This document shows, piece by piece, positions 1 through 44,545 of a stretch of 44,545 bases of DNA. The position numbers and the translations under genes were made by a program. The notes below the pieces were generated by a model. The model was not told where the DNA came from and made no database searches. It was given only the letters and a program-made list of their open reading frames with translations. This DNA comes from Escherichia phage 6948. Numbering within the stretch: position 1 is the first letter of the stretch; each line of letters starts with the position of its first letter. The stretch lies in sequence record OL362272.1; one strand, 5' to 3'.

Positions 1-300
1 TTGAGCGTACACAATAAACATGCAGCTACAGAGGATGAGGTTGGCATTCTGCATGGTGCTATTACCAAAATCTTCAATAAGAAAGCACAGGCAATACTGG
101 ACACTATAGAAGAAGACCCTGATGCAGCATTACATTTAGTGTCTGGTAAGGATATTGGTGCGATGTGTAAGTGGGTTCTTGATAACGGCATTACCGCCAC
201 ACCTGCTGCACAGCAGGAAGAGTCCAAGTTATCTAAGCGCCTCAAGGCTATCCGAGAGGCATCCAGTGGTAAGATAATTCAATTCACTAAGGAGGATTGA
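1..300 (+). CDS. terminase small subunit, 3' portion (5' end lies outside the window)
   Basis: Open frame runs from window start to TGA at 298-300, overlapping the large-terminase ATG (ATGA). Assignment is by position immediately upstream of the large subunit as in T7 gene 18/19; no diagnostic motif recognised. Confidence 0.45.
   Translation: MSVHNKHAATEDEVGILHGAITKIFNKKAQAILDTIEEDPDAALHLVSGKDIGAMCKWVLDNGITATPAAQQEESKLSKRLKAIREASSGKIIQFTKED
92..114 (+). promoter_or_regulatory. phage-RNAP promoter (inside the small-terminase gene)
   Basis: CAATACTGGACACTATAGAAGAA; matches the window consensus ATTTACYGGACACTATAGAAG except at -17 to -14. Confidence 0.5.
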
Positions 301-2198
301 TGGCTAAGGCAAGAGAATCACAAGCGGAGGCTCTTGCCAGATGGGAGATGCTACAGGAGTTACAGCAGACCTTTCCTTACACAGCGGAAGGTTTGCTTCT
401 CTTTGCAGATACAGTTATTCATAACTTAATTGCAGGCAACCCTCATCTGATTCGTATGCAGGCTGATATCTTGAAGTTCCTATTTTACGGACACAAGTAC
501 CGCCTCATCGAAGCGCCTCGTGGTATCGCTAAGACAACACTATCAGCAATCTATACGGTATTCCGTATTATTCATGAACCGCATAAGCGTATCATGGTTG
601 TGTCCCAAAACGCCAAGCGAGCAGAGGAAATCGCAGGTTGGGTAGTTAAAATCTTCCGTGGCTTAGACTTTCTTGAGTTTATGCTGCCGGATATCTACGC
701 TGGGGATCGTGCATCCGTTAAGGCGTTTGAGATTCATTACACCCTACGTGGTAGTGATAAGTCTCCTTCTGTATCTTGTTACTCAATCGAAGCAGGTATG
801 CAGGGTGCTCGTGCTGATATTATTCTAGCGGATGACGTAGAGTCGATGCAGAACGCTCGTACGGCAGCGGGCCGTGCCTTGCTTGAGGAACTGACTAAGG
901 AGTTTGAATCTATCAACCAGTTTGGGGATATCATTTACCTTGGTACACCTCAGAACGTAAACTCTATCTACAACAACCTACCTGCTCGTGGTTACTCTGT
1001 TCGTATCTGGACTGCGCGTTACCCTTCAGTAGAGCAAGAGCAATGTTATGGCGACTTCCTTGCACCTATGATTGTTCAAGATATGAAGGACAACCCAGCA
1101 CTTCGCTCAGGGTACGGGTTGGATGGTAATAGTGGTGCACCTTGTGCCCCTGAAATGTATGATGATGAAGTTCTGATTGAGAAGGAAATCTCTCAGGGTG
1201 CTGCTAAGTTCCAGCTTCAGTTCATGCTTAACACTCGCATGATGGATGCTGACAGATACCCATTACGCCTGAACAATCTAATCTTCACCTCGTTTGGTAC
1301 AGAGGAAGTCCCTGTGATGCCTACGTGGAGTAATGATTCCATAAACATCATTGGTGATGCACCTAAGTATGGTAACAAGCCTACGGATTTCATGTACAGA
1401 CCTGTAGCTCGCCCATATGAATGGGGTGCTGTCTCCCGCAAGATTATGTATATTGACCCTGCGGGTGGCGGTAAGAATGGGGATGAGACGGGTGTGGCCA
1501 TCGTATTCCTGCACGGCACATTCATTTATGTGTATCAGTGCTTTGGTGTACCTGGCGGATACCGAGAATCGTCCCTGAATCGCATTGTGCAGGCCGCAAA
1601 GCAGGCGGGTGTTAAAGAGGTATTCATTGAGAAGAACTTTGGTCATGGCGCGTTTGAGGCGGTAATTAAGCCGTACTTTGAACGAGAGTGGCCTGTAACT
1701 CTGGAAGAAGATTACGCCACCGGACAGAAAGAATTGCGTATCATTGAGACGCTGGAGCCGCTCATGGCAGCCCATAGGCTTATCTTCAATGCAGAGATGG
1801 TGAAGTCAGACTTTGAGTCGGTACAGCACTATCCGCTTGAACTACGCATGTCCTACAGTCTTTTCAATCAAATGTCGAACATAACGATTGAGAAGAACAG
1901 CCTCCGGCACGATGACCGCCTAGACGCCCTGTATGGCGCTATCCGGCAATTAACTTCTCAGATAGACTATGACGAGGTTACACGGATTAATCGCCTCAGA
2001 GCGCAGGAGATGCGAGATTACATCCATGCTATGAACACACCTCATCTACGCAGGGCAATGCTATATGGGGATTACGGTACTGAGCGAAGAGTGACCAACA
2101 CTTCCGTAGCGATGCAGCAGCGAGTTTACGGGCAGAACTACCGAAATAAATCGGCAAGCAGAAATACACTTTCTGCAAGGATTTCAAGGACTTATTAA
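300..2198 (+). CDS. terminase large subunit (DNA maturase B)
   Basis: 632 aa; Walker A-like segment EAPRGIAKTT near the N-terminus, acidic nuclease-type segments (ILADDVES, MYIDPAGGG), size and position typical of T7 gp19-like terminases; RBS GGAGG before ATG 300. Confidence 0.9.
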   Translation: MAKARESQAEALARWEMLQELQQTFPYTAEGLLLFADTVIHNLIAGNPHLIRMQADILKFLFYGHKYRLIEAPRGIAKTTLSAIYTVFRIIHEPHKRIMVVSQNAKRAEEIAGWVVKIFRGLDFLEFMLPDIYAGDRASVKAFEIHYTLRGSDKSPSVSCYSIEAGMQGARADIILADDVESMQNARTAAGRALLEELTKEFESINQFGDIIYLGTPQNVNSIYNNLPARGYSVRIWTARYPSVEQEQCYGDFLAPMIVQDMKDNPALRSGYGLDGNSGAPCAPEMYDDEVLIEKEISQGAAKFQLQFMLNTRMMDADRYPLRLNNLIFTSFGTEEVPVMPTWSNDSINIIGDAPKYGNKPTDFMYRPVARPYEWGAVSRKIMYIDPAGGGKNGDETGVAIVFLHGTFIYVYQCFGVPGGYRESSLNRIVQAAKQAGVKEVFIEKNFGHGAFEAVIKPYFEREWPVTLEEDYATGQKELRIIETLEPLMAAHRLIFNAEMVKSDFESVQHYPLELRMSYSLFNQMSNITIEKNSLRHDDRLDALYGAIRQLTSQIDYDEVTRINRLRAQEMRDYIHAMNTPHLRRAMLYGDYGTERRVTNTSVAMQQRVYGQNYRNKSASRNTLSARISRTY

Positions 2199-2219
2199 TT
2201 ACTGGACACTATAGAAGGA
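2197..2219 (+). promoter_or_regulatory. phage-RNAP promoter after the terminase gene
   Basis: AATTACTGGACACTATAGAAGGA. Confidence 0.7.
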
Positions 2220-2362
2220 AGGCCCAGATAATAAGAGAAATAATAGGTAATATATAGGTTAACCTAGGTTATATAGGTATGCCTTAGTGTGGGTGTACTC
2301 CTGTACACCCTATTCATTACTACCTTACTACCTTACTATATTTACATAATAGGAGAGAGACA

Positions 2363-2641
2363 ATGGCTAATGATTATAGTAGTCAACCATTAACAGGTAA
2401 GTCTAAGAGAAAGCAGGTACAACCTGTAAGTGAAGAACTAATGCTTCCGGTAATCAAAAAAGAGGAAGCTAGTAAGAAAAGCAATGTCATTAATGATGCC
2501 ACCAAATCAGGTAAACAGAAAGGGGCCATGGTGTGCCTTGAAGTGGAAGGTGGTGTATTGAAGATTGCTATCGCGGTTGATGGCAAAGAAGATTCAGAGT
2601 GGAAGTTAGTAACAGTGGAACCAGCTGTTAACCCAGTTTAA
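2363..2641 (+). CDS. hypothetical protein, tandem paralog A
   Basis: 92 aa, RBS AGGAGAGAG upstream; shares the block SGKQKGAMVxLE...IAxA with the next ORF. Confidence 0.5.
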   Translation: MANDYSSQPLTGKSKRKQVQPVSEELMLPVIKKEEASKKSNVINDATKSGKQKGAMVCLEVEGGVLKIAIAVDGKEDSEWKLVTVEPAVNPV

Positions 2642-2659
2642 GATAAGGAGGAAGATTAC

Positions 2660-2950
2660 ATGGCTAAATATGGTACTACAGGTTCTGTTACTGGTCAAGC
2701 TTTTCGAGTAAAAGCAGTACAAACTATTGCAACGGCGATCCCGATGCCTGTTGTTAAAGAAGCAGACCTTAAGAAGAAAGACCACCCTATCAACATCAAA
2801 CATTTATCAGGTAAACAGAAAGGTGCAATGGTTGCTCTTGAGAAAACTGACACAACTCTGCATATTGCTGTTGCACGTGGCAGTGAACCAACAGACCCAT
2901 GGGATGTAACTGGTATGGAAGAGGACGCTGTTACTCCAGCAGGGGAATAA
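2660..2950 (+). CDS. hypothetical protein, tandem paralog B
   Basis: 96 aa, RBS AAGGAGG upstream; shares SGKQKGAMVALE...HIAVA block with 2363-2641. Confidence 0.5.
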   Translation: MAKYGTTGSVTGQAFRVKAVQTIATAIPMPVVKEADLKKKDHPINIKHLSGKQKGAMVALEKTDTTLHIAVARGSEPTDPWDVTGMEEDAVTPAGE

Positions 2951-2952
2951 TA

Positions 2953-3297
2953 ATGCTTAATAAATACTTCAAGCGTAAAGAGTTTGCTTGCCGTTGTGGG
3001 TGCGGTACATCCACTGTTGATGCTGAATTACTACAGGTAGTCACAGATGTGCGTGAGCACTTTGGTTCTCCTGTAGTTATCACTTCGGGTCACCGCTGTG
3101 CTAAGCACAATGCTAATGTAGGAGGAGCTAAGAACTCCATGCATCTTACTGGTAAGGCTGCTGACATTAAGGTGTCTGGTGTTGGCCCAATGGAGGTACG
3201 TGCATACCTCTGCAATAAATACCATGATAAGTACGGTATTGGTGCTTATCCTACTTTTACCCATATCGACGTTAGAGATAACAAAGCAAGATGGTAA
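2953..3297 (+). CDS. endolysin, peptidase M15-type (zinc D-Ala-D-Ala carboxypeptidase / L-Ala-D-Glu peptidase fold)
   Basis: 114 aa from ATG 2953 (MLNKYFKRKEF...); motifs SGHRCxxHN, MHLTGKAADI, FTHIDV match the His/Asp zinc site of M15 peptidases. Confidence 0.8.
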   Translation: MLNKYFKRKEFACRCGCGTSTVDAELLQVVTDVREHFGSPVVITSGHRCAKHNANVGGAKNSMHLTGKAADIKVSGVGPMEVRAYLCNKYHDKYGIGAYPTFTHIDVRDNKARW

Positions 3298-3405
3298 GAT
3301 GCATTGAATGGTGTGAACGCATGGTTGCTAAGGCTTCAGAGGAAGGTAATTATGAAGATTGGCAGAACTACTCAACTTTATTAGCACAATGGAAAGGGAG
3401 GTGCA

Positions 3406-3555
3406 ATGAAAAAGCTGTTCAAATCTAAGAAGGTTGTAGGTGCACTAGTTGCATTGGCAATTGCTCTTGTTTCTGTAGGTCTTGGTGTAGACCTTGGCTC
3501 TGGCACGGAATCCTCTGTGACAGATGTGGTCTGCCAAGTGATCACCTGTGAATAA
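3406..3555 (+). CDS. small single-TM membrane protein, possible lysis accessory
   Basis: 49 aa, RBS GGGAGG 8 nt upstream; basic N-terminus then hydrophobic helix VVGALVALAIALVSVGLGV; absent from the ORF track because <60 aa. Confidence 0.35.
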   Translation: MKKLFKSKKVVGALVALAIALVSVGLGVDLGSGTESSVTDVVCQVITCE

Positions 3556-3769
3556 GTTTCTAGAAGTTCTGGCAGGTCTTATTGGCCTGCTTGTCTCTGC
3601 TAAGAAGAAACAAGAAGAGAAGGAGGCACAAAGTGAAGCGAATCATGTTAGTGACAACCCTTCTGATTGGTTCGCTGACCACTTCCGGGTGTCAGCAGGC
3701 GTTACCAGAGAAAGCAATGGTGAAACCCCTGAGGCCGACGCTGACGGCAGTTTACGAGGTAGACGATAA
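3548..3769 (+). CDS. putative i-spanin (Rz-like)
   Basis: 73 aa, GTG start overlapping the previous stop; N-terminal hydrophobic helix FLEVLAGLIGLLVSA then charged region; the o-spanin-like frame is partly embedded in it. Short for an Rz, so tentative. Confidence 0.35.
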   Translation: MNKFLEVLAGLIGLLVSAKKKQEEKEAQSEANHVSDNPSDWFADHFRVSAGVTRESNGETPEADADGSLRGRR

Positions 3770-3842
3770 GGTCTGCTTTAGTAAGCCTGACGCTACAAAA
3801 CTTGGTTTGTACATTCTCTCGCTAGAACGCGGATACAATTAA
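3633..3842 (+). CDS. putative o-spanin (Rz1-like outer-membrane lipoprotein)
   Basis: GTG start with AGGAGG 8 nt upstream; signal peptide KRIMLVTTLLIGSLTTSGC with lipobox LTTSG|C, Pro-containing short mature part; overlapped arrangement with the preceding frame is typical of Rz/Rz1. Confidence 0.55.
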   Translation: MKRIMLVTTLLIGSLTTSGCQQALPEKAMVKPLRPTLTAVYEVDDKVCFSKPDATKLGLYILSLERGYN

Positions 3843-3871
3843 TACATAGCTTTATGTATCAGTGTCTTACG

Positions 3872-3894
3872 ATTTACTGGACACTATAGAAGAG
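3872..3894 (+). promoter_or_regulatory. phage-RNAP promoter upstream of tailspike 1
   Basis: ATTTACTGGACACTATAGAAGAG. Confidence 0.75.
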
Positions 3895-3973
3895 GTAAGA
3901 TAGCGCCGTTCTTTTGAGCGGCCTATTACTAGCCAATCTTCATAGGGAGGGTTGGAAAGTAATAGGAGATAGC

Positions 3974-5872
3974 ATGGCTAAATTAACCAAACCTAATACT
4001 GAAGGAATCTTGCATAAAGGACAATCTTTGTATGAGTACCTTGATGCGAGAGTTTTAACATCAAAGCCGTTTGGTGCTGCAGGTGACGCCACTACTGATG
4101 ATACGGAGGTTATAGCTGCTTCATTAAACTCTCAGAAAGCTGTCACAGTCTCAGACGGTGTATTCTCTAGCTCTGGTATTAATAGTAATTACTGTAACTT
4201 AGACGGCAGGGGTAGTGGCGTGCTAAGTCACCGTTCAAGTACAGGTAACTACTTAGTATTTAACAATCTACGTGCAGGTCGCTTAAGTAATATTACGGTA
4301 GAAAGTAATAAGGCGACTGATACAACTCAGGGACAGCAGGTATCCCTTGCTGGTGGAAGTGATGTTACTGTAAGTGACGTTAACTTCTCAAACGTTAAAG
4401 GTACTGGTTTCAGTTTAATCGCATACCCTAATGATGCGCCACCGGATGGACTTATGATTAAAGGCATTCGAGGTAGCTATTCCGGCTATGCTACTAATAA
4501 GGCAGCCGGATGCGTACTTGCTGACTCCTCAGTTAACTCCCTCATAGATAACGTCATTGCTAAGAACTACCCTCAGTTCGGAGCAGTAGAGTTGAAAGGT
4601 ACAGCCAGTTACAACATAGTCAGTAATGTTATAGGGGCAGATTGCCAGCATGTAACTTACAACGGCACTGAAGGGCCAATAGCTCCTTCTAATAACCTTA
4701 TCAATGGGGTGATGGCTAATAACCCTAAGTATGCAGCGGTTGTTGCAGGCAAAGGGAGTACTAACTTAATCTCAGACGTGCTCGTAGATTACTCAACTTC
4801 TGATGCTAGGCAGGCTCATGGTGTTACCGTAGAGGGATCTGATAACGTCATAAATAATGTGCTTATGTCAGGATGTGATGGTACTAACTCTTTAGGACAA
4901 GGGCAGACTGCTACAATTGCACGCTTTATAGGTACAGCTAATAACAACTATGCGTCTGTATTTCCTAGCTACAGTGCTACAGGTGTTATTACTTTCGAAT
5001 CCGGCTCTACCCGTAACTTCGTAGAGGTAAAGCACCCTGGCAGGAGAAACGACATTCTCAGTTCTGCTAGTACTATTGACGGTGCAGCTACTATTGACGG
5101 CACTAATAATAGTAACGTAGTGCACGCACCTGCCTTAGGGCAGTACATAGGTAGTATGTCAGGTAGGTTCGAATGGCGGATTAAGTCCATGTCACTCCCT
5201 TCAGGTGTTCTTACTTCTGCTGATAAGTACAGAATGCTTGGAGATGGTGCTGTGTCATTAGCTGTAGGTGGGGGCACTTCTTCTCAAGTTCGCCTATTTA
5301 CTTCTGATGGTACTTCTCGGACAGTGTCCATCACCAACGGTAACGTGCGTCTTTCTACCAGTAGCACAGGCTATTTGCAGTTAGGTGCTGATGCAATGAC
5401 CCCAGATAGTACTGGTACATACGCATTAGGTTCCGCCAGTCGAGCATGGTCTGGCGGTTTTACTCAAGCAGCATTCACTGTTACCTCAGATGCTCGGTGT
5501 AAAACAGAACCTCTTACTATCTCAGATGCATTACTAGATGCTTGGTCTGAAGTTGACTTTGTGCAGTTTCAGTATTTGGATCGTGTTGAGGAGAAGGGTG
5601 CAGACTCAGCTAGATGGCACTTCGGTATCATCGCTCAGCGAGCTAAGGATGCCTTCGAACGTCACGGTATAGATGCACATCGCTATGGCTTCTTGTGCTT
5701 CGACAGTTGGGATGATGTATACGAGGAAGATGCCAATGGCTCTCGTAAACTGATTACACCAGCAGGTTCCCGCTACGGTATTCGTTACGAGGAAGCACTG
5801 ATATTAGAGGCTGCGTTGATGCGGCGGACTATTAAGCGTATGCAGGAAGCACTAGCTTCCCTGCCTAAGTAA
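3974..5872 (+). CDS. tailspike 1: beta-helix capsule depolymerase with C-terminal intramolecular chaperone (peptidase S74-like) domain
   Basis: 632 aa from ATG 3974 (RBS AGGAG); Ser/Thr/Gly/Asn-rich beta-helix-like repeats; C-terminus TVTS-DARCK...LDAWSEVDFVQFQYLDR...WHFGIIAQ matches the autoproteolytic chaperone module of endosialidase/K5-lyase-type tailspikes. Confidence 0.85.
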   Translation: MAKLTKPNTEGILHKGQSLYEYLDARVLTSKPFGAAGDATTDDTEVIAASLNSQKAVTVSDGVFSSSGINSNYCNLDGRGSGVLSHRSSTGNYLVFNNLRAGRLSNITVESNKATDTTQGQQVSLAGGSDVTVSDVNFSNVKGTGFSLIAYPNDAPPDGLMIKGIRGSYSGYATNKAAGCVLADSSVNSLIDNVIAKNYPQFGAVELKGTASYNIVSNVIGADCQHVTYNGTEGPIAPSNNLINGVMANNPKYAAVVAGKGSTNLISDVLVDYSTSDARQAHGVTVEGSDNVINNVLMSGCDGTNSLGQGQTATIARFIGTANNNYASVFPSYSATGVITFESGSTRNFVEVKHPGRRNDILSSASTIDGAATIDGTNNSNVVHAPALGQYIGSMSGRFEWRIKSMSLPSGVLTSADKYRMLGDGAVSLAVGGGTSSQVRLFTSDGTSRTVSITNGNVRLSTSSTGYLQLGADAMTPDSTGTYALGSASRAWSGGFTQAAFTVTSDARCKTEPLTISDALLDAWSEVDFVQFQYLDRVEEKGADSARWHFGIIAQRAKDAFERHGIDAHRYGFLCFDSWDDVYEEDANGSRKLITPAGSRYGIRYEEALILEAALMRRTIKRMQEALASLPK

Positions 5873-5878
5873 GCAACA

Positions 5879-5901
5879 GGCAGTGCGTAAGCACTGCTTT
5901 T
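5879..5901 (+). terminator. intrinsic terminator between the tailspike genes
   Basis: Stem GGCAGTGC / GCACTGC(T), GTAA loop, then TTTT. Confidence 0.5.
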
Positions 5902-5958
5902 CACGCAACTTTTTCTTAAAGGTTATCATGGTGGTAGCCTTTCAGAAAAGGAGGTTAC

Positions 5959-7671
5959 ATGCTTCAAAGATTAAGTGCTTACTTGGTGAAGTACAAGAGT
6001 AAACTAACAGGTACTATTGAGCGCCTGCTATCTGATAAACTATCGGATACAATAGATGTTGCGGATTTTGGAGTTACTCCATCTTCCAATGACAACAGGC
6101 AAGCACTTCAAGCTGCGTTCAATGCAGTCAGAGTGTTAGGCGGTGGCACTGTATTAGTCACTAAAGCTGGAAAATACAAACTCAGTGGTACTGTTGAGAT
6201 ATTTGCTAATACACACTTCAAGGTGGCTAAAGGTGTAACATTTGTACGTGACTACGAAACAGGAGATACGCTATTCAGATTATCACAAGGGCAAGCTAGT
6301 AATGTAACAGTCAGTGGAGGTATCTATGAAGGCAATGGTCACACTAAGGGAGATACACCTTTTGTAGTATTTGCATCTACTAGTAATAATGATTTGAAGT
6401 TTGAAGGCATAACAGTTAACAATGTAGTGGACTACCACGCCATAGATTTAGCAGATTGGAACAACGTAGTTATTCGTGATTGTAAATTCCTAGGTTTTAA
6501 GAATACAGGCAGTCGTAACTTCTCAGAGGCTATACAGTTAGACCCAGGTCTTATTACAGTTGGTCACTATGTACAGTCAAGTGGTATGCTGGTGGAGAAT
6601 TGCTATGCTGGTCCAAACACAGAATCAGGGTTTGGAGGTTATGGTGCACTAATTGGAAATCACGCCTCAGCTTACGGTGTACAGGACAACAATATCCGTA
6701 TCTTGAATTGCACTACAGATGGTGCTCTCTTTGCAGGTGTACGTGTATTTAACTGGAAAAACTGGACAGTGCGTGGTTGCACATTTAGGAACTCTAATGC
6801 AAGAGGTGTCCATGTTACACCTGTCTCATCTCAGACTAAACCGCAGGGTACTCGACAAGGTAGTATTGTAGATTGCACTTTTGATGGCGTAAGGACACCA
6901 GTGCTAATTGCTGCACCATCTTGGCCTTTTACCGATATTAGTGACATTTGGCATGACCATATTGAAATTTCTAATAATACTATGATCCTCACAGAGGATG
7001 TATCCTATGGTGTAGATGCAAGGTGGTGTAAGAATTTAATTGTAAAAGGTAATACAGGCTCTGGTGGCTTAGGGTTAATCGGTTTACGCTTTGGGACAAA
7101 ATACCACATCGAAGGTAATACTTGGGAAAACGGAAGAGGTAGTGGGATTTGGTTAGGTGAGTCTGATGCTACTACATTCATTGGTACTGGTTTATCAGGA
7201 GAAGGTATACTTAGTCGTAATATCTTCTCTAAATTAGGGCAATATGGTATTCATGTAAACTGCAAGGCTAGCTGTCTAGTGATTAAAGCCAATAATATGA
7301 AGGAAGTATCTACAGCTGAAGCAGGTAGGCACTTCATTAGTATAGACACAGGGGCTAACAACATCCTAGTAGAAGGTAATATTGGAGTAGACGGAGAAAG
7401 CCCTAACAAGCCAAGCCTTGGTATTCGTGTTACTTCTTCTTGTTCCAATATTAAACTCATTGGCAATGATTGCTATGGCACACAGGCGCCTCAGAATAAC
7501 CAAGGAGTTGGTTCTAGTACGGTGATTGTTTATGGGCTAAATGGCAACCCTACAACTTTAGGCGTAGGTGCACCTGTAGGCTCTTTAGCAACTGATATCA
7601 ATGGTTCTGGTGGTAGTACATTGTACGTTAAAGAATCTGGTACATCTGCTCAAGGTTGGGTTGCAAAGTAG
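5959..7671 (+). CDS. tailspike 2: pectate-lyase-like right-handed beta-helix depolymerase
   Basis: 570 aa, RBS AAAGGAGG; N-terminal DVADFGVTPSSNDNRQALQAAF...GGGTVLV resembles the start of pectate-lyase-3/GH28-like phage depolymerases; repetitive NxxVxG/GN turns. Confidence 0.75.
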   Translation: MLQRLSAYLVKYKSKLTGTIERLLSDKLSDTIDVADFGVTPSSNDNRQALQAAFNAVRVLGGGTVLVTKAGKYKLSGTVEIFANTHFKVAKGVTFVRDYETGDTLFRLSQGQASNVTVSGGIYEGNGHTKGDTPFVVFASTSNNDLKFEGITVNNVVDYHAIDLADWNNVVIRDCKFLGFKNTGSRNFSEAIQLDPGLITVGHYVQSSGMLVENCYAGPNTESGFGGYGALIGNHASAYGVQDNNIRILNCTTDGALFAGVRVFNWKNWTVRGCTFRNSNARGVHVTPVSSQTKPQGTRQGSIVDCTFDGVRTPVLIAAPSWPFTDISDIWHDHIEISNNTMILTEDVSYGVDARWCKNLIVKGNTGSGGLGLIGLRFGTKYHIEGNTWENGRGSGIWLGESDATTFIGTGLSGEGILSRNIFSKLGQYGIHVNCKASCLVIKANNMKEVSTAEAGRHFISIDTGANNILVEGNIGVDGESPNKPSLGIRVTSSCSNIKLIGNDCYGTQAPQNNQGVGSSTVIVYGLNGNPTTLGVGAPVGSLATDINGSGGSTLYVKESGTSAQGWVAK

Positions 7672-7682
7672 TAGGAAGTTGA

Positions 7683-7832
7683 ATGCCATTAATCAAATCA
7701 GTTAAGCAAAGTGCTGTACGCCAGAACACAGAAGAACTTATTCAATCAGGACGTGACCCTAAGCAAGCCTATGCGATTGCCAAGGATGTACAACGTCGTG
7801 CTATGAAGAAACCTTCTGCATCTTCTGCGTAA
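7683..7832 (+). CDS. small hypothetical protein
   Basis: 49 aa basic peptide, RBS AGGAAG upstream; not in ORF track (<60 aa). Confidence 0.3.
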   Translation: MPLIKSVKQSAVRQNTEELIQSGRDPKQAYAIAKDVQRRAMKKPSASSA

Positions 7833-7902
7833 GCAGGTTAATATCTTAGTGTACACAAGGGCAGACCTAGGTTTGCTCTTAGTGTAATCCAAAGGAGGTA
7901 AC

Positions 7903-8031
7903 ATGCTGAAAGATGGTTGGGTTTCATATGACCCTACAGACCCTACGAATTGGCTACAGGTTATCGCTATAGCTTGTGCAGGTAGCCTATTGGCTGCCAT
8001 GATGTATTCATTATGGATGTACACAAAGTAA
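7903..8031 (+). CDS. small hydrophobic protein
   Basis: 42 aa, strong RBS AAAGGAGG 7 nt upstream; one predicted TM helix (LQVIAIACAGSLLAAMMYSLW). Confidence 0.35.
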   Translation: MLKDGWVSYDPTDPTNWLQVIAIACAGSLLAAMMYSLWMYTK

Positions 8032-8680
8032 CCAAAGTCAAAATTTTGATGTAGGCGTGTGTCAGCTCTCTCGCCCTCGCCCTCGCCGGGTTGCCCCCAT
8101 AGGGTGGCCTGAGGGAATCCGTCTTCGACGGGCAGGGCTGATGTACTCCTTGGATAGTACAAGGGGGGGCGGAGGGAACGCCTAGGGAGGCCCAGGAATG
8201 GCTTAGTGGTGGACAAGGTGATTACCTTAGTGAAGCCTCTTAGTGCAGTCCTGAGGCCATTCAGGGCCATTCCTGAGCGTTTGACAGGGTGGGAGGGTGT
8301 GGGCTATCTGTTCGTTTCGTTCACTCCGCTTGCGCTACGTTCACTCGCTCACGTGTACCTTAGGTTATTCCTTGATGGATAGCTTAGGTTAGCCTTAGTG
8401 GACTACCTTAGTTAAAGCCTTAGTGCTTCACTTAGTATCAGCTTAGTAGTGTGCCTTAGTAAGTCTTAGTGTCTTCTCTTAGTGATTGCACATGCAAGCA
8501 TGTAAGATGCCATTAGGTCGCGGTCGGTAGACCGCTAAAGAAGAAGTATAGTAATAAGATGCAGTAGGAGGAACACCAGAAACCTAGCCAACCTAGCCTA
8601 TCCTAGCTCTGTATCTATTGCTTTTCCTTAGTCTAACATGTGAGACAACCTAGATTTATCTTAGTGATGATATCTTAGTG

Positions 8681-8709
8681 TTGACAAGGCCATCTCAATA
8701 TAATACTAT
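8681..8709 (+). promoter_or_regulatory. candidate host sigma70 early promoter
   Basis: TTGACA (8681-8686), 17-nt spacer, TACTAT (8704-8709); upstream of the first early ORFs. Confidence 0.3.
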
Positions 8710-8781
8710 TCATCACGTAGGCAGCACTGAGGTGCTTAGTAGCCAGCTAGTAAGGCATACGAAGAGACTAGCGCTTACATT

Positions 8782-8794
8782 GCTCTTTAACAAT
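8782..8794 (+). promoter_or_regulatory. conserved early-region 13-mer GCTCTTTAACAAT (copy 1), candidate RNase III processing element
   Basis: Exact 13-mer occurs three times in the early region; the same motif sits just upstream of gene 0.3 in T7, as recalled. Confidence 0.3.
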
Positions 8795-8810
8795 TTGCTT
8801 AGTGTAACCT

Positions 8811-9032
8811 ATGTATGCCGTGGTTAATTACTTATTGAATGAGGGATTAACTATGACATTAAACAACCGTGAACTATCCGTTCTCTTCACTCTGTTGTGC
8901 TACATGATTCGTAACAACAAATTGCTTACAGATGACGAGTTGGCACTGTATCACCGCTTTCTTAACGAAGGTTGGACCGATACAGTTAATCAACACCGTA
9001 ACATGATAGATGAGTTGAGGGAGGGTAAATAA
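8811..9032 (+). CDS. early hypothetical protein
   Basis: ORF of 73 aa; an internal ATG at 8853 with GAGGGA upstream is an alternative start. Confidence 0.35.
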   Translation: MYAVVNYLLNEGLTMTLNNRELSVLFTLLCYMIRNNKLLTDDELALYHRFLNEGWTDTVNQHRNMIDELREGK

Positions 9033-9256
9033 TGTATCAACATGAGGTATTCTTTGAATCAGCTAGCGAAGCTATTCGCTTCTTTGAGGACATGCTGCGA
9101 AATGGTGTAGGTGTGCATGTACATAGCTTTCTACTAGATTATGACACTGAATATCACCGAGTTACCTTAGTATCTGAGTATGACAACCAAGTCATTACTG
9201 AGTATCTAGGCAGTGAAGATTACGATTACGATGAAGTAATCACGACAAATATCTAA
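9032..9256 (+). CDS. early hypothetical acidic protein
   Basis: 74 aa, RBS GAGGGAGGG; acidic, Tyr/Asp/Glu-rich C-terminus (SEDYDYDEV). Confidence 0.45.
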   Translation: MYQHEVFFESASEAIRFFEDMLRNGVGVHVHSFLLDYDTEYHRVTLVSEYDNQVITEYLGSEDYDYDEVITTNI

Positions 9257-9264
9257 ATTAACTG

Positions 9265-9293
9265 TTGACAGCCACGGCATACAAGGTTACATT
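9265..9293 (+). promoter_or_regulatory. candidate host sigma70 early promoter
   Basis: TTGACA (9265-9270), 17-nt spacer, TACATT (9288-9293). Confidence 0.3.
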
Positions 9294-9326
9294 AAGCATC
9301 AAGACGGCGACGTCTTTAAACATCCC

Positions 9327-9339
9327 GCTCTTTAACAAT
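9327..9339 (+). promoter_or_regulatory. conserved early-region 13-mer GCTCTTTAACAAT (copy 2)
   Basis: Exact repeat; preceded by palindrome AAGACGGCGACGTCTT (9301-9316). Confidence 0.3.
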
Positions 9340-9385
9340 ACGGTTTGTGTCTTGATAGGCTAACTAACTAACTAAGGTAATTATC

Positions 9386-9496
9386 ATGAAAGGTTTAATT
9401 TGTGTAGAACGTATGGTCAATGGTAAACTTGAAATATTACCACTGGAAAACCAATCTAGCTTCAAAGAGTGGTATGGCTGTTTCTCACTGATTTAA
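9386..9496 (+). CDS. small early hypothetical protein
   Basis: 36 aa; preceded by the multi-frame stop string TAACTAACTAACTAA and an A-rich RBS; flanked by inverted repeat CTTGATAGGC (9349) / GCCTATCAAG (9513). Confidence 0.25.
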   Translation: MKGLICVERMVNGKLEILPLENQSSFKEWYGCFSLI

Positions 9497-9538
9497 GGTA
9501 AAGGCTGGCACTAGTCAGCCTATCAAGGCGCAAACCAA

Positions 9539-9551
9539 GCTCTTTAACAAT
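9539..9551 (+). promoter_or_regulatory. conserved early-region 13-mer GCTCTTTAACAAT (copy 3), upstream of the Ocr-like gene
   Basis: Exact repeat about 95 nt upstream of the gene 0.3 start. Confidence 0.3.
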
Positions 9552-9647
9552 TTGGATGGTAGCTTCTTAGTCTGGATAGGTTAAACCTAGGGGATTCTCT
9601 TGAGTCTCCTATAATGTAACCTAACTAACTAAATGAGGATTAATAAC

Positions 9648-10001
9648 ATGGCTATGTCTAATATGACTTACTCTCAGGTTTACAACACCGCTCATGCTGC
9701 ATTAGTTGAACGTATCTGGAATGATGCTATTGATTGTATTGATAACGCACATGATGCAATCCATGATGCGGCGGATAGTGCTGTACCAATCTATTATGCT
9801 GACATCTTCTCCGTGATGGCGAGTGAAGGAATTGATCATTTCTTCGAAGACTCCGGCCTGATGCCAGACACTAAGGATGTAACCGTAGTATTGCAAGCCC
9901 GTATCTATGAGCAACTCACAATTGATCTATGGGAACGTGTTCAGTATATGATTGTTGAATACGTCAACTCCGCCGAATATTTAGAAGAAGAAGAGGAATA
10001 A
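9648..10001 (+). CDS. ocr: Ocr-like DNA mimic, anti-restriction protein (T7 gene 0.3 homologue)
   Basis: 117 aa starting MAMSNMTY..., contains [45 protein letters not shown] and a poly-Glu C-terminus, matching T7 Ocr as I recall it; RBS GAGGA. Confidence 0.85.
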
Positions 10002-10003
10002 GA

Positions 10004-10117
10004 ATGGAAAAGCTATACAACTTCATCTTTTCAGACGGTGTAACCCTGAAGTGTTCCCTGCGTTTCGCACAAATTCGTGAGGAAGTACTAGGCACTACAT
10101 ACAAACTATTTAGCTGA
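10004..10117 (+). CDS. small early hypothetical protein
   Basis: 37 aa; ATG 3 nt after the Ocr stop. Confidence 0.25.
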   Translation: MEKLYNFIFSDGVTLKCSLRFAQIREEVLGTTYKLFS

Positions 10118-10130
10118 CACTATAAGAGAA
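10106..10130 (+). promoter_or_regulatory. variant phage-RNAP promoter-like site in the early region
   Basis: TATTTAGCTGACACTATAAGAGAAG; closest in this window to the SP6 form ATTTAGGTGACACTATAG but the initiating G is displaced. Confidence 0.4.
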
Positions 10131-10193
10131 GGCTTAACAAGGCGTTGCTACGGTAGCGCCTGATTAAACTTTCACTTACTAGGAGTTAAGACT

Positions 10194-10421
10194 ATGGATT
10201 TAGATAGCATCATTATGGCATTTGCTCTTATTGGCTTAAGCTGGTGCTCCTATCACCTTTACCGTGAGTTCTTATTTGATAAAGCTAAACGCAAACTAAG
10301 AAAGGAAGGCGGCAATTACCTTTGTGTAAGAGGTGGGCTTGTAGAATACATTGCACCTAACGGCACGGAATGCGCCATTAGCAAAGATGCATTTATAGAA
10401 ACGTGGCATTACATCAAGTAA
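10194..10421 (+). CDS. early hypothetical membrane protein
   Basis: 75 aa, RBS TAGGAG; N-terminal hydrophobic helix IIMAFALIGLSW. Confidence 0.45.
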   Translation: MDLDSIIMAFALIGLSWCSYHLYREFLFDKAKRKLRKEGGNYLCVRGGLVEYIAPNGTECAISKDAFIETWHYIK

Positions 10422-10484
10422 CTAGCCTATAGCCTACCTGAGTGGGCTATGTGATATTTACTTACACTATATAAGGTGACTATT

Positions 10485-11408
10485 ATGACTACTGAAAACA
10501 TCCTCCTGTCTGTCCGTGAAGCTGCAACCGCTGAGATTAAGCAGCATTTGGATAATATCGGCACTTCTTACATCAAAGTTGGCGCTTGTCTGAATGAATT
10601 ACGCGGTGATTTCGAAGGTCAAAAAGACTTTTTAGCTTATGTAGAATCAGAGTTCGGCATCAAGAAAGCACAATGCTACAAGCTGATGAGTGTAGCCCGT
10701 GTCTTTGAAGGAGACGAACGCTTTAAAGGTGTGGCTATGCGTGTAATGCTGGCGCTTGTTCCTTTCGCTGATGAAAATATGATCATGGAGAAGGCCGCAG
10801 AACTCGCCGCAGAGGGCAAGCTGGACACTAACGCCGTAAACGCCCTGATTGATCCTAAGAAAGAGACAAAGGCCGAGACGGTACAACCTAAGGTTGAGTC
10901 GGTAAAACCGCAGGAGAACGCGACTGAGGCCGCAGAAACTATGCAAGGACATGCAACCTTTGAGGATTTCATATTAGAGAAGGCGAAAGAGGAGCTACAA
11001 AGTGTGCCGCCAGCAAGTGAGTCGGATGACGACAAATCAGCACCGTGGGAAGAGGAAAGCAAGCCGGAAGCGCCAAAGGCCGCGCCACTGGACAACACGG
11101 CTAACACCGAGAGTGCCGCTATTGCTGGCCTTCTGGCACAAATTAAAGCACTGACTGAGCAATTACAGGCAGCCAATGACCGCATCGCCTCCTTAAGTAG
11201 CGCACGCGAAAGCAAGAAGGCAGCCGCGCCTATGCTGCCGCAATTCAAATCTTCCTGCTTCTATGCTCGCTTAGGTTTAAGCGCTGAGGAGGCAACGAAG
11301 AAAACAGCAGTTAACAAGGCACGCCGCGAACTGGTTAAGCTAGGCTACGGCGAAGGCCATGAAGCATGGCCCTTAATCTCTGAGGCAGTAGAAGAATTAA
11401 CTAAGTAA
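10485..11408 (+). CDS. early hypothetical protein (gp0.7 slot; no kinase motifs seen)
   Basis: 307 aa from ATG 10485 (RBS AAGGTGA); structured N-terminal part followed by acidic/Ala-rich coiled-coil-like region. Confidence 0.55.
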   Translation: MTTENILLSVREAATAEIKQHLDNIGTSYIKVGACLNELRGDFEGQKDFLAYVESEFGIKKAQCYKLMSVARVFEGDERFKGVAMRVMLALVPFADENMIMEKAAELAAEGKLDTNAVNALIDPKKETKAETVQPKVESVKPQENATEAAETMQGHATFEDFILEKAKEELQSVPPASESDDDKSAPWEEESKPEAPKAAPLDNTANTESAAIAGLLAQIKALTEQLQAANDRIASLSSARESKKAAAPMLPQFKSSCFYARLGLSAEEATKKTAVNKARRELVKLGYGEGHEAWPLISEAVEELTK

Positions 11409-11471
11409 CCTTATCGGTGGCATCTTCTTAGGTGTCACCTATTAAGGTTTCTTTCACTAGGAGTAAACAAG

Positions 11472-14099
11472 ATGCAAGACCTACACGCTATTCAACTTCA
11501 ACTTGAAGAAGAAATGTTTAACGGCGGTATCCGTCGCTTTGAAGCGGACCAACAACGCCAGATTGCATCCGGTAATGAATCAGACACGGCATGGAATCGC
11601 CGCTTATTGTCCGAGTTAATCGCGCCAATGGCTGAAGGTATTCAGGCATACAAGGAAGAGTATGAAGGTAAAAGAGGCCGTGCACCGCGTGCATTAGCTT
11701 TCATTAACTGCGTAGAAAACGAAGTGGCAGCATATATCACGATGAAAATCGTTATGGATATGCTGAACACGGATGTAACCTTGCAGGCTATAGCCATGAA
11801 TGTAGCTGACCGCATTGAGGACCAAGTACGTTTTAGCAAGCTGGAAGGTCACGCCGCCAAATACTTTGAGAAAGTTAAGAAGTCACTTAAGGCAAGTAAG
11901 ACTAAATCATATCGCCATGCGCACAACGTAGCGGTCGTGGCTGAGAAGTCAGTAGCTGACCGTGACGCTGATTTCTCTCGCTGGGAGGCATGGCCTAAAG
12001 ACACCTTGCTGCAAATTGGGATGACCTTGCTTGAAATCTTAGAGAATAGCGTATTCTTCAACGGGCAACCTGTCTTCCTCCGCACCTTGCGCACTAATGG
12101 TGGCAAGCATGGTGTTTACTACTTACAGACCAGTGAGCACGTAGGGGAGTGGATTACAGCATTTAAAGAACATGTAGCGCAACTTAGTCCAGCCTATGCT
12201 CCTTGCGTCATCCCTCCGCGTCCGTGGGTATCACCTTTTAACGGCGGTTTCCACACTGAGAAAGTAGCAAGCCGTATTCGTCTGGTAAAAGGAAACCGCG
12301 AACACGTCCGCAAGCTGACCAAAAAGCAAATGCCAGCGGTTTACAAGGCTGTTAACGCTTTGCAGGCGACTAAGTGGCAGGTTAATAAAGAGGTTTTACA
12401 GGTTGTGGAGGACGTTATACGTCTAGACCTCGGCTATGGTGTACCTTCCTTTAAACCACTCATCGACCGTGAGAACAAGCCAGCTAATCCGGTGCCGTTA
12501 GAGTTCCAGCACCTGCGAGGCCGTGAACTGAAAGAAATGCTTACGCCGGAACAATGGCAAGCCTTTATCAACTGGAAAGGTGAATGTACTAAGCTGTACA
12601 CCGCTGAAACTAAGCGCGGAAGCAAATCGGCGGCAACCGTTCGCATGGTTGGTCAGGCCCGTAAATATAGCCAGTTCGACGCAATCTACTTCGTGTATGC
12701 ACTGGACAGCCGCAGCCGTGTATACGCGCAATCTAGCACGCTCTCGCCGCAATCAAACGACTTAGGCAAGGCATTGCTCCGTTTTACCGAAGGGCAGCGT
12801 CTTGATAGCGCTGAGGCGCTTAAGTGGTTTTTGGTGAACGGGGCGAATAACTGGGGTTGGGATAAGAAAACTTTTGACGTGCGCACCTCTAACGTGCTGG
12901 ATGGCGAATTTCAAGACATGTGCCGCGACATTGCAGCCGATCCGCTGACCTTCACTCAATGGGTAAATGCTGATTCCCCTTACGGCTTCCTTGCATGGTG
13001 CTTTGAATATGCGCGTTATCTGGATGCACTGGATGAAGGCACGCAAGACCAATTCATGACGCATCTACCCGTCCATCAAGACGGTAGTTGCTCTGGTATC
13101 CAGCACTATAGCGCGATGTTACGCGATGAAGTAGGTGCGAAAGCAGTAAACCTTAAGCCTTCTGACTTCCCTCAAGATATTTATGGCGCGGTTGCGCAGG
13201 TTGTTATCCAGAAGAATTACGCCTACATGAATGCAGACGATGCAGAGATTTTCACATCTGGAAGCGTCACACTTACAGGTGCAGAACTGCGTAGCATGGC
13301 TAGTGCGTGGGATATGATAGGAATCACTCGCGGATTGACCAAAAAGCCCGTAATGACACTACCTTATGGCAGCACACGTCTAACCTGCCGTGAATCAGTG
13401 ATTGATTATATCGTTGATTTGGAAGAAAAAGAGGCCCAACGAGCTATTGCGGAAGGGCGTACCGCCAATCCTGTACATCCTTTTGATAATGACCGTAAGG
13501 ACAGCCTGACACCTAGTGCAGCTTATAACTATATGACGGCTTTAATCTGGCCTTCTATTTCGGAAGTGGTTAAAGCTCCTATAGTGGCAATGAAAATGAT
13601 TCGTCAGCTTGCCCGTTTCGCAGCTAAAAGGAATGAAGGCTTAGAGTATACCTTGCCTACTGGCTTCATCTTGCAACAAAAGATTATGGCTACCGACATG
13701 CTACGCGTATCCACTTGCTTGATGGGTGAAATCAAGATGAGTCTACAGATTGAGACTGATGTAGTGGATGAAACGGCTATGATGGGCGCTGCTGCTCCTA
13801 ACTTTGTTCACGGGCATGATGCTAGTCATCTCATCCTGACTGTATGTGACCTCGTTGACAAGGGCATTACATCCATCGCAGTCATCCATGATTCTTTCGG
13901 TACTCACGCAGGCCGTACAGCCGATCTACGTGATAGTCTAAGGGCAGAAATGGTGAAGATGTATCAAGGCCGTAATGCCCTGCAAAGCCTGTTAGATGAG
14001 CATGAAGAACGCTGGTTAGTAGACACCGGAATCCAAGTGCCAGAGCAAGGAGAGTTTGACCTTAACGAAATCTTAGTATCTGACTATTGCTTCGCATAA
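11472..14099 (+). CDS. single-subunit DNA-directed RNA polymerase (SP6-type)
   Basis: 875 aa; motifs [31 protein letters not shown] and C-terminal ...YCFA typical of T7/SP6 RNAP; N-terminus [16 protein letters not shown] resembles SP6 RNAP as recalled. Confidence 0.95.
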
Positions 14100-14107
14100 T
14101 ATTAATA

Positions 14108-14138
14108 GGCCATTCCTTCGGGAGTGGCCTTTTCTTTT
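14108..14138 (+). terminator. intrinsic terminator after the RNAP gene (early terminator analogue)
   Basis: Stem GGCCATTCC / GGAGTGGCC with TTCG tetraloop followed by TTTTCTTTT. Confidence 0.6.
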
Positions 14139-14172
14139 ACCTACTACCGGTAACATTTCATTAACATAAAGT

Positions 14173-14188
14173 GTCTCACATGTGAGAC
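14173..14188. repeat. conserved palindrome GTCTCACATGTGAGAC (copy 1)
   Basis: Perfect 16-bp palindrome, 3 nt upstream of promoter 14191. Confidence 0.8.
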
Positions 14189-14190
14189 TT

Positions 14191-14213
14191 ATTTACCGGA
14201 CACTATAGGATAG
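14191..14213 (+). promoter_or_regulatory. phage-RNAP promoter downstream of the RNAP gene (first of a tandem pair)
   Basis: ATTTACCGGACACTATAGGATAG. Confidence 0.7.
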
Positions 14214-14353
14214 CCGTCGGAGACGGGAAAGAAAGGGAAGATAAAGGATATAAAGGAAGTAATAGGTATTAAAGGTTATATAGGTTATCTAGGAATACCT
14301 ATTACCTTCTTCCTTCCTCTTATTACCACTTAGAGGAAGGGCAGATCTAGGTT

Positions 14354-14369
14354 GTCTCACATGTGAGAC
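14354..14369. repeat. conserved palindrome GTCTCACATGTGAGAC (copy 2)
   Basis: Identical 16-mer, 5 nt upstream of promoter 14375. Confidence 0.8.
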
Positions 14370-14374
14370 TTCGT

Positions 14375-14397
14375 ATTTACCGGACAGTATAGATAAG
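14375..14397 (+). promoter_or_regulatory. variant phage-RNAP promoter (second of the tandem pair)
   Basis: ATTTACCGGACAGTATAGATAAG; C-to-G change at -5. Confidence 0.45.
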
Positions 14398-14422
14398 ACT
14401 AACTTACTTTGGAGATTTAACC

Positions 14423-14551
14423 ATGCGTAACTTTGAGAAGATGACCCGTAAAGCTAACCGTTTTGACATGGAAGAAGGGCAGACGAAAGGCAAGAAGCTG
14501 AATAAACCTGTCCGTGACCGTGCATCTAAACGCGCAGCATGGGAGTTCTGA
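14423..14551 (+). CDS. gp1.1-like small basic protein
   Basis: 42 aa MRNFEKMTRKANRF...LNKPVRDRASKRAAWEF; same length, start and position after RNAP as T7 gene 1.1. Confidence 0.6.
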   Translation: MRNFEKMTRKANRFDMEEGQTKGKKLNKPVRDRASKRAAWEF

Positions 14552-14554
14552 GTT

Positions 14555-14773
14555 ATGGCTAAATACAGAATCAAGACCTGTTTAAATAGTCACGGGCAAG
14601 AGTTCTACGTAGTGCAACGTAAAGTATTAGGCTTAATATGGGTCACTTGTATGATGCCTATTGGCTATACTGATACAGAGGCTATCTTCTGCACCGAAAG
14701 GGATGCAAAGAAGTTTATCTCTAAGCGTAGAAAAGCTGACTCTTACCAACCTAGAATTATTAAGGTGAACTAA
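14555..14773 (+). CDS. hypothetical protein
   Basis: 72 aa ORF, GGAG upstream; stop overlaps the primase/helicase start. Confidence 0.5.
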   Translation: MAKYRIKTCLNSHGQEFYVVQRKVLGLIWVTCMMPIGYTDTEAIFCTERDAKKFISKRRKADSYQPRIIKVN

Positions 14774-16761
14774 TGGCTATTATTAATAACATCCCGTGCC
14801 CTGCCTGCCAGAAGAATGGGCACGATAAATCAGGCAATCATCTCATGATATTTGATGATGGTGCTGGCTATTGTAACCGTGGTCACTTCCATGATAATGG
14901 GAAGCCCTATTACCATAAGCCAGAGGGTGGTATCGAGATAACCGAATTGCCTATTACTGGCAATATCAAATATACACCTTCTCAATTCAAAGAAATGGAG
15001 AAGGAAGGGAAGATAAGCGACCCTAAGCTACGCGCCATCGCTCTTGGTGGTATGCGTATGAAAGACCGTTGGGAGGTCATGAATGAGCAAGAAAGGGCAG
15101 ACCAAGAAGCAGAGTGGAAACTTGATGTTGAATGGTTCCTCACGCTTAAGCGTAAGAACCTTGTTTCCCGACACATTCGCGGCGACATTTGCGCATTGTA
15201 TGATGTACGTGTCGGACACGATGAAGAGGGTAGAGTCTCGCGGCATTACTATCCACGCTTCGAGAAAGGTGAGCTAGTAGGAGCTAAGTGTCGTACCTTA
15301 CCTAAAGATTTCAAGTTTGGACACTTAGGTAAACTCTTTGGTATGCAAGATCTTTTCGGTATGAATACTTTGTCTCACGTGTTAGACAAGGGGAGACGAA
15401 AGGATTGCTTGCTTATTGTAGGCGGTGAACTTGATGCACTAGCAGCGCAGCAGATGCTCCTTGATTCTGCCAAAGGTACTAAGTGGGAAGGTCAGCCATA
15501 CCATGTATGGTCTGTCAATAAAGGTGAGTCTTGCCTTGAAGAGATAGTGCAAAACCGTGAGCACATAGCCCAATTCAAGAAGATTATATGGGGCTTTGAT
15601 GGCGACGAGGTGGGGCAGAAGCAGAACCAACAAGCTGCTCGCCTGTTTCCTGGCAAATCCTACATCCTCGAATATCCATCTGGTTGCAAAGATGCTAACA
15701 AGGCATTGATGGCTGGCAAGGCTAAAGAGTTTGTAGATGCATGGTTTAATGCCAAGTCATCTGATGAAGTCTTTGGTAGCCAGATTAAATCTATCGCATC
15801 TCAAAGGGATAAGCTCAAGGCTGCACGTCCAGAGCAAGGACTATCATGGCCTTGGCCTAAGCTGAACAAGGTAACGCTAGGTATTCGTAAGAACCAACTT
15901 ATCATTGTAGGCGCAGGCTCTGGTGTAGGTAAGACTGAGTTCCTTCGTGAAGTAGTTAAGCACCTCATTGAAGAACACGGTGAATCTGTAGGCATCATTT
16001 CTACAGAAGACCCGATGGTCAAGGTGTCCCGTGCTTTTATCGGCAAGTGGATTGATAAGCGTATTGAGTTACCGCCAACCAACGACCCGAAAGAAGATGG
16101 ATACCGTGAGGTGTTCGACTACACCGAAGAAGAGGCTAACGCCGCCATTGATTATGTAGCTGATACAGGTAAGCTGTTTGTAGCTGACCTAGAGGGTGAC
16201 TATTCGATGGAAAAGGTAGAGCAAACTTGCCTAGAGTTTGAGGCTATGGGCATTTCTAATATCATCATTGATAACTTAACGGGGATTAAATTAGATGAGC
16301 GTGCTTTTGGTGGGAAGGTTGGTGCACTTGATGAATGCGTCAAGCGGATTGGTACTATCAAAGACCGACACCCGGTTACTATATTCCTTGTATCACACCT
16401 TACACGTCCTCCGGCAAACCGTACCCAACACGAAGAAGGTGGCGAGGTTATCCTTTCTGACTTCCGAGGTTCAGGCGCTATCGGATTCTGGGCATCTTAC
16501 GCCTTGGGGATTGAGCGTAATACAAGAGCTGAAACGCTTGACGAAAGGACTACCACGTACATCTCATGTGTCAAAGACCGCGACCAAGGTATCTGGACTG
16601 GAACCAAGGTCATGCTTAAGGGTGACATTCAAACCGGACGTTTAATGGAACCACAAGCCCGTACTAAGTCATTTGACACCGGCGAAGCAAGGCAACAAGA
16701 AGTACCGGATTTACCGGACACTATAGAAGAGACTAACTTCGATGAAGAAAGTGAGTTCTGA
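14773..16761 (+). CDS. bifunctional DNA primase/helicase (gp4-like)
   Basis: 662 aa; N-terminal zinc ribbon CPACQ...CNRGH, central TOPRIM-like region, Walker A GAGSGVGKT, Walker B IIIDNL; acidic C-terminus ending ...DEESEF. Confidence 0.9.
   Translation: MAIINNIPCPACQKNGHDKSGNHLMIFDDGAGYCNRGHFHDNGKPYYHKPEGGIEITELPITGNIKYTPSQFKEMEKEGKISDPKLRAIALGGMRMKDRWEVMNEQERADQEAEWKLDVEWFLTLKRKNLVSRHIRGDICALYDVRVGHDEEGRVSRHYYPRFEKGELVGAKCRTLPKDFKFGHLGKLFGMQDLFGMNTLSHVLDKGRRKDCLLIVGGELDALAAQQMLLDSAKGTKWEGQPYHVWSVNKGESCLEEIVQNREHIAQFKKIIWGFDGDEVGQKQNQQAARLFPGKSYILEYPSGCKDANKALMAGKAKEFVDAWFNAKSSDEVFGSQIKSIASQRDKLKAARPEQGLSWPWPKLNKVTLGIRKNQLIIVGAGSGVGKTEFLREVVKHLIEEHGESVGIISTEDPMVKVSRAFIGKWIDKRIELPPTNDPKEDGYREVFDYTEEEANAAIDYVADTGKLFVADLEGDYSMEKVEQTCLEFEAMGISNIIIDNLTGIKLDERAFGGKVGALDECVKRIGTIKDRHPVTIFLVSHLTRPPANRTQHEEGGEVILSDFRGSGAIGFWASYALGIERNTRAETLDERTTTYISCVKDRDQGIWTGTKVMLKGDIQTGRLMEPQARTKSFDTGEARQQEVPDLPDTIEETNFDEESEF
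16709..16731 (+). promoter_or_regulatory. phage-RNAP promoter inside the 3' end of the primase/helicase gene
   Basis: ATTTACCGGACACTATAGAAGAG. Confidence 0.7.
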
Positions 16762-16781
16762 TTAGTGTATTTATCAGGGCT

Positions 16782-16799
16782 TGTCTCACACGTGAGACA
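16782..16799. repeat. conserved palindrome family, TGTCTCACACGTGAGACA (copy 3)
   Basis: 7-bp arms TGTCTCA/TGAGACA with CACG centre; flanks extend the stem (GGGCTTG...CAGGCTC); after primase/helicase. Confidence 0.75.
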
Positions 16800-16837
16800 G
16801 GCTCTTATTAAGTACATTAAATAACTGGAGATTGATT

Positions 16838-17521
16838 ATGTATAAATTAGTATTGAATGTAGGTGATTATGTTCGTAACATCAATGTAACCTCACGTAGA
16901 TATCGTTGCCGTGGTACTGTGACTAATGTAAGTGAAAACAGCTACTATGTAGAATACAGTAATGGTATTAGACAGGCTTATCAAAAGGAATCAGCACATA
17001 ACTACCTTGAGAAGATTGGAGAGGTAAGCAATCAATGTAAGTGCGTACACGATGAGATTTGCGATAAGTGTGCCCGCCAGCTGCATAAAATGCTATTATA
17101 CCCTCTTCGCTATGGTGCTGGTGTTCAAACATTAGCAGAGGCATATGGCAAAAGTAAGACCACACTCAAGAAAGAGCGCCGCAATGTAATCACTGGTAAG
17201 ACTCAAAGTGAAATGATTAAACTATGTGGCACTGCATTAGGTGTTACGCAGTTTAATACTCGTTCATTGGGTAAATCCACAGGGCAAGCTATGGTAAAGA
17301 TTGGCGAAGCCATGATGCATCCAAATGTACCTGTACGAATCATGGATGTTGACCATGCAATCACAGAACACGGTACGCAACGACGTGTAATTAATAAGCA
17401 TTTTGCCGACACTATAGAAGGTATTATTCGTAAGCAAGAGTTGAAGGGTCTTCACATCTTAAATGGTGAAGAATTACTGTACCTACCTATCGTTACTGAA
17501 GAAACCTACGTGAATATCTAA
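16838..17521 (+). CDS. hypothetical protein
   Basis: 227 aa from ATG 16838 (GGAG 9 nt upstream); Cys cluster CKCVHDEICDKC. Confidence 0.5.
   Translation: MYKLVLNVGDYVRNINVTSRRYRCRGTVTNVSENSYYVEYSNGIRQAYQKESAHNYLEKIGEVSNQCKCVHDEICDKCARQLHKMLLYPLRYGAGVQTLAEAYGKSKTTLKKERRNVITGKTQSEMIKLCGTALGVTQFNTRSLGKSTGQAMVKIGEAMMHPNVPVRIMDVDHAITEHGTQRRVINKHFADTIEGIIRKQELKGLHILNGEELLYLPIVTEETYVNI
17400..17422 (+). promoter_or_regulatory. variant phage-RNAP promoter
   Basis: ATTTTGCCGACACTATAGAAGGT; upstream half diverges. Confidence 0.4.
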
Positions 17522-17531
17522 GGAGTTAATC

Positions 17532-17750
17532 ATGACTAAGGTATTAATTTATATGCGTGGACCTCATAAATGCTATGCAGTTGTAGCACCAAATGGCGTT
17601 AAGCCTTATCGTACTTCAAAAAGATTGGCACTAATAGGTGCTAGTAGTAGTGCAAGTTTCCAAATGGAACTTTTTGGTCATTGGACTGAAAGGCAATTCC
17701 GTGAGGATTTTAAAGTCATTGGCAGTTTCATGGTGAAATATGCAGAATAA
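17532..17750 (+). CDS. hypothetical protein
   Basis: 72 aa, RBS AAGGAG. Confidence 0.4.
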   Translation: MTKVLIYMRGPHKCYAVVAPNGVKPYRTSKRLALIGASSSASFQMELFGHWTERQFREDFKVIGSFMVKYAE

Positions 17751-17916
17751 ACATAGTCTTAGAATGTTCGATGGTCATGAAGACCTGCAAGCCAAGATTA
17801 CTAACCAAGCCTTCCTGTTCGCACAGTTAACTATGGCTGAGGCCAAGAAGAATAGTCTCACTCGTGAACAGGTTATCAAGGAAAGTGAAGTGAAACGTAA
17901 GATTCGCAGTCGATAA
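17740..17916 (+). CDS. small hypothetical protein
   Basis: 58 aa; followed directly by a hairpin plus T-tract. Confidence 0.25.
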   Translation: MQNKHSLRMFDGHEDLQAKITNQAFLFAQLTMAEAKKNSLTREQVIKESEVKRKIRSR

Positions 17917-17925
17917 GTCAAGGGT

Positions 17926-17943
17926 TGTCTCACGTGTGAGACA
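17926..17943. repeat. conserved palindrome family, TGTCTCACGTGTGAGACA (copy 4)
   Basis: Extended stem GGTTGTCTCA/TGAGACAGCC followed by TTTT, so also terminator-like. Confidence 0.75.
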
Positions 17944-17973
17944 GCCTTTTATCATGTTGATTGGAGGTGCATT

Positions 17974-18081
17974 ATGCCACGTGATTATGATTCTGATTGG
18001 GACTACTATGACTCAATGAATCCAAAACCAGAACGTTCAGATGATTACTACGAAACAGAGGCAATGTATGAAAACTATTAA
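17974..18081 (+). CDS. small acidic hypothetical protein
   Basis: 35 aa, RBS GGAGG; Asp/Tyr-rich. Confidence 0.2.
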   Translation: MPRDYDSDWDYYDSMNPKPERSDDYYETEAMYENY

Positions 18082-18286
18082 AGTCAGTAAGGTTTGCTCT
18101 TGCGGTAAAGGTTATCGCAGTCGTATTGATGGTAAGTGTGGACATTGTAGGTCTAAGAAAGAGGCTGCTTTGTTTGACAAGTACCACAATGAATTAGCCT
18201 ATAACTACCCACATCTAACACCTAATTCTTTATTAGGGCTTGGTTATAGGGCTAAATACTTTGGAGCAATCTATGAAATCAATTGA
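18068..18286 (+). CDS. small zinc-ribbon-like protein
   Basis: 72 aa from ATG 18068; CxCG...CGHC motif. Confidence 0.4.
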   Translation: MKTIKVSKVCSCGKGYRSRIDGKCGHCRSKKEAALFDKYHNELAYNYPHLTPNSLLGLGYRAKYFGAIYEIN

Positions 18287-20819
18287 TTGGAAGAAGGAGG
18301 CAGAAGGTCGTATCCTCGTGATGGATGCGGAAGCTAAAGGACTCCTTGACGCTATCCGATATGGACACCGTGAAGATGTGCATATCATTTGCTGCATGGA
18401 TTTGCTTACTACCGAGGAGTTTCTCTTCTTTGACCCGTATGAGATGCGTGACCCTGAAGCAAGAGAACGCCTGAAGGAATGGGAAGGTCATCAAGACGGA
18501 ACCTTGGTTGATGGTGTTAACTTCCTGAAGCATTGTGAAGCTATTGTGTCACAGAACTTCCTAGGGTATGACGGACTTCTCTTTGAGAAAGCATTCCCTG
18601 ATATTTGGAAAGGCTTTAACTATACCGAGAAGCGCGGTAAGGGCAGACTCCGTGCTGACCTGTGTCCGGTGCGAGTCATGGATACGCTGGTGATGAGTCG
18701 CCTGTTAAACCCCGATAGACGCCTTCCTCCGCAAGCATATGCCAAAGGTATGGGTAACGTCGCCCCTCACTCAATTGAGGCGCACGGCATCCGTATAGGT
18801 CGCTATAAACCGGAGAACGAGGACTGGTCTAAACTAACTGACCACATGGTTCACCGTGTACGTGAGGACGTGGCGATTGGTCGTGACTTGTTCCTCTGGC
18901 TCTTTAACGGGGAATGGATGGAGCACAAACGCCGTGGCGTGAATAAACGCACGGGCCTAGGCATTGAGACAGCCTTCCACATGGAGTCCATTGTGGCGCT
19001 GGAGATGAGCCGTCAGGCCGAGCGCGGGTTCCGTCTGGACATCGACAAGGCTTTGGCCCGATGCGAAGAATTGGACGCTAAGATTGATGAGACAGTCGCA
19101 GCGTTCCGCCCTCACATGCCTATGCGTATCAAGTCTAAACCTTTTAAACCGGAAGAAAAGAATGAAGTATGCCAACGCGCAAATGAGTATGGAGCTAGCA
19201 ACAATATACCTACTGTCCTTGACCCCTCACACTTTCTTCATGCCGAGAGACGAGGAGATCGCAAGACAGTATGGAGTGTCACTACTAAGTCTGGTGATTG
19301 GTCGGCTAGTGTCAAGAAAGACTTTCCTCACCTTAGAGGAAACCGTAATGACACGCCAAGCATCAAGTGGATTGGCGCTTACTCGCCTGTTACTTTCGAA
19401 GAGATTCCCTTGGGTAACAGGGATACAGTTAAGCAAGTGCTCTATGAGTATGGATGGAAAGGTGTTGAATTTAACGATACCGAGCAAGCTCATCTCGATG
19501 AGCACGGAGTGTTACCAAAACCTTGGAGTGGTAAGATAAATGAAAAGTCCCTCACTTTATGGCAAGAAAGAGCCGCACGTGAAGGTAAAACAGTCCCTGA
19601 TTGGTGCTTGGGTATCGCTGCATGGTACATACTCGTATCCCGTCGTGGTCAGATACTCAACCGTGGTGACGTTGAAGCCTTCAACGAGAAGGGAACGTGG
19701 CCCTCGCAGGCTGGTGTACGAAAGTGTCGCGGCCTTGTACCTGTAGCATTCAACAAGGAGCTAGGAATCAATGCGCAGCAATACTACGAGAGGTACGGAT
19801 GTTGGCCTACGTCTGACAAAGATGACGGAGAGTGGCGTGTTCCAGCTGTTGCTATTAGTATTGGCACTTCTACGTTCCGTATGCGTCATCGTAACGTGGT
19901 TAATATTCCTGCCCGTGGCTTGTATCCTTTACGTGATTTATTCATAGCAGGGAAAGGCAAGCTAATCCTTGGTTGTGACGGTGCAGGTCTTGAACTGCGT
20001 GTCCTGTCTCACTTCATGAATGACCCTGAGTACCAAGAGATTGTACTGCACGGTGATATTCATACGCATAACCAGATGAAGGCTGGTCTTCCTAAGCGTG
20101 ATATGGCGAAGACGTTTATATACGCCTTCCTCTATGGTTCTGGTATAGCCAACCTTGCAGCAGTCTGCGGTGTTACTGAGGAAGAAATGAAGGAAGTTGT
20201 GGCAAGATTCGAGATTGAACTACCGTCTCTTGCACGTCTTCGTGAGAATGTTATCGCACAAGGTAACAAGTTTGGCTACCTGCAAGCACCTGACGGGCAT
20301 TGGGGTCGCATCCGCATGTCTGGTGGTGAACTTAAAGAGCACACGATGCTTAACGTATTACTCCAGATGACTGGCTCTTTGTGTATGAAATATGCATTAG
20401 TCAAGGCATTTGCAGTAATGCGCAAGGAAGGTGTAGCTTTGGATGCTATGGGAAATCCTTGTGGTGTGGCTAACGTGCATGATGAAATCCAGATGGAAGT
20501 TCCTGAAGAGGAGGTCTTGTATCTTAACTACGACCTACCTTTCACCTTAGATGGGTTCGAAACAGAGAAGGCTGCTGTGAAAGCAGTTTTCGATGCAGAG
20601 GAGAAACGTGTTCATGTGGATTCTGAAGGACGTATGTGGTCTGCTGCAAACCTCGTTAGCGTTGATGCTGATGCTGGTGTATTGCATTGCCAGCGCCGTT
20701 ATCACCGTGCAGGTCATATCATTGCCGACGCCATGACTTGGGCAGGGCAGTATCTGAAGATGCGTTGCCCGATGGCAGGAGAATATAAGATTGGCGCAAG
20801 CTGGAAGGAAACACACTGA
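18273..20819 (+). CDS. DNA polymerase, family A
   Basis: 848 aa from ATG 18273 (GGAG upstream); motif A DGAGLELRV, motif B KTFIYAFLYGSG, motif C VHDEIQ; N-terminal exonuclease-like acidic residues. Confidence 0.9.
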   Translation: MKSIDWKKEAEGRILVMDAEAKGLLDAIRYGHREDVHIICCMDLLTTEEFLFFDPYEMRDPEARERLKEWEGHQDGTLVDGVNFLKHCEAIVSQNFLGYDGLLFEKAFPDIWKGFNYTEKRGKGRLRADLCPVRVMDTLVMSRLLNPDRRLPPQAYAKGMGNVAPHSIEAHGIRIGRYKPENEDWSKLTDHMVHRVREDVAIGRDLFLWLFNGEWMEHKRRGVNKRTGLGIETAFHMESIVALEMSRQAERGFRLDIDKALARCEELDAKIDETVAAFRPHMPMRIKSKPFKPEEKNEVCQRANEYGASNNIPTVLDPSHFLHAERRGDRKTVWSVTTKSGDWSASVKKDFPHLRGNRNDTPSIKWIGAYSPVTFEEIPLGNRDTVKQVLYEYGWKGVEFNDTEQAHLDEHGVLPKPWSGKINEKSLTLWQERAAREGKTVPDWCLGIAAWYILVSRRGQILNRGDVEAFNEKGTWPSQAGVRKCRGLVPVAFNKELGINAQQYYERYGCWPTSDKDDGEWRVPAVAISIGTSTFRMRHRNVVNIPARGLYPLRDLFIAGKGKLILGCDGAGLELRVLSHFMNDPEYQEIVLHGDIHTHNQMKAGLPKRDMAKTFIYAFLYGSGIANLAAVCGVTEEEMKEVVARFEIELPSLARLRENVIAQGNKFGYLQAPDGHWGRIRMSGGELKEHTMLNVLLQMTGSLCMKYALVKAFAVMRKEGVALDAMGNPCGVANVHDEIQMEVPEEEVLYLNYDLPFTLDGFETEKAAVKAVFDAEEKRVHVDSEGRMWSAANLVSVDADAGVLHCQRRYHRAGHIIADAMTWAGQYLKMRCPMAGEYKIGASWKETH

Positions 20820-20935
20820 TGGATAGGCTTGACATTATTTGCCTATTCTTCACTCTCTTTCTTACACTCCTTATGCTTGCTTGTTATGGGAGTATGAGAC
20901 TAGATATACCTGATGAAGAAGAGGGTTACGACTAA
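20819..20935 (+). CDS. small membrane protein
   Basis: 38 aa, ATGA overlap with the DNAP stop; hydrophobic helix. Confidence 0.25.
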   Translation: MDRLDIICLFFTLFLTLLMLACYGSMRLDIPDEEEGYD

Positions 20936-21033
20936 TGCAAACTGCTTTTATTATTCTTGGTATCATATTATTTATGGTAGTACTCTGGGCCTTCTCTGGC
21001 ATTGACCCAGATTGTGATGGTAACTACGACTGA
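20935..21033 (+). CDS. small membrane protein
   Basis: 32 aa, TAATG overlap; hydrophobic helix FIILGIILFMVVLWAF. Confidence 0.25.
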   Translation: MQTAFIILGIILFMVVLWAFSGIDPDCDGNYD

Positions 21034-21092
21034 GTTATACTCAAGGTCACTTACGAGTGGCCTTTATGAATAACTTAACTGGAGGAAATATA

Positions 21093-21650
21093 ATGAATGA
21101 ACTGAACACTAAGATGCTCAAGAAAGTTTATAATCTTGTATATAGTATCACGGGCCTACAATTCTACCCTGTAGGCGGTGCGGTTCGTGACACCCTGTAC
21201 GGATTAACACCTAAAGACTATGATATGGTGTTGCCTGTAGGGTCTATGGCAGATTCTCAGGCGCACGAAATCATGGAAAATATCTCTGAAGAGATGGCAA
21301 TTATGGGATTTAGTACCAAACTCTACCAATCATACGGTATCAATTTAGGTTATGAAATCAACCCTACCTCTTTTCAGGCTATGTTCCTTAGCTGCATGAA
21401 AGTGCAGATGCGTAATTGCCAACTTGATTTGCTTCTTTCTAAGGCTGAAACCATCCAAGATCATGTACGTAAGCACGATTGCAATATGAATATGGTGTGG
21501 TTCGATGGTAAAGATATCAAGTGGGAGCACGGCGGTGTTACTCCTTTCGTTCCTGTGTTAGAGTTCAACCCTGACGGATGTGATCGTCGCATTGCTTACA
21601 TGGACAAGAAGCGCCATGAACTTATCCGTCACAAATTAATGCATCTTTGA
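21093..21650 (+). CDS. polymerase-beta-superfamily nucleotidyltransferase, CCA-adding-enzyme/poly(A)-polymerase head-domain-like
   Basis: 185 aa from ATG 21093 (GGAGG 8 nt upstream); YPVGGAVRDTLYGLTPKDYDMVLPVG matches the GGxVRD...DxD signature of class II tRNA nucleotidyltransferases. Confidence 0.6.
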   Translation: MNELNTKMLKKVYNLVYSITGLQFYPVGGAVRDTLYGLTPKDYDMVLPVGSMADSQAHEIMENISEEMAIMGFSTKLYQSYGINLGYEINPTSFQAMFLSCMKVQMRNCQLDLLLSKAETIQDHVRKHDCNMNMVWFDGKDIKWEHGGVTPFVPVLEFNPDGCDRRIAYMDKKRHELIRHKLMHL

Positions 21651-21672
21651 TTTACCGGACACTATAGAAGGA
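21650..21672 (+). promoter_or_regulatory. phage-RNAP promoter
   Basis: ATTTACCGGACACTATAGAAGGA. Confidence 0.75.
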
Positions 21673-21736
21673 AGTCCTAGGTAATCTAGGTTTATAAGGT
21701 AGTATAGGTAATTAAGTAAATATAGGAGATATAAAC

Positions 21737-22114
21737 ATGTCTATGGTAACTACTCTGGTATTTGTAGCTCAATACTTTCGTGGTCTGGCTAATAAGTTCA
21801 AGTCCAAGGCTATCAAAGCTATTGAGTCTCGCATCGAGGCAGTACAGGCAGAGCAAGTTAAAGTTGAAGAACATCGTAGTTCTCAAATGATTGACTGCCA
21901 TAACCGCTACTATGCATCTCGTGATGACCTTAATGCACGCCAAGTCAAAGAGGTTGAAGAGATGCTGGCACGTCACCAGCAAGAGCGCGACAGCCTGAAA
22001 GCTGAATTTGAAGAGAACAAGGCATCCATCGCCCTTGTACATCAAGCCGCATCTGACAACCTGAAGAAAGAGATTGTTATGCTGGAAATTGAGTTAGACA
22101 ACCTGACCAAATAA
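21737..22114 (+). CDS. hypothetical coiled-coil protein
   Basis: 125 aa, RBS TAGGAG; heptad-like charged sequence. Confidence 0.5.
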   Translation: MSMVTTLVFVAQYFRGLANKFKSKAIKAIESRIEAVQAEQVKVEEHRSSQMIDCHNRYYASRDDLNARQVKEVEEMLARHQQERDSLKAEFEENKASIALVHQAASDNLKKEIVMLEIELDNLTK

Positions 22115-22135
22115 TTACTGGACACTATAGAACAA
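22113..22135 (+). promoter_or_regulatory. phage-RNAP promoter upstream of the SSB-like gene
   Basis: AATTACTGGACACTATAGAACAA. Confidence 0.7.
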
Positions 22136-22191
22136 TAGGTCGGCTTAGTTCGGCCTATGATTGTGTAGTGTAACAACAGGAGACTAAATAA

Positions 22192-22998
22192 ATGGCACGT
22201 GGTGATTTTGATTTTGGTGCTCAGGTTACTAAAGCTGAAGGTAAGGTTTTTAAGAACCCTGAAGTTGGCGATCATGAAGCAGTAATCTCTGGCATCATTC
22301 ATGTGGGTTCCTTCCAAGATATCTTTAAGAAAGGTAATACCACTGAAGTTAAGAAGCCAGCAAACTTTGTTCTTGTTAAGATTGTACTGATGGGTGACGA
22401 TGACAAGAACGAAGATGATTCTCGCATGGAACAGTGGATGGCTGTGCCTCTGAAGTCTGGTGACAAGGCAACCTTGACTAAGTTCCTGAATGCAGTTGAC
22501 CCTAAAGAGCTGCTTGGTGGTTTCGATGACTTCATCGGTGAATGCCTGACTGCAACTATGGTTGGCTCTGGCGACAAGAATGATGATGGTACTTTCAAGT
22601 ATGTTAACTGGAAAGGCTTTGGCGGTATGCCTGATAAGTTGAAGAAGCTTGTACTGGCTCAGGTAGAAGAGGAAGGTCTGTCTATGACAGGTCATATCAC
22701 CTTCGACAAGCTGACCAAAGAAATCCTTGATGACATTCCTGCTAACTTGGTGCGTCAATACTTCCTTAATGAAACACCTCGTGGTAAGAACCTGTCTGTT
22801 GCTGGTTCTCACGTAGAAGCAATCATTAAAGCTGCTCGTGAAGAAGACCCAGAGTGGAAGAAAGCCAAGAAGAAAGATGACGAGGATGCTACTCCAGCTA
22901 ATCGTAAATCTCTGGATACTGGAGAGTCTGTTCCACAGGAAGTACCTGAAGCAGAAGATACTCCTGCACCGGAGATGGATGAGGACGCGGAATATTAA
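22192..22998 (+). CDS. putative single-stranded DNA-binding protein (acidic C-terminal tail)
   Basis: 268 aa, RBS CAGGAG; position between DNAP and exonuclease; highly acidic C-terminus ending DEDAEY, like the gp2.5-type tail. No direct sequence similarity to T7 gp2.5 recognised. Confidence 0.5.
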   Translation: MARGDFDFGAQVTKAEGKVFKNPEVGDHEAVISGIIHVGSFQDIFKKGNTTEVKKPANFVLVKIVLMGDDDKNEDDSRMEQWMAVPLKSGDKATLTKFLNAVDPKELLGGFDDFIGECLTATMVGSGDKNDDGTFKYVNWKGFGGMPDKLKKLVLAQVEEEGLSMTGHITFDKLTKEILDDIPANLVRQYFLNETPRGKNLSVAGSHVEAIIKAAREEDPEWKKAKKKDDEDATPANRKSLDTGESVPQEVPEAEDTPAPEMDEDAEY

Positions 22999-23007
22999 GG
23001 AGAAAGG

Positions 23008-23226
23008 ATGAAAGTACAAATCGTAACCCTGCACTGCAAGAAAGGTATCACAACGCTAGGAGGTGGCACTTTTCACTCCTTCTCTGAAGGGGACACATAT
23101 GCTGACCTGCACTACATCTGGCGCGACGGACAGCACGTGGTGAACTACAGCGACCCAGCTACGGGGAAACGCCACGGCGTATCGCTTCCGGCGCATGACA
23201 TTGCTCAGGTGAACACAGTTTTATAA
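23008..23226 (+). CDS. hypothetical protein
   Basis: 72 aa, RBS AAGGAG. Confidence 0.4.
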   Translation: MKVQIVTLHCKKGITTLGGGTFHSFSEGDTYADLHYIWRDGQHVVNYSDPATGKRHGVSLPAHDIAQVNTVL

Positions 23227-23227
23227 A

Positions 23228-23243
23228 GTCTCACGTGTGAGAC
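23228..23243. repeat. conserved palindrome GTCTCACGTGTGAGAC (copy 5)
   Basis: Perfect 16-mer immediately after the 23226 stop and upstream of promoter 23259. Confidence 0.8.
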
Positions 23244-23258
23244 AAATCGGTGTCCGGT

Positions 23259-23281
23259 ATTTACTGGACACTATAGAAGAG
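23259..23281 (+). promoter_or_regulatory. phage-RNAP promoter upstream of the 123-aa acidic protein
   Basis: ATTTACTGGACACTATAGAAGAG. Confidence 0.75.
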
Positions 23282-23331
23282 AAGAATTTTAATCGGCGAT
23301 AATGCCATAACCAACAAAAGGAGAATTTAAT

Positions 23332-23703
23332 ATGTTCAAGATTGAAACTATCGTAAACCGTGTTGTTAAAGGTGCTGCTCTGGTATCCGTTGAGTCTTTC
23401 ATTATCGTCGATGAAGCTGATCAACTGGTAGCTGGTACTAAGGCTTACGATACCCGTGAAGAAGCTCAGGCTAAGATTGACAGCATGGGTAACTTCGCTG
23501 CTGGTCTGGAGTTCGCTCGTGCTTGCTTCCCTGAGCAGGCTGACAAAGCTCAGATTGGTAAGGCTAATATCGTAGCTGAATATCTGGATTGGGTAGCTGC
23601 TGGTAAACCAGTGAAAGAAGTTAAGGCTGCTGAAGAAGCTGAAGATCCAGCAGAAGAAGTAGCTGCACCGGAAACTCCGGTAAGTGAAGAAGAAGAGTTT
23701 TAA
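23332..23703 (+). CDS. hypothetical acidic protein with its own promoter and terminator
   Basis: 123 aa, RBS AAAGGAG; biased codon usage like the capsid gene; C-terminus ...EEVAAPETPVSEEEEF; flanked by promoter 23259-23281 and terminator 23710-23742. Confidence 0.6.
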   Translation: MFKIETIVNRVVKGAALVSVESFIIVDEADQLVAGTKAYDTREEAQAKIDSMGNFAAGLEFARACFPEQADKAQIGKANIVAEYLDWVAAGKPVKEVKAAEEAEDPAEEVAAPETPVSEEEEF

Positions 23704-23709
23704 TTGATG

Positions 23710-23742
23710 CCCTGTCTGCCTTAGTGTAGGCAGGGTCTTTTG
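23710..23742 (+). terminator. intrinsic terminator
   Basis: 10-bp stem CCCTGTCTGC / GTAGGCAGGG (two G-U pairs in RNA), loop CTTAGT, then TCTTTTG. Confidence 0.55.
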
Positions 23743-23767
23743 CGTAATAGTTATTGGAGAATGAATT

Positions 23768-24058
23768 ATGCCGACTATTGAAGAACGTTTCCTGATTCAC
23801 GTAGACTTCTCACCCATACATCTTGGTTATCTTATCAATATTCTCTTAGGAGAGGAGGTTTATCTACATAAGTATCTTCTACCTGAATATGTATGTTTTA
23901 GAGACAAGATACACCCTCTTACTTGGGCGAAAGAATGGCTGCGTGAACATGTGCTGAAGGAGTGGCCTACATGCGACCAAACTTCGACTTCGGAGCTACA
24001 GTATCGGAAGACAATAACCTGTTGCTGTGGCCAACTGAAGGTAATAGAATCGCTTTAA
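23768..24058 (+). CDS. hypothetical protein (overlaps exonuclease start)
   Basis: 96 aa, GGAG upstream; its 3' ~90 nt overlap the exonuclease frame, so extent is uncertain. Confidence 0.25.
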   Translation: MPTIEERFLIHVDFSPIHLGYLINILLGEEVYLHKYLLPEYVCFRDKIHPLTWAKEWLREHVLKEWPTCDQTSTSELQYRKTITCCCGQLKVIESL

Positions 24059-24999
24059 TAGATGCTGACATGTTACCCTACATCGTAGGTTATACAATCA
24101 GTGACATGACTTATGTACGAGCCACAACTCGTGTTAAGTCAGGACAAGTCCCATCAATCAAAGATACACCTGAGTGTAAGCAAGCGTGTGACCGTGTGAA
24201 CTCCTTGCTCAACTCTTGGGTGTATGCAGCAGAGTGTGATGCAGCTAAGTTATTCATGACGAAATCAGAAGCTAACTTCCGTGTTCGCCTAGCCTTCACC
24301 AAGCCTTATAAGGGTCAACGTAAGACCGAGAAGCCTCCGTTCTTCTATGAATTGCGGGAGCATCTCTTAGAGGTTCATGGTGCAATCTTGGCAGATGGAG
24401 AAGAGGCTGATGACCTCATGAGCATTGCACAATGGGACAGCCACCGCCGCTTCCAGCAAGATACAGGTAACGAGTTCCCTATCGGTAGTCCAGAGCATAA
24501 AGCATTCTCTGATACTTGCATCGTTTCCTTGGATAAGGATTTGATGATTGTTCCCGGTTGGCACCTTCAGCCGGGACAAGAGAAGAAATGGGTAGAGCCT
24601 ATGGGTTGGCTTGAGTTACGCCGTAAGGCTAATGGTCAGGTTAAAGACCTTAAAGGTGCTGGCCTCATGTTTCATTATGCACAGATGATTATCGGTGATG
24701 ATATTGATAACTATGCTGGCATACCTGGACGTGGTGCTAAATACGCCTATGATCTTCTCAAAGATTGTAAGACAGAGAAAGAGTTGTACATGGCAGTGCT
24801 TGGTGCTTACAAGGCTAAGTTCGGACATGGACAAGTTAAGATTAAGAATTACCGAGGTGGTTATCGTATCGGCAAGGCTTTTGACCTGATGCTCGAATGT
24901 GGTCGCCTAGCTCACATGGCAAGATTCAAAGGTGATATATGGCGAGCCGATAAGAACCCAATCTTGTGGGGAGATGATGCGGAATGGTTAGCAAATTAA
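23971..24999 (+). CDS. 5'-3' exonuclease (FEN-like, gp6-like)
   Basis: 342 aa from ATG 23971; ALIDADMLPYIVGY, SLDKDLMIVPGW and IGDDIDNYAGIPG resemble flap-endonuclease metal-binding motifs. Confidence 0.8.
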   Translation: MRPNFDFGATVSEDNNLLLWPTEGNRIALIDADMLPYIVGYTISDMTYVRATTRVKSGQVPSIKDTPECKQACDRVNSLLNSWVYAAECDAAKLFMTKSEANFRVRLAFTKPYKGQRKTEKPPFFYELREHLLEVHGAILADGEEADDLMSIAQWDSHRRFQQDTGNEFPIGSPEHKAFSDTCIVSLDKDLMIVPGWHLQPGQEKKWVEPMGWLELRRKANGQVKDLKGAGLMFHYAQMIIGDDIDNYAGIPGRGAKYAYDLLKDCKTEKELYMAVLGAYKAKFGHGQVKIKNYRGGYRIGKAFDLMLECGRLAHMARFKGDIWRADKNPILWGDDAEWLAN

Positions 25000-25394
25000 A
25001 ATCATCGGAGGTAGCAGCTTATAAGAGGGAATTGCTAGAGAAGCAAGGATGGAAGTGCCCCCTATGTGGCGGCAGTCTCAAGGCTGTTACTCCTATAAAC
25101 CGTGTACTTGACCATGACCATGAGACAGGATTCTGCCGTGCTGTTGTATGCCGAGGCTGCAATGGTGCAGAAGGAAAGATTAAGGGTGTTATCTCTGGTT
25201 ATGGTAAGGCTGGTAACAACCGTTACTTCCAGCTTCAATGGTTAGAGCGACTATATGAATACTGGAAGTTACATAGTACGCCTCAGACAGATAAGTTATA
25301 TCACAAACACCAAACGGAGGCAGAGAAGCGCGAGGCTAAGAACCGTAAGGCACGCCTTGCTTATGCAAGAAAGAAGGAGGTTAAAGTTGGGTAA
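24984..25394 (+). CDS. endonuclease VII-type Holliday junction resolvase
   Basis: 136 aa; CPLCGG...LDHDHETGFCRAVVCRGCNGAEGK matches the Endonuclease_7 zinc/HNH-like signature. Confidence 0.8.
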   Translation: MVSKLKSSEVAAYKRELLEKQGWKCPLCGGSLKAVTPINRVLDHDHETGFCRAVVCRGCNGAEGKIKGVISGYGKAGNNRYFQLQWLERLYEYWKLHSTPQTDKLYHKHQTEAEKREAKNRKARLAYARKKEVKVG

Positions 25395-26394
25395 GCTTCG
25401 CAGCTTGTACAAAGACTCCGAGGTACTTGATGCAATCGAGCAAGCTACCGACGAGAAAGGTAATGTTAATTACAATGAGATGGCACGTGTATTATCGTGT
25501 CACCCTGTGGGTAAGAAGATTACCCGCCAGTTGGCTCGATACTGGCATGGTCAATTCAAGAAGACCAAGAAGAATGGTGATTATTACCAGACCCTTCTGC
25601 AAGAAGATAAGCGTATCAAAGAAGAGCGTAAGCTCAGGACTCCTGACCGCTACGAGGATTTGGCTATTGTTCCATTGCCTGACTCGCCTCATCGAAGTGT
25701 ACTGGTGATACCTGATACTCATGCACCTTATGAGCACCCAGATACCCTAGAGTTCCTTGCAGCCGTGGCAGCACGTTACCGTCCAGACACAGTGGTACAC
25801 CTAGGAGATGAGGCAGACAAACATGCCTTGTCATTCCACGATTCGGACCCAAATCTGGATAGTGCTGGCATGGAGTTAGAGAAGGCTCGTATCTTCATGC
25901 ACAAATTGCACAAGATGTTCCCTGTGATGCGCCTGTGTCACTCCAACCACGGCTCTATGCACTTCCGTAAGGCAAGCGCCAAGGGCATCCCTGTGCAATA
26001 CCTGCGCACCTACCGTGAAGTTTTCTTCCCGCAGGGAGGTGGCGACCAGTGGGATTGGCAACATACGCACGTCCTTGAGTTGCCGAATGGTGAACAAGTG
26101 GCATTCAAGCATCAACCTGCTGGCTCTGTCCTAGCAGATGCAGCGCATGAGCGTATGAACCTTGTGTGTGGTCACTTGCACGGTAAGATGTCTGTGGAGT
26201 ACGCACGTAATACACATGAACAGTATTGGGCTGTGCAAGGTGGCTGCTTAATTGATGAGTCATCCCGTGCATTTGCCTATGGTCGTGAGTCTAAATACAA
26301 GCCAGCATTAGGTTGTGTGGTCATTCTGGAGGGTGTGCCTCACATTGTCCCGATGCAAACCAATAGCGACAACCGTTGGATTGGCAAGATTTAG
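25387..26394 (+). CDS. calcineurin-like metallophosphoesterase
   Basis: 335 aa from TTG 25387 with AGGAGG 7 nt upstream; motifs VIPDTHAPYEH (DxH), HLGDEAD (GDxxD), CHSNHG (GNH). Confidence 0.7.
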   Translation: MGKLRSLYKDSEVLDAIEQATDEKGNVNYNEMARVLSCHPVGKKITRQLARYWHGQFKKTKKNGDYYQTLLQEDKRIKEERKLRTPDRYEDLAIVPLPDSPHRSVLVIPDTHAPYEHPDTLEFLAAVAARYRPDTVVHLGDEADKHALSFHDSDPNLDSAGMELEKARIFMHKLHKMFPVMRLCHSNHGSMHFRKASAKGIPVQYLRTYREVFFPQGGGDQWDWQHTHVLELPNGEQVAFKHQPAGSVLADAAHERMNLVCGHLHGKMSVEYARNTHEQYWAVQGGCLIDESSRAFAYGRESKYKPALGCVVILEGVPHIVPMQTNSDNRWIGKI

Positions 26395-26411
26395 TTGACA
26401 CTATAGAACAA
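26389..26411 (+). promoter_or_regulatory. phage-RNAP promoter (most SP6-like copy)
   Basis: ATTTAGTTGACACTATAGAACAA. Confidence 0.65.
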
Positions 26412-26494
26412 AGGGCTAGGTAAGACTTTATCGGCTGGCGTATCCAAATGATATTGCACTAGCCCTTGATTGTATAGTGAATGGAGGATTCAAT

Positions 26495-26998
26495 ATGTCA
26501 CACTATGAATGTAAGAAGTGTCATAAGCGTTATGATTGCTGTACTTGTGGTCAAGAGAAAACATCTTTTAAAGTTGGAGACAAGGTATTTCGTAATGAAA
26601 AAGATTCGATTCCTTGGAATCAATTCTGCAAAGAAGCTGGTATTGACCCTGATAGCCCTGTAACCATAGATGATATTGATGGCATTAACTTGTGCTTTCG
26701 TGAGGTGAGGGGTACAGGTTGGGATTCCAAAAAATTCAAACTTGCATCTGATAAGTTAGACAACAATATGGTTACTAAGCCTAAGCACTACGAGTTCTTC
26801 GATGGGGTAGAGGCAATCACTATCATTGCTCGTAGTATGACCGAGAAGCAATTCGCTGGCTATTGCATGGGTAATGCTTTGAAATATCGTCTGCGCGCAG
26901 GTAAGAAGTTCAACACTGAAGAAGACCTGAAGAAAGCAGACTACTACAAAGAGCTATTCCAGAAGCATCGTCACGAATGTATTGATGAGGATATTTGA
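26495..26998 (+). CDS. gp1.7-like nucleotide kinase (DUF3310-type)
   Basis: 167 aa from ATG 26495 (GGAGG); KPKHYEFFDGVEAITIIARSMTEKQFAGYCMGNALKYRLRAGKK matches the conserved C-terminal block of T7 gp1.7 as I recall it; N-terminal Cys cluster. Confidence 0.6.
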   Translation: MSHYECKKCHKRYDCCTCGQEKTSFKVGDKVFRNEKDSIPWNQFCKEAGIDPDSPVTIDDIDGINLCFREVRGTGWDSKKFKLASDKLDNNMVTKPKHYEFFDGVEAITIIARSMTEKQFAGYCMGNALKYRLRAGKKFNTEEDLKKADYYKELFQKHRHECIDEDI

Positions 26999-26999
26999 T

Positions 27000-27947
27000 A
27001 TGAATATCTTTGAGTTCCTAGGTCTTCCAGAAGATCACCGCAATCACCCATTCATGCTGGTGAAGCATCGCGGTGAAGTTCCTGAGAAGAAATTAACTTT
27101 TCCATGTTATGCACAGGTGAAACGAGATGGAATATTCAGTGCTGTTGTGGTGCGTAATGATGGTGCTGTTGCCATCTTTGGTCGTACTGGTAAGAAGCTC
27201 GCAAATGTTGAATCCTTGGAAAAGACATTTAGTGTATTTCCTGTCGGGTTGTATCTTGGTGAGTTGCAATCTATGGCTGTTGATGTTTATCTTGAAGCTC
27301 TGTCAGGAGTGGTAAACCCTAATCGTACAGAGCCACTTGACTTCATAGGCCAGCAGATTAAAGACAACCTGTATATCGACTTCTTCGATATGTTAACTAT
27401 TAAGGCATTCCATGATGGATTCACTGATGTTTCTTATCTCAAACGTTACGATGCTTTACATCGTCGCATCGGCACTCATCTTAGCGGGTACAACGCTATT
27501 CTTCCTATTACTCCTTGCCATAATGAGCGAGAGGTTGAAGCGTTTGCTCAAGAGCAAATAGATGCAGGCAGAGAAGGTGCGGTATTTAAACTTGACGTGG
27601 AGTACGAAAGTGGGCACAAGGGCTATCGTCAAACGAAGATCGTTCGTATGGTATCTTATGACCTCACCTGCATTGGGTGGGAGGAAGGAAAAGGTAAGTA
27701 TAAAGGTAAAGTAGCTAATTTAATCTTTAAATGGAAAGGTGGTAAGTCCGTTAAGGCTATGCTGGGGCGTGGCTGGTCACATGAGGATGCAGCACAGATG
27801 TATCACGATATTAAGCACGGTGGCGAACTGAACGTCATTGGGAAGATCTTCGCTGTCAAGGCGTTGCAGGAATCTAGCAAGGGAGTCCTGAGACTTCCCA
27901 AGGTTTCTGAATTACGCCACGATAAGGAGGTTCCTGATGTTTATTGA
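27000..27947 (+). CDS. ATP-dependent DNA ligase
   Basis: 315 aa; adenylation motif I AQVKRDGIF (KxDG), motif EGAVFK, C-terminal LRLPKVSELRHDK. Confidence 0.85.
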   Translation: MNIFEFLGLPEDHRNHPFMLVKHRGEVPEKKLTFPCYAQVKRDGIFSAVVVRNDGAVAIFGRTGKKLANVESLEKTFSVFPVGLYLGELQSMAVDVYLEALSGVVNPNRTEPLDFIGQQIKDNLYIDFFDMLTIKAFHDGFTDVSYLKRYDALHRRIGTHLSGYNAILPITPCHNEREVEAFAQEQIDAGREGAVFKLDVEYESGHKGYRQTKIVRMVSYDLTCIGWEEGKGKYKGKVANLIFKWKGGKSVKAMLGRGWSHEDAAQMYHDIKHGGELNVIGKIFAVKALQESSKGVLRLPKVSELRHDKEVPDVY

Positions 27948-28062
27948 TTTGAACGAAAAACAGCTTGAATTGTTAATAGAAGCCATTGAGCAATACTATT
28001 ACATGTGGGGCTATCAGTCAGAAGAATTAGACTCCTTATATTCACAACTAAAAGGGGGTTAA
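27937..28062 (+). CDS. small hypothetical protein
   Basis: 41 aa, RBS AAGGAGG; overlaps the ligase stop. Confidence 0.25.
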   Translation: MFIDLNEKQLELLIEAIEQYYYMWGYQSEELDSLYSQLKGG

Positions 28063-28064
28063 TT

Positions 28065-28262
28065 ATGTCTTTTGATTCTATGAAGGCAACTCGTGCTGTT
28101 GAGGTAGCAGAGGCCATCTTCGAAACTCTATCCTGTGGCATGGAAGTGCCATATACTTTACTGGCTGATGCAGAAGAACTTGGTCTTTCTGTAGAAGCTA
28201 TCCAAGAGAAGGTTGACGAATTATATGGTACAGACGAAGAAGAAACCGACGATTTCATTTGA
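28065..28262 (+). CDS. small acidic hypothetical protein
   Basis: 65 aa, RBS AAAGGGGG; acidic C-terminus TDEEETDDFI. Confidence 0.4.
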   Translation: MSFDSMKATRAVEVAEAIFETLSCGMEVPYTLLADAEELGLSVEAIQEKVDELYGTDEEETDDFI

Positions 28263-28266
28263 AGGA

Positions 28267-28395
28267 ATGGAGATGCTTGAGATGATTCTCAAGCCTTCTT
28301 CTCCTAAGGTGACTAAGACTCATGAAGAGTTAATCGTTGATGAGGTTAAGCGTTACATCATGGATTGTGTCAGAGCACAACTGGTGATCCAATGA
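28267..28395 (+). CDS. small hypothetical protein
   Basis: 42 aa; stop overlaps the GNAT start (ATGA). Confidence 0.3.
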   Translation: MEMLEMILKPSSPKVTKTHEELIVDEVKRYIMDCVRAQLVIQ

Positions 28396-28853
28396 TACGT
28401 CCAGCTTCCTTCCTAGATATTCCTGAGATTATAAACCTTGGGAATAAATATGTGGAAGAGGAAGTCAAGGTTGTAGCCCACCACTCAGCCTCATGGAATG
28501 CAGAACAAAGTGCACATAACCTTTGTGCATCTCTTAGTAGAGAAGATTTATTCCTATGGGTTGCTGTAGATGAAGGGCAGATTGTAGGGTTCCTGTGGGC
28601 TGGCTATCACGAGTTGGCCCCTTGGACACCTGTAAGAGTTGCCTCTGACATTCTCTTTTATATTATACCAGAGAGGCGAGGAACACTTCTTGGTATGCGT
28701 CTCATCAAAGCCCTAAAGCAATGGGCTAGTGATAATGAATGCTCTGAGGTTCGCCTGTCTATCGCCTCTGGTATTAATGAAGAACGTGTCGGACGTATGT
28801 ATAAGCGACTTGGCTTTGAACCGTTTGGCACTGTGTATAACATGAAGTTCTAA
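28392..28853 (+). CDS. GNAT-family N-acetyltransferase
   Basis: 153 aa; acetyl-CoA-binding motif A IPERRGTLLGMRLIKAL and C-terminal KRLGFEP, typical GNAT fold signature. Confidence 0.7.
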   Translation: MIRPASFLDIPEIINLGNKYVEEEVKVVAHHSASWNAEQSAHNLCASLSREDLFLWVAVDEGQIVGFLWAGYHELAPWTPVRVASDILFYIIPERRGTLLGMRLIKALKQWASDNECSEVRLSIASGINEERVGRMYKRLGFEPFGTVYNMKF

Positions 28854-28862
28854 GGAGATAAC

Positions 28863-29072
28863 ATGGGTGTTGTAAAGAAAGCATTTAAGGCTATCGGTCT
28901 TGCTCAAGATGCACCACGTATTGAAGCCAAAGTACCAGCACAGCAGCTTGAGCGTAAACCTGAGACTGAAGCTGAAGATATTCAAATTGGTGCAGGTGGT
29001 GATGATGCGACTGCATCTGCAAAAGGTAAGCGCGGCCTTGTCCGTCCGGTGGCTTCTAGCTTGAAGGTGTGA
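28863..29072 (+). CDS. small virion-associated protein (gp6.7-like), tentative
   Basis: 69 aa, RBS AAGGAG, low-complexity basic/Ala-rich; immediately upstream of portal. Confidence 0.4.
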   Translation: MGVVKKAFKAIGLAQDAPRIEAKVPAQQLERKPETEAEDIQIGAGGDDATASAKGKRGLVRPVASSLKV

Positions 29073-29073
29073 T

Positions 29074-30624
29074 ATGAAACAGAGCACAGATTTGGAGTAT
29101 GGAGGTAAGAGATCTAAGATACCTAAGCTATGGGAGAAGTTCTCCACTAAACGTAGCTCTTTCCTTGATAGGGCGAAGCATTACTCCAAATTAACCTTGC
29201 CCTATCTGATGAATGACAAAGGTGATAACGAGACTTCGCAGAATGGATGGCAAGGTGTAGGTGCTCAGGCAACTAATCATCTAGCCAACAAGCTAGCGCA
29301 AGTACTATTCCCTGCACAGCGTTCCTTCTTCCGTGTAGACTTAACTGCACAAGGTGAGAAGGTTCTTAATCAGCGTGGCCTGAAGAAGACAGAGCTAGCT
29401 ACCATCTTCGCTCAAGTGGAAACACGGGCAATGAAAGAGTTAGAGCAACGTCAATTCCGGCCTGCTGTAGTAGAAGCATTTAAGCATCTTATTGTTGCTG
29501 GCAGCTGTATGCTATACAAGCCGAGCAAAGGTGCAATCAGTGCTATCCCAATGCATCACTACGTAGTTAACCGTGATACCAATGGCGACCTGTTAGACAT
29601 TATCTTGCTACAAGAGAAAGCCTTACGTACCTTTGACCCAGCTACACGTGCTGTAGTAGAGGTTGGCCTGAAAGGTAAGAAGTGCAAAGAAGATGACAGC
29701 GTTAAGCTGTACACACATGCTAAGTATCTTGGTGATGGATTTTGGGAACTCAAGCAATCTGCTGATGATATCCCTGTGGGTAAGGTGAGTAAAATCAAAT
29801 CAGAAAAGCTACCTTTCATCCCATTAACTTGGAAGCGAAGCTATGGTGAGGATTGGGGTCGCCCTCTTGCAGAGGATTACTCCGGTGATTTATTCGTTAT
29901 CCAATTCTTATCTGAAGCGGTTGCCCGTGGTGCTGCGCTGATGGCAGATATCAAGTACCTGATTCGTCCGGGTGCTCAAACTGATGTTGACCACTTTGTT
30001 AACTCTGGCACTGGTGAGGTTATCACTGGTGTAGAAGAAGACATCCATATTGTACAGTTAGGTAAGTATGCAGACCTCACACCTATTAGCGCGGTTCTAG
30101 AGGTATACACTCGCCGTATCGGTGTTGTCTTCATGATGGAGACAATGACACGCCGTGACGCCGAACGTGTTACTGCTGTAGAAATCCAGCGAGATGCGTT
30201 AGAGATTGAGCAGAACATGGGTGGTGTATACTCCCTCTTTGCTACTACTATGCAATCGCCAGTAGCGATGTGGGGTCTGCTGGAGGCAGGGGAGTCCTTC
30301 ACTAGTGACCTAGTGGACCCTGTGATTATTACAGGTATTGAAGCTTTAGGACGCATGGCTGAGTTGGATAAACTGGCTAACTTTGCTCAGTATATGTCAC
30401 TGCCATTACAATGGCCTGAGCCTGTCCTAGCTGCTGTGAAATGGCCTGACTATATGGATTGGGTGCGTGGTCAAATCTCTGCTGAACTGCCGTTCCTTAA
30501 ATCAGCTGAAGAGATGGCACAAGAACAGGAAGCACAGATGCAAGCACAGCAAGCACAGATGCTTGAAGAAGGTGTGGCTAAGGCCGTGCCGGGTGTAATT
30601 CAACAAGAACTTAAGGAGGCGTAA
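29074..30624 (+). CDS. portal (head-tail connector) protein
   Basis: 516 aa; position and size; segment WQGVGAQATNHLANKLAQVLFP resembles the T7 gp8 N-terminal region. Confidence 0.85.
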   Translation: MKQSTDLEYGGKRSKIPKLWEKFSTKRSSFLDRAKHYSKLTLPYLMNDKGDNETSQNGWQGVGAQATNHLANKLAQVLFPAQRSFFRVDLTAQGEKVLNQRGLKKTELATIFAQVETRAMKELEQRQFRPAVVEAFKHLIVAGSCMLYKPSKGAISAIPMHHYVVNRDTNGDLLDIILLQEKALRTFDPATRAVVEVGLKGKKCKEDDSVKLYTHAKYLGDGFWELKQSADDIPVGKVSKIKSEKLPFIPLTWKRSYGEDWGRPLAEDYSGDLFVIQFLSEAVARGAALMADIKYLIRPGAQTDVDHFVNSGTGEVITGVEEDIHIVQLGKYADLTPISAVLEVYTRRIGVVFMMETMTRRDAERVTAVEIQRDALEIEQNMGGVYSLFATTMQSPVAMWGLLEAGESFTSDLVDPVIITGIEALGRMAELDKLANFAQYMSLPLQWPEPVLAAVKWPDYMDWVRGQISAELPFLKSAEEMAQEQEAQMQAQQAQMLEEGVAKAVPGVIQQELKEA

Positions 30625-31544
30625 TGTCTTTCTCATTTACTGAACCGTCAACCACTCACCCTACTACTGAAGAGGTTCCGGTAGAAACCAAGGAGGTAAC
30701 AACTGATGCTGCTACTACTGATGCTACTGCTGACGCTGGCACTGCTGTACAAGATGACAATGCTGGTGCACAACCTACTGAAGACACCGGAGGAGAAGCT
30801 TCTGGACAGCCTTCAGAAAAAGGAGACAATGGCGGAGAGAATGGTGAATCTAAGCCAGATGATACCGCGACCGACACTGAGGAAGTGCAATACTTCTTCG
30901 GAGAACATGAAGTAACAATAGACATCCCACAGGATGTAACTGACAGCCTTAAAGAGAAAGGCATTGATGCCAAGCAGGTTGCCAAGGAACTATATTCCAA
31001 AGGTGGCAAGTTTGAACTGTCAGATGCAACCAAGCAGAAATTGTATGATGCTTTTGGCAAGTTTGCGGTAGATGCTTACCTGTCAGGTCTTAAGGCTCAA
31101 AATGAAGCCTTCTTCCTGAAAGAAGCCAACGCAGCTAAAGAGTTGGAAGCAGTTAACACCCAACGATTCTCTGATGTTTCTAAGGAAATTGGTGGCGAAG
31201 AAGGTTGGTCCCGTCTTGAGGAGTGGGCGCTTGAAACGCTATCCGATGACGAACTCACGGCATTCAATGCTGTGATGGAGTCTGGCAACCAGTACCTCCA
31301 GCAGTACGCTGTGCGTGAACTGGAGAGCCGCCGTAAGGCTGCACAGGGTGATGATAGGCCATCCCTGATTGAGCCATCAGCACCTGCTAAGGCTAATGAA
31401 GAGAATGGCCCACTGACGCGAGATCAGTACGTTCAAGCAATCGCAACTCTTAGCCAGAAGTACGGCAATGACCGTAAAGCTATGGCAGAAGCTCAAGCTA
31501 AACTGGACGCCCGTCGCCGTGCTGGCATGGCTCGCGGTATCTAA
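30624..31544 (+). CDS. capsid assembly scaffolding protein
   Basis: 306 aa, acidic low-complexity N-terminus, helical C-terminus; between portal and capsid. Confidence 0.7.
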   Translation: MSFSFTEPSTTHPTTEEVPVETKEVTTDAATTDATADAGTAVQDDNAGAQPTEDTGGEASGQPSEKGDNGGENGESKPDDTATDTEEVQYFFGEHEVTIDIPQDVTDSLKEKGIDAKQVAKELYSKGGKFELSDATKQKLYDAFGKFAVDAYLSGLKAQNEAFFLKEANAAKELEAVNTQRFSDVSKEIGGEEGWSRLEEWALETLSDDELTAFNAVMESGNQYLQQYAVRELESRRKAAQGDDRPSLIEPSAPAKANEENGPLTRDQYVQAIATLSQKYGNDRKAMAEAQAKLDARRRAGMARGI

Positions 31545-31550
31545 TTCAGT

Positions 31551-31573
31551 ATTTACTGGACACTATAGAAGGG
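31551..31573 (+). promoter_or_regulatory. phage-RNAP promoter upstream of the major capsid gene
   Basis: ATTTACTGGACACTATAGAAGGG, followed by strong RBS. Confidence 0.8.
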
Positions 31574-31623
31574 AGAAAAGTTCTCCCTAGTTATCAATTT
31601 GATTTATAAGGAGATTATAATAC

Positions 31624-32832
31624 ATGTCTACACCGAATACTCTGACTAACGTTGCTGTATCTGCATCCGGTGAGGTTGACAGCCTTCTCATTGAGAAGTT
31701 TAATGGTAAGGTCAATGAGCAGTACCTGAAAGGTGAGAACATTCTGTCCTACTTTGATGTACAAACTGTTACTGGCACTAACACAGTGAGCAACAAATAT
31801 TTGGGCGAAACTGAGTTGCAGGTGCTAGCACCGGGTCAGTCTCCTAATGCCACCCCTACTCAGGCGGATAAAAACCAGTTGGTAATTGATACCACTGTCA
31901 TTGCTCGTAACACTGTGGCTCACATCCACGATGTACAAGGTGACATCGATAGCCTGAAACCAAAATTGGCTATGAACCAAGCCAAGCAACTGAAACGTCT
32001 GGAAGACCAGATGGCAATTCAGCAGATGCTGTTAGGCGGTATTGCTAACACCAAGGCCAAACGTAACAAGCCGCGTGTTAAAGGGCATGGCTTCTCTATC
32101 AACGTTAACGTAACTGAGAGTGAAGCACTGGCTAACCCTCAGTATGTTATGGCTGCGGTAGAGTATGCTCTGGAGCAACAGCTTGAGCAGGAAGTGGATA
32201 TCTCTGATGTAGCTATCATGATGCCGTGGAAGTTCTTCAATGCTCTGCGTGATGCAGACCGAATTGTAGATAAGACTTACACTATCAGCCAGTCTGGTGC
32301 AACCATTAATGGCTTCGTTCTCTCTTCTTATAACTGCCCTGTGATCCCGTCTAACCGATTCCCTACCTTCGCTCAGAATCAGGCTCACCACCTGTTGTCT
32401 AATGAAGATAACGGCTATCGTTATGACCCTATCGCAGAGATGAATGGTGCAGTTGCTGTTCTGTTCACTGCCGACGCACTGCTGGTGGGTCGTACCATTG
32501 AAGTGACTGGTGACATCTTCTATGAGAAGAAAGAGAAGACTTATTACATTGACACCTTCATGGCTGAGGGTGCAATCCCTGACCGTTGGGAAGCAGTGTC
32601 TGTAGTTACCACTAAACGTAATGCAACTACTGGTGCTGCTGAAGGTGCTGGTGATGATCACGCAACCGTACTGGCTCGTGCACAGCGTAAGGCTGTATAT
32701 GTCAAAACCGAAGGTGCTGCGGCTGCATTCTCTGCTGCCCCAGCAGGTATCCAAGCGGAAGACCTTGTAGCGGCGGTACGTGCTGTAATGGCAAATGACA
32801 TCAAGCCGACTGCAATGAAACCTGCTGAGTAA
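31624..32832 (+). CDS. major capsid protein
   Basis: 402 aa; strong promoter (31551-31573) and RBS AAGGAG; highly biased codon usage; followed by a terminator. Confidence 0.85.
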   Translation: MSTPNTLTNVAVSASGEVDSLLIEKFNGKVNEQYLKGENILSYFDVQTVTGTNTVSNKYLGETELQVLAPGQSPNATPTQADKNQLVIDTTVIARNTVAHIHDVQGDIDSLKPKLAMNQAKQLKRLEDQMAIQQMLLGGIANTKAKRNKPRVKGHGFSINVNVTESEALANPQYVMAAVEYALEQQLEQEVDISDVAIMMPWKFFNALRDADRIVDKTYTISQSGATINGFVLSSYNCPVIPSNRFPTFAQNQAHHLLSNEDNGYRYDPIAEMNGAVAVLFTADALLVGRTIEVTGDIFYEKKEKTYYIDTFMAEGAIPDRWEAVSVVTTKRNATTGAAEGAGDDHATVLARAQRKAVYVKTEGAAAAFSAAPAGIQAEDLVAAVRAVMANDIKPTAMKPAE

Positions 32833-32840
32833 TACCTATG

Positions 32841-32875
32841 CCCTATCTACCTTGCGTAGGTAGGGTTCTTTTTGT
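32841..32875 (+). terminator. intrinsic terminator after the capsid gene
   Basis: 10-bp stem CCCTATCTAC / GTAGGTAGGG, loop CTTGC, then TTCTTTTTG; near-identical architecture to the 23710 terminator. Confidence 0.6.
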
Positions 32876-32886
32876 TAGGAGGATTC

Positions 32887-33624
32887 ATGCCTGTTATTAA
32901 ACAACAAAGTTACACTGGCTATACTGTCTCAGATGTAGCCTTTCAAGTGATTGATAGTAAGCTGGAGGCTGTTAACCTTTGTATGCGAGCCATTGGTCGT
33001 GAGGGTGTGGATTCTCTCGACTCAGGCGACCTTGATGCTGAAGATGCTAGCAAAATGATTGATATCGTCTCCCAACGTTTCCAATACAACAAAGGCGGTG
33101 GCTGGTGGTTCAATCGTGAACCTAACTGGCAGCTTGCACCAGACACGAACGGTGAGATTAACTTGCCTAATAACTGCCTAGCTGTATTGCAGTGCTACGC
33201 ATTGGGTGAGAAGAAAGTGCCTATGACTATGCGTGCAGGTAAGCTCTACTCTACTTGGAGTCACACCTTTGATATGCGTAAGCATGTTAATGCTAATGGT
33301 ATGATTCGTCTTACCTTACTCACCTTACTACCCTACGAGCATTTACCTACAAGTGTAATGCAGGCTATTGCCTATCAAGCTGCTGTAGAGTTTATTGTGT
33401 CTAAGGATGCAGATCAGACTAAGCTAGCCACTGCGCAGCAGATAGCCACTCAGCTTCTTATGGATGTACAATCTGAGCAAATGTCACAGAAGCGATTAAA
33501 CATGCTGGTACATAACCCCACTCAGCGTCAGTTTGGTATCATGGCTGGTGGCTCTCAGAATGTGCCTGCTTACTCTCATTCACCTTATGAGAGTTGGGCG
33601 CTCCGTCCGTGGGAGGATCGTTAA
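32887..33624 (+). CDS. tail tubular protein A (gp11-like)
   Basis: 245 aa from ATG 32887 (AGGAGG); position after capsid. Confidence 0.7.
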   Translation: MPVIKQQSYTGYTVSDVAFQVIDSKLEAVNLCMRAIGREGVDSLDSGDLDAEDASKMIDIVSQRFQYNKGGGWWFNREPNWQLAPDTNGEINLPNNCLAVLQCYALGEKKVPMTMRAGKLYSTWSHTFDMRKHVNANGMIRLTLLTLLPYEHLPTSVMQAIAYQAAVEFIVSKDADQTKLATAQQIATQLLMDVQSEQMSQKRLNMLVHNPTQRQFGIMAGGSQNVPAYSHSPYESWALRPWEDR

Positions 33625-36026
33625 TGGAAGTACAAGGTTCATTAGGTAGACAAATCCAAGGGATTAGCCAGCAGCCGCCAGCGGTACGCTTGGATGGTCA
33701 GTGCACAGCTATGGTTAATATGATACCTGATGTAGTGAATGGTACTCAATCACGAATGGGTACAACTCATATTGCAAAGATACTTGATGCTGGGACTGAT
33801 GACATGGCTATTCATCATTATCGCAGAGGTGATGGTGATGAAGAGTATTTCTTCACGTTGAAGAAAGGACAAGTTCCTGAGATATTTGATAAGTATGGGC
33901 GCAAATGTAATGTGACTTCACAAGATGCACCTATGACCTACCTCTCTGAGGTTGTTAATCCAAGGGAAGATGTACAATTCATGACGATAGCTGATGTTAC
34001 TTTCATGCTTAATCGTAGGAAAGTAGTTAAAGCTAGTAACAGGAAGTCACCTAAAGTTGGAAACAAAGCCATTGTGTTTTGTGCGTATGGTCAATATGGT
34101 ACATCTTATTCCATTGTAATTAATGGGACCAACGCTGCTAGTTTTAAAACACCGGATGGTGGAAGTGCAGACCATGTTGAACAAATTCGAACTGAACGTA
34201 TCACTTCTGAATTGTACTCTAAGTTGCAGCAATGGAGCGGTGTGAGTGACTATGAAATACAAAGAGACGGTACTAGTATATTTATCGAGAGACGGGATGG
34301 TGCTAGCTTTACAATAACAACCACCGATGGTGCAAAAGGTAAGGACTTAGTGGCTATCAAGAATAAAGTTAGCTCTACTGACCTACTCCCTTCTCGTGCG
34401 CCTGCTGGTTATAAAGTACAAGTGTGGCCTACTGGCAGCAAACCTGAGTCTCGTTACTGGCTGCAAGCTGAGCCTAAAGAGGGAAACCTTGTGTCTTGGA
34501 AAGAAACAATAGCTGCTGATGTATTACTTGGGTTTGATAAAGGCACAATGCCTTACATTATTGAACGTACAGATATCATCAACGGCATAGCTCAATTCAA
34601 GATAAGACAAGGTGATTGGGAAGATCGTAAAGTAGGGGATGACTTGACTAACCCTATGCCCTCTTTTATTGATGAGGAAGTACCCCAGACAATAGGTGGA
34701 ATGTTCATGGTGCAGAACCGCCTATGCTTTACAGCAGGTGAAGCGGTTATTGCTTCTCGTACATCCTACTTCTTCGATTTCTTTCGTTATACGGTTATCT
34801 CTGCATTGGCAACTGACCCCTTTGATATTTTCTCAGATGCTAGTGAAGTCTACCAGCTAAAACATGCAGTGACCTTAGATGGCGCTACCGTGTTGTTCTC
34901 TGATAAGTCACAATTCATACTGCCAGGCGATAAGCCTTTAGAGAAGTCAAATGCACTGCTTAAGCCTGTTACAACATTTGAAGTGAACAATAAAGTGAAG
35001 CCAGTAGTAACTGGTGAATCGGTAATGTTTGCCACTAATGATGGTTCTTACTCTGGTGTACGAGAGTTCTATACAGACTCTTATAGTGACACTAAGAAGG
35101 CACAAGCAATCACAAGTCATGTGAATAAACTCATCGAAGGTAACATTACCAACATGGCAGCAAGCACCAATGTCAACAGGTTACTTGTCACTACCGATAA
35201 GTATCGTAACATAATCTACTGCTACGATTGGTTATGGCAAGGAACAGACCGTGTACAATCAGCATGGCATGTATGGAAGTGGCCTATAGGTACAAAGGTG
35301 CGAGGTATGTTTTATTCTGGTGAATTACTTTACCTGCTCCTTGAGCGAGGAGATGGCGTGTATCTGGAGAAGATGGACATGGGTGATGCACTAACCTATG
35401 GTTTGAATGACCGCATCAGAATGGATAGGCAAGCAGAGTTAGTCTTCAAGCATTTCAAAGCAGAAGATGAATGGGTATCTGAGCCGCTCCCTTGGGTTCC
35501 TACTAACCCAGAACTTTTAGATTGCATCTTAATCGAGGGTTGGGATTCATATATTGGCGGCTCTTTCTTATTCAAGTACAACCCTAGTGACAATACTTTG
35601 TCTACAACCTTTGATATGTATGATGACAGCCATGTAAAAGCGAAGGTTATTGTTGGTCAGATTTACCCTCAAGAGTTTGAACCTACGCCTGTGGTTATCA
35701 GAGACAATCAAGACCGTGTATCCTACATTGATGTACCAGTTGTAGGATTGGTTCACCTTAATCTTGACATGTACCCCGATTTCTCCGTAGAAGTTAAGAA
35801 TGTGAAGAGTGGTAAAGTACGTAGAGTATTAGCGTCAAACCGTATAGGTGGTGCTCTCAATAATACAGTAGGCTATGTTGAACCGAGAGAAGGTGTCTTC
35901 AGATTTCCACTGAGAGCTAAGAGCACGGATGTTGTTTATCGTATTATTGTAGAGTCACCTCACACATTCCAGCTTCGTGATATTGAGTGGGAAGGGAGCT
36001 ACAATCCAACCAAAAGGAGGGTCTAA
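33624..36026 (+). CDS. tail tubular protein B (gp12-like)
   Basis: 800 aa; N-terminal QGISQQP segment resembles the T7 gp12 N-terminus; size and position. Confidence 0.8.
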   Translation: MEVQGSLGRQIQGISQQPPAVRLDGQCTAMVNMIPDVVNGTQSRMGTTHIAKILDAGTDDMAIHHYRRGDGDEEYFFTLKKGQVPEIFDKYGRKCNVTSQDAPMTYLSEVVNPREDVQFMTIADVTFMLNRRKVVKASNRKSPKVGNKAIVFCAYGQYGTSYSIVINGTNAASFKTPDGGSADHVEQIRTERITSELYSKLQQWSGVSDYEIQRDGTSIFIERRDGASFTITTTDGAKGKDLVAIKNKVSSTDLLPSRAPAGYKVQVWPTGSKPESRYWLQAEPKEGNLVSWKETIAADVLLGFDKGTMPYIIERTDIINGIAQFKIRQGDWEDRKVGDDLTNPMPSFIDEEVPQTIGGMFMVQNRLCFTAGEAVIASRTSYFFDFFRYTVISALATDPFDIFSDASEVYQLKHAVTLDGATVLFSDKSQFILPGDKPLEKSNALLKPVTTFEVNNKVKPVVTGESVMFATNDGSYSGVREFYTDSYSDTKKAQAITSHVNKLIEGNITNMAASTNVNRLLVTTDKYRNIIYCYDWLWQGTDRVQSAWHVWKWPIGTKVRGMFYSGELLYLLLERGDGVYLEKMDMGDALTYGLNDRIRMDRQAELVFKHFKAEDEWVSEPLPWVPTNPELLDCILIEGWDSYIGGSFLFKYNPSDNTLSTTFDMYDDSHVKAKVIVGQIYPQEFEPTPVVIRDNQDRVSYIDVPVVGLVHLNLDMYPDFSVEVKNVKSGKVRRVLASNRIGGALNNTVGYVEPREGVFRFPLRAKSTDVVYRIIVESPHTFQLRDIEWEGSYNPTKRRV

Positions 36027-36748
36027 TGGCTATAGGTTCAGCCGTTATGGCTGGTATGTCTTCTATTGGTAGCATGTTTGCAGGCAGTGGTGCAGCAGCC
36101 GCTGCTGGAGGTGCTGCCGCAGGTGGCGGAGGTTTGCTAGGTTCACTAGGTGGATTCCTAAGTGGCTCTACTGCTGGTTTCTCTAATGCTGGCCTTCTTG
36201 GTGCTGGCCTTCAAGGGTTAGGCTTGATTGGTGATCTATTTGGTGGAAGTGATGAAGCCAAGGCGATGAAGAAAGCACAAGAAGAGCAATGGCGGCAGCA
36301 GCTTATTGCTACACAAGAGGCGTACAAGACAGTGGCAGACGCAGAACGTTCTGCTGCTAAACAATATCATGCAGATGCAATCAGTAATCAGGCTTCACTG
36401 CTACAGCAGCGAGCACAGGTTGCATTACTTGCTGGGGCTACTGGTACTGGTGGTAATTCTGTGTCCTCTATGCTTAATGACTTAGCAGCAGATGGCGGCA
36501 GGAACCAGAGTACTATCATTGATAACTATGAGAATCAGAAGATTAATTTCACCAACCAGCTTAAGTCTATCCAACGTGGTGGTCAGATGCAGATGCGTGA
36601 GTTTAAGAAGCCTTCTGCTATGAATACCTTGGTTAAAGGTATTCCAAGTCTGGCATCTGCCTATGTAACTGGTAGTAAGTCTGGCAAGGCATTGGGTAAA
36701 GCCTTAACTGATTCTCGCACATATTCATCTGGAACAAGAGGTATTTAA
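36026..36748 (+). CDS. internal virion protein A (Gly/Ala-rich)
   Basis: 240 aa, RBS AAAGGAGGG; Gly/Ala-rich N-terminus; first of three ejection-protein genes. Confidence 0.6.
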   Translation: MAIGSAVMAGMSSIGSMFAGSGAAAAAGGAAAGGGGLLGSLGGFLSGSTAGFSNAGLLGAGLQGLGLIGDLFGGSDEAKAMKKAQEEQWRQQLIATQEAYKTVADAERSAAKQYHADAISNQASLLQQRAQVALLAGATGTGGNSVSSMLNDLAADGGRNQSTIIDNYENQKINFTNQLKSIQRGGQMQMREFKKPSAMNTLVKGIPSLASAYVTGSKSGKALGKALTDSRTYSSGTRGI

Positions 36749-39696
36749 TGGCAATTGAGCGACAAGCAGTACAAGGTCTGCCACAAGTGCAGGCCACTTC
36801 TCCTAATGTCATGACCTTTGCACCTCAACAAGTGGGAGGTGTGGAGGCTGGCGTGGCTTCTACCTCCGGTAGTAGGTTTATCGAAGACCTTATTCGTGCA
36901 GCAAGCAGCGTGGCTGATGTTACCACTGGTATCCTTAATCAGAAGATTGAGGAAGATAAGGTTGTTCAAATGGAACGGGCATATAACGGATTAATGCCTT
37001 CTGAGGATGCAACTCGTGGTGGCGCTCGTGCTAACATGCTTGTCAAAGCTCAACTGCTAGCTAATGATGAAGCAGCACGAATGAAAGACATGGCTACTCG
37101 TTTCCAAGGGACGGATGACGAGTGGACACAACTTATGGTTGACTCTCGTAATGAGATGCAGAATAAGCTGTTCCAGCAATACCCTGAGTTGCAAGGTGAC
37201 AAAGATACTATGCGTATGGTCACTAATGTCTTCCAAGAACAGCAGCCTCAGATTTGGGCTACACGAACCCAGCATAAACTTGACCGTGAACAAGCAGACC
37301 GTGAGGATACCTTTGACGGGCGAGTGGCTTCTACTTGGGATTCTAATATTGACCCTGAAGCCTCTGGCTATGCTTTACAGGAACGAATCCGCGAAGGTCT
37401 TACTCAAGGATTACTACCTGAACAGATGCACAAGAAGTTAGTCCAGCGAGCAATTTCACTTGCACAAGGCGGTGATGTTAGCATGGCTGAAGCCCTGAAG
37501 TATGTGAAGGACGATAAGGGTGTTTCTGTTTATGCTAAGAATCCACAGCTTATCACAGCCATCACTAGTGGTAATGCAGTTTGGGCTAGGAATAATGTAG
37601 CTGATGTAACTCGTATGTCTTTCGAAGTTAAAGAATCCTACCTTGCAGGTGATTTAACTGATGAAGAATTGTTGGAACGAGCACAGCACATTAATAATCT
37701 GACAGGTAACTCTGTCTTCTCTAATCCAGAGCTAGAGGCACTGATGCGCCAACGGGCTAAGCAGAATGCAGAGCTAGGTGCAATGCAGGATATGCGACGT
37801 GAGCTTTACTCCGACCGCCTGACTGGCTTCCAAGGTAAGACTGATAAAGAGAAGAAGGCTTACATTGATGTTATCAAACAGGATAGCCAACTTTATGCAG
37901 ACCAGCAAATCAAACAACGTGGCTTGGACCCTTACAGTCAAGAGGCTGAAGCTATTCGTGGTGCAGTGGAAGTGCAGCGCCTGCAATTCATGAACTCCAA
38001 AGGCTTAGTGGATGATACCTTTGAGTCTCGTATCAAAGCCATGGAATCTATGCTATCGCCTGAGCACTTTGCCAAGGGCGAACCACAGGAGTTGATGACT
38101 ATTCGCCAGTTGTGGGAACAGTTGCCAGAAGAGAGCCGAGGTGTCTTTGGTGACACGGTGAATGGCTACATGGATAACTACAACACTGCACTACAAATGG
38201 GAGAGACACCTTTGCAGGCTGCAAGGTTTGCGCGTGAAGCACAGCAGAAATTCTCTCGTACTGAGAAGGAAACCAAGAAGTTCAACTCAGCTATTGGAGA
38301 TGCACTGGATGAGGTATCTGGTGCTGGCTGGTTTGATGGTAAAACCGAAGTGTCAGACTTAGGTAAAGCTATTGCGGAAGAAGAGTTACGAGCTAAGGCC
38401 AATATGTTGTGGTCTAGTGGTATGCGTAACATGGATTCTATCAAGAAGGCTTTAATTACTTGGGGCAATAAACGCTACACTCAAACAGAGGATGCAAAGA
38501 CTTCCGGTGGCTATTTCATTAAAGGTGATTACACTTCTGCATCTGATATGCTTATGTCAGTTGGGAAAGGCGTAAACCCTACTGATGTACCTCTGGCGCT
38601 TGGTAGGTATGTAGAAACACAGATGCCAGAATTGAAGAAGGAGCTTCAAGAGTGGGAAACTAAAGATGATATATACATTGATTACAATGAACAGAAAGGT
38701 ACTTTCGTGATTCGTGCTGGTGCAGCAGGTCGCCCTCTTTCTGGAGTAATCCCTGTAACCTCTTTAGATACCACTTCACTACTAGATTCTGCCTATCAGA
38801 AGAAAGTAGAGGAACGAGATAAAGGCGAGTATGTTCACCCTTATCGTACAGATATTGGTGCACAAGAGCCTATGCCAGCTAAACCAACTGCCAAAGATAT
38901 TGGTAAATTTGGACTAGCTAACTTCCTCATGTCTTCTGCTTTTGCTTCTGGTGAGAATCTGCCTTCTAACTTCGAGATTAACTATCGAGGTAATATGCAA
39001 CAATTCTATGACAAGCTAGCTATGGATGAGAATAAAGATAAAGTTGGCTTTAATAAGGCAACTGGAACCTTTACTCCATATAAAGATGCCCACGGTGAGT
39101 CTATCGGTTACGGTCATTTCTTAACGGAAGAAGAGAAGCGAAACGGGTATATTAAGATTGGTGATGAACTAGTTCCCTATCGAGGGTCTATGTCTCAGCT
39201 TACAGAGAGCAAGGCTCGCGCTCTTATGGAGCAAGATGCCAAGAAGCATGTGCCTCCTACTCGTGACTGGAAGATTCCGTTTGACCAGATGCATCCTGCA
39301 CAGCAACGTGGCTTGATGGATTTAACCTACAATTTAGGTAAAGGTGGAATCCAGAACTCACCGCGTGCTCTTGCTGCATTCAAAGCTGGTAAGCTTACGG
39401 AAGGCTTTATCGAAATGCTGGGCACTGCATCAAGTGAAGGTAAGCGTATTCCTGGCCTACTGAAGCGACGCGCTGAGGCATACAATATGGCATCTGCTGG
39501 TGGTGTGCCTAAGATTACCGAAGTGGAGACTCGTGAAGATGGCTCCATGTGGGTTAGGTTTGGTGGACCTATGCCAGCAGGTTCTGTCTCGGCATGGACT
39601 CATAAACGTATTGGCGCGGATGGTTGGTATCAGGTTTATGAGGCTGCACCTACCAAGTTAGCTAAAGGTTCTAAGGTAGGTAAATTTAAGTTGTAG
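36748..39696 (+). CDS. internal virion protein B with lysozyme-like (T4-lysozyme-type) domain
   Basis: 982 aa; C-terminal region contains GYGHFLTEEEK...LMDLTYNLG resembling T4 lysozyme GIGHLLT...AINMVFQMG. Confidence 0.75.
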   Translation: MAIERQAVQGLPQVQATSPNVMTFAPQQVGGVEAGVASTSGSRFIEDLIRAASSVADVTTGILNQKIEEDKVVQMERAYNGLMPSEDATRGGARANMLVKAQLLANDEAARMKDMATRFQGTDDEWTQLMVDSRNEMQNKLFQQYPELQGDKDTMRMVTNVFQEQQPQIWATRTQHKLDREQADREDTFDGRVASTWDSNIDPEASGYALQERIREGLTQGLLPEQMHKKLVQRAISLAQGGDVSMAEALKYVKDDKGVSVYAKNPQLITAITSGNAVWARNNVADVTRMSFEVKESYLAGDLTDEELLERAQHINNLTGNSVFSNPELEALMRQRAKQNAELGAMQDMRRELYSDRLTGFQGKTDKEKKAYIDVIKQDSQLYADQQIKQRGLDPYSQEAEAIRGAVEVQRLQFMNSKGLVDDTFESRIKAMESMLSPEHFAKGEPQELMTIRQLWEQLPEESRGVFGDTVNGYMDNYNTALQMGETPLQAARFAREAQQKFSRTEKETKKFNSAIGDALDEVSGAGWFDGKTEVSDLGKAIAEEELRAKANMLWSSGMRNMDSIKKALITWGNKRYTQTEDAKTSGGYFIKGDYTSASDMLMSVGKGVNPTDVPLALGRYVETQMPELKKELQEWETKDDIYIDYNEQKGTFVIRAGAAGRPLSGVIPVTSLDTTSLLDSAYQKKVEERDKGEYVHPYRTDIGAQEPMPAKPTAKDIGKFGLANFLMSSAFASGENLPSNFEINYRGNMQQFYDKLAMDENKDKVGFNKATGTFTPYKDAHGESIGYGHFLTEEEKRNGYIKIGDELVPYRGSMSQLTESKARALMEQDAKKHVPPTRDWKIPFDQMHPAQQRGLMDLTYNLGKGGIQNSPRALAAFKAGKLTEGFIEMLGTASSEGKRIPGLLKRRAEAYNMASAGGVPKITEVETREDGSMWVRFGGPMPAGSVSAWTHKRIGADGWYQVYEAAPTKLAKGSKVGKFKL

Positions 39697-39712
39697 TATC
39701 TAACTCAAGGCT

Positions 39713-39730
39713 TGTCTCACATGTGAGACA
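39713..39730. repeat. conserved palindrome family, TGTCTCACATGTGAGACA (copy 6)
   Basis: Between internal virion proteins B and D; extended stem GGCTTG.../...CAGGTC, then TCTTTAT. Confidence 0.75.
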
Positions 39731-39760
39731 GGTCTTTATGATAGGCACTATGGAGGAATT

Positions 39761-42700
39761 ATGGAACAAGACATTAAGACTAATTGGGCTGGATATGTCC
39801 AGTCTACTCCTGAGCCGTTTTCTATTGAGGCGGCTCCGGTATCGGCTCCTACGATACGCCAGCGTAATGAGTTACAAGAGCAAGTTCTTGAAGCTAAAGC
39901 TGATGCTGATATCTTAGGTGCTGTAGGTGCTGCCTTCCAGAATGAGTGGTTGGCATTCGGAGGCAAGCGGTGGTATGACCGTGCCACTGCTGATTTCACA
40001 CCTCAACCAGACTTCGAGATACAACCTGAGCAACGTGAAGCACTACGTTTCAAATATGGTACAGATATGATGCAGACAATCACTGAGGGTGTTCGTTCTG
40101 AGGATGAATTGAACTTCCGTATTCAGAATGCTGATGAAGACCTTGAGCGCAATAAGCGCATTGCTCAGGCTGGCTGGGTTGGCTCTGTGGCGACGATTGG
40201 CGCTGCTGTGCTTGACCCTGTGGGATGGGTTGCCTCTATTCCAACCGGTGGTGCCGCTAAAGTTGGACTCGTAGGCCGTGCTGTGCGTGGCGCTATCGCC
40301 GCTGGCGTAAGTAATGCCGCTATTGAATCCGTATTGGTCCAAGGTGACATGACTCGTGATTTAGATGACATTATGGTAGCACTAGGCTCCGGTATGGCTA
40401 TGGGTGGCGTTATTGGAGCTGTAGCGCGTGGTCGGGCCACTAAGCTCAGTGAGCAAGGAGATGACAGGGCTGCGAGCATTGTGCGCAGTGCAGACGCAGG
40501 GGACCGCTATGTGCGTGCTGTTGCTGATGACAGTATCGGTGCGATGCGTGTTAAGGGCGAAGAGGTACTCACTGAGGGCGCATTTGATATATCTAGTAAA
40601 GGCGAAGACTTGCTGAAAACATTGCAGAGGGAGGGAAACTCTATTGATATGACCCCTCGCCGCTGGGCCGGAACCATGTCTGCCCTTGGGACTGTCGTGC
40701 ACTCCTCTCATGATGCTAGTGTTCGTGGCCTCGGTGCTCGCCTGTTTGAGTCTCCGCAAGGTTTAGGTATGCAAAAGGCATCTGCCAGTCTTATGCAGAA
40801 TACCAACTTGAATCGACTGAAGTCTGCTGATATGAACCGTTTCAATGACGGGTTTGACTTATGGCTCAAAGAAAATAATATCAATCCAGTTGCAGGCCAT
40901 ACTAACTCTCACTATGTGCAGCAATATAATGAGAAGGTATGGGAAGCTGTACGCATCGGTATGGATGAGTCTACGCCTAAGTCTATCCGTATGGCAGCAG
41001 AGGGGCAGCAAGCTATGTACCGAGAAGCCTTAGCTTTAAGGAAGCGCTCCGGTGAAGCTGGCTTTGAAAACATTAAAGCAGATAGTAAGTATATGCCTGA
41101 TATCTTTGACACTATGAAAGCTCGCCGTCAATTTGATAGGATAGGAAAGGATATAGATAAAGAAGATATCATTGAGTTATTCTCTCGTGCTTATCAGAAC
41201 GGCGCTCGTAAAATTCCAAAAGAAGTAGCGGATGAAATTGCACGAGCACAAGTAAACCGTGTTGTGGATGCCACTCTGACAGGACGTATGAGTTTCGAAA
41301 AGGCTATGTCTGGTCAGACTAAAGCCGAGTATGAAGCAATAATGCGCAAGGCAGGCTTCAGTGATGAAGAAATTGAAAAGATGGTAGAAGCTCTGGATAA
41401 CAAAGAAACCAGAGATAACATCTCTAACCGAGCTAAAATGAGTTTAGGACTAGATGTTACTCAAGAATACAATGGTATTCGTATGCGTGACTTCATGAAT
41501 ACCAACGTGGAAGAGCTAACAGATAACTATATGAAGGAGGCAGCAGGTGGCGCTGCATTGGCCCGTCAAGGATTCTCTACCTATCAGGCTGCACTTAATG
41601 CAATTGACCTTGTAGAGCGAAATGCACGAAACGCGGCTAAGGATAGCAAGGCTAGCTTAGCACTAGATGAAGAGATTCGTCAAATGCGAGAAGGGCTTCG
41701 CTTGATTATGGGTAAATCTATCGATGTAGACCCACAGGCTTTGTCTACTAAAATGCTGCGACGTGGTCGTGACATTACAGGTGTGCTTCGCTTAGGTCAG
41801 ATGGGCTTCGCACAGCTAGGCGAACTTGCTAACTTCATGGGTGAGTTTGGTATTGCTGCAACCACTATAGCTTTAGGTAAGCAATTCCGCTTTACATCTA
41901 AGGCTTTGCGGAGCGGTGATGGCTTCTTTCGAGATAAGAACTTGGCAGAAGTAGAGAGAATGGTAGGTTACATTGGTGAGGATAACTGGCTAACAACCAA
42001 GGGTGCACGTCCAGATGAGTTTGGTGATGTAACCACAGTAAAAGGAATGATGGCTCACTTTGACCAATCCATGAACTCAATACGTCGTGCTCAGACCAAC
42101 CTATCACTTTTCCGCATGGCACAGGGTTCTCTGGAGCGAATGACCAATAGGCAAATAGCTTTGTCTTTCATTGACCACCTTGAAGGCAAGAAGATTATTC
42201 CTCAGAAGAAACTGGAGGAACTTGGTCTTACTCAGGAGTTCATGACTAATCTACAGAAGCACTATGATGCTAACTCTAAAGGTTCTGGCTTGCTTGGCTT
42301 TGATACAATGCCTTATGCCATGGGTGAAACTTTAGCTAATGCTATTCGTCGTAAGTCAGGTCTAATTATCCAACGTAACTTCATCGGTGATGAAGGTATC
42401 TGGATGAACAAAGCACTAGGTAAGACATTTGCACAGCTTAAGTCATTCTCTCTTGTATCTGGTGAGAAGCAATTTGGTCGAGGGATTCGCCACGATAAAA
42501 TTGGTCTTGCTAAGAAGACAGCTTACGGGTTTGCTTTGGGTTCAATAGTGTATGCGGCAAAAGCCTATGTGAACTCTATTGGGCGAGAAGACCAAGATGA
42601 ATATTTGGAAGAGAAGTTATCTCCTAAAGGGTTGGCCTTTGGTGCAATGGGTATGATGAGTACAACTGCTGTATTTAGTCTAGGTGGAGATTTCTTAGGT

Positions 42701-42958
42701 GGCCTAGGTGTTCTACCTTCTGAGTTAGTACAATCCCGTTATGAGGCTGGCTTTCAGACTAAGGGTTTGATAGACCAAATACCACTAGTAGGTGTTGGTC
42801 AAGATGCATATCGTTTAGCAGATTCTATAACTAAATATGCAGAGGGTGATACAGAAGGTGTAGATGTGGCACGTAGGGCTTTACGCTTAGTGCCTCTAAC
42901 TAATGTAATAGGAATCCAGAACGCATTGCGTTATGGCTTAGATGAACTGGAGGATTGA
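39761..42958 (+). CDS. internal virion protein D (large ejection/core protein)
   Basis: 1065 aa; largest structural gene, positioned as T7 gp16. Confidence 0.7.
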   Translation: MEQDIKTNWAGYVQSTPEPFSIEAAPVSAPTIRQRNELQEQVLEAKADADILGAVGAAFQNEWLAFGGKRWYDRATADFTPQPDFEIQPEQREALRFKYGTDMMQTITEGVRSEDELNFRIQNADEDLERNKRIAQAGWVGSVATIGAAVLDPVGWVASIPTGGAAKVGLVGRAVRGAIAAGVSNAAIESVLVQGDMTRDLDDIMVALGSGMAMGGVIGAVARGRATKLSEQGDDRAASIVRSADAGDRYVRAVADDSIGAMRVKGEEVLTEGAFDISSKGEDLLKTLQREGNSIDMTPRRWAGTMSALGTVVHSSHDASVRGLGARLFESPQGLGMQKASASLMQNTNLNRLKSADMNRFNDGFDLWLKENNINPVAGHTNSHYVQQYNEKVWEAVRIGMDESTPKSIRMAAEGQQAMYREALALRKRSGEAGFENIKADSKYMPDIFDTMKARRQFDRIGKDIDKEDIIELFSRAYQNGARKIPKEVADEIARAQVNRVVDATLTGRMSFEKAMSGQTKAEYEAIMRKAGFSDEEIEKMVEALDNKETRDNISNRAKMSLGLDVTQEYNGIRMRDFMNTNVEELTDNYMKEAAGGAALARQGFSTYQAALNAIDLVERNARNAAKDSKASLALDEEIRQMREGLRLIMGKSIDVDPQALSTKMLRRGRDITGVLRLGQMGFAQLGELANFMGEFGIAATTIALGKQFRFTSKALRSGDGFFRDKNLAEVERMVGYIGEDNWLTTKGARPDEFGDVTTVKGMMAHFDQSMNSIRRAQTNLSLFRMAQGSLERMTNRQIALSFIDHLEGKKIIPQKKLEELGLTQEFMTNLQKHYDANSKGSGLLGFDTMPYAMGETLANAIRRKSGLIIQRNFIGDEGIWMNKALGKTFAQLKSFSLVSGEKQFGRGIRHDKIGLAKKTAYGFALGSIVYAAKAYVNSIGREDQDEYLEEKLSPKGLAFGAMGMMSTTAVFSLGGDFLGGLGVLPSELVQSRYEAGFQTKGLIDQIPLVGVGQDAYRLADSITKYAEGDTEGVDVARRALRLVPLTNVIGIQNALRYGLDELED

Positions 42959-43920
42959 TGAGTTATACTTTCACAGAACATATAGCCAACGGTACGCAAG
43001 TAACCTATCCCTTTAGATTTGCTGGCAGGGATAAAGGCTATCTTCGTGCCTCAGATGTGATAGTGGAATCTCTTCAAGGTAACACTTGGATTGAGGTTAC
43101 ATCTGGCTGGCAACTAACTGGCACGCACCAGATTACTTTTGATGTAGCACCAGTTGCAGGTTTGAAGTTCCGTATTCGAAGGGAAGTACAAAAGGAGTAT
43201 CCATACGCTGAGTTTGACCGTGGTGTTACCTTGGATATGAAGTCTTTAAATGGTTCTTTCATTCATATACTGGAGATTACACAGGAGTTACTTGACGGGT
43301 TTTATCCAGAAGGATACTTCATTAAACAGAATGTAAGCTGGGGCGGCAATAAGATTACTGATTTGGCTGATGGCACAAATCCGGGAGATGCAGTAAATAA
43401 AGGGCAGCTTGATGCCATCGACAAGAAGCATACAGATTGGAACGCCAAACAGGACATTGAGATTGCTGGCCTTAAGGCTGGTATGACTTCTGGTATTGCG
43501 CACAGAACTGTTCCTTGGTACACGATAGCCAAAGGTGGTGAGATTTCCGTAAAACCACCTTATGAATTTCAAGATGCACTAGTTTTCCTTAATGGGGTGT
43601 TGCAGCACCAAATTGTAGGCGCATACTCTATAAGCAACAACACTATCACTTTCGCAGAGCCGCTTGTGGCTGGTACAGAGGTGTATGTGCTGATTGGTAG
43701 TCGTGTGGCTACATCTGAACCTAATATTCAGTTAGAGTTGAACTTTGACTTAGTAGAAGGCCAACAAGTAGTACAGATTGGCTCTGCATTTAAGTACATT
43801 GAGGTCTACCTTGATGGATTATTACAACCTAAACTTGCTTATCAGGTAGACGGTGACATTGTTACTTTCTCAGAGGGAGTGCCAGAATGCCGGATGACTG
43901 CTAAGATTATCACAGCATAA
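42958..43920 (+). CDS. tail-fibre adaptor protein (T7 gp17 N-terminal-domain-like)
   Basis: 320 aa; short tail-fibre-like protein lacking a receptor-binding distal domain, consistent with an adaptor that docks separate tailspikes. Confidence 0.65.
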   Translation: MSYTFTEHIANGTQVTYPFRFAGRDKGYLRASDVIVESLQGNTWIEVTSGWQLTGTHQITFDVAPVAGLKFRIRREVQKEYPYAEFDRGVTLDMKSLNGSFIHILEITQELLDGFYPEGYFIKQNVSWGGNKITDLADGTNPGDAVNKGQLDAIDKKHTDWNAKQDIEIAGLKAGMTSGIAHRTVPWYTIAKGGEISVKPPYEFQDALVFLNGVLQHQIVGAYSISNNTITFAEPLVAGTEVYVLIGSRVATSEPNIQLELNFDLVEGQQVVQIGSAFKYIEVYLDGLLQPKLAYQVDGDIVTFSEGVPECRMTAKIITA

Positions 43921-43929
43921 GGAGGTAGG

Positions 43930-44154
43930 ATGATTAACTCCGAACTGGTAGATAGTGGTGTGAAGCTTGCGCCACCTGCACTCGTATCAGGTGGGTACTT
44001 CCTCGGTATCAGTTGGGATAACTGGCTCGTAATTATGACCCTTATTTACACAGTAATGCAAATGGGTTGGTTTATTTATGAGAAAGTCCAGACTATAAAG
44101 AAGAGGAGAAAAGCTAAATGTACTCAGAAGTTGAAAGAGCAGGGTACATCATAA
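43930..44154 (+). CDS. holin (gp17.5-like)
   Basis: 74 aa, RBS AAGGAGG; one TM helix (WLVIMTLIYTVMQMGWFIY) and basic C-terminus KKRRKAK; position after the fibre adaptor. Confidence 0.6.
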   Translation: MINSELVDSGVKLAPPALVSGGYFLGISWDNWLVIMTLIYTVMQMGWFIYEKVQTIKKRRKAKCTQKLKEQGTS

Positions 44155-44545
44155 GAGAAGATGGTGTTATCTTGAGCAAGAAGGGACAACCGATGGTTGG
44201 TGCTATTCGTGAAAGAGGATACCGCACAGTAACATTAAGGATAGATAATAAATCCAAGACTTATAAAGTACACAGGTTGATTGCATGGAAGCATGTGCCG
44301 AACCCTCATAACTATAAGGTTGTTAACCATAAAGACCGCAACCCATCTAATTGCCATAAAGATAACCTAGAGTGGTGCACTCAACAGGAAAACACTATAC
44401 ATGCACACTATGGTTGTCTTGACATACAAGATAAAATAGATGAAGCCAAAGCATTAAGAAGCCAAGGCTGGTCTTATCCTAAAATCGGTAAATACTTTGG
44501 GTTAGACCATAAGACTGTTTGGTATTGGATTAATGGGAGAAGAAC
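44118..44545 (+). CDS. HNH homing endonuclease (3' end outside the window)
   Basis: ATG 44118, open to window end; HRLIAW...VNHKDRNPSNCHKDNLEWCTQQENTIH is an HNH-type motif; start overlaps the holin 3' end in another frame. Confidence 0.7.
   Translation, partial: MYSEVERAGYIIREDGVILSKKGQPMVGAIRERGYRTVTLRIDNKSKTYKVHRLIAWKHVPNPHNYKVVNHKDRNPSNCHKDNLEWCTQQENTIHAHYGCLDIQDKIDEAKALRSQGWSYPKIGKYFGLDHKTVWYWINGRR

What the first reader, a model, noticed from the sequence alone, without database searches (positions are those of the whole stretch)
8782..9551. Triplicated 13-mer GCTCTTTAACAAT and flanking inverted repeats in the early leader
The exact 13-mer occurs at 8782, 9327 and 9539, each 40-100 nt upstream of an early ORF. 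As I recall, an almost identical string sits at the RNase III site upstream of T7 gene 0.3. A 10-bp inverted repeat (CTTGATAGGC at 9349, GCCTATCAAG at 9513) brackets the small ORF at 9386-9496. These are likely processing or regulatory elements of the host-transcribed early mRNA.
Basis: partly seen in the sequence, partly recalled or inferred. Interest (0 to 1): 0.45.

Follow-up and report, generated by a model that had tools for sequence, protein, structure and literature searches.

The report
Three rrn-type boxA sites in phage leader
The thrice-repeated 13-mer is the same "boxA" signal that E. coli uses on its ribosomal RNA operons to make RNA polymerase termination-resistant; in this SP6/K1-5-like phage each copy sits directly in front of a conserved RNA helix that brackets early genes, so the early operon copies the layout of an rRNA operon.

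Summary
GCTCTTTAACAAT occurs exactly at 8782, 9327 and 9539, on the + strand and nowhere else in the window (0 of 100 shuffles give even one copy). The inverted repeat is real and longer than reported: 25 nt, at 9342-9366 / 9512-9536.

The 13-mer is not an RNase III site. It is identical to the E. coli rrnB leader boxA, the NusB/NusE loading site, and to the T7 and T3 early-leader boxA. T7 boxA mutations have a published phenotype. In T3 the curated R0.3 stem-loop starts 28 nt downstream of the 13-mer.

The likely RNase III substrates are the helices that begin 2-12 nt after each boxA:
- H1: 8796-8825 / 9270-9298, 29 bp, encloses two genes.
- H2: 9342-9366 / 9512-9536, encloses a small ORF.
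- H3: 9563-9638, a T7-type two-tier hairpin before ocr.

H1 and H2 show compensatory changes across Autographiviridae, and G·U pairs far outnumber A·C pairs, which points to + strand RNA pairing. E. coli rrnB has the same layout: boxA, then directly the 5' arm of the 16S leader-trailer helix.

The boxA-helix modules behave as exchangeable cassettes across phage subfamilies. BoxA in T7-like phages is known. I did not find the iterated boxA-plus-long-range-helix architecture described. Nus-factor binding and RNase III cleavage are untested here.

The parts
8681..8709 (+). P1, sigma-70-type promoter (TTGACA-17-TACTAT); predicted start about 8716
   Evidence: 10 of 12 consensus matches. No phage-RNAP promoter lies between 3893 and 16708, so host RNAP must transcribe this region.
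8782..8794 (+). boxA copy 1 (GCTCTTTAACAAT), about 66 nt into the P1 transcript
   Evidence: Identical to the rrnB leader boxA and the T7/T3 boxA. Unpaired in the MFE fold apart from a 2-bp contact.
8796..8825 (+). 5' arm of long-range helix H1 (type A); begins 2 nt after boxA1
   Evidence: Duplex -48.1 kcal/mol versus -24.2 +/- 2.4 for shuffled partners. Covariation.
8853..9032 (+). Early gene 1 (59 aa, phrog_9275, unknown function); cargo inside H1
9032..9256 (+). Early gene 2 (74 aa, phrog_6403, unknown function); cargo inside H1
9270..9298 (+). 3' arm of H1; overlaps the spacer and -10 of promoter P2
   Evidence: The adjoining TGACA of the -35 is conserved in all 12 aligned relatives.
9265..9293 (+). 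P2, sigma-70-type promoter (TTGACA-17-TACATT); predicted start about 9300
9301..9316 (+). 6-bp hairpin AAGACG-GCGA-CGUCUU at the 5' end of the P2 transcript, 10 nt before boxA2; sits where boxB sits in rrn
   Evidence: Conserved in K1-5, K1E, ACG-C91, mutPK1A2 and CrRp3.
9327..9339 (+). boxA copy 2, about 27 nt into the P2 transcript
9342..9366 (+). 5' arm of long-range helix H2 (type B); begins 3 nt after boxA2
   Evidence: -40.7 kcal/mol versus -21.9 +/- 2.0 for shuffled partners. Covariation.
9360..9375 (+). CTAACTAACTAACTAA: TAA stops in all three frames just before the Shine-Dalgarno sequence of ORF 9386
   Evidence: The same motif precedes the ocr Shine-Dalgarno sequence at 9621-9632.
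9386..9496 (+). Small ORF (36 aa, no PHROG match); cargo inside H2. Other phages carry unrelated ORFs at this position.
9512..9536 (+). 3' arm of H2; ends 2 nt before boxA3
9539..9551 (+). boxA copy 3
9563..9638 (+). H3: local two-tier hairpin (lower stem 9563-9583/9617-9638, internal loop, upper stem 9588-9597/9602-9611). Same build and position as the T7/T3 R0.3 RNase III site before gene 0.3.
   Evidence: (z = -3.5). T3 curated R0.3 stem-loop.
9648..10001 (+). ocr (gene 0.3 homologue); first gene after the last boxA module
   Evidence: phrog_2568, E = 2.8e-46
14107..14138 (+). Intrinsic-terminator-like hairpin plus T-run directly after the phage RNA polymerase gene; probable end of the early operon

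Best explanation
The three 13-mers are rrn-type boxA elements on the early transcript that host RNA polymerase makes from P1 and P2.

Inferred from what is established for rrn operons and for T7: as each boxA emerges in the RNA it is bound by NusB-NusE(S10). With NusA, NusG and SuhB this converts host RNAP into a fast complex that resists Rho-dependent and intrinsic termination. That complex can then traverse the roughly 5.4-kb, hairpin-rich early operon up to and through the phage RNAP gene.

Shown here: each boxA is followed within 2-12 nt by the 5' strand of a helix.
- H1 is 29 bp and encloses genes 1 and 2.
- H2 is 24 bp and encloses a small ORF.
- H3 is a local T7-type hairpin before ocr.
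- This is the layout of the rrn leader, where boxA directly abuts the 5' arm of the 16S leader-trailer helix.

Inferred: the boxA-bound complex keeps the 5' arm tethered at the RNA exit channel until the 3' arm is made. The helix forms, and RNase III then cuts it. This releases individual early mRNAs with base-paired ends. Because each cut severs the upstream boxA from the nascent chain, a fresh boxA sits immediately after each 3' arm. P2-initiated polymerases also need their own copy.

The conserved module ends (boxA, arm, three-frame stops, Shine-Dalgarno sequence and ATG on the 5' side; small hairpin, arm, boxA on the 3' side) also act as joints where early-gene cassettes are gained, lost and swapped between phages.
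For: Identity:
- The 13-mer equals the E. coli rrnB leader boxA (L003 317-329) and fits the consensus GYTCTTTAANA (PMC5725501).
- It equals the T7 (813-825), T3 (781-793) and K1F (669) early-leader copies.
- T7 boxA is genetically active. Mutations in it make Gp2 dispensable, and host transcription of T7 is described as boxA anti-terminated (PMC3709561, citing Savalia 2010).

Placement:
- All copies are on the transcribed strand, downstream of sigma-70-type promoters.
- They lie in a 12.8-kb stretch with no phage-RNAP promoter, upstream of a terminator-like site after the RNAP gene.

Conservation:
- The 13-mer occurs 1-3 times, always on the early strand, in Vectrevirus, Zindervirus, Acadevirus, Tuodvirus, Ulipvirus, Eracentumvirus, Przondovirus, Phimunavirus, Teseptimavirus and Teetrevirus, while its flanks differ.
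- The rare variants (GTTC..., ...AAC, ...AAA) fall at positions the consensus leaves free.

Helices:
- The MFE fold of 8716-9660 gives H1, H2 and H3.
- Duplex energies lie about 10 SD beyond shuffled partners.
- Type B helix, 16 sequences: 98.8% of cells paired, 3 pairs with changes on both sides, covariation score exceeded by 0 of 500 shuffles.
- Type A helix, 12 sequences: 95.5% paired, 6 pairs with changes on both sides, 0 of 500 shuffles.
- Both arms carry coordinated 2-nt deletions in K22PH164C1 and VLCpiA2b. Era103 has an unrelated arm pair with the same layout.
- G·U cells outnumber A·C cells 49 to 4, and the + strand duplex is more stable than the - strand one. Pairing is therefore in the + strand RNA.

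rrn parallel:
- In rrnB the 5' arm starts at 330, directly after boxA, and pairs with 2008-2048 just past 16S (-53 kcal/mol).
- The tethering/looping model and the overlap of the RNase III site with this helix are published (PMC4807359, PMC10250234).

Cassette behaviour:
- Alignment A4 shows conserved module ends around unrelated ORFs.
- CrRp3 has no type B module, this phage has one and K1E has two.
- PHB19 has a T7/T3-type leader with a type B module inserted at boxA.
Against: - No experiment on this phage or on any SP6-like phage was found. NusB/NusE binding, antitermination and RNase III cleavage are all inferred.
- Three further two-tier hairpins downstream (10105-10200, 10415-10480, 11400-11475) have no boxA after them. 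The 'reload after every cut' logic therefore cannot be general. In T7 a single boxA upstream of R0.3 evidently suffices.
- KP34 has no boxA in its first 6.5 kb, so the element is not universal in the family.
- No promoter was detected directly upstream of copy 3.
- The sequences used for covariation are related and were partly chosen by a boxA pattern, so the shuffle statistics overstate independence. At the level of distinct column/pair types the G·U versus A·C contrast is only 11 to 3.
- Inverted repeats flanked by direct repeats are also what a mobile element looks like.
Confidence: 0.78

Rival explanations
1. One reading: the 13-mer is itself (part of) an RNase III processing site, as at T7 R0.3.
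For: T7 has the identical string about 65-77 nt upstream of where I recall the R0.3 cut to be (nt 890, from memory of Dunn and Studier 1983). Each copy in the window lies next to a helix long enough for RNase III.
Against: RNase III needs about 20 bp of duplex, and the 13-mer is predicted single-stranded. In T3 the curated R0.3 stem-loop is 822-875 while the 13-mer is at 781-793. In the T7 fold the hairpin likewise starts downstream of it. The string is 13/13 identical to the rrn boxA, a single-strand protein-binding site.
Confidence: 0.04
2. The pattern is a footprint of mobile DNA. Type B (and perhaps type A) modules would be miniature elements with 20-29-bp terminal inverted repeats that insert into a pre-existing boxA and duplicate it as a target-site duplication. 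The repeats would then have no RNA-level function of their own.
For: The arrangement is direct repeat (boxA), inverted repeat, cargo ORF, inverted repeat, direct repeat. 'Filled' and 'empty' sites exist: PHB19 versus T7/T3, and this phage versus CrRp3. The same ends surround unrelated ORFs in different subfamilies. Terminal repeats recognised by one enzyme would also co-vary.
Against: - G·U cells outnumber A·C cells 49 to 4, and the + strand duplex is more stable. DNA-level repeats predict symmetry.
- The same boxA-then-helix layout occurs with three unrelated arm families and in rrnB itself.
- The type A 3' arm is 12-29 nt from the next boxA and overlaps a conserved promoter.
- No transposase is in the region.
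- No copies were found in plasmids or, in a capped scan, in bacterial genomes.
- Even if true, it would not explain why the duplicated target is a perfect host boxA.
- It is compatible with my explanation as an account of how cassettes spread.
Confidence: 0.08
3. The boxA copies mainly act as translational or gene-specific repressors, as at E. coli suhB. There a boxA-nucleated Nus complex within about 50 nt of the start codon blocks ribosome access and allows Rho termination, which would tune the output of each early gene.
For: PMC5725501 shows boxA-dependent repression of suhB and says regulation from more than 50 nt upstream is possible. The copies here lie 59, 71 and 109 nt from start codons.
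Against: In T7 the genetics point to antitermination: boxA mutations relieve the need for Gp2, the host-RNAP inhibitor (PMC3709561). The helices place the Shine-Dalgarno sequences inside loops or lower stems in any case. Repressing ocr, the first defence against restriction, seems counterproductive.
Confidence: 0.06
4. Decoy: abundant early RNA carrying three boxA copies titrates NusB/NusE/SuhB away from the host rrn operons and so contributes to host shut-off.
For: Overexpressed lambda nutL RNA titrates Nus factors and lowers rRNA expression (summarised in PMC4807359). Copy number rises to 3-4 in SP6-like phages.
Against: No data. T7 manages with one copy. The tight coupling of each copy to a helix arm is not explained by titration.
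Confidence: 0.04

Closest known systems
E. coli rrn operon leader and spacer: boxB-boxA-boxC plus the 16S leader-trailer helix (rrnTAC; RNase III processing stem)
   Same: The 13-mer is identical. BoxA is followed directly by the 5' strand of a 25-40-bp long-range helix that encloses the cargo and is an RNase III substrate (PMC10250234). A second boxA follows the helix before the next cargo. A small hairpin precedes boxA2, in the boxB position.
   Different: The cargo is 0.15-0.5 kb of translated mRNA rather than rRNA. The arms share no sequence homology with rrn arms, apart from a weak UGUGU resemblance to boxC in type B arms. There are three modules in 770 nt. One 3' arm doubles as a promoter. 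The modules are exchangeable between genomes.
T7 / T3 early-leader boxA plus the R0.3 RNase III site
   Same: The 13-mer is identical, lies downstream of the host promoters and is followed by a two-tier hairpin before gene 0.3/ocr. Copy 3 plus H3 in this window is the positional counterpart. T7 boxA has a genetic phenotype (PMC3709561).
   Different: T7, T3 and K1F have one copy and only a local hairpin. This phage has three copies, two of them coupled to long-range helices that enclose whole genes.
Lambda nutL/nutR (boxA + boxB, N-dependent antitermination)
   Same: Both use boxA and host Nus factors to make host RNAP processive on a phage early operon.
   Different: From established knowledge, lambda boxA deviates from the rrn consensus (CGCUCUUA) and needs the phage N protein bound to a downstream boxB hairpin. 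Here the boxA is the perfect rrn form, which by established knowledge works without N. The element order is rrn-like, and PHROG matches for the seven early ORFs scanned showed no N-like protein.
Non-rRNA cellular boxA sites: the suhB 5' UTR (PMC5725501) and CRISPR-array leaders (PMC7665894; title and abstract only, seen)
   Same: A consensus boxA placed on a non-rRNA transcript recruits Nus factors. For CRISPR arrays it protects a long, structured, poorly translated RNA from Rho.
   Different: These are single copies, and I found no coupling to a flanking long-range helix described for them. suhB uses boxA for repression.

Membership tests
rrn-type boxA (NusB-NusE binding, Nus-factor antitermination element) | Sequence matches the gamma-proteobacterial boxA consensus GYTCTTTAANA / the rrn leader boxA | tested here: met
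   All three copies match 11/11 and are 13/13 identical to E. coli rrnB leader positions 317-329 of L003.
rrn-type boxA (NusB-NusE binding, Nus-factor antitermination element) | Lies on the sense strand of a transcript made by host RNAP, downstream of a promoter | tested here: met
   Sigma-70-type promoters at 8681-8709 and 9265-9293 lie upstream of copies 1 and 2. Copy 3 is reached by read-through. No phage-RNAP promoter lies between 3893 and 16708. Promoters are consensus matches only and are not mapped.
rrn-type boxA (NusB-NusE binding, Nus-factor antitermination element) | Single-stranded and accessible in the nascent RNA | tested here: met
   In the MFE fold of 8716-9660, boxA1 is unpaired except for 2 nt. 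BoxA2 and boxA3 share only a 4-bp UUAA contact. This is a prediction only.
rrn-type boxA (NusB-NusE binding, Nus-factor antitermination element) | Conserved as a block while the flanks diverge; variation only at consensus-free positions | tested here: met
   Caveat: many copies were collected with a boxA pattern. The unbiased evidence is the positional alignments A1, A2 and A4.
rrn-type boxA (NusB-NusE binding, Nus-factor antitermination element) | Binds NusB-NusE and confers boxA-dependent, NusB-dependent read-through of terminators | not testable with these tools
   Only indirect support: the identical T7 element has an antitermination-type genetic phenotype (PMC3709561).
Leader-trailer helix / RNase III processing stem of the rrn type | Long-range helix of at least about 20 bp enclosing the cargo, with its 5' strand adjacent to boxA | tested here: met
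   H1 is 29 bp, spans 502 nt and starts 2 nt after boxA1. H2 is 24 bp, spans 194 nt and starts 3 nt after boxA2. Energies lie about 10 SD beyond shuffles.
Leader-trailer helix / RNase III processing stem of the rrn type | Pairing maintained by compensatory change in relatives | tested here: met
   3 and 6 pairs with changes on both sides, and covariation score and percent paired exceeded by 0 of 500 shuffles. Slid-register controls give 21-44% paired versus 95-99%. Coordinated indels and unrelated arm families appear.
Leader-trailer helix / RNase III processing stem of the rrn type | Cleaved by RNase III in vivo or in vitro | not testable with these tools
   No end-mapping data were found for any SP6/K1-5-like phage.
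T7-type early RNase III site (R0.3, R0.5, R1 ...) | Intergenic hairpin with lower stem, internal loop and upper stem | tested here: met
   Met for H3 (9563-9638) and for the hairpins at 10105-10200, 10415-10480 and 11400-11475. The consensus fold across genera is weak because of alignment problems.
T7-type early RNase III site (R0.3, R0.5, R1 ...) | The 13-mer itself forms part of the cleaved duplex | tested here: not met
   The 13-mer is single-stranded in the folds. The T3 curated R0.3 stem-loop at 822-875 excludes the 13-mer at 781-793.
Lambda-type nut site | BoxA followed by a boxB hairpin bound by a phage N protein | tested here: not met
   The element order is hairpin then boxA, as in rrn. 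No N-like protein appears among the early ORFs scanned. The boxA is the rrn form.
Miniature inverted-repeat mobile element with target-site duplication | Terminal inverted repeats immediately flanked by a direct repeat, with copies at unrelated sites or a cognate transposase | tested here: inconclusive
   TIR-like arms with flanking boxA direct repeats and filled/empty sites are present. However, there is no transposase, all copies sit at boxA in early leaders, nothing was found in plasmids, and 120 bacterial hits all lacked an adjacent boxA. The G·U bias argues for RNA pairing.

The most novel reading that the evidence does not exclude
Early operons of enterobacterial T7/SP6-like phages are assembled from portable 'mini-rrn' cassettes. 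Each cassette has a perfect host boxA, a leader-trailer helix, three-frame stops, a Shine-Dalgarno sequence and a swappable small ORF.

In this reading the host rrn antitermination complex is hijacked for two purposes. It makes the polymerase processive, and it acts as an RNA chaperone that tethers the 5' arm so that long-range helices form around mRNAs and are cut by RNase III, with a reload site after each cut. The boxA repeats also serve as the recombination joints through which anti-host genes are traded across phage subfamilies.
Probability: 0.35. Interest if true: 0.65.

Novelty: new variant of a known kind. Interest (0 to 1): 0.5.

Why it matters
- Annotation: these sites are unannotated in all of the roughly two dozen public records inspected here, including the curated T3 record. 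Naming them boxA explains how host polymerase gets through a long, hairpin-rich early operon to the phage RNAP gene.
- A test system: the boxA-plus-helix modules are small and mutable. They offer a non-essential setting in which to test the proposed chaperone or tethering role of the rrn antitermination complex, which is hard to separate from ribosome assembly in rrn operons.
- Host dependence: K1-5/SP6-like phages are phage-therapy candidates. Dependence on NusB, SuhB or RNase III would define host factors and resistance routes.
- Engineering: the modules are ready-made insulated expression cassettes (antitermination loader, translational stop, Shine-Dalgarno sequence, processing stems) for phage engineering. 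Their conserved ends mark where early anti-defence genes are exchanged.

Tried and rejected
- Rfam scan of 7600-11600 at E <= 10: only chance-level miRNA/snoRNA hits. No curated family covers boxA or these helices.
- IMG/VR scan with the 14-mer GCTCTTTAACAATT: 120 mostly random hits, uninformative. A 19-base pattern gave 15 useful contigs.
- Genome-contig scan with the 15-mer arm core: row-capped, all hits from unrelated taxa, and none has boxA within 30 nt upstream. These are chance matches, and the pattern was too short for 596 Gb.
- Plasmid search with the PhiM1 cassette: no match.
- Consensus fold of the H3 region across nine phages including T7: only 12 pairs and near-zero energy, because MAFFT cannot align the variable upper stems. 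Individual folds are the better evidence.
- Alignment A2 puts PM93 and phD2B one column out of register in the outer half of H1, so under-counts their pairing. Their own duplexes are intact.
- Literature: seven full-text searches for boxA together with T7-like or SP6-like terms found nothing on boxA in these phages. One search, a search for the string itself, found only a paper quoting the T7 leader sequence. One search found PMC3709561.
- The SP6 genome paper and Savalia 2010 are not held. I therefore cannot exclude that the SP6/K1-5 genome papers mention these sites.
- A resemblance between type B arms (UUUGUGUCUUG) and rrn boxC (UCUGUGUGGG) was considered. I do not rely on it, because the match is short and the spacing differs.
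Full report
**Observation.** The exact 13-mer GCTCTTTAACAAT is at 8782-8794, 9327-9339 and 9539-9551. All three copies are on the + strand, and there are no others in the 44,545-base window. None of 100 dinucleotide-preserving shuffles produced even one exact copy. It is the core of a 25-nt, 88% complementary repeat at 9342-9366 / 9512-9536. 8796-8810 and 8812-8823 pair with 9284-9298 and 9272-9283, which merge into one 29-bp helix.

**Context.**
- The window is a circularly permuted genome of a Vectrevirus, an SP6/K1-5-like member of the Molineuxvirinae. It is 99% identical to 'Vectrevirus LI10P5' and 95-97% identical to several E. coli phages.
- By comparison with K1-5 (NC_008152, where copy 1 is at 710), the physical left end lies near window position 8073.
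- Sigma-70-type promoters are at 8681-8709 (TTGACA-17-TACTAT) and 9265-9293 (TTGACA-17-TACATT).
- Phage-RNAP promoters (..GACACTATAGAAG) occur at 2197, 3872, 16709 and five later sites, with none between 3893 and 16708.
- A strong terminator-like hairpin plus T-run follows the phage RNAP gene at 14107-14138.
- The three 13-mers therefore lie at the start of a roughly 5.4-kb operon that only host RNAP can transcribe.

**What the 13-mer is.**
- It is 13/13 identical to the boxA of the E. coli rrnB leader (L003 317-329, between promoter P2 and 16S). The rrnB spacer boxA differs by one base.
- It matches the boxA consensus for gamma-proteobacteria, GYTCTTTAANA (PMC5725501).
- T7 has the identical 13-mer at 813-825, between promoter A3 (start 750) and gene 0.3. 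T3 has it at 781-793 and K1F at 669. Era103 has GTTCTTTAACAAT at 1493.
- In T3's curated record the R0.3 RNase III stem-loop is 822-875, which is 28 nt downstream of the 13-mer. The T7 fold likewise places the hairpin after it.
- The T7 element is known by this name and is genetically active.

**What follows each copy.** I folded the predicted P1 transcript, 8716-9660.
- H1: 8796-8825 pairs with 9270-9298 (29 bp, span 502 nt). It starts 2 nt after boxA1 and encloses genes 8853-9032 and 9032-9256.
- H2: 9342-9366 pairs with 9512-9536 (24 bp, span 194 nt). It starts 3 nt after boxA2, ends 2 nt before boxA3 and encloses ORF 9386-9496.
- H3: 9563-9638 is a local two-tier hairpin (lower stem, internal loop, 10-bp upper stem). 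It starts 12 nt after boxA3 and ends 10 nt before the ocr start codon.
- The boxAs themselves stay essentially unpaired.
- The best duplexes for the 36 nt after boxA1 and boxA2 are -48.1 and -40.7 kcal/mol. Shuffled downstream sequence gives -24.2 +/- 2.4 and -21.9 +/- 2.0.
- H3 folds with z = -3.5 and has the same build as the T7 R0.3 region.
- The same computation on E. coli rrnB shows the identical layout. BoxA is at 317-329, the 5' arm of the 16S leader-trailer helix starts at 330, and the 3' arm is at 2008-2048, just past 16S (-53 kcal/mol). Published work describes this helix as 25-40 bp, overlapping the RNase III site, with boxA thought to tether the 5' strand near the RNA exit channel until the trailer is made (PMC10250234; PMC4807359).

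**Relatives.** A distant blastn search found 161 phage records. Many distant ones match only window 9325-9390, which is boxA2 plus the H2 5' arm and the Shine-Dalgarno sequence. These include 31 Pectobacterium phages, K30, Peggy and Klebsiella phages.

I catalogued boxA in 35 early regions. Except for KP34, each has 1-3 copies, always on the early strand and never on the other.

Three kinds of element follow boxA:
- Type A arms: TTGCTTAGTGTAACCTATGTATGCCGTGG, pairing 500-820 nt downstream.
- Type B arms: GGYTWGTGTCTTGATAGGCT, pairing 200-350 nt downstream. The 3' arm ends 1-3 nt before the next boxA.
- Local two-tier hairpins before ocr.

Duplex energies are -33 to -53 kcal/mol.

Covariation:

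| Helix type | Sequences | Cells paired | Pairs changed on both sides | Shuffles reaching covariation score | Slid registers paired |
|---|---|---|---|---|---|
| Type B | 16 | 98.8% | 3 (for example A-U 9 / U-A 7; U-A 13 / C-G 2 / G-C 1) | 0/500 | 25-44% |
| Type A | 12 | 95.5% (two sequences partly misaligned) | 6 | 0/500 | 21-41% |

- Klebsiella phages K22PH164C1 and VLCpiA2b carry matching 2-nt deletions in both type B arms.
- Era103 has an unrelated arm pair 632 nt apart (-36 kcal/mol) that again starts 2 nt after boxA.
- G·U cells outnumber A·C cells 49 to 4, or 11 versus 3 distinct column/pair types. The + strand duplexes are 4-5 kcal/mol more stable than their - strand versions. Selection is therefore on pairing in the + strand RNA, not on a DNA-level repeat.

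**Modularity.**
- An alignment of type B modules from six phages shows a conserved 5' block of about 58 nt: boxA, arm, stop codons, Shine-Dalgarno sequence, ATG.
- It also shows a conserved 3' block of about 50 nt: a 6-bp hairpin, the arm, then boxA.
- The blocks surround ORFs that are unrelated between this phage, SP6 and PhiM1. The ORF is nearly identical between K1E, mutPK1A2 (Molineuxvirinae) and K30 (Studiervirinae).
- CrRp3 has no type B module, this phage has one, and K1E has two plus a fourth boxA spoiled by a 1-nt insertion.
- PHB19 has a T7/T3-type leader with a type B module inserted exactly at boxA, which gives it two copies.
- SP6's third copy is GATCTTTAACAAT.
- The 3' arm of type A helices always overlaps a TTGACA-17-TACATT-type promoter. 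P2-initiated transcripts therefore start just after H1 and meet their own hairpin (9301-9316) and boxA2 within 27 nt.

**Mechanism.** Shown here:
- identity with the rrn, T7 and T3 boxA;
- placement on the host-RNAP transcript;
- conservation across genera;
- helices that co-vary in the + strand RNA;
- the same layout as rrnB.

Inferred from established rrn and T7 knowledge:
- NusB-NusE binds each boxA and, with NusA, NusG and SuhB, makes host RNAP fast and resistant to termination.
- The tethered 5' arm pairs with the 3' arm when it emerges.
- RNase III cuts H1, H2 and H3, releasing separate early mRNAs with paired ends.
- A new boxA after each 3' arm, and after the internal promoter P2, reloads the factors.

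I put the boxA assignment at about 0.85-0.9 and the RNase III/tethering part at about 0.6.

Points against:
- Three further two-tier hairpins downstream have no boxA.
- T7 needs only one copy.
- KP34 has none.
- Nothing here is experimental.

**Rivals.**
- The 13-mer as an RNase III site is contradicted by the folds and by the T3 annotation.
- A mobile-element reading, with inverted repeats flanked by a duplicated target, fits the filled and empty sites. It does not fit the G·U bias, the unrelated arm families with the same layout, the rrn parallel, or the absence of a transposase and of copies elsewhere. It may still describe how modules spread.
- suhB-like translational repression and Nus-factor titration are possible side effects with no direct support.

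**Novelty.**
- BoxA, the rrn leader-trailer helix and the T7 boxA are all known, so the core of the finding is a known kind of element.
- I could not find the iteration described: three copies, two of them coupled to long-range helices that co-vary and enclose protein-coding cassettes, shared and exchanged across at least eight genera.
- None of the public records I inspected annotates these sites.
- The SP6 and K1-5 genome papers and Savalia 2010 were not available to me, so prior mention cannot be excluded.
- I rate it a new variant of a known kind, of moderate interest.

Noticed in passing
window 9360-9375 and 9621-9632: CTAACTAACTAA(CTAA) places TAA stops in all three frames immediately before the Shine-Dalgarno sequences of ORF 9386 and of ocr. 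There are three overlapping matches, all here, versus 0.27 expected. The motif is conserved in Koku, BP12B, phD2B and others. It looks like a built-in translational insulator between cassettes, and it also forms the 3' strand of the H3 lower stem.
   Followed up: partly
window 7845-8804, + strand: The heptamer CTTAGTG occurs 23 times in the window (8.1 expected; 0 of 100 shuffles reach 23). Twelve copies lie on the + strand within this 1-kb stretch, which spans the genome end, the terminal-repeat region and the leader up to the H1 arm (families D4, D5, D8, D9). Function unknown; possibly related to the genome ends or DNA entry.
   Followed up: no
window 10105-10200, 10415-10480, 11400-11475: Each downstream early intergenic region folds into a two-tier hairpin (z = -5.4, -2.6, -3.7). 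These look like T7-type RNase III sites, but none has an adjacent boxA. The first one gave a spurious both-strand 'mir-5879' Rfam hit.
   Followed up: partly
window 9265-9298: Promoter P2 (TTGACA-17-TACATT) is embedded in the 3' arm of helix H1, so its spacer and -10 co-vary with a sequence 500 nt upstream. The TGACA is conserved in all 12 aligned relatives, even where the arm sequence has changed (PM93, phD2B).
   Followed up: partly
window 9504-9519: A small conserved hairpin GCTGGC-ACTA-GTCAGC sits just upstream of, and overlaps, the H2 3' arm. It is kept by wobble changes and strand flips in SP6, Peggy, K1E and IMG/VR contig L131. It competes with the outer 5 bp of H2. Role unknown.
   Followed up: no
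L125 (K1E) about 2238-2251; L124 (SP6) 1537-1549: Degenerate extra boxA copies. K1E has a fourth copy with a 1-nt insertion (GCTCTTTTAACAAT) after its second type B module. SP6's third copy is GATCTTTAACAAT. They may be decaying or weakened sites.
   Followed up: no
L275 (Escherichia phage PHB19) 405-806: This T7/T3-like phage has a type B boxA-helix cassette, with its own ORF, inserted exactly at the leader boxA. The result is a duplicated boxA next to an otherwise T7-like R0.3 region, a natural 'filled site' compared with T7 and T3.
   Followed up: partly
window 7580-7592: A near-copy of the 13-mer with two mismatches, GCTCTTTAGCAAC, lies inside the tailspike-like ORF 5959-7671, outside the early region. 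The number of two-mismatch matches in the window is within chance (12 of 100 shuffles reach it), so this one is probably coincidental.
   Followed up: no

Follow-up and report, generated by a model that had tools for sequence, protein, structure and literature searches.

Does the small, highly acidic protein encoded near the left end of an SP6-like coliphage genome act as a second DNA mimic beside Ocr, or does it serve the infection by other means? The protein, here called gp2, is encoded by Escherichia phage 6948 (sequence record OL362272.1), and the window analyzed is the whole stretch of 44,545 nucleotides, to which all coordinates refer unless another genome is named. A first-pass annotation had described a 74-aa product with a C-terminus rich in Glu, Asp and Tyr (SEDYDYDEV), encoded next to an Ocr-like gene, and had proposed a further mimic or an anti-defence protein. 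As an interpretation this was a reasonable hypothesis, and the analysis described below supports it only in its general part, that of an early accessory host-interaction protein.

The reading frame, the gene before it and the ribosome-binding signal between them are arranged as follows.

8853-9032, plus strand: gp1, 59 aa, helical, phrog_9275
9017-9025, plus strand: Shine-Dalgarno sequence GAGGGAGGG, read from the sequence, 7 nt 5' of the gp2 ATG and inside the 3' end of gp1
9032-9256, plus strand: gp2 coding sequence, ATG start, 74 aa, corresponding to K1-5 gp2, K1E gp2 and SP6 gp4, phrog_6403

The coordinates given by the first-pass annotation proved exact. The protein has the sequence MYQHEVFFESASEAIRFFEDMLRNGVGVHVHSFLLDYDTEYHRVTLVSEYDNQVITEYLGSEDYDYDEVITTNI and ends in ...LGSEDYDYDEVITTNI, and the SEDYDYDEV stretch occupies residues 61-69. 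It contains 16 Asp or Glu, 3 Lys or Arg and 7 Tyr residues, with a pI of 4.18 and a net charge of -13 at pH 7. In acidity per residue it ranks second, above Ocr, among the plus-strand ATG reading frames of at least 50 aa in the window. The gp2 ATG shares bases with the gp1 stop codon (TAATG), an overlap that suggests translational coupling of the two genes, and gp1 is found upstream of family members in some cases and not in others. The protein is already catalogued as hypothetical (K1-5 gp2, phrog_6403).

The phage belongs to the Autographiviridae, subfamily Molineuxvirinae, genus Vectrevirus (K1-5/SP6-like). The 1.5 kb around gp2 are 99.5% identical to Vectrevirus LI10P3/LI10P5, whose copy of the protein differs by one residue from the window allele, and 92-97% identical to many K1-5/K1E-like E. 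coli phages. The gp2 proteins of K1-5 (YP_654100) and K1E are 85% identical to that of the window, and share with it both family and genomic position. As the first-pass annotation held, gp2 is an early gene of an ocr-carrying region, but the phage is of the SP6/K1-5 type and would not count as T7-like if that term is used narrowly. The genome was assembled in circularly permuted form. Because its physical left end lies at about window position 8073, gp2 falls in the early region, about 960 nt from that end, where only one cistron (gp1) separates it from the leftmost sigma70-like promoter. The part of the genome transcribed by the host RNA polymerase ends at the phage RNA polymerase gene (11472-14099). 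The gene has an equivalent early position in K1-5, K1E, SP6 and phages of Klebsiella, Lelliottia and Citrobacter, and in every locus whose context was examined the family member is found no more than 1-2 kb into the genome and precedes both the polymerase gene and ocr, or whatever replaces ocr.

The elements that surround gp1 and gp2 in the early region are listed below.

8681-8709, plus strand: P1, the leftmost sigma70-like promoter, TTGACA, 17 nt spacer, TACTAT, matching 10 of 12 consensus positions
8782-8793, 9327-9338 and 9539-9550, plus strand: three exact copies of the boxA sequence GCTCTTTAACAA
8796-8825, plus strand: 5' arm of a long-range RNA helix (about 28 bp) enclosing gp1-gp2
9265-9293, plus strand: P2, a second sigma70-like promoter from the consensus scan, after the gp2 stop codon
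9270-9298, plus strand: 3' arm of the helix, starting 14 nt past the gp2 stop codon and overlapping P2
9648-10001, plus strand: Ocr gene, PF08684, E 8.5e-42

Transcription of gp1 and gp2 is probably driven by P1. The sequence GCTCTTTAACAA we take to be an rrn-type boxA, named from the known rrn boxA consensus; a scan allowing at most one mismatch found four matches, a number reached by none of 100 shuffles. The helix that encloses gp1 and gp2 is present in the MFE fold of 8716-9300 and again in its centroid fold (z -5.05). It is kept in all 19 of the Vectrevirus loci examined despite variation in the enclosed genes, with a distance from boxA to gp2 of 237-556 nt, and it recurs with other arm sequences in Klebsiella, Lelliottia and Citrobacter-type phages. 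Across the Molineuxvirinae, RNAalifold on the joined arms gives 28 pairs, 9 of them with compensatory changes. We infer an RNase III-type processing or stabilizing stem. An Rfam scan of 7700-11500 returned no family, only sub-threshold matches to a miRNA model at a palindromic hairpin, where both strands were hit. What stays constant in this first early RNA module is the gp2-family gene, and in one clade (L025) the gene is present with neither boxA nor stem. The Ocr gene that had been placed beside gp2 is real and lies downstream, but it begins 391 nt away, and the interval holds a sigma70-like promoter, two boxA copies and a 36-aa reading frame; relatives differ in the genes that fill this interval.

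The gp2 gene is a real gene under purifying selection. The protein matches the phrog_6403 profile with an E value of 1.4e-27, residues 1-74 aligning to positions 1-69 of 69, and a search of 5.8 billion proteins returned 46 homologue clusters, each of 74 aa, at 65-95% identity and nearly all on contigs of about 44 kb. The dN/dS ratio over 18 distinct DNA alleles from phage records is 0.18 (Nei-Gojobori), residues 1-33 giving 0.20 and residues 34-74 giving 0.11. When close relatives are compared, the N-terminal half, which comprises helix 1 and strand 2 of the predicted fold, evolves much faster than the C-terminal half; between the window and K1-5, pN/pS is about 0.7 in the former and 0.18 in the latter. 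Synonymous change is plentiful even in the nearly invariant C-terminal half, where pS reaches up to 0.65, and the conservation of this half is therefore at the level of the protein and not of promoter or stem DNA. An overlap with these elements was considered as its cause and rejected, since the stem arms lie outside the coding sequence and the synonymous sites vary freely. In the 46 close sequences, E62, D63, Y64, D65 and Y66 are invariant, and D67 and E68 are at least 90% conserved.

Divergent members of the family were collected by a profile search of 1.84 billion representatives and by a second, word-seeded search. They share 21-38% identity, and nearly all of the aligned members measure 69-77 aa. 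Placement with tblastn located members in SP6 (1268-1474) and in Salmonella, Klebsiella, Citrobacter (CrRp3), Pectobacterium (POP72), Lelliottia (phD2B) and Raoultella phages, and a member from Pectobacterium phage PP1 was added through a fold match in BFVD. All 29 diverse members match phrog_6403, and the family is spread across the Molineuxvirinae. Scans of gp2, gp1 and the distant homologues with Pfam, NCBIfam and PADLOC gave nothing meaningful, and none of the 29 diverse members carries a Pfam family. Two motifs define the family, an N-terminal M[YFH]xHE[IV][FY] and, near the C-terminus, [YF][DE][DE]VIT, which in the window protein read MYQHEVF and YDEVIT. In the 29-sequence alignment H4 and E5 are invariant, and V69, I70 and T71 are at least 90% conserved. 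The net charge, which ranges from -9 to -15 in the Vectrevirus clade, is only -2 to -3 in the members from Klebsiella and Lelliottia phages, which have MINVNYEE or SLNLNFEE where gp2 has SEDYDYDE. Strong acidity is a trait of the Vectrevirus clade and not of the family. Of the basic residues only R43 is widely conserved, and outside the clade it is not kept.

A resemblance to PPR proteins was also considered. The matches were summed ones to plant and designer PPR proteins, along with a match to PPR_2 (E 0.029) in 4 of the 29 members, and residues 12-33 (EA..L.E.M...GV..D..TF) resemble the consensus. The candidate was rejected because no single stretch passes the threshold, the region is predicted as helix-loop-strand, and 22 residues cannot form a PPR; we judge the resemblance a short-motif coincidence amplified by the repeats.

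Structure prediction with AlphaFold2 gave a pLDDT of 89.7 from the close alignment and of 92.9 from the diverse alignment, with all five models above 91. The predicted elements are strand beta1 (residues 2-8), helix alpha1 (11-23), strands beta2 (28-36) and beta3 (39-48), helix alpha2 (52-61) and strand beta4 (68-73). The protein is thus confidently predicted to form a compact ferredoxin-like beta-alpha-beta-beta-alpha-beta domain. Because of this order of elements, the acidic C-terminus of the first-pass annotation would constitute the loop between alpha2 and beta4 together with the last core strand, and no disordered tail is predicted. The only good matches in BFVD are uncharacterized proteins of CrRp3, Pectobacterium PP1 and Proteus PM116 (TM 0.75-0.86), and these are themselves members of the gp2 family, predicted independently.

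For the surface mapping, CA and CB coordinates were taken from the AlphaFold model that Silas et al. published for orf24, a divergent member of the family (Supplementary File 7). The geometry of these coordinates was checked (CA-CA distances of 3.69-3.89 Å), and gp2 was placed on them through the hhalign alignment, in which the model has a 5-residue gap relative to gp2. In the mapped model Y2, H4, V6, F8, V30, H42, V44, L46, V69 and T71 belong to the core and face the two helices. In orf24, the ND1 atom of H4 lies 2.6 Å from the OG atom of S66, at the position of Thr71; because it is buried and within this distance of a hydroxyl, the invariant His4 is probably structural. The open face of the sheet is formed by Q3, E5, F7, H29, H31, F33, Y41, R43, T45, E68, I70 and T72. 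On it, the invariant or near-invariant positions E5, F/Y7, E68 and I70 lie 4-8 Å apart with low half-sphere exposure counts. This conserved, partly hydrophobic and exposed patch of E5, F7, E68 and I70 is the most likely candidate for a functional or oligomerization surface.

In the DYDYD stretch of the same mapped model, Tyr64 and Tyr66 are buried and Asp63, Asp65 and Asp67 face away from the core, their CB atoms 8.0 and 7.9 Å apart. They form part of a band of carboxylates (D63, D65, D67, E62, E13, E68, E9, E40, D38 and D36) whose neighbours are 4-8 Å apart at the CB atoms, distances taken from the homologue's model with its 5-residue gap. The band runs along one edge and across one pole of the domain, which measures about 35 Å. 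Phosphates along a DNA strand are spaced by about 7 Å, and the spacing of the modeled band resembles that of a nucleic-acid backbone; the band is nonetheless a clade-specific decoration.

A peptide text search of paper supplements linked the family to the work of Silas et al., in which 200 phage accessory genes, of the kind associated with counter-defence, were screened, two gp2-family members (UDP0096 and UDP0024) among them (bioRxiv 10.1101/2023.04.06.535777). UDP0096 corresponds to AFH19829.1, gp2 of phage ACG-C91, which is 82% identical to the window protein and identical to gp2 of one of the loci examined here (L007). No phenotype is listed for UDP0096 across about 20 E. coli hosts and phages T2-T7, P1 and lambda, in a figure that omits genes lethal in all hosts and so would not display a generally toxic one, and the same screen scored the restriction inhibitors Ocr, ArdA and Ral (bioRxiv 10.1101/2023.04.06.535777). 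UDP0024 is orf24 (AUE22229.1) of Escherichia phage VEc3, which is described in an ocr-containing accessory region and whose expression is lethal in ECOR61 via a prophage locus with an Icd-like effector (bioRxiv 10.1101/2023.04.06.535777). Its membership of the gp2 family is indicated by an hhalign probability of 98.4% (E 5.7e-15), at 16% identity in the profile alignment. Apart from the work of Silas et al., no functional study of gp2 turned up in our search of the literature on K1-5, K1E and SP6 gp2, Vectrevirus, phrog_6403 and boxA, and preprints on phage gene essentiality make no mention of SP6/K1-5-like phages, Autographiviridae or Ocr.

VEc3 has the RNA polymerase gene closest to that of the window (96.5% identity). 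By blastn, its early region matches window positions 8853-9007 at 88% and 9254-10196 at 93.5%, the flanks being 88-97% identical overall, and no DNA similarity was found across 9008-9253. Orf24 thus replaces the gp2 gene from gene end to gene end, with retention of the flanking boxA and stem. We conclude that divergent homologues trade places at one fixed locus in the manner of a cassette. Phage records with the acidic gp2 type number about 58, compared with 71 Escherichia or Vectrevirus records that carry this RNA polymerase. The cassette exchange, taken with the faster evolution of the face formed by helix 1 and strand 2, looks like the outcome of host-interaction pressure.

We tentatively favour, at somewhat less than an even chance, the explanation that gp2 is a stoichiometric protein-binding effector that uses the conserved patch of its sheet to act on a factor of the host or of a prophage. 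The explanation draws on the very early position of the gene, the small compact domain, the exposed patch, the acidity of the clade, the cassette exchange and the prophage-sensed relative. According to it, gp2 would be made from the very first transcription unit of the host RNA polymerase, before Ocr, as an early (class I) accessory protein, and would act by stoichiometric binding of a host or resident-prophage protein and not by catalysis. The contact surface would be the exposed face of the four-stranded sheet with E5, F/Y7, D/E68 and I70. In Vectrevirus this surface may be extended by the carboxylates of E62, D63, D65, D67, E68, E9, E40, D38 and D36, and with the acidic band a partner that is basic and binds nucleic acid would be favoured. 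The locus behaves like an arms-race cassette: divergent members swap precisely in it, and at least one of them is detected by a prophage-encoded abortive system. That gp2 binds a partner, which surface it uses and that it has a role in host takeover or counter-defence are all steps that we infer.

Three considerations count against this effector explanation. The orthologue UDP0096 has no listed counter-defence or conditional-lethal phenotype. The presence of the family throughout the subfamily is more like that of a conserved early housekeeping function than that of a fast-turnover anti-defence gene. Finally, the surface mapping is derived from a homologue's model with a 5-residue gap relative to gp2. 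The first of these also tempers the anti-defence role proposed by the first-pass annotation, which in turn gains from the accessory character of the locus, the sensing of orf24 by a prophage and the allelic replacement.

A more specific version of the effector explanation appears doubtful, namely that gp2-family proteins might be a new family of ferredoxin-fold inhibitors, made before Ocr, of a conserved enterobacterial nucleic-acid-handling protein. In Vectrevirus the DYDYD carboxylate strip would act as a mini-mimic of nucleic acid, and the divergent alleles, gp2-type and orf24-type, would be swapped in evasion of prophage sensors such as the Icd-like system of ECOR61.

Outright nucleic-acid mimicry would be a narrower form of the effector explanation. 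We consider it unlikely that the acidic band, perhaps doubled in a dimer, mimics a stretch of DNA or RNA backbone and competitively blocks a host nucleic-acid enzyme such as RecBCD, RNA polymerase, a restriction or BREX-type system, or H-NS, in the manner of Ocr, T7 Gp2, T7 gp5.9 or Ugi. The charge of -13 in 74 aa, maintained at strongly negative values throughout the Vectrevirus clade, argues for such a function, as do the invariance or near-invariance of E62 to E68 in the close sequences and the outward-pointing Asp63, Asp65 and Asp67, whose modeled spacings come near to that of DNA phosphates. In addition, the annotation of K1-5 names no homologue of T7 Gp2, gp0.7, gp5.9, gp1.2 or gp5.5, and T7 Gp2 is, weakly, the top small T7 protein by hhalign. 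The match to T7 Gp2, however, has a probability of only 7% and covers 16 columns. Members from Klebsiella and Lelliottia phages keep the fold, the position and the motifs at a net charge of only -2 to -3, and the longest dimension of the domain would span about 10 bp at most. Against the Pfam ocr model gp2 has no match at E <=0.1, and none of the 29 members has one at E <=10; no solved DNA mimic is found among the fold matches of gp2. For the further mimic first proposed, no relation in sequence or fold to Ocr or to any solved DNA mimic was found. The screen, which scored Ocr, ArdA and Ral, reports no restriction-inhibitor phenotype for the orthologue.

Decidedly improbable is a role of gp2 in the phage's own early expression, by way of the host RNA polymerase, of Nus-factor antitermination at the three boxA copies, or of RNase III processing of the early RNA modules bracketed by the stem. 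Its sole supports are the genomic context and a fold match of the uS10 type. The latter is unspecific, since uS10 scores no better than hundreds of unrelated ferredoxin-like proteins, and CutA and PII score higher. Moreover, an acidic protein with three basic residues is a poor RNA binder, replacement by a 16%-identical member in an otherwise near-identical phage would be unusual for a core regulator, and the clade that lacks boxA and stem has the gene all the same.

It is very improbable that gp2 forms a PII-, CutA- or ACT-like oligomer that binds a small molecule, for example as a sponge for an immune signalling nucleotide. The predicted core is of the appropriate kind, but Pfam and NCBIfam models for PII and CutA detect no family signature in gp2, insertions of the size of a T-loop are missing (74 aa compared with 95-112 aa), and the extreme negative charge with three basic residues disfavours the binding of an anionic nucleotide; R43, moreover, is absent as a conserved residue beyond the clade.

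That gp2 is a chance reading frame or a DNA-level element, as its small size, its want of a Pfam family and the conserved promoter and stem just 3' of it might suggest, is effectively excluded by the low dN/dS with abundant synonymous change, the constant length in 46 homologues, homologues down to 21-30% identity that keep the predicted fold, the Shine-Dalgarno sequence and coupled start, and stem arms that lie outside the coding sequence.

To the catalogue entry the present analysis adds a fold predicted with confidence, a position for the conserved patch, a connection between gp2 and the orf24 trigger, the exact exchange of alleles and an RNA module that is itself conserved. Phages of the SP6/K1-5 type find use in therapy against encapsulated E. 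coli, Klebsiella and Salmonella, yet none of the takeover functions of T7 (inhibition of RNA polymerase, RecBCD, dGTPase or H-NS) has an assigned gene in them. The gp2 protein is the first or second that these phages make and is conserved in the subfamily, and a target identified for it would fill part of this gap. Furthermore, a trigger that is a divergent, precisely swapping allele of gp2 illustrates how defence sensors may be evaded through the exchange of cassettes.

In comparison with known systems, gp2 resembles Ocr (T7 gp0.3) in its general properties, as both are early, small, of a pI of about 4 and rich in Asp, Glu and Tyr. Their sequences are dissimilar, however, and so are their shapes: Ocr is all-helical and elongated and mimics about 24 bp of bent DNA, whereas gp2 is predicted as a compact alpha/beta sandwich of about 35 Å with four strands and two helices. 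T7 Gp2, an inhibitor of the host RNA polymerase with 64 aa and a negatively charged strip, resembles the window protein in being small, acidic and phage-encoded and in its row of carboxylates, but it is the product of a middle gene and gp2 belongs to the earliest transcription unit. It was the best of 28 small T7 proteins against the family profile, weakly, with residues 5-20 of gp2 aligned to 30-45 of T7 Gp2 over one beta-alpha unit. The secondary-structure order of T7 Gp2 is beta-beta-alpha-beta and that predicted for the window protein is beta-alpha-beta-beta-alpha-beta; as a homologue T7 Gp2 was rejected (hhalign probability 7.4% over 16 columns, hmmsearch E 0.67). The ferredoxin-like beta-alpha-beta-beta-alpha-beta core predicted for gp2 is common to the CutA, PII-like and ACT sandwiches. 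Within the family itself, orf24 shares with gp2 both the locus and the predicted fold, and the two differ at the C-terminus, which reads EWEEVNSNKV in orf24 and DYDEVITTNI in gp2.

The position of gp2, the 74-aa acidic early protein, is occupied differently in the related phage VEc3 (L029, NC_047899), where a precise cassette replacement exchanges window 9008-9253 for VEc3 1116-1336. Identity in the flanks is 88-97%, whereas no similarity to VEc3 at the DNA level is seen across the gp2 coding region. The VEc3 occupant is orf24, a distant relative within the gp2 family that is published as triggering a cell-death system encoded by a prophage (Silas et al., bioRxiv 10.1101/2023.04.06.535777). 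In Lelliottia phage phD2B (L013, 1720-2136) and Klebsiella phage VLCpiA2a (L012, 4045-4563), the place of ocr, downstream of the gp2-family gene, is taken by another gene; one of these two genes is annotated as a SAM-dependent methyltransferase and the other encodes a 172-aa hypothetical protein. Because the ocr position is taken by other genes in some relatives, retention of the gp2-family gene is independent of Ocr.

Three labels in public records of relatives are annotation oddities: in SHAK7704 (L019, OR594181, UNVERIFIED), the gp2 homologue at 1501-1725 is covered by a misc_feature with the label DNA primase/helicase; in P433.1 (L011, MN384978), the gp6 homologue at 3436-4320 is called endolysin; and in mutPK1A2 (L010, MG004687), Ocr at 1899-2228 is called a putative protein kinase. 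The SHAK7704 record also gives its classification as Kayfunavirus.

Residues 12-33 of gp2 (window 9065-9130; helix 1-loop-strand 2), with the pattern EA..L.E.M...GV..D..TF, come close to the pentatricopeptide-repeat (PPR) consensus, and plant and designer PPR proteins consequently reach high, spurious summed scores in profile searches. A PPR relationship was rejected and the resemblance judged a coincidence, one that could misdirect automated annotation.

A second candidate acidic small protein is encoded in the middle or late region at 28065-28262 (+) (65 aa, pI 4.05). This ORF, which matches phrog_5860 (function unknown), has the highest negative charge per residue within the window.

The early leader contains three exact copies of an rrn-type boxA, GCTCTTTAACAA. 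Their coordinates and those of other elements are as follows.

8782-8793, 9327-9338 and 9539-9550: boxA copies
8796-8825 with 9270-9298: long-range RNA helix of ~28 bp, downstream of the first boxA and enclosing gp1-gp2
9342-9366 with 9512-9536: second long-range inverted repeat, with 88% complementarity over 25 nt, 3' of the second boxA
9386-9496: 36-aa ORF, bracketed by the second inverted repeat
10004-10117: gp4
10115-10190: irregular long hairpin in the gp4/gp5 gap (MFE -31.2 kcal/mol, z -5.4)
10194-10421: gp5

The helix around gp1-gp2 is kept in 19 Vectrevirus loci and has counterparts in Klebsiella, Lelliottia and Citrobacter-type phages, with compensatory changes at 9 of the 28 pairs. 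The literature searched contains no description of this boxA and helix arrangement. The 36-aa ORF has no match in a PHROG search, and gene content in its region differs among relatives (for example, K1E 2.5 and 2.8). The early accessory genes appear to be housed in repeated boxA-plus-stem modules.

The hairpin between gp4 and gp5 matched an Rfam miRNA model below threshold on both strands, and resembles a T7-style RNase III site separating early cistrons. The early leader itself, with boxA followed by an RNase III-like stem, is arranged like an rRNA operon.

What the first reader, a model, noticed from the sequence alone, without database searches (positions are those of the whole stretch)
10485..11408. 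307-aa early protein in the gp0.7 slot without kinase signatures
In T7 this position encodes the protein kinase and host-shutoff protein gp0.7. Here the ORF has no visible kinase motifs (no glycine loop or catalytic HRD/DFG) and instead has a structured N-terminal part followed by a long acidic, Ala-rich helical region. It is a candidate host-takeover or anti-defence factor of unknown mechanism.
Basis: inference. Interest (0 to 1): 0.5.

Follow-up and report, generated by a model that had tools for sequence, protein, structure and literature searches.

The report
Phage DNA-binding protein with matching palindromes
The gene just upstream of the phage RNA polymerase gene is not a kinase: it encodes a two-domain protein (a ParB/KorB-like DNA-binding head and a degenerate chaperone-type J domain) that most likely recognises an 18-bp palindrome repeated eight times in the phage's own genome, which points to an undescribed layer of gene control in SP6/K1E-type phages.

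Summary
The ORF is real (10485-11408, 307 aa). It is gp6 of a K1E-like Vectrevirus, lies directly upstream of the SP6-type RNA polymerase gene, and is annotated 'hypothetical' everywhere. It has no similarity to T7 gp0.7 and no kinase domain.

- an N-terminal ParB/KorB-type helix-turn-helix domain, a distant DUF3102 relative;
- an acidic disordered linker;
- a coiled coil;
- a C-terminal J-like domain in which HPD is replaced by GYG.

Away from the given coordinates, the window holds eight copies of TGTCTCAC-NN-GTGAGACA (0.02 expected by chance). They lie at transcription-unit boundaries, and one lies inside the primase-helicase gene.

Every sampled phage with a gp6 homologue has such a multi-copy palindrome with a clade-specific half-site. 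No gp6-less relative has this palindrome type.

Half-site position 5 co-varies with gp6 residue 66 in the putative recognition helix: C with Lys, A with Asn or His. This happened in three independent transitions, and residue 66 is the only such column in gp6.

My best reading is that gp6 is a dimeric, KorB-like multi-site DNA binder acting on the phage's own genome. Binding and function are inferred, not shown.

The parts
10485..11408 (+). gp6 ORF (307 aa plus stop), the K1E/K1-5 gp6 orthologue
10473..10478 (+). Shine-Dalgarno sequence AAGGTG, 6 nt before the ATG
10512..10859 (+). N-terminal six-helix domain (residues 10-125): ParB/KorB-type HTH fold, distant DUF3102 relative
10665..10706 (+). 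Putative recognition helix (residues 61-74, KAQCYKLMSVARVF). The K66 codon is at 10680-10682.
   Evidence: Helix 46-57, turn, helix 61-74 in the model. Residue 66 co-varies with the palindrome half-site.
10860..11099 (+). Acidic, Pro-rich linker predicted disordered (residues 126-205)
   Evidence: pLDDT about 48-70. Composition: D+E 20, K+R 9, P 8.
11109..11213 (+). Long single helix, probable coiled-coil dimerisation element (residues 209-243)
   Evidence: Only weak coiled-coil family hits.
11220..11405 (+). C-terminal J-like domain (residues 246-307). GYG (residues 287-289, nt 11343-11351) stands where J domains have HPD.
8630..8647 (.). Palindrome copy 1 (AGTCTAACATGTGAGACA, imperfect), about 35 nt upstream of the -35 box of a sigma-70-like early promoter at 8681-8709
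14172..14189 (.). Palindrome copy 2, directly abutting a phage promoter (TATTTACCGGACACTATAGG). It lies 40 nt after the real intrinsic terminator.
14353..14370 (.). Palindrome copy 3, 4 nt before a second phage-promoter-like site
15371..15388 (.). Palindrome copy 4, inside the primase-helicase gene (codons S-H-V-L-D). The right arm is limited by a would-be TGA stop.
16782..16799 (.). Palindrome copy 5, after the primase-helicase gene, inside a longer stem followed by a T-run
17926..17943 (.). Palindrome copy 6, before the DNA polymerase gene, in a terminator-like context
23227..23244 (.). Palindrome copy 7, 14 nt upstream of the phage promoter at 23259
39713..39730 (.). Palindrome copy 8, after the 982-aa internal-virion-protein gene, in a terminator-like context
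11472..14099 (+). SP6-type single-subunit RNA polymerase gene. gp6 homologues lie upstream of it, adjacent or with one or two small ORFs between.
14107..14130 (+). Canonical intrinsic terminator (10-bp GC-rich stem plus T-run) after the polymerase gene, separate from the palindromes
10428..10451 (+). Conserved RNA hairpin just upstream of the gp6 ribosome-binding site, with compensatory changes in SP6 and a Klebsiella phage
10108..10128 (+). Phage-type promoter upstream of gene 5, gp6 and the polymerase gene

Best explanation
gp6 is a sequence-specific DNA-binding protein that acts on the phage's own genome.

Proposed mechanism:
- Its N-terminal ParB/KorB-type helix-turn-helix domain, paired through the central coiled coil, reads the two half-sites of the 18-bp palindrome TGTCTCAC-NN-GTGAGACA.
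- Lys66 in the recognition helix contacts the G of the C:G pair at half-site position 5.
- The eight sites lie upstream of an early host-type promoter, directly against three phage-type promoter or promoter-like sites, at three terminator-like hairpins and inside one gene. Bound gp6 would therefore act as a KorB-like global regulator or insulator of the phage transcription programme.
- The C-terminal J-like domain lacks HPD, so it cannot fire DnaK's ATPase in the canonical way. It would serve as a protein-protein contact module with an unknown partner: DnaK, a host J protein, or the phage polymerase encoded next door.

Status of each step:
- Shown: the ORF, the folds, the missing HPD, the palindromes and their enrichment, the co-distribution and the co-variation.
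- Inferred: physical binding, dimerisation, the regulatory outcome and the partner of the J-like domain.
For: Fold.
- DUF3102 matches 34 of 98 relatives and DnaJ matches 12 of 98.
- The family profile hits J-domain structures. BFVD Foldseek finds DUF3102 proteins.

Sites in the window.
- There are 8 copies against 0.02 expected.

Co-distribution.
- Analogous multi-copy palindromes occur at syntenic positions in SP6, Klebsiella, Proteus and Vibrio phages. T7 and phiKMV have none.
- In an RNA-polymerase-anchored sample, 13 of 13 assessable gp6-positive loci carry a GTC/GTA-type family with 3-9 copies, against 0 of 37 gp6-negative loci.

Co-variation.
- GTCTCAC goes with K66 in five clades. GTC[C/T]AAC goes with N66 (H66 in SP6) in two clades. 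GTCTACA goes with Y63 and R66. GTACTAG goes with W63.
- Residue 66 is the only one of 239 gp6 columns whose residues are disjoint between the two main classes. RNA polymerase (1 of 844 columns) and primase-helicase (1 of 563) show only heterogeneous columns.
- The polymerase tree shows three independent co-transitions, including a reversal in the K1E-like lineage nested inside the N66 clade.
- Lys with G and Asn with A fits established protein-DNA readout preferences (my own knowledge).

Site inside the helicase gene.
- The K1E lineage changed Asn to His in the helicase so that the left arm became GTCTCAC. It also changed TTG to TTA in the right arm. It stopped where a TGA stop codon would arise.
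- This breaks RNA pairing but maximises half-site identity.

Not simply terminators.
- A separate true terminator lies between the polymerase gene and the first downstream palindrome.
Against: - No binding was measured; everything rests on co-variation and fold.
- Three window copies sit in longer stems with G.U pairs and T-runs, and their flanks co-vary between phages. At least those copies also work as RNA hairpins.
- One Proteus record annotates such a copy as a terminator.
- In SP6 itself six of seven asymmetric copies have the orientation that keeps a U.G pair in the + strand RNA, which hints at an RNA-level constraint.
- The N domain is net acidic: 20 D+E against 15 K+R.
- The window protein itself does not reach any Pfam threshold.
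- Only gp6, the RNA polymerase, the primase-helicase, the DNA polymerase and one small ORF were screened for co-varying columns. Another phage protein could be the true reader.
- The spacer between half-sites differs between clades (2 or 3 nt), which a rigid dimer would not tolerate.
Confidence: 0.5

Rival explanations
1. The palindromes are RNA hairpins only (terminators, pause or processing sites for the phage or host polymerase), and gp6 has nothing to do with them. gp6 would then be a host-directed early protein, for example binding host DNA or a host chaperone.
For: - Three copies have extended stems with G.U pairs and T-runs, with compensatory flank changes between phages.
- A Proteus record annotates one as a rho-independent terminator.
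- SP6 copies show an orientation bias compatible with U.G pairing.
Against: - A plain hairpin need not keep the same 7-nt half-site in E. coli, Erwinia, Vibrio and Pseudomonas phages whose proteins are 30-45% identical.
- It does not explain all copies in a genome switching together.
- It does not explain the clean Lys/Asn co-variation in a recognition helix over three independent transitions.
- The copy inside the helicase gene gave up base pairing to match the half-site.
- The copy at 14172 sits behind a separate bona fide terminator and has no U-run of its own.
Confidence: 0.2
2. gp6 is an origin-binding or replication accessory protein. It binds the palindromes, especially the palindrome-promoter pair just after the polymerase gene, which is the position of T7's primary origin. 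Its J-like domain brings in the host Hsp70 system, as SV40 large T antigen or lambda P/DnaK-DnaJ do.
For: - The protein combines a DNA-binding domain with a J-type domain.
- Two palindrome-promoter units lie 181 bp apart just after the polymerase gene. T7 has phi1.1A and phi1.1B at that place (that these form the T7 primary origin is my own knowledge).
- Six of the eight sites lie in the DNA-metabolism third of the genome.
Against: - The HPD motif, essential for Hsp70 activation, is absent from the whole family.
- Sites also occur far from any plausible origin, at 39713 and in the early leader at 8630.
- Several clades have only one site after the polymerase gene.
Confidence: 0.15
3. gp6 is a host-takeover or anti-defence factor. 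It could shut off host transcription or block a defence system through its acidic linker or its J-like domain.
For: - It is an early gene in the gp0.7 slot.
- It has an acidic disordered segment.
- A J-like domain could trap a host J protein or DnaK, by analogy with Tim16-Tim14.
Against: - It has no similarity to any known anti-defence or shut-off protein in Pfam, NCBIfam or PHROGs.
- Such factors are usually variable accessory genes. This one is a syntenic core gene across several subfamilies.
- The only candidate target found is on the phage genome.
Confidence: 0.1

Closest known systems
KorB of IncP plasmid RK2 (ParB-family global repressor)
   Same: - A short palindrome is repeated many times on the replicon, next to promoters: 12 OB sites on RK2 (my own knowledge), 8 sites here.
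- Binding would be dimeric.
   Different: - gp6 has no N-terminal ParB/CTPase domain and no KorB C-terminal dimer domain.
- It is encoded by a strictly lytic podophage.
- It carries a coiled coil and a J-like domain instead.
- Sequence similarity is not detectable.
ParB / Noc / SopB / VirB HTH proteins
   Same: - The HTH-domain fold matches.
- Specificity switches through a few recognition residues, as described for ParB versus Noc (Jalal et al. 2020, recalled from my own knowledge, not checked).
   Different: - There is no CTP-binding domain, so no sliding-clamp spreading is expected.
- The sites are not centromere-like clusters.
Pfam DUF3102 (PF11300)
   Same: - 34 of 98 family representatives match it (best E 1.5e-7).
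- BFVD structure matches are DUF3102 proteins.
   Different: - The window protein itself gives no hit even at E<=10.
- DUF3102 has no known function, so it adds no mechanism.
J-like proteins without HPD (Tim16/Pam16)
   Same: - Such domains act as binding partners, not as Hsp70 activators.
   Different: The context is unrelated (mitochondrial import motor), and no partner is known here.
Phage RB43 Rki and SV40 large T antigen (viral J-domain proteins)
   Same: - All are viral proteins carrying a J-type domain.
   Different: Both keep a functional HPD and act through Hsp70 (my own knowledge). gp6 has none.
T7 gp0.7 (protein kinase / host shut-off)
   Same: Only the map position directly upstream of the RNA polymerase gene.
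   Different: - There is no sequence similarity (E=81).
- There is no kinase domain, and the fold is different.

Membership tests
T7 gp0.7 protein kinase | Sequence similarity to gp0.7 or to a protein kinase domain | tested here: not met
   BLASTP against T7 gp0.7 gives E=81. No kinase family appears in Pfam or NCBIfam.
DUF3102 (PF11300) | Match to the Pfam model at its gathering score | tested here: inconclusive
   The window protein gives no hit at E<=10. 34 of 98 relatives hit the model at E<=0.01, best 1.5e-7. Structure matches to DUF3102 viral proteins reach E 5.8e-4. I read this as a divergent relative.
ParB/KorB superfamily | HTH DNA-binding domain of the ParB/KorB fold | tested here: met
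   [not shown]
ParB/KorB superfamily | N-terminal ParB/Srx-type CTP-binding domain | tested here: not met
   The HTH domain starts at about residue 10. No ParBc hit was found in the protein or in 98 relatives.
ParB/KorB superfamily | Multi-copy palindromic sites on the same replicon | tested here: met
   Eight copies against 0.02 expected. Homologous site sets occur in all sampled gp6-positive phages. Binding itself was not tested.
J-domain proteins (DnaJ/Hsp40, PF00226) | J-domain fold (helices I-IV) | tested here: met
   [not shown]
J-domain proteins (DnaJ/Hsp40, PF00226) | HPD tripeptide between helices II and III | tested here: not met
   HPD aligns to G287-Y288-G289. None of the 93 relatives aligned over the C-terminal domain has HPD there; the nearest is HYNPD. 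The domain is J-like, not a J-domain co-chaperone.
J-domain proteins (DnaJ/Hsp40, PF00226) | Stimulation of Hsp70 (DnaK) ATPase | not testable with these tools
   This needs biochemistry.
Intrinsic terminators (for the palindromes) | GC-rich stem-loop followed by a U-run | tested here: inconclusive
   Copies at 16782, 17926 and 39713 have extended stems and T-runs. Copies at 8630, 14172, 14353, 15371 and 23227 do not, or only weakly. A separate canonical terminator lies at 14107-14130.

The most novel reading that the evidence does not exclude
SP6/K1E-type phages and several other Autographiviridae lineages carry a previously unnoticed regulon. It consists of one early protein encoded just upstream of the RNA polymerase gene (a ParB/KorB-like HTH joined to a J-like domain) and 5-10 co-evolving palindromic operators at transcription-unit boundaries. 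Through its degenerate J domain the protein would couple these DNA sites to the phage polymerase or to the host Hsp70 system. It would so control the early-to-middle switch, termination or read-through, or origin firing. This would be a plasmid-style (KorB-like) global control circuit in a strictly lytic phage.
Probability: 0.4. Interest if true: 0.8.

Novelty: new variant of a known kind. Interest (0 to 1): 0.68.

Why it matters
SP6-type phages supply a standard laboratory RNA polymerase and are used as therapeutic and capsule-specific phages. Their early-to-middle control is assumed to follow T7, although they lack T7's gp0.7 and, from recollection, its gp2.

A conserved DNA-binding protein with its own operator set would be a missing regulator. 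It would give a function to a core 'hypothetical' gene (PHROG 4571) found in hundreds of genomes, and it would explain a conserved repeat now annotated at most as terminators.

It would also offer a compact, orthogonal set of protein-operator pairs with at least four natural specificities. The proposed one-residue switch (K66 to N66) makes the idea directly testable.

Tried and rejected
- Kinase or gp0.7 homology: rejected.
- Annotations carried by homologues in some records ('endolysin/andolysin', 'late transcription factor VLTF-4', 'UPF0137', 'similar to DNA polymerase'): not reproduced by Pfam scans of those proteins.
- Sequence search of the N-domain profile against PDB sequences: nothing.
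- Word-indexed search with the N-domain alignment: only 4 trivial hits, a wasted search.
- Foldseek against the PDB: not significant, though the top hits were ParB, VirB and KorB.
- AFDB library: not available.
- The phage-promoter-like sequence right before the ORF (10457-10477): one base short upstream of the core and not conserved in SP6 or Klebsiella phages, so probably not a promoter.
- Rfam: no family anywhere in the window.
No evidence for host sites, but not conclusive.
- Literature searches for gp6, DUF3102, phage J-like proteins and the palindrome sequences: nothing describing this protein or repeat. The original SP6 genome paper was not held and the K1-5 genome paper is not open access, so prior mention of the repeat there cannot be excluded.
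- Alignment-based locus searches with the full family alignments: failed for lack of a conserved stretch. A 13-sequence alignment worked.

Full report
**1. What is at the coordinates**

The ORF is real. It runs 10485-11408 on the + strand (307 codons plus a stop), with an AAGGTG Shine-Dalgarno sequence six bases upstream. The longer GTG start at 10476 lies inside that Shine-Dalgarno sequence.

The window is a circularly permuted genome of a K1E/K1-5-like Vectrevirus (Molineuxvirinae). The ORF is 99.9% identical at the DNA level to the same gene of phage vB_EcoP-101101UKE1. It is the orthologue of K1E and K1-5 gene 6.

It lies directly upstream of the 875-aa SP6-type RNA polymerase gene (11472-14099). 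Homologues keep that place just upstream of the polymerase gene, adjacent or with one or two small ORFs between, in K1E, Klebsiella, Proteus, Vibrio and Aeromonas phages.

The family has 340 members at 90% clustering and 130 clusters at 50% identity. It corresponds to PHROG 4571, 'unknown function'. Two genome papers that mention it call it unknown.

**2. It is not a kinase**

Pfam and NCBIfam give nothing significant. BLASTP against T7 gp0.7 gives E=81.

**3. Architecture**

An AlphaFold2 model built on 98 diverse relatives has a mean pLDDT of 82.6. It shows four parts:
- a six-helix N-terminal domain (about residues 10-125, pLDDT above 90);
- a low-confidence segment (126-205) that is acidic and Pro-rich;
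- one long helix (209-243);
- a compact C-terminal domain (246-307, pLDDT 94-98).

Sequence evidence agrees:
- 34 of 98 relatives match Pfam DUF3102 in the N domain, and 12 of 98 match DnaJ in the C domain.
- A family profile finds many J-domain structures, best E 6.6e-4.
- BFVD structure matches are DUF3102 proteins.

The HPD tripeptide that defines functional J domains aligns to G287-Y288-G289. It is absent from the C-terminal domain of all 93 relatives aligned there. The domain is therefore J-like, in the sense of Tim16/Pam16, and should not activate DnaK in the canonical way.

**4. The lead outside the coordinates**

A repeat search over the whole window found eight copies of the near-perfect 18-bp palindrome TGTCTCAC-NN-GTGAGACA. 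They start at 8630, 14172, 14353, 15371, 16782, 17926, 23227 and 39713. Shuffles of the window give 0.02 on average.

Their contexts are as follows:
- One lies about 35 nt upstream of the -35 box of a strong sigma-70-like early promoter.
- Three lie 1-14 nt upstream of phage-type promoter or promoter-like sites.
- Three lie in longer stems followed by T-runs.
- One lies inside the primase-helicase gene.

A canonical intrinsic terminator (14107-14130) stands between the polymerase gene and the palindrome at 14172. That palindrome is therefore not the early terminator.

**5. Co-distribution with gp6**

Whole genomes of phages that hold gp6 homologues have equivalent multi-copy palindromes at syntenic positions:

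| Phage | Palindrome | Copies |
|---|---|---|
| Klebsiella phage K13PH07C1S | GTCCAAC-NN-GTTGGAC | 6 perfect, 7 allowing one mismatch |
| SP6 | the same, or an asymmetric variant | 9 |
| Proteus PM116 | GTCCAAC(A)-N-(T)GTTGGAC | 5 perfect, 6 allowing one mismatch |
| Vibrio VEN | GTCTCAC-NNN-GTGAGAC | 8 |
| T7, phiKMV | none | 0 |

Thirty-nine loci fetched from viral contigs through the gp6 protein show the same, with further half-site classes GTCTACA and GTACTAG.

I then took an independent sample anchored on the RNA polymerase. I kept only loci with at least 1.5 kb upstream and 3 kb downstream of the polymerase gene. All 13 gp6-positive loci have a GTC/GTA-type family of 3-9 copies, and none of the 37 gp6-negative loci has one. 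One gp6-negative locus has three copies of an unrelated palindrome next to a Bro-N-like gene. These lineages are related, so the counts show co-distribution and not independent events.

**6. Co-variation**

In the model, residues 46-57 and 61-74 form a helix-turn-helix. The second helix (K61 A62 Q63 C64 Y65 K66 L67 M68 ...) is the most conserved stretch of the family.

| Half-site | Recognition-helix residues | Lineages |
|---|---|---|
| GTCTCAC | K66 | K1E-like, Era103-like, Vibrio, two further lineages |
| GTCCAAC or GTCTAAC | N66 (H66 in SP6 itself, whose sites mix the two) | SP6-like, Klebsiella, Proteus, Pectobacterium, L064/L071 |
| GTCTACA | Y63, R66 | L044-L046 |
| GTACTAG | W63 | L042, L047, L096 |

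The loci from the second sample served as a prediction test, and they fitted.

In an unbiased screen, residue 66 is the only one of 239 ungapped gp6 columns whose residues are disjoint between the 'C at position 5' and 'A at position 5' genomes, and it is a clean K against N/H split. The RNA polymerase (1 of 844 columns) and the primase-helicase (1 of 563) each have one disjoint column. Both are heterogeneous, with no consistent residue.

Neighbour-joining trees of the polymerase place the K1E-like phages inside the N66/GTCCAAC clade. Era103-like and Vibrio phages (K66/GTCTCAC) lie outside it. L064/L071 (N66/GTCTAAC) lie next to L059 (K66/GTCTCAC). That makes three independent joint changes of the protein residue and of all sites in the genome.

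Lysine reading the guanine of a C:G pair and asparagine reading adenine is the textbook preference (established knowledge, not tested here).

**7. DNA site or RNA hairpin?**

Evidence for an RNA role:
- Three window copies have extended stems with G.U pairs and U-runs.
- Their flanks change in a compensatory way between phages.
- A Proteus record calls one a terminator.
- Six of seven asymmetric SP6 copies keep a U.G-compatible orientation.

Evidence that sequence identity, and not pairing, is what is selected:
- The same half-site is kept between phages whose proteins are 30-45% identical.
- All copies in a genome switch together.
- The copy inside the helicase gene is informative. A5-clade phages encode S-N-V-L-D (TCC AAC GTG TTG GAC), which is a perfect site. 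K1E-like phages encode S-H-V-L-D (TCT CAC GTG TTA GAC).
  - The left arm became GTCTCAC at the cost of an amino-acid change.
  - The right arm changed synonymously at one position.
  - It stopped where GTG TGA GAC would create a stop codon.
  - The result has a C.U mismatch as RNA. Keeping AAC would have paired perfectly.

I conclude that a sequence-specific reader exists and that gp6 is the best candidate. Some copies probably double as terminator hairpins.

**8. Mechanism proposed, and its limits**

gp6 would dimerise through the coiled coil and bind the palindromes through its HTH. It would act as a KorB-like multi-site regulator or insulator of the phage's own transcription units. The J-like domain would contact an unknown partner.

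Binding, stoichiometry, direction of regulation and partner are all inferred.

Rival readings are listed with their tests:
- the palindromes are RNA elements only, and gp6 is host-directed;
- gp6 is an origin-binding accessory factor that recruits a chaperone;
- gp6 is a host-takeover or anti-defence factor.

Weak points:
- the fold scores are modest;
- the N domain is net acidic;
- the spacer between half-sites varies between clades (2 or 3 nt);
- only five proteins were screened for co-variation.

**9. Comparison with what is known, and novelty**

gp6 works like KorB or ParB-family site-specific binders. It fails their defining N-terminal CTP-binding domain, so it is not a ParB-family member in the strict sense.

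It has a J fold but fails the HPD test, so it is J-like and not a J-domain co-chaperone. It is a divergent DUF3102 relative.

I found no description of this protein's function or of the palindrome set in the searchable literature. The SP6 genome paper was not held and the K1-5 genome paper is not open access, and either may mention the repeats.

I rate it a new variant of a known kind: an HTH regulator plus operators, in an unusual fusion and an unusual host replicon.

Noticed in passing
window 1-2198 and about 7700-8800: The window is a circular permutation of the phage genome. It begins in the terminase small-subunit gene (1-300; large subunit 297-2198), as does a Klebsiella phage record with the same layout. 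The physical left end should lie near 8.3 kb, judged from gene 6 at 2176 in the 44,559-bp phage AAPEc6. The stretch 7700-8800 has no long ORF and holds the early promoters.
   Followed up: partly
window 10428-10451: A 10-bp hairpin lies just upstream of the gp6 ribosome-binding site. SP6 and a Klebsiella phage keep the structure through compensatory base changes. It may be an RNA processing or stability element like the RNase III sites between T7 early genes.
   Followed up: partly
window 10457-10477: ATTTACTTACACTATATAAGG resembles the phage promoter consensus (ATTTACYGGACACTATAGAAG) and overlaps the gp6 Shine-Dalgarno sequence. It is one base short upstream of the core and is not conserved in SP6 or Klebsiella phages, so it is probably not a working promoter.
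   Followed up: partly
window 10108-10128: A phage-type promoter (ATTTAGCTGACACTATAAGAG) lies upstream of gene 5, gp6 and the RNA polymerase gene. The polymerase and gp6 could therefore also be transcribed by the phage enzyme itself, giving positive feedback. A paper on Vibrio phage phiA318 notes the same arrangement (PMC4099482).
   Followed up: no
window 8782-8805, 9327-9350, 9539-9562: The early region holds three copies of GCTCTTTAACAAT(T/A)..., each shortly before an early ORF. Their function is unknown.
   Followed up: no
L005 (SP6) 6263, 7070, 8546, 9382, 14254, 30568: In SP6 itself most palindrome copies are asymmetric (TGTCTAAC-NN-GTTGGACA), always with the T in the left arm. SP6 gp6 has His where its relatives have Asn. 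This may be an evolutionary intermediate between the two half-site classes, or a sign of an RNA-level (U.G) constraint.
   Followed up: partly
L119 1570, 6694, 10884 and ORF 1690-2433: A gp6-negative Autographiviridae contig has three copies of a different perfect palindrome (GAGTATTAATACTC). It encodes a Bro-N-like DNA-binding protein upstream of its RNA polymerase gene. This may be an analogous protein-operator system built from another fold.
   Followed up: no
L062 164, 3195, 3713; L075 163, 1716: Two contigs cut off just upstream of the polymerase gene show further half-site classes: GTCTGACA-N-TGTCAGAC and GTTTCAC-N(2-3)-GTGAAAC. Their gp6 sequence could not be read.
   Followed up: no
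L142 2107-2168, L137, L161, L176 (Bacteroidaceae/Bacteroidales MAGs): The exact 18-mer TGTCTCACNNGTGAGACA occurs in tandem arrays at 22-bp spacing in rumen Bacteroidaceae/Bacteroidales genomes. This is probably an unrelated repeat element.
   Followed up: no
public records of gp6 homologues: Several records carry unsupported names for this protein: 'endolysin/andolysin' (vB_EcoP_B, vB_EcoP_C, P433.1), 'late transcription factor VLTF-4' (Aer_P220), 'UPF0137 family protein' (Roth32) and 'similar to DNA polymerase' (SHAK7704). Pfam scans of two of them, Roth32 and Aer_P220, did not reproduce these.
   Followed up: partly
relatives P0129-P0250: Many distant family members carry an extra 60-150 residues at the N terminus. 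No Pfam family recurred among the 98 relatives apart from DUF3102 and DnaJ; whether any single weak hit falls in these extensions was not checked.
   Followed up: no

What the first reader, a model, noticed from the sequence alone, without database searches (positions are those of the whole stretch)
14108..14420. Candidate primary replication origin between the RNAP and gp1.1-like genes
The 320-bp non-coding gap holds a terminator, two palindrome copies, two tandem phage promoters (14191, 14375) and between them an AT-rich block with TATAGGT-like short repeats and inverted repeats. In T7 the primary origin has the same logic: tandem promoters followed by an AT-rich region just downstream of gene 1. 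Similar promoter plus AT-rich TAGGT-repeat blocks occur at 2197-2360 (after terminase, like T7 phiOR) and 21650-21736.
Basis: inference. Interest (0 to 1): 0.5.

Follow-up and report, generated by a model that had tools for sequence, protein, structure and literature searches.

The report
Origin-like promoter region after phage RNAP
The gap after the RNA polymerase gene of this SP6/K1E-like phage is a strongly conserved control region that sits exactly where phage T7 has its main replication origin and looks like one, but sequence alone cannot show that replication starts here, and much of its conservation reflects RNA hairpins and repeats found elsewhere in the genome.

Summary
The window is a K1E/K1-5-type Vectrevirus (SP6-like). 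The 323-bp gap at 14100-14422 holds an intrinsic terminator, two copies of a [16-bp palindrome + phage promoter] module, and between them a 9-10-bp AGG(T/A) tandem array that pairs with a CT-rich tract.

The downstream gene is a T7 gp1.1 homologue (59% identity). The gap is therefore the positional homologue of the T7 primary-origin region, at about the same 14-15% of the genome.

A duplex-stability signature that separates T7's origin promoters from its other promoters also picks P1 (14191). It equally picks promoters 2197, 21650 and 16709.

The architecture is kept in E. coli, Salmonella, Klebsiella and Proteus relatives, and it is far more conserved than synonymous sites. In two lineages the array is not notably AT-rich. 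The palindromes belong to a genome-wide family of eight. The hairpins show compensatory changes. This points to selection on the motif and on structure, not on easy melting alone.

The origin reading is plausible (about 0.4) but unproven. GC skew, primase sites and Rfam gave nothing.

Side finding: a conserved ArcA-type box, perfect in SP6, lies just upstream of P1.

The parts
11472..14099 (+). Phage single-subunit RNA polymerase gene (left boundary of the region)
   Evidence: ORF of 875 aa. Annotated as RNA polymerase in K1E, K1-5 and EEc2 at 93-97% DNA identity.
14107..14139 (+). Intrinsic terminator: 10-bp stem with TTCG loop (14107-14130) followed by TTTCTTTT. It probably ends host-RNAP early transcription.
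   Evidence: Terminator scan. The stem sequence differs between lineages with compensatory changes while the loop and T-run are kept (A1). A terminator after the RNAP gene is reported for SP6 and UAB_Phi78 (PMC4837284).
14151..14165 (-). ArcA-type direct-repeat box GTTAATGAAATGTTA, inside the near-invariant spacer 14139-14171
   Evidence: 14/15 match to the published ArcA-P site GTTAATTAAATGTTA (PMC4173790). It is the only match with up to 2 mismatches in the window. SP6 has a perfect 15/15 match at the same place. The spacer is nearly invariant in A1.
14173..14188 (.). Palindrome copy 1 (GTCTCACATGTGAGAC), 2 bp upstream of the P1 recognition sequence
   Evidence: Member of an 8-copy family whose copies are all positionally conserved in SP6, there as GTC(C/T)AAC-NN-GTTGGAC.
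14191..14208 (+). Phage promoter P1 (consensus type), +1 = G at 14208
   Evidence: Exact match to the window's promoter consensus. 99% conserved among 16 Vectrevirus sequences. Its specificity region changes together with that of P2 in other lineages.
14214..14226 (+). 5'-proximal leader hairpin H1 (CCGTC-GGA-GACGG)
   Evidence: RNAalifold gives 5 pairs; the central pair is GC in 8, AU in 2 and UA in 1 sequence. C-N-TCGGAGA-N-G is also kept in the Proteus and K22-type phages.
14227..14293 (+). Tandem array of seven 9-11-nt units, each ending in AGG (later units TAGGT-like). This is the AT-rich, purine-rich block.
   Evidence: TRF period 9. AGG[TA] spacing is 9,10,9,9,9. The AGG positions are invariant across 13 phages (A1). 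Copy number varies from 5 to 10 between lineages by whole-unit indels.
14253..14311 (+). Long imperfect hairpin H2: the last array units pair with the start of the CT-rich tract
   Evidence: Inverted repeat I1, 18 nt, 89% complementary. Present in the MFE and centroid folds. An equivalent hairpin is predicted in every lineage, and folds are more stable than half-preserving shuffles with z from -2.4 to -8.2.
14298..14340 (+). CT-rich tract and small hairpin H3 (CCTTCCTCT / AGAGGAAGG, arms 14312-14320 and 14332-14340)
   Evidence: Inverted repeat I9, 9 nt, 100% complementary. The tract is 96% conserved among Vectreviruses. An H3-like hairpin with a different sequence is predicted in the SP6, GRNsp03 and K22 lineages.
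14354..14369 (.). Palindrome copy 2
   Evidence: 100% conserved in 16 Vectrevirus sequences. The SP6-type version shows changes on both arms.
14375..14392 (+). Phage promoter P2 (non-consensus: G instead of C at -5), +1 = G at 14392
   Evidence: it is the only one of the 12 sites with CAGTATAG. SP6-type phages carry a different deviation at the same site (CTATTG). P2 follows the lineage's promoter specificity in L080, K22 and Proteus phages.
14423..14551 (+). Gene 8, homologue of T7 gene 1.1 (right boundary of the region)
   Evidence: BLASTP against T7 gp1.1: 59% identity over 41 aa, E = 1e-13. phrog_2490.

Best explanation
The gap is the conserved early/middle boundary control region of an SP6-like phage and the orthologue of the T7 gene 1-gene 1.1 interval.

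Proposed sequence of events:
1. Host-RNAP early transcription ends at the terminator.
2. The newly made phage RNAP starts at P1, and more weakly at P2.
3. The P1 transcript begins with a protective 5' hairpin and runs through a purine-rich, easily melted 9-10-bp AGG(T/A) array.
4. As in T7, this transcription opens the duplex, and the RNA 3' end (or a persistent RNA:DNA hybrid on the pyrimidine template) is taken over by the phage DNA polymerase.
5. The gp4-like primase-helicase loads on the displaced strand.

On this model, 14191 to about 14340 acts as a transcription-activated origin, probably one of several such blocks. The same leader also folds into hairpins (H1, H2, H3, palindrome 2) that act at the RNA level for stability or processing, much as the R1.1 RNase III site sits between the T7 tandem promoters.

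Shown here: the elements, their conservation, the positional homology and the T7-type signature. Inferred: priming, helicase loading, and any use as an origin in vivo.
For: **Position**
- gp8 is a T7 gp1.1 homologue, and the RNAP gene lies immediately upstream.
- T7 has phi1.1A and phi1.1B between the same two genes.
- P1/P2 is the only close promoter pair among the 12 sites.
- SP6 P1 is at 6118 of 43769 bp (14.0%); T7 phi1.1A/B are at 5848/5923 of 39937 bp (14.7%).

**Signature calibrated on T7**
- The measure is the least-stable 60-mer within +1..+150 of each promoter, ranked against the whole genome.
- T7 phiOL, phi1.1A/B, phi6.5 and phiOR fall in the top 0.01-0.28%. All 12 other T7 promoters are at 0.59% or worse.
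- P14191 scores 0.04%. Its SP6 counterpart P6118 scores 0.11%.
- The four most AT-rich T7 segments are exactly those origin-associated promoters.

**Favourable to a persistent RNA:DNA hybrid**
- 14219-14278 is the most purine-rich 60-mer of the window.

**Constraint on the region**
- Among 16 Vectrevirus sequences, identity is 0.89 in the array, 0.96 in the CT tract, 0.99 in P1 and 1.00 in palindrome 2.
- RNAP third codon positions stand at 0.68.
- The gap is 97-100% identical in relatives whose flanks are 91-97% identical.

**Depth of conservation**
- The order terminator - palindrome - P1 - H1 - array - CT tract - P2 - gp1.1-like gene is kept across five promoter-specificity lineages.

**Machinery**
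- The phage encodes homologues of the T7 RNAP, primase-helicase and DNA polymerase.
Against: - No direct evidence of initiation exists or can be obtained from sequence.
- The signature is not specific to this block. P2197 (0.05%), P21650 (0.01%) and P16709 (top of the genome) score as well or better.
- In K22PH164C1-type and Proteus relatives the same array is only in the top 0.8-1.6%. The conserved property is therefore the periodic AGGTA motif and the hairpin, not low duplex stability.
- The layout differs from T7. The block lies between the promoters, where T7 has the R1.1 hairpin, and the leader downstream of P2 is only 30 nt.
- The degree of sequence conservation is more than a simple unwinding element should need.
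- The SP6-type primase site 5'-GCA-3' (PMC2034472) occurs only once on each strand of the gap, is not enriched, and is not conserved outside the Vectrevirus and SP6 lineages.
- The GC-skew step at 14.2 kb is not seen at third codon positions, and the same test misplaces the known T7 origin.
- TRF finds no tandem array in the T7 AT-rich tract.
Confidence: 0.4

Rival explanations
1. This is purely a gene-expression element. The gap is a terminator plus two promoters, with a structured leader whose hairpins control mRNA stability or processing. H2 would be an RNase III-type site like T7 R1.1, H1 a 5' stabiliser, and the palindrome a processing or 3'-end hairpin. Replication would start elsewhere, for example at the 21650, 2197 or 16709 blocks or near the genome ends.
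For: - H1 shows compensatory changes.
- Leader self-complementarity exceeds half-preserving shuffles in all 8 lineages, although the sequences differ.
- H2 and H3 equivalents are predicted in each lineage.
- The block lies where T7 has an RNA hairpin between its tandem promoters (that this hairpin is the R1.1 site at 5887 is from my own knowledge).
- Palindrome copies at 16783, 17927 and 39714 have 7 extra flanking pairs, including U.G wobbles possible only in + sense RNA, plus U-rich tails. Changes on both arms relative to SP6 keep this pairing.
- 5' hairpins are a general feature of this phage's transcripts.
- At 21650 and 2197, TAGGT arrays form the 5' UTRs of genes.
- Other promoter blocks match the origin signature equally well.
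Against: - H2 pairs do not covary in the multi-lineage alignment.
- Single substitutions among Vectreviruses are partly disruptive.
- Folding energies of the + and - strands are similar, so there is no RNA-specific wobble signal in H2.
- Array copy number varies by whole units, which does not fit a precise fold.
- No Rfam family matches.
- This reading does not exclude an origin role; in T7 both functions coexist in the same interval.
Confidence: 0.35
2. The periodic AGG(T/A) array is a binding platform for a sequence-specific factor that is shared by these phages or their hosts. The factor could act on double-stranded DNA, single-stranded DNA or RNA. The array would be iteron-like or an intrinsically curved segment that controls P1/P2 or origin firing. 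The same motif would serve at 2214-2290, at 21667-21720 and in the CTTAGG/CTTAGT arrays near the left genome end.
For: - The AGG positions are invariant at 9-10-nt spacing, while the spacers and the copy number vary.
- The motif is kept even where AT-richness is lost, as in the K22 type.
- The array does not change with promoter specificity, so it is not an RNAP decoy.
- The same motif occurs in three promoter-proximal blocks conserved in SP6.
- CTTAGGTTA-type repeats lie near the left end.
- A host response-regulator box lies next to it.
Against: - No candidate binding protein was identified.
- The units are much shorter than classical iterons, and no initiator gene is adjacent.
- The pairing with the CT tract explains part of the conservation without any protein.
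- GGU rather than GGA in most units argues against CsrA.
Confidence: 0.15
3. The features are a chance juxtaposition in ordinary intergenic DNA, with no function beyond the two promoters and the terminator.
For: AT-rich, repeat-rich intergenic DNA is common in phages. TRF scores for the array are low (36).
Against: Conservation is far above that of synonymous sites. The architecture is retained across genera and host species. Motif clustering and folding both exceed shuffles.
Confidence: 0.03

Closest known systems
Primary origin of bacteriophage T7 (phi1.1A/phi1.1B plus the AT-rich tract between gene 1 and gene 1.1; Saito et al. 1980, cited in PMC10142737)
   Same: - Same flanking genes: RNAP upstream and a gp1.1 homologue downstream.
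- Same fractional genome position, about 14-15%.
- Two tandem rightward phage promoters.
- A block among the least stable in the genome within 150 bp of a promoter.
- Homologous replication enzymes.
   Different: - The AT-rich block lies between the promoters, not after both.
- It is a 9-10-bp AGG(T/A) tandem array that pairs with a CT tract; TRF finds no array in T7.
- An intrinsic terminator, a response-regulator-type box and palindromes precede P1; T7 has none of these here.
- Related lineages keep the array without notable AT-richness.
- Origin activity is unproven.
T7 R1.1 RNase III processing site (between phi1.1A and phi1.1B; coordinate 5887 from my own knowledge of Dunn & Studier 1983)
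   Same: - It is a hairpin-forming segment between the two tandem promoters.
- The T7 segment folds with z = -2.7; the window leader folds with z between -2 and -3.9.
- Both 3' arms end in ACCTTCTTCC.
   Different: - The hairpin here is built from repeat units and is longer, with variable register between lineages.
- RNase III cleavage was not tested.
- The shared 10-mer is low-complexity and may be chance.
T7 secondary origins and 'replication promoters' (phiOL, phiOR, phi6.5)
   Same: - They are promoters followed by extreme low-stability blocks.
- The window's 2197 block lies directly after the large terminase gene, as phiOR does in T7.
- Short-repeat arrays near the left end resemble the T7 arrays next to phiOL.
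   Different: - Here the blocks are TAGGT arrays that also serve as 5' UTRs of genes.
- No functional data exist for them.
Iteron-type origins (plasmids, phage lambda)
   Same: Tandem direct repeats at roughly one helical turn, next to an easily melted segment.
   Different: The units are 9-11 bp rather than about 17-22 bp. No initiator gene is adjacent. The phage family uses RNAP-dependent initiation in its best-studied member.

Membership tests
T7-type transcription-activated replication origin | Lies between the phage RNAP gene and the gene 1.1 homologue, about 15% from the left end | tested here: met
   gp8 against T7 gp1.1: 59% identity, E = 1e-13. RNAP gene ends at 14099. SP6 counterpart at 14.0% and T7 at 14.7% of the genome.
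T7-type transcription-activated replication origin | One or two phage-RNAP promoters reading rightward into the region | tested here: met
   P1 at 14191 and P2 at 14375. Both follow the lineage-specific promoter sequence in L080, K22-type and Proteus phages.
T7-type transcription-activated replication origin | Strongly AT-rich, easily melted tract just downstream of the promoter(s) | tested here: met
   75% AT in 14238-14297, top 0.1%. Least-stable 60-mer in the top 0.04% of the genome, inside the range of T7 origin promoters. Caveats: the tract lies after P1 only; three other promoters also qualify; K22-type and Proteus relatives reach only the top 0.8-1.6%.
T7-type transcription-activated replication origin | Primase recognition site on the displaced strand in or next to the AT-rich tract | tested here: inconclusive
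   The SP6 primase site is 5'-GCA-3' (PMC2034472). There is one GCA on the + strand (14341-14343) and one on the - strand at the start codon. The site is not enriched and is absent at this position in the cp4, K22, Proteus and L080 lineages.
T7-type transcription-activated replication origin | DNA synthesis actually initiates here and depends on phage RNAP transcription | not testable with these tools
   Needs replication-intermediate mapping or an in vitro or plasmid origin assay. The GC-skew proxy failed its T7 control.
RNase III processing site of T7-group phages | Extended imperfect hairpin in an intercistronic part of the transcript | tested here: met
   H2 has 18-nt arms, 89% complementary. 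Equivalent hairpins are predicted in all lineages, and folds beat half-preserving shuffles.
RNase III processing site of T7-group phages | Base pairing maintained by compensatory substitutions | tested here: inconclusive
   RNAalifold keeps only 8 weak pairs in the H2 region, with broken pairs. The repeat nature makes the alignment ambiguous. Vectrevirus substitutions are a mix of wobble-compatible and disruptive changes.
RNase III processing site of T7-group phages | Cleavage by host RNase III | not testable with these tools
   Needs RNA-end mapping in rnc+ and rnc- hosts.
Iteron-type origin | Several 17-22-bp direct repeats bound by an initiator encoded nearby | tested here: not met
   The units are 9-11 nt. 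The neighbouring genes are RNAP, gp1.1-like, gp8.5 and primase-helicase; no initiator family was found.
Intrinsic (rho-independent) terminator | GC-rich hairpin followed by a T run, with structure conserved in relatives | tested here: met
   Compensatory stem changes across lineages.
ArcA-P binding site | Two TGTTA direct repeats 11 bp apart matching GTTAATTAAATGTTA | tested here: met
   14/15 in the window and 15/15 in SP6. Consensus from PMC4173790. Binding itself was not tested, and no overlapping sigma-70 promoter was found.

The most novel reading that the evidence does not exclude
The periodic AGG(T/A) array with its complementary CT tract is a distinct cis-element of SP6-like phages. 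It is conserved for its motif rather than its AT content. It recurs at three promoter-proximal sites, and CTTAGG/CTTAGT repeats that share part of its motif lie near the genome end. On this reading it is read by a still unknown factor, possibly together with host ArcA-P bound at the adjacent box, to couple origin firing or middle transcription to host physiology such as oxygen supply.
Probability: 0.15. Interest if true: 0.6.

Novelty: new member of a known kind. Interest (0 to 1): 0.35.

Why it matters
To my knowledge, no replication origin has been mapped in the SP6/K1E group, and the paper library I could search holds nothing on it. These phages are widely used for therapy of encapsulated E. 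coli, Salmonella and Klebsiella, for RNAP tools and for engineered-phage chassis. Knowing which intergenic blocks are origin or processing elements tells engineers what must not be deleted or recoded.

If confirmed, the region would show that the T7 solution of RNAP promoter plus melted tract next to gene 1.1 predates the split of the two subfamilies. The conserved array and the ArcA-type box would then be lineage-specific additions worth testing.

Tried and rejected
1. **GC skew as origin evidence.** The best breakpoint falls at about 14200 in the window and 5850 in SP6. In T7 the same test gives 2.1 or 9.5 kb, not 5.9 kb. Third-codon-position skew shows no step at 14.2 kb. The shift also coincides with the first phage promoter. 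Rejected.
2. **Rfam.** Only sub-threshold chance matches to miRNA-like hairpins.
3. **RNAalifold covariation for the long hairpin.** Not supported in the multi-lineage alignment. Only H1 and the palindrome show changes on both sides.
4. **Strand asymmetry of folding, as an RNA-versus-DNA test.** No consistent difference between the + and - strands.
5. **Primase sites.** GCA is not enriched or conserved.
6. **Sigma-70 promoter in the gap.** None was found to give the ArcA-type box a target.
7. **Array as RNAP decoy.** SP6 units resemble the -15 to -9 part of the SP6 promoter, but the arrays do not change with promoter specificity.
8. **Array as CsrA sponge.** Most units are GGU, not GGA.
9. **A TTAAG-type tandem array in the T7 origin.** There is a motif cluster, but TRF finds no repeat, so the parallel is weak.
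10. **Small ORFs in the gap.** None is credible.
11. **Literature.** No held paper maps or proposes an origin for SP6-like phages. The SP6/K1-5 genome paper I tried to open (Dobbins 2004) is not held, and Scholl 2004 did not appear in any search. I therefore cannot say whether they already proposed this.
Full report
**Identity of the window**

The window is a complete, circularly permuted genome of a K1E/K1-5-type Vectrevirus (Autographiviridae, Molineuxvirinae; the SP6-like group). A 1.4-kb query around the finding matches Escherichia phages EEc2, K1E and K1-5 at 92-97%.

In those records the flanking genes are annotated as the RNA polymerase (window 11472-14099), gp8, gp8.5 and the primase/helicase. 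All large ORFs lie on the + strand.

**Check of the observation**

The gap runs from 14100 to 14422 and has no credible ORF. It contains the following elements.

- **Terminator.** An intrinsic terminator with a 10-pair stem at 14107-14130 and a TTCG loop, followed by TTTCTTTT.
- **Palindrome.** The perfect 16-bp palindrome GTCTCACATGTGAGAC lies at 14173 and 14354. There are 8 copies in the window against 0.18 expected.
- **Promoters.** ATTTACCGGACA(C/G)TATAG lies at 14191 and 14375. There are 12 sites in the window against 0.07 expected, and this is the only closely spaced pair.
- **Duplicated module.** Palindrome and promoter form a module about 40 bp long that occurs twice, 181-184 bp apart.
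- **Tandem array.** Between the two copies lies a tandem array with period 9 (TRF). Its seven units each end in AGG, and AGG[TA] spacing is 9,10,9,9,9.
- **Motif clustering.** [AT]A[AT]AGG occurs 6 times in 100 bp. The maximum in 100 shuffles is 4.
- **Composition.** 14238-14297 is 75% AT, in the top 0.1% of 60-bp windows. 14219-14278 is the most purine-rich 60-mer of the genome at 81.7%.
- **Hairpins.** The array is followed by a CT-rich tract that pairs with its last units (18-nt arms, 89% complementary). A 9-bp hairpin follows.

The TAGGT blocks after promoters 2197 and 21650 are also real. So the description is correct. The one difference from T7 is that the AT-rich block lies between the promoters, not after both.

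**Conservation**

The gap is more conserved than the genes around it. It is 97-100% identical in relatives whose 1.4-kb surroundings are 91-97% identical. Mean pairwise identity in 16 distinct Vectrevirus sequences is shown below.

| Segment | Identity |
|---|---|
| RNAP third codon positions | 0.68 |
| P1 | 0.99 |
| Palindrome 2 | 1.00 |
| P2 | 0.985 |
| CT tract | 0.96 |
| Spacer | 0.94 |
| Array (including unit indels) | 0.89 |

The order terminator - palindrome - P1 - 5' hairpin - AGG array - CT tract - (palindrome) - P2 - gp1.1-like gene is kept in several groups:

- SP6 and other Salmonella Zinderviruses, and Klebsiella cp4-type phages;
- a Proteus phage and the Klebsiella K22PH164C1 group, whose RNAP C-termini are 70-75% identical to the window's;
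- 21 IMG/VR contigs found with a pattern for the 5' hairpin.

The promoter specificity region differs between these lineages (ACCGG, AAGGG, AGGAG, GTGTTGC, GTGGC, AGACC). It changes in P1 and P2 together, so both are genuine promoters. P2 is always slightly off consensus: G at -5 in Vectrevirus and Proteus phages, T at -1 in SP6-type phages.

The terminator stem and the 5' hairpin (CCGTC-GGA-GACGG) show compensatory changes.

**Relation to T7**

Gene 8 (14423-14551) is 59% identical to T7 gp1.1. In T7, phi1.1A (5848) and phi1.1B (5923) lie between gene 1 and gene 1.1. That interval is the primary origin: two promoters plus an AT-rich tract. This rests on established knowledge (Saito et al. 1980, listed in PMC10142737).

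The window's gap is therefore the positional homologue. SP6 P1 sits at 14.0% of the genome and T7 phi1.1A/B at 14.7%.

To give the analogy a test, I scored every promoter by the least-stable 60-mer within +1..+150 (nearest-neighbour free energy) and ranked it against the whole genome.

| Genome | Promoters | Rank of least-stable 60-mer |
|---|---|---|
| T7 | phiOL, phi1.1A/B, phi6.5, phiOR (known as origins) | top 0.01-0.28% |
| T7 | the 12 other promoters | 0.59% or worse |
| Window | P14191 | 0.04% |
| Window | P2197 | 0.05% |
| Window | P21650 | 0.01% |
| Window | P16709 | top of the genome |
| Window | the remaining promoters | 0.33% or worse |
| SP6 | P6118 | 0.11% |
| SP6 | P12542 | top of the genome |

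The four most AT-rich T7 segments are also exactly the origin-associated promoters.

P1 thus passes a T7-calibrated origin signature, but it is not unique. Only its position argues for a primary role.

**Evidence that complicates the origin reading**

- **AT-richness is not what is conserved.** In the K22PH164C1 group the array reads TAGGTATACC TAGGTATTCCC GGGTATGCCC TAGGTAACC AGGTATACC. There and in the Proteus phage the leader reaches only the top 0.8-1.6% of local stability. What is invariant is AGG(T/A) at 9-10-nt spacing, while copy number varies from 5 to 10.
- **The leader is selected to fold.** In all 8 lineages the real sequence is more stable than shuffles that keep the purine-rich and pyrimidine-rich halves apart. 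Z-scores run from -2.4 to -8.2, and at most 2% of shuffles reach the observed energy. The pairs do not covary in the alignment, and the + and - strands fold about equally well. RNA, single-stranded DNA or a cruciform therefore cannot be told apart.
- **T7 has an RNA hairpin at this position.** It lies between T7's tandem promoters and is the R1.1 RNase III site (coordinate from my own knowledge). Both 3' arms end in ACCTTCTTCC, but the tract is low-complexity.
- **The palindromes are not origin-specific.**
  - All 8 copies have positional counterparts in SP6, there as GTC(C/T)AAC-NN-GTTGGAC.
  - Copies at 16783, 17927 and 39714 have seven extra flanking pairs, including U.G wobbles possible only in + sense RNA, plus U-rich tails.
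  - Copies at 14173, 14354, 23228 and 8631 are bare and sit 2-35 bp upstream of promoters. The promoter after 8631 is a sigma-70-type early promoter that I read by eye in the sequence.
  - A Vibrio phage of another subfamily has GTCTCAC half-sites and a palindrome upstream of its promoters.
- **Primase sites give no support.** The SP6 primase site 5'-GCA-3' (PMC2034472) is neither enriched nor conserved here.
- **GC skew fails its control.** The breakpoint at about 14200 is unusable, because the same test misplaces the T7 origin and third codon positions show no step.
- **No Rfam family matches**.

**Most likely mechanism**

I favour a composite reading, with about 0.4 confidence for the origin part.

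1. The terminator ends early host transcription.
2. P1 and P2 start middle transcription by the phage RNAP.
3. The P1 transcript carries a protective 5' hairpin and runs through a purine-rich, easily opened array.
4. By analogy with T7, the RNA can there be handed to the phage DNA polymerase, and the primase-helicase can load on the displaced strand.
5. The same leader's hairpins act on the RNA.

The elements, their conservation, the positional homology and the signature are shown here. Priming and in vivo use as an origin are inferred.

The main rival (0.35) is that the region is only an expression and processing element and that replication starts at another block. A third reading (0.15) is that the array is a binding platform for an unknown factor.

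**Side observations**

- **ArcA-type box.** The near-invariant spacer upstream of palindrome 1 contains, on the - strand, GTTAATGAAATGTTA.
  - This is 14/15 to the ArcA-P site GTTAATTAAATGTTA (PMC4173790) and the only such match in the window.
  - SP6 has a perfect 15/15 match at the same place; T7 has none.
  - ArcA-P binds oriC and blocks opening in vitro (PMC4285127).
- **Left-end repeats.** About 14 CTTAG(T/G) repeats, including CTTAGGTTA, lie near the left genome end at about 8190-8480. They resemble the short-repeat arrays next to T7 phiOL.

**Novelty and limits**

This is a new member of a known kind: the SP6-group counterpart of the T7 gene 1-gene 1.1 control and origin region, with lineage-specific additions. 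No held paper maps or proposes an origin in this group. The SP6/K1-5 genome paper I tried to open (Dobbins 2004) is not held, and Scholl 2004 did not appear in any search. I therefore cannot exclude that they already proposed this idea.

Noticed in passing
window 14151-14165 (- strand); SP6 locus L016 6076-6090: A conserved ArcA-type box: GTTAATGAAATGTTA, 14/15 to the published ArcA-P site. SP6 has a perfect 15/15 match at the same position. In each genome it is the only match with up to 2 mismatches. It lies in a near-invariant spacer between the terminator and P1, with no sigma-70 promoter nearby. It is absent in the Proteus and K22-type relatives and in T7.
   Followed up: partly
window 8631, 14173, 14354, 15372, 16783, 17927, 23228, 39714: A family of eight GTCTCAC-NN-GTGAGAC palindromes, all positionally conserved in SP6 as GTC(C/T)AAC-NN-GTTGGAC. 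There are two classes. Copies at 16783, 17927 and 39714 are 13-14-bp RNA-type hairpins with U.G wobbles and U-rich tails at gene ends. Copies at 14173, 14354, 23228 and 8631 are bare and lie 2-35 bp upstream of promoters, both phage-type and (by my own reading of the sequence) sigma-70-type. One copy lies inside the primase/helicase gene in both phages. Function unknown.
   Followed up: partly
window 2214-2360 and 21667-21736; SP6 L016 37790-37900 and 12559-12630: TAGGT arrays of the same 9-11-nt period follow two other promoters and form the 5' UTRs of the next genes. The 21650 block is nearly identical between SP6 and this phage, although the homologous gap at 14100-14422 is only about 71% identical between them. 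The 2197 block also has a central GC hairpin and an ACCTTACT repeat complementary to the array.
   Followed up: partly
window about 8190-8480 and 8575-8610: About 14 copies of CTTAG(T/G), several as CTTAGGTTA, spaced 9-13 nt, followed by CCTAGC repeats. They lie near the presumed left genome end, upstream of the first palindrome and a sigma-70-type promoter that I read by eye (TTGACA-17-TACTAT, about 8681-8709). They resemble the short-repeat arrays next to T7 phiOL.
   Followed up: no
window 16709-16870: Promoter 16709 is followed by an extended palindrome hairpin (16776-16805) and then by the least stable and most AT-rich 60-mer of the whole genome (16803-16862, 78% AT). By the T7-calibrated signature this is as good an origin candidate as 14191.
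   Followed up: partly
loci L003 (VEc3), L009 (pSL2), L012 (PST_H2): Some relatives carry an HNH endonuclease gene inserted just after P2 or inside the leader. K1-5-type phages lack gp8.5 (window 14555-14773). This boundary is therefore a hotspot for gene gain and loss, while the leader itself stays intact.
   Followed up: no
locus L080 (IMGVR_UViG_3300045988_000861): An SP6-like contig whose P1 and P2 both carry a different specificity region (GTGTTGC-(A/C)-CTATAG). This implies an RNAP with a new promoter specificity. The leader architecture is unchanged.
   Followed up: no
locus L020 (Vibrio phage VEN, Colwellvirinae) 1740-1800 and 2040-2080: The same GTCTCAC motif occurs as two direct half-sites and as a 17-bp palindrome just upstream of phage promoters in a different subfamily. 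Half-sites in direct orientation fit a DNA-binding protein better than an RNA hairpin, so the nature of the element remains open.
   Followed up: no

What the first reader, a model, noticed from the sequence alone, without database searches (positions are those of the whole stretch)
14173..39730. Family of conserved 16-18 bp perfect palindromes (TGTCTCAC-N-GTGAGACA) at intergenic junctions
Six intergenic copies (14173, 14354, 16782, 17926, 23228, 39713) share identical 7-bp arms, which is more conservation than a hairpin needs structurally. Two one-mismatch copies also exist: 8631-8646 in the terminus/early-promoter region, and 15371-15391 inside the primase/helicase coding sequence. Several copies sit immediately upstream of phage promoters. 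This points to sequence-specific recognition, for example by a phage DNA-binding protein, as an RNA-processing site, or as a sequence-specific pause/terminator for the phage RNAP.
Basis: seen in the sequence. Interest (0 to 1): 0.65.

Follow-up and report, generated by a model that had tools for sequence, protein, structure and literature searches.

The report
Operator palindromes for phage HTH protein
The repeated 18-bp palindromes in this K1E/SP6-like phage genome are real. They are most likely docking sites for an uncharacterised early phage protein with a ParB/KorB-like DNA-binding domain, because that protein's DNA-reading helix changes in step with the palindrome sequence across many related phages.

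The parts
8630..8647 (.). Left-end copy AGTCTAACATGTGAGACA (arms GTCTAAC / GTGAGAC, an A.G non-pair)
   Evidence: It lies 33 nt upstream of the sigma70-like promoter 8681-8709. Orthologous copies exist in K1E 632, K1-5 559, SP6 493 and Era103 741.
8681..8709 (+). First early (host RNAP) promoter-like site, TTGACA-17-TACTAT
   Evidence: 10 of 12 consensus matches.
10485..11408 (+). Candidate reader gene: homologue of K1E gp6 / SP6 gp7. It has an N-terminal ParB/KorB-like HTH (recognition helix residues 61-74, KAQCYKLMSVARVF), a disordered linker, a coiled coil and a J-like C-terminal domain.
14172..14189 (.). Copy TGTCTCACATGTGAGACT abutting a phage promoter, downstream of the early terminator 14107-14130
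14190..14212 (+). Phage-RNAP promoter TATTTACCGGACACTATAGGATA
   Evidence: 1 mismatch to consensus.
14353..14370 (.). Copy TGTCTCACATGTGAGACT, 3 nt upstream of a phage promoter
14374..14396 (+). Phage-RNAP promoter variant TATTTACCGGACAGTATAGATAA
15371..15388 (.). Copy inside the primase/helicase gene, TGTCTCACGTGTTAGACA (codons TCT CAC GTG TTA GAC). The perfect form would create an in-frame TGA.
   Evidence: SP6 has TCT AAC GTG TTG GAC and K13 has TCC AAC GTG TTG GAC at the same codons.
16782..16799 (.). Copy TGTCTCACACGTGAGACA at the tip of a bipartite hairpin
16762..16820 (+). RNase III-type bipartite hairpin after the primase gene (12-bp lower stem, asymmetric internal loop, 13-bp upper stem)
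   Evidence: z -4.9; flank pairs contain G.U and covary.
17926..17943 (.). Copy TGTCTCACGTGTGAGACA at the tip of a bipartite hairpin
17907..17963 (+). RNase III-type bipartite hairpin with flanks AAGUCAAGGGU...GCCUUUUAUCAU
   Evidence: z -3.3.
23227..23244 (.). Copy AGTCTCACGTGTGAGACA, 13 nt upstream of a phage promoter
23258..23280 (+). Phage-RNAP promoter TATTTACTGGACACTATAGAAGA, itself part of a hairpin (23250-23275)
39713..39730 (.). Copy TGTCTCACATGTGAGACA at the tip of a bipartite hairpin between the 982-aa and 1065-aa virion protein genes
39691..39753 (+). RNase III-type bipartite hairpin. Its flanks AACUCAAGGCU...GGUCUUUAUGAU match the T7 R-site consensus ACUCAAGGUC...GGCCUUUAUGAU.
   Evidence: z -3.45.

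Best explanation
The palindromes are double-stranded-DNA operator sites for a phage-encoded early protein, the K1E gp6 / SP6 gp7 family (window 10485-11408). Each half-site (GTCTCAC here) would be read by one ParB/KorB-type helix-turn-helix domain. The two domains would be held together by a C-terminal coiled coil through a long flexible linker, which would explain why 2-nt and 3-nt spacers and imperfect half-sites are tolerated. The protein is made early from host-RNAP transcripts. It would occupy 7-8 sites concentrated in the left third of the genome: the left end, the non-coding region after the RNAP gene, several middle-gene junctions and one late junction. About a quarter of all such sites touch the upstream edge (-17 to -37) of phage-RNAP promoters. 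The most likely consequence is control of those promoters, and possibly of the origin-like region after the RNAP gene. The J-like C-terminal domain may recruit a partner. Three of the DNA sites are additionally embedded as the tips of T7-type RNase III processing hairpins in the mRNA, which is a second, separate layer. Shown by computation: the site family, its co-variation with the protein, and the fold. Inferred: binding itself, dimerisation, and every functional consequence.
Confidence: 0.65

Rival explanations
1. All copies act at the RNA level. The hairpin in the polycistronic mRNA would be recognised sequence-specifically by host RNase III or by a phage RNA-binding or RNA-cleaving protein, for processing, 3'-end protection or translational control.
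For: Three copies are the tips of bipartite hairpins (z -3.3 to -4.9). Their flanks pair only on the sense strand (G.U pairs; 38 of 163 sites across genomes), covary (11 of 19 pairs) and match T7 RNase III site flanks. In several relatives a copy sits 1-2 nt before a Shine-Dalgarno sequence. In SP6 and L140 most variant arms keep U.G pairing.
Against: About 125 of 163 sites have no flank pairing. A.G, C.U and C.A arm mismatches occur at conserved sites, including promoter-adjacent ones (L134 5734, L147 7170, L148 9453). The stem sequence is conserved while the loop varies, which is the opposite of typical RNA-protein sites. The left-end copy lies upstream of all promoters. Perfect copies inside the primase gene (SP6, K13) would destroy that mRNA if cleaved. 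T7 R sites, and the window's own palindrome-free R-like site at 21042, work with other tips. The host enzyme does not co-vary with the motif, whereas the phage HTH helix does.
Confidence: 0.12
2. The palindromes are dsDNA protein-binding sites, but the reader is a different protein, either another small phage protein or a host factor. The correlation with gp6-like would then be a lineage effect.
For: Several classes rest on one lineage. Distant contigs without gp6-like have analogous palindromes.
Against: K66N is the only class-discriminating column among 360. The trees show co-transitions that do not follow overall relatedness. Four blind predictions held. The hosts span Escherichia, Erwinia, Pseudomonas and Vibrio while sharing one motif, which argues against a host factor. 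No other conserved protein showed radical class-specific changes.
Confidence: 0.12
3. The palindromes act as single-stranded DNA hairpins or cruciforms in replication or recombination. They could be helicase/primase loading or priming signals, origin elements, or hot spots that mark module-exchange boundaries.
For: Two copies flank the non-coding region after the RNAP gene, where T7 has its primary origin, and that region also holds a long inverted repeat. One copy is at the left end. In SP6 the terminal copy has the opposite arm asymmetry to the others. Single foreign-type copies in K1-5, L134 and L135 show module exchange near these sites.
Against: Mismatched arms are tolerated. The required reader would still have to be sequence-specific. 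An 18-bp palindrome extrudes poorly. There is no support from the primase or DNAP sequences.
Confidence: 0.06
4. The palindromes are sequence-specific pause or termination signals for the phage RNA polymerase.
For: Copies 14173 and 14354 are flagged as weak terminator-like hairpins with T-rich tails. Many copies precede promoters.
Against: The T-rich tails are the promoters' own upstream AT-rich parts. Other copies have no U-run. Conserved copies lie inside the primase gene here and inside the RNAP gene in relatives. The motif stays constant while promoter specificity, and hence the RNAP, diverges widely.
Confidence: 0.03

Closest known systems
KorB and its OB operators on IncP (RK2) plasmids
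   Different: gp6-like has no ParB/Srx CTPase clamp domain and no ParA or KorA partner is seen. The promoters concerned belong to a single-subunit phage RNAP. The site is 18-19 bp with a variable 2-3 bp centre. The C-terminus is a coiled coil plus a J-like domain. The replicon is a strictly lytic phage.
ParB-parS and Noc-NBS (chromosomal ParB family)
   Different: The half-sites are separated by 2-3 bp instead of abutting. There is no N-terminal CTPase domain, no evidence of spreading, and no partition role is expected in a lytic phage.
T7 RNase III processing sites (R0.3, R0.5, R1.1, R4.7, R18.5)
   Same: Three window copies sit in hairpins with the same bipartite shape and the same flanks (ACUCAAGG...CCUUUAUGAU), at intergenic junctions.
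   Different: In T7 the hairpin tip is variable, whereas here the tip is always the palindrome. Five of the eight window copies have no RNase III-type flanks at all. The window also has one T7-type site with an ordinary tip (21042-21069).
Repeated regulatory palindromes of other genomes (bacterial REP elements, T4-type promoter-stem-loop cassettes)
   Same: A lineage-specific short palindrome recurs at intergenic junctions, often next to promoters. Module exchange occurs near the copies. This comparison is from general knowledge and was not tested here.
   Different: No transposase-like gene is present, copy number is low, and copies are positionally orthologous across genera rather than mobile.

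Membership tests
ParB/KorB-type DNA-binding proteins (candidate reader) | Helix-turn-helix DNA-binding domain of the ParB/KorB fold | tested here: met
   [not shown]
ParB/KorB-type DNA-binding proteins (candidate reader) | N-terminal ParB/Srx CTPase (clamp) domain | tested here: not met
   No ParBc Pfam hit even at E up to 10. The protein starts directly with the helical DNA-binding domain.
ParB-parS | 16-bp palindrome TGTTNCACGTGAAACA with abutting half-sites | tested here: not met
   Here the site is TGTCTCAC-N2/3-GTGAGACA. The half-site is similar (identical in L161/L167) but the spacing differs. The parS consensus is from PMC7383237.
ParB-parS | ParA partner and partition function | not tested
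   No ParA-like annotation appears in related annotated genomes, but a dedicated search was not made. Function is not testable here.
KorB-like global operator network | Many identical palindromic operators, some promoter-proximal and some distant or intragenic | tested here: met
   (32 of 134 sites lie 17-37 nt upstream of a promoter start; others lie in genes or hairpins).
KorB-like global operator network | Protein binds the operators and represses transcription | not testable with these tools
   Only co-variation supports binding. The direction of any regulation is unknown.
T7-type RNase III processing sites | Bipartite hairpin: lower stem, asymmetric internal loop, upper stem of about 10-13 bp | tested here: met
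   Met for 16782, 17926 and 39713 only. The dot-bracket pattern is identical to T7 R1.1.
T7-type RNase III processing sites | Conserved flanks CAAGG...CCUUUAUGA | tested here: met
   Present at 17926 and 39713. 16782 has CAGGGCU...GGCUCUUAUUAAG, a looser match.
T7-type RNase III processing sites | All members of the palindrome family have this architecture | tested here: not met
   8630, 14172, 14353, 15371 and 23227 have 0-3 flank pairs and z-scores of 0.0, -1.05, +0.8, -2.9 and -2.1. For 15371 the low energy comes from other pairings, not from an extension of the palindrome stem.
T7-type RNase III processing sites | Cleavage by host RNase III | not testable with these tools
   Needs RNA-end mapping in wild-type and rnc hosts.
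Intrinsic or T7 class I terminators | G+C-rich stem directly followed by a U-run | tested here: not met
   Only 14173 and 14354 are weakly flagged (6 pairs, 3 G-C), and their T-rich tails are promoter sequence. The other copies lack a U-run.
J-domain (C-terminal domain of the candidate reader) | J-domain helical fold | tested here: inconclusive
   [not shown]
J-domain (C-terminal domain of the candidate reader) | HPD motif between helices II and III | tested here: not met
   The loop reads GYGEGHEA. His is nearly invariant but there is no Pro-Asp.
Pfam DUF3102 | Sequence match above the gathering score | tested here: inconclusive
   Nerthus homologue: E 0.04, 14.6 bits against a cut-off of 24.4. 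Precomputed PF11300 hits on P0151 and P0202. BFVD structural hits to DUF3102 proteins.

The most novel reading that the evidence does not exclude
An uncharacterised early protein family of SP6-supergroup phages would form a genome-wide operator network in a strictly lytic phage. The protein combines a ParB/KorB-like HTH, a flexible linker, a coiled coil and a J-like domain. Its naturally diversified, readable recognition code has at least nine helix/half-site pairs. The network would gate single-subunit RNAP promoters and/or the replication origin region, and would recruit a host chaperone or another partner to phage DNA. It would be a missing regulator in a phage group that lacks the T7 lysozyme-type control.
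Probability: 0.3. Interest if true: 0.8.

Novelty: new variant of a known kind. Interest (0 to 1): 0.7.

Why it matters
SP6/K1E-like phages are workhorses: the source of SP6 RNA polymerase, and K1- and capsule-specific therapeutic phages. Yet beyond promoters and terminators almost nothing is known about how their gene expression and replication are organised. If the reading given here is right, a conserved gene of unknown function next to the RNA polymerase gene acquires a testable role, and a dispersed cis element acquires a reader. Nature would also have supplied a ready-made table of recognition-helix/half-site pairs (K-GTCTCAC, N-GTCCAAC, S,K-GTTTCAC and so on). That table could be used to study how DNA-binding specificity evolves, in parallel to the ParB/Noc work, or to build orthogonal operator/regulator pairs for T7-type expression systems. 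The analysis also shows that three of the sites double as RNase III-type processing hairpins, an example of two codes written on one sequence. For phage engineering, the sites and gene 6 should be treated as a functional unit when modules are swapped between lineages.

Tried and rejected
(1) SP6 'wobble' argument. All SP6 copies first seemed to read GTCTAAC/GTTGGAC, which pairs only as RNA. This collapsed when the relaxed search found perfect GTCCAAC copies in SP6 and right-arm variants (C.A in RNA) in relatives.

(2) Exact-pattern scan of IMG/VR for the motif. It gave mostly single chance hits in unrelated contigs and was useful only for a few 44-kb contigs.

(3) Rfam on the window: no family found.

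(4) First specificity-residue scan over 22 conserved proteins with few genomes. It gave only weak hints. It became decisive only with more genomes.

(5) Sequence searches for the candidate protein. Pfam at default threshold gave nothing. A PDB profile search gave only coiled-coil noise. The first homologue search returned only near-identical proteins.

(6) Literature. Nine full-text searches, including the motif sequences themselves, found no paper describing the palindrome or the protein. The original SP6/K1-5/K1E genome papers (Dobbins 2004, Scholl 2004, Stummeyer 2006) are not held, so prior mention of these hairpins there cannot be excluded. From memory, Dobbins et al. list seven putative rho-independent terminators in SP6, some of which may be these hairpins.

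(7) Host-factor sites recalled from memory (CRP, LexA, MatP matS, SlmA SBS). These were rejected on half-site orientation or spacing, and because hosts from Escherichia to Pseudomonas and Vibrio share one motif. They were not tested with tools.

(8) T7 primase GTC recognition. It was considered, but flanks are inconsistent and from memory SP6 primase uses a different triplet. Not pursued.

(9) Aeromonas phage Aer_P220 and contig L200 at first looked like gp6-positive, palindrome-negative exceptions. Allowing one mismatch revealed their own families.

(10) The afdb50 fold library was not available.
Full report
**What the window is.** Megablast places the window in the genus Vectrevirus (K1E/K1-5-like; SP6 supergroup, Molineuxvirinae), at 93-98% identity to many Escherichia phages. 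The window is circularly permuted. K1E coordinate 632 corresponds to window 8631, so the genome's left end lies near window 8000. All long ORFs are on the + strand.

**The observation.** TGTCTCACNNGTGAGACA with up to two mismatches occurs eight times: 8630, 14172, 14353, 15371, 16782, 17926, 23227 and 39713. The expectation from shuffles is 0.01.
- Six copies have perfect GTCTCAC/GTGAGAC arms.
- Isolated half-sites are not enriched.
- K1E and K1-5 carry the same copies at orthologous positions.

**The family is far wider and comes in variants.** The following was found in related phages.
- SP6, a Proteus phage and a Klebsiella phage have copies at the same genomic places but with arms GTCCAAC/GTTGGAC (GTCTAAC in many SP6 copies).
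- Erwinia phage Era103 keeps GTCTCAC.
- Pseudomonas phage Nerthus and Vibrio phage VEN keep GTCTCAC with a 3-nt spacer, in 8-11 copies each, although their RNAP is only about 42% identical.
- Sixty-four IMG/VR loci centred on the primase gene added further lineages with GTCTACA, GTTTCAC and GTAACAC arms.

The contexts recur in all lineages: the left genome end, the non-coding region after the RNAP gene, positions immediately upstream of phage promoters, positions just 5' of ribosome-binding sites, the tips of long hairpins, and inside genes.

**Two layers: three copies are also RNase III-type hairpins.** Folding 86-nt windows gave the following.
- 16782, 17926 and 39713 sit at the tip of bipartite hairpins: a lower stem, an asymmetric internal loop and a 13-bp upper stem (z -4.9, -3.3, -3.45).
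- The left-end copy and the promoter-adjacent copies at 14172 and 14353 show no extra structure (z 0.0, -1.05, +0.8). 23227 scores -2.1 and 15371 scores -2.9, but that energy comes from neighbouring hairpins (at 23227 the adjacent promoter hairpin), not from an extension of the palindrome stem.

The flanks of 39713 (AACUCAAGGCU...GGUCUUUAUGAU) and 17926 (AAGUCAAGGGU...GCCUUUUAUCAU) match the conserved flanks of T7 RNase III sites R0.3, R0.5, R1.1, R4.7 and R18.5 (ACUCAAGGUC...GGCCUUUAUGAU). The dot-bracket shape equals that of T7 R1.1.

Across 23 genomes and loci, 38 of 163 copies have 4-7 extra flank pairs. Those pairs always include G.U, so they form only on the sense strand. In an alignment of 21 such sites, 11 of 19 pairs show compensatory changes.

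The window also holds one T7-type site with an ordinary tip (21042-21069, CAAGGTCACTTACGAGTGGCCTTTATGA). This shows that the flanks, not the palindrome, carry the RNase III-like signature. Cleavage itself is inferred from homology.

**The conserved core behaves like a double-stranded DNA site.** Five features point this way.
- Stem bases are conserved over distances at which proteins are 40% identical, while the centre varies (RY, or A-S-T). Typical RNA elements show the reverse.
- The outermost positions are A or T on each side without needing to be complementary.
- Half-site combinations that cannot pair are found at conserved sites, including promoter-adjacent ones: GTCTAAC with GTGAGAC, GTCTCAC with GTTAGAC, and GTCCAAC with GTTAGAC.
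- The copy inside the primase gene follows the genome's variant. It reads TCT CAC GTG TTA GAC in K1E-type phages, where the perfect form would create an in-frame TGA. It reads TCT AAC GTG TTG GAC in SP6 and TCC AAC GTG TTG GAC in the Klebsiella phage, which is an H/N amino-acid change. A copy inside the RNAP gene is kept at one place in Era103, VEN, Nerthus, L140, L144, L145, L149, L169, L161 and L167, and is read in different frames in Era103 and VEN.
- The left-end copy lies upstream of all promoters.

**The candidate reader.** The protein encoded just upstream of the RNAP gene (window 10485-11408; K1E gp6, SP6 gp7, PHROG 4571 of unknown function) is shared by all these phages and absent from T7. 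Its N-terminal region contains a helix-turn-helix-like segment, DFLAYVESEFGIKKAQCYKLMSVARVF.

Tabulating this segment against the palindrome of each genome gave a one-to-one map.

| Residues 63, 65, 66 | Half-site |
|---|---|
| Q, Y, K | GTCTCAC |
| Q, Y/F, N (H in SP6) | GTCCAAC / GTCTAAC |
| Q, S, K | GTTTCAC |
| Y, Y, R | GTCTACA |
| Y, H, R | GTCTACC |
| H, Y, R | GTAACAC |
| W, Y, R | GTCTAGT |
| W, F, R | GT(G/A)TACT |
| M, Y, R | GTCTCCC |

- **Predictions.** Contigs chosen only by their helix sequence had the predicted palindrome. L197, L195 and L202 (26-47% identical proteins) have GTCTCAC, and L201 has GTCTACA.
- **Specificity column.** With 18 GTCTCAC-class and 7 GTCCAAC-class genomes, 360 columns are invariant in the first class: 30 in gp6-like, 181 in RNAP and 149 in primase. 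Only one differs in every member of the second class, gp6-like K66 to N.
- **Independence from phylogeny.** Neighbour-joining trees of gp6-like and of RNAP both place the K1E group (K66) inside the N66 clade, with K66 Era103 outside, and place L161 (S65) inside K-type relatives. The helix and the sites therefore changed together at least twice, independently of overall relatedness.
- **Chemistry.** The pairing of Lys with a C:G pair and Asn with an A:T pair at half-site position 5 is what the usual amino-acid/base preferences would suggest. This is an inference.

**Fold of the candidate.** An AlphaFold2 model (22-sequence alignment, mean pLDDT 71.9) has four parts:
- a helical N-domain (residues 3-122, pLDDT 82-90) with helices 46-57 and 61-74 forming the HTH;
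- a disordered stretch (126-207);
- a long helix (208-243);
- a compact C-domain (250-306, pLDDT 91-94).

**Relation to promoters.**
- The window has about 13 phage promoters, and three have a palindrome 0, 3 or 13 nt upstream.
- Over 19 genomes and loci, 32 of 134 sites have a promoter core whose start lies 17-37 nt downstream of the palindrome (5.3 expected), and only 2 have one upstream.
- The site therefore often touches the promoter's upstream edge.
- The left-end copy lies 33 nt upstream of the first sigma70-like early promoter. In Era103 and the Proteus phage the left-end copy abuts a phage promoter.

**Most likely mechanism.** The early protein binds the palindromes as a dimer, one HTH per half-site. 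Its flexible linker would accommodate both 2-nt and 3-nt spacers. It probably modulates the adjacent phage promoters and/or organises the origin-like region after the RNAP gene. The remaining sites, including those in genes and those doubling as RNase III hairpin tips, would be further docking points.

Shown by computation: the sites, the co-variation and the fold. Inferred: binding, dimerisation and every downstream effect. I put 0.65 on 'operators of gp6-like'. The rest is divided between an all-RNA role, another reader, single-stranded-DNA roles and RNAP pausing.

**What remains unexplained.**
- Why three sites always coincide with RNase III-type hairpin tips.
- Why SP6 and L140 keep the variant base mostly in the arm that preserves a G.U pair.
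- Why only a minority of promoters carry a site.
- What the J-like domain does.
- What reads the analogous palindromes of more distant T7-like contigs that lack this protein.

**Novelty.** No paper in the searchable library mentions the motif or the protein. The original genome papers could not be read, and they may have listed some of these hairpins as terminators. The link between the palindromes and a ParB/KorB-like early protein, together with its recognition code, appears to be new. It is a new variant of a known kind of system: dispersed operators read by a ParB-type HTH protein.

Noticed in passing
window 21042-21069: A canonical T7-type RNase III-like site (CAAGGTCACTTACGAGTGGCCTTTATGA) with an ordinary tip instead of the palindrome. 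It lies just upstream of a small nucleotidyltransferase gene (21057-21647; PolyA_pol head domain) that is only sporadically present in relatives, so it looks like an imported module.
   Followed up: partly
window 23250-23275: The phage promoter before the 123-aa gene is embedded in a 10-bp hairpin (GGTGTCCGG-TATTTA-CTGGACACT). The upstream arm covaries with the promoter sequence in SP6 (GTGTCTC/GGGACAC) and in the Proteus phage (GTGGTCT/AGACCAC). This resembles T7 R6.5/R13, where a promoter lies inside a processing hairpin.
   Followed up: partly
window 14100-14425: The 320-bp non-coding region after the RNAP gene holds the early terminator, two palindrome-plus-promoter units, and between them a long purine-rich/pyrimidine-rich inverted repeat (AAGGAAGTAATAGGTAT...ATACCTATTACCTTCTTCC). 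It occupies the same position as the T7 primary replication origin.
   Followed up: no
L003 (K1-5) 9570; L134 17412; L135 3222: Genomes of the GTCTCAC type each carry one single GTCCAAC-type copy at an otherwise orthologous site. This is evidence of module exchange between lineages with different site types.
   Followed up: no
L179 (5677, 6400, 7175, 8950, 14554, 21326) and L174 (4706, 5461, 6373, 7540, 8517, 9087, 14045, 17632): More distant T7-like metagenomic contigs without a gp6-like gene have their own intergenic palindrome families, mostly just upstream of ribosome-binding sites: TTATACC-N3-GGTATAA (six copies in L179) and AAGTATC-N2/3-GATACTT (eight copies in L174). Their reader is unknown.
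   Followed up: no
[not shown]
   Followed up: partly
L002 (SP6) and L140, all copies: The variant half-site GTCTAAC is almost always in the 5' arm on the coding strand (T.G compatible) and is reversed only in the left-end copy. In L147 and L148 the variant is in the 3' arm. Either strand-biased mutation or an added RNA constraint could explain this, and it remains unresolved.
   Followed up: partly
L200 4217, 7330, 14596, 14756, 15140: This lineage (helix KPMVYRLM) has mostly asymmetric sites (four of the five): GTCTCCC on one arm and GTATCCC on the other, with one copy inverted and one symmetric.
   Followed up: no
window 8560-8630: Just left of the left-end palindrome lies an array of short CCTAGC/ACCTA-type repeats (cctagccaacctagcctatcctagc), conserved in K1E, K1-5 and SP6. 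It is presumably part of the genome-end / concatemer-junction region.
   Followed up: no

Follow-up and report, generated by a model that had tools for sequence, protein, structure and literature searches.

A predicted stand-alone class II-type nucleotidyltransferase behind the DNA polymerase gene of Escherichia phage 6948

Class II tRNA nucleotidyltransferases and poly(A) polymerase I (PAP I), as represented by PDB entries 3aql, 4wby, 1miv and 1ou5, extend RNA 3' ends by template-independent addition of ribonucleotides, to our knowledge in every case that has been characterised. In the CCA-adding enzymes, motif D (EDxxR) acts as an amino-acid template that chooses CTP or ATP, C then A, and in class II enzymes the two arginines of motif B help to read the ribose. 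The nucleotidyltransferase (NTase) described here is encoded by Escherichia phage 6948 (OL362272.1), whose whole analysed stretch of 44,545 nucleotides is referred to as the window. With the class II enzymes it shares motif A, a presumed acidic triad and the aspartate and asparagine of motif B, whereas it has less than half their length, is acidic, and lacks EDxxR, the arginine pair of motif B and the body and tail domains for RNA binding.

The phage proteins collected in PHROG 1614 include Gp22 of fHe-Kpn01, gp28 and gp24 of the Pectobacterium phages PP47 and Q19, gp16 of Vibrio phage VP93 and the NTase of Pseudomonas phage LKD16. Common to the window NTase and this family are a size of 160-230 aa, the core GG..RD..KDxD, D112, the motif [F/H]DCNxN and R166, together with the predicted fold (TM 0.6-0.85) and a neighbourhood close to the polymerase gene in podophages of 40-46 kb. 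Identity to most members is only 24-39%, and the window NTase differs from the family elsewhere in being rare within Vectrevirus and among E. coli phages.

Several other small NTases invite comparison. The stand-alone CCA-adding head of Streptococcus pneumoniae (NP_344798.1, PDB 2la3, 191 aa) showed no sequence relationship to the window protein in the PDB searches. MenT and AbiEii (DUF1814) toxins, which extend tRNA 3' ends, belong to another NTase family and act as host toxin-antitoxin or abortive-infection modules, whereas the window NTase is phage-encoded and has no evident antitoxin partner; this identity was rejected for want of a sequence match, a DUF1814 match in Pfam and an adjacent antitoxin, and by lower fold scores. 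MNT-like NTases of the phages BCP1 and Av05 counter TIR-STING by producing competitor cGAMP and c-di-AMP (bioRxiv 10.1101/2022.06.09.495361). Like the window NTase, these are small, phage-encoded members of the Pol-beta superfamily located among accessory or anti-defence genes; their motifs GS-x-AY[GAN]T-x4-SDxD and NP-x-hh[DE] are absent from the window protein and from the family alignment, and the lack of these defining motifs led us to reject this identity as well. An MNT antitoxin was likewise rejected (no Pfam NTP_transf_2/MNT match, no HEPN partner gene nearby, motifs of class II), as was a CD-NTase or cGAS-like synthase (no Pfam or PADLOC match, fold scores lower than for class II).

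Gene, predicted fold and conserved residues

The gene and the motifs of its product are located in the window as follows.

21093-21650, plus strand: coding sequence of a 185-aa protein, predicted to be a stand-alone class II-type nucleotidyltransferase (head and first neck helix)
21081-21085, plus strand: ribosome-binding site GGAGG, 7 nt 5' of the ATG, read directly from the sequence
21165-21230, plus strand: motif A, GG-x-V-R-D ... K-D-Y-D (aa 25-46), with D42 and D44 as catalytic positions by conservation and by alignment to Cca
21426-21428, plus strand: codon of D112, presumed third catalytic carboxylate, kept in 140 of 149 family members and located on beta-strand 110-116 of the model
21468-21497, plus strand: degenerate motif B, RKHDCNMNMV (aa 126-135), aligned by hhalign to KRRDLTINAL of Cca
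21573-21590, plus strand: motif-D-like start of the C-terminal helix, DGCDRR (aa 161-166), in a low-confidence alignment to EDPLRVLR of Cca

The reading frame runs from the ATG at 21093 to the TGA at 21648-21650. A 185-aa ORF with a ribosome-binding site had been proposed at this place in an earlier, sequence-only reading, and its coordinates proved exact, with GGAGG standing seven bases before the ATG; the peptide YPVGGAVRDTLYGLTPKDYDMVLPVG, cited there as the class II signature, corresponds to residues 25-50. A longer reading from a GTG at 21057 is available, but since the homologues begin 2-4 residues ahead of the conserved L9-K10, the ATG is the likely start. That the region is non-coding or the frame a chance ORF was ruled out by the PHROG 1614 match (E 2.7e-39), by 24 close homologues with E-values as low as 1e-113, by the 211 clusters described below, and by a dN/dS of 0.147 against the orthologue of Klebsiella phage KpnP_VR702, which is 93% identical. 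The gene is under purifying selection.

Among the profile searches, Pfam PolyA_pol (PF01743) passed marginally, scoring 23.5 bits where 23 are required (E 7.6e-5) and covering aa 25-84 only, and it also matched 21 of the 24 close homologues at E <= 0.01. The match to PHROG 1614, labelled 'nucleotidyltransferase', covers nearly the whole length (aa 19-174). An AlphaFold2 model built from the 24 homologues (pLDDT 91, pTM 0.86) predicts a Pol-beta-like head fold nearest to class II enzymes, and every one of the top 39 Foldseek matches in the PDB is either a class II tRNA nucleotidyltransferase or poly(A) polymerase. When aligned by hhalign to a profile of Cca relatives, residues 22-181 extended over residues 1-152 of E. 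coli Cca (Prob 94.7%, E 6e-8), that is over the head and the first neck helix, whereas just 28 columns aligned to the single Cca sequence; within the profile alignment the stretch 60-116 is unreliable. The RNA-binding domain PolyA_pol_RNAbd (PF12627), which real Cca fragments do carry, was not matched in the Pfam scan. For two homologues that are 74-76% identical (P0002 and P0003), the precomputed annotation gives PF26128, and our own Pfam scan gave PolyA_pol only.

By these profile matches and the predicted fold, the protein is assigned to the class II nucleotidyltransferases of the PolyA_pol head type, as a member of PHROG 1614, and it appears to be a stand-alone class II catalytic core composed of the head domain and one neck helix. 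The sequence-only reading, which had recognised the head of a class II tRNA nucleotidyltransferase or poly(A) polymerase and had named an HMM search and structure prediction as ways to check it, is thus borne out on both sides: PF01743 (23.5 bits) and PHROG 1614 were matched, and the predicted structure shows a pol-beta-like fold with class II heads as its nearest neighbours and with the acidic triad kept. Its term 'head-only' holds for the lack of body and tail domains and has to be amended for the first neck helix, which the coverage of Cca 1-152 includes.

Other searches returned less. Single-sequence and profile searches of the PDB aligned motif A alone, and the designed repeat protein Ika8, which came up in the profile search, was discarded as spurious, with no domain passing individually. 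The PADLOC scan gave no match, and the NCBIfam scan gave just sub-threshold matches at motif A. The CCA models of NCBIfam scored 10.9-25.4 bits against cutoffs of 290-624, the best being NF009811 with 25.4 bits against 469; a bona fide CCA-adding enzyme was rejected because EDxxR is missing, body and tail are absent, the neck is reduced to its first helix and the protein ends at about residue 152 of Cca. PAP I (PcnB) was rejected on the scores of TIGR01942 and NF008634 (26.2 bits, cutoff 305.65) and on the absence of basic RNA-binding domains.

Residue conservation was counted in an alignment of 149 family members. Motif A is nearly identical between the NTase (GGAVRD...KDYD) and E. coli Cca (GGAVRD...KDRD), and within the family G28, G29, D42 and D44 are invariant (149 of 149), with D33 kept in 145 members and R32 in 135. 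The third carboxylate had to be mapped by pattern, because it falls into the stretch for which the hhalign alignment is unreliable: D112 stands in the context LDLLLSK, comparable to YEVTTFR and EEYALAR of class II enzymes, and probably occupies the position of their catalytic glutamate, so that D42, D44 and D112 would form the expected acidic triad. This mapping agrees with the equivalent h[DE]h motif assigned in fHe-Kpn01 Gp22 (PMC7291057).

In motif B, K127-H128-D129-C-N-M-N133-M aligns to RRDLTINA; the aspartate and the asparagine are kept (D129 in 142 of the 149, N133 in 139), and both arginines are replaced family-wide by x-[F/H], a loss that makes the use of NTP versus dNTP uncertain. 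Motif C is loosely retained in the hhalign alignment (G..IKWEHGG in the NTase, G..IDPYNG in Cca). Motif D is not kept as EDxxR: P-D-G-C-D-R-R is aligned there, with a cysteine or a variable residue at the position of the selecting arginine, and R166, which is conserved in 143 of 149 members and belongs to the C-terminal helix 164-184 of the model, aligns with low confidence to a later arginine of the motif D region of Cca. Altogether, the residues conserved across the family are G28, G29, R32, D33, G37, P40, K41, D42, D44, G72, Y81, F94 and D112 and, further along the chain, [F/H]128, D129, N131, N133, G139, P151, R166 and K173. The close subfamily has YQSYG, NPTSFQ and WEHGG as additional invariant stretches, which are not conserved across the whole family. 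With a median pI of 5.1, a median net charge of -8 and about 1% of the 149 sequences above pI 8, the family is acidic (pI 6.4 for the window NTase), which is unexpected for enzymes presumed to hold RNA unaided.

Distribution of the family and the slot behind the DNA polymerase gene

The NTase family is an already known and annotated accessory family of Autographiviridae. By tblastn the gene is present in 231 phage records from several subfamilies of Autographiviridae, including 59 from Pectobacterium, 57 from Klebsiella, 44 from Vibrio, 24 from Aeromonas and 16 from Proteus, with Dickeya, Erwinia, Yersinia, Providencia and others as further hosts, and in many of these records the product is named poly(A) polymerase, tRNA nucleotidyltransferase or simply nucleotidyltransferase. 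Structural twins with lengths of 145-254 aa (TM 0.6-0.85) occur across many Autographiviridae, among them podophages of Providencia, Pectobacterium, Yersinia, Dickeya, Aeromonas, Vibrio, Pantoea (LIMEzero), Pseudomonas (LKD16 and phiNV3), Ralstonia and Caulobacter. A profile search among 1.84 billion representatives returned 211 clusters (50% identity) at E <= 1e-3, nearly all of 160-230 aa, and for seven of ten sampled clusters the longest contig measured 40-46 kb, the genome size of Autographiviridae.

The family had also been described in the literature: it was reported in 37 of 46 Autographiviridae phages of Pectobacterium and in 60 of more than 500 others (PMC7693777), a point that PMC8472413 repeats, and Gp22 of fHe-Kpn01 (182 aa), which is 28% identical to the window NTase by BLASTP (E 7e-20), was found to be toxic when expressed in E. 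coli, the same three motifs being noted (PMC7291057). The sequence-only reading knew of no head-only NTase as a standard module of T7-supergroup phages, a view that does not stand against PHROG 1614, the 231 records, the structural twins and these three publications. Our literature search found no biochemical or anti-defence characterisation and no substrate or product for the family. As a discovery from the window the NTase adds little, as the identical protein is already deposited in GenBank and the family has been discussed. The family is, however, widely distributed among those podophages of Klebsiella, Pectobacterium, Vibrio, Aeromonas and Proteus that are candidates for therapy; defining its activity would show what a class II head does without specificity domains, and could reveal a mechanism of host takeover or counter-defence.

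The window comprises the complete genome of a Vectrevirus (K1-5/K1E-like; Autographiviridae, Molineuxvirinae). Its NTase region is 99.7% identical to that of Escherichia phage 6949, whose protein is 100% identical; there, as in E. coli phage records generally, the product is annotated as a hypothetical protein. Upstream of the NTase gene lie the DNA polymerase ORF (18240-20819) and two tiny hydrophobic ORFs, and the slot is framed by the following elements.

21031-21077, plus strand: two-tier RNA hairpin forming the left cassette boundary just 5' of the ribosome-binding site (dG -18 kcal/mol, z -3.1)
21652-21676, plus strand: phage RNA-polymerase promoter ATTTACCGGACACTATAGAAGGAAG, the right cassette boundary, directly 3' of the NTase stop codon
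17408-17420, plus strand: nearest upstream phage promoter core, from the promoter scan

Both boundaries are independent of the gene between them. The hairpin is kept in KpnP_VR702 and also in VEc3, which has no NTase; it looks like an RNase III processing site of the T7 type and is present with or without the cassette. The promoter on the right, with its core GACACTATAGAAG at 21658-21670, is likewise common to phages with and without the NTase. This SP6/K1-5-type core occurs at 15 sites between 100 and 41120 of the window, where 1.4 are expected; eight are exact and seven carry 1-2 mismatches, and some of those with two mismatches, including the sole one on the minus strand, may be chance matches. 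Since the previous core stands at 17408-17420 and the next one follows the NTase stop, the NTase gene is predicted to be the last cistron of the DNA polymerase (middle-gene) transcription unit.

The content of the slot (20819-21676) varies between related phages. Only six out of 90 related records contain most or all of the NTase region at high nucleotide identity; VEc3 and many others are without exactly the stretch from hairpin to promoter; ULINTec7 has an unrelated 86-aa ORF in its place (positions 590-850 of locus L008); and a truncated 101-aa NTase remnant (P0024) fills the slot on a contig of 44.5 kb. In the Klebsiella Molineuxvirinae phage KpnP_VR702, by comparison, an NTase gene with 93% nucleotide identity directly follows the DNA polymerase gene. 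Because the slot may be empty or hold another ORF, a remnant or the NTase, we regard the gene, by genome comparison, as a dispensable, horizontally exchanged accessory cassette of Vectrevirus and not as a core replication gene. These Vectrevirus variants, with the cassette present, absent, truncated or replaced by another gene, also provide natural comparison material for the question of the substrate.

In all four inspected loci, which represent four subfamilies and include the window, the NTase gene is found near the DNA polymerase gene: in the Drulisvirus fHe-Kpn01 it overlaps the polymerase stop codon, in Vibrio phage VP93 it is one gene downstream, and in the Phimunavirus CB5 it is about 0.7 kb upstream. 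In VP93 (positions 3414-6044 of locus L006) a MazG-like pyrophosphatase is encoded three genes downstream of the NTase. T7-like phages have a general hot spot for accessory genes of host interaction 3' of the DNA polymerase gene, which in T7, behind gene 5, is occupied by the host-interaction genes 5.5, 5.7 and 5.9; for this reason, the position next to the polymerase says little about the function of the NTase.

Possible activities of the enzyme

The conserved core residues, the presumed acidic triad and the dN/dS of 0.147 make it very probable that the NTase is an active enzyme under selection. Among the three functions suggested in the sequence-only reading, namely 3'-end repair of tRNA, nucleotidylation of a host protein and synthesis of a nucleotide signal, the data single out none. 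We tentatively propose, as a possible though by no means assured function, that the NTase of this accessory cassette tails RNA 3' ends without CCA specificity and thereby harms the host, possibly together with a partner. RNA tailing is the most economical reading because all characterised class II enzymes known to us act in this way. The catalytic core would add nucleotides, template-free and with no specificity for CCA, to the 3'-OH of tRNA or other host RNA, and a host or phage partner may supply the binding of RNA. Uncontrolled tailing would disturb the function or turnover of host RNA, which would explain the toxicity of Gp22 in E. coli, and the enzyme would then act in taking over the host or countering its defences, not in DNA replication itself.

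Several points weigh against this proposal. Broad inactivation of tRNA would hurt the phage too. The acidity (family median pI 5.1) would be unusual for an enzyme that binds RNA unaided, the RNA-binding body and tail are absent, and the loss of the motif-B arginines leaves the preference for NTP or dNTP uncertain. Because the protein is acidic and has no RNA-binding domain it may need an RNA-binding partner or act on something other than RNA. It is also possible that the toxicity of Gp22 instead reflects depletion of NTPs, poisoning by a nucleotide product or the sequestration of a host protein.

The same features lead to a second reading, in which the NTase works on small molecules: by linking or altering free nucleotides it would produce an alarmone-like compound, a modified nucleotide, or a signal serving as decoy or competitor, and would thereby disturb nucleotide-based immunity or metabolism of the host. 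This would suit an acidic enzyme that has no nucleic-acid-binding domain, and it has a precedent in the competitor cGAMP and c-di-AMP made by a different small phage NTase family (bioRxiv 10.1101/2022.06.09.495361); the MazG-like pyrophosphatase of VP93, three genes past the NTase, is a further point in its favour. We nevertheless consider it unlikely, as the MNT-type motif of those published phage NTases is absent here and PADLOC gave no match. In addition, we know of no class II enzyme that makes cyclic nucleotides. More generally, a new activity of the class II fold in place of RNA tailing or CCA addition, either a small nucleotide product that poisons host signalling or serves it as a decoy, or a replisome-related role such as the capping of tRNA-ACCA or of primer 3' ends or the use of dNTPs, is a doubtful prospect; if true, the activity would have been kept next to the DNA polymerase gene throughout Autographiviridae, and it would account for the toxicity of Gp22.

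Repair of the tRNA 3'-CCA, by which the phage would rebuild ends damaged by host exonucleases or by tail-cutting defences, is the function implied by the many database records that call the protein a tRNA nucleotidyltransferase, and CCA- and A-adding enzymes are indeed among its nearest structural relatives. Defence systems that cut the tails of tRNA are known, e.g., Cas12a3 (PMC12851939), and the enrichment in the phages of certain hosts (37 of 46 in Pectobacterium, PMC7693777) would fit a host-specific counter-defence. However, EDxxR is not conserved, the body and tail domains that measure tRNA are missing, and the NCBIfam scores fall far under their cutoffs; the host already owns Cca, no tRNA genes were found in the window, and the toxicity of the homologue Gp22 is unexpected of a repair enzyme, which together render CCA repair quite improbable.

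A replication-linked role would have the NTase add to DNA 3' ends or primers, or extend the ACCA-3' of tRNA to block mispriming. It could draw on the location of the gene, which adjoins the DNA polymerase gene or lies within about 0.7 kb of it in the four subfamilies inspected and appears from the promoter scan to be co-transcribed with it here, and on the loss of the ribose-reading arginines of motif B, by which the use of dNTPs becomes possible. T7 reportedly requires gp5.5 together with H-NS to mask the priming of replication by tRNA (Zhu et al. 2012, PNAS). Position is weak evidence, however, in a region that is an accessory hot spot, and most Vectrevirus genomes do without the gene; we regard this role as very unlikely. 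Finally, a protein modifier that AMPylates or nucleotidylates a host protein, or an MNT-type neutraliser of a toxin, would match a minimal, acidic enzyme of Pol-beta fold and MNT-like size that has no RNA-binding domain, but with no HEPN partner nearby, no Pfam NTP_transf_2/MNT match and class II motifs, it is the reading to which we give the least credence.

Neighbouring genes and genome layout

The two tiny ORFs directly 3' of the DNA polymerase gene overlap each other (20819-20935, 38 aa; 20935-21033, 32 aa) and encode strongly hydrophobic peptides with acidic tails (MDRLDIICLFFTLFLTLLMLACYG... and MQTAFIILGIILFMVVLWAFSG...); they are conserved in VEc3 and appear as hypothetical proteins in relatives. 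Just 3' of the NTase, the 125-aa protein encoded at 21737-22114 matches PHROG 7450, 'polysaccharide chain length determinant protein', with an E-value of 6e-70, an odd label for a gene of the replication module, and probably a wrong name passed on between annotations. With regard to MazG-like enzymes of phages, Atd1 has been reported as an anti-TIR-STING factor and is found near a different phage NTase family. The window opens with the large terminase subunit (297-2198), followed by two different tailspike genes (3914-5872 and 5959-7671), and because of this start the record is rotated relative to the usual T7-like map; the dual-tailspike arrangement is typical of K1-5-like phages.
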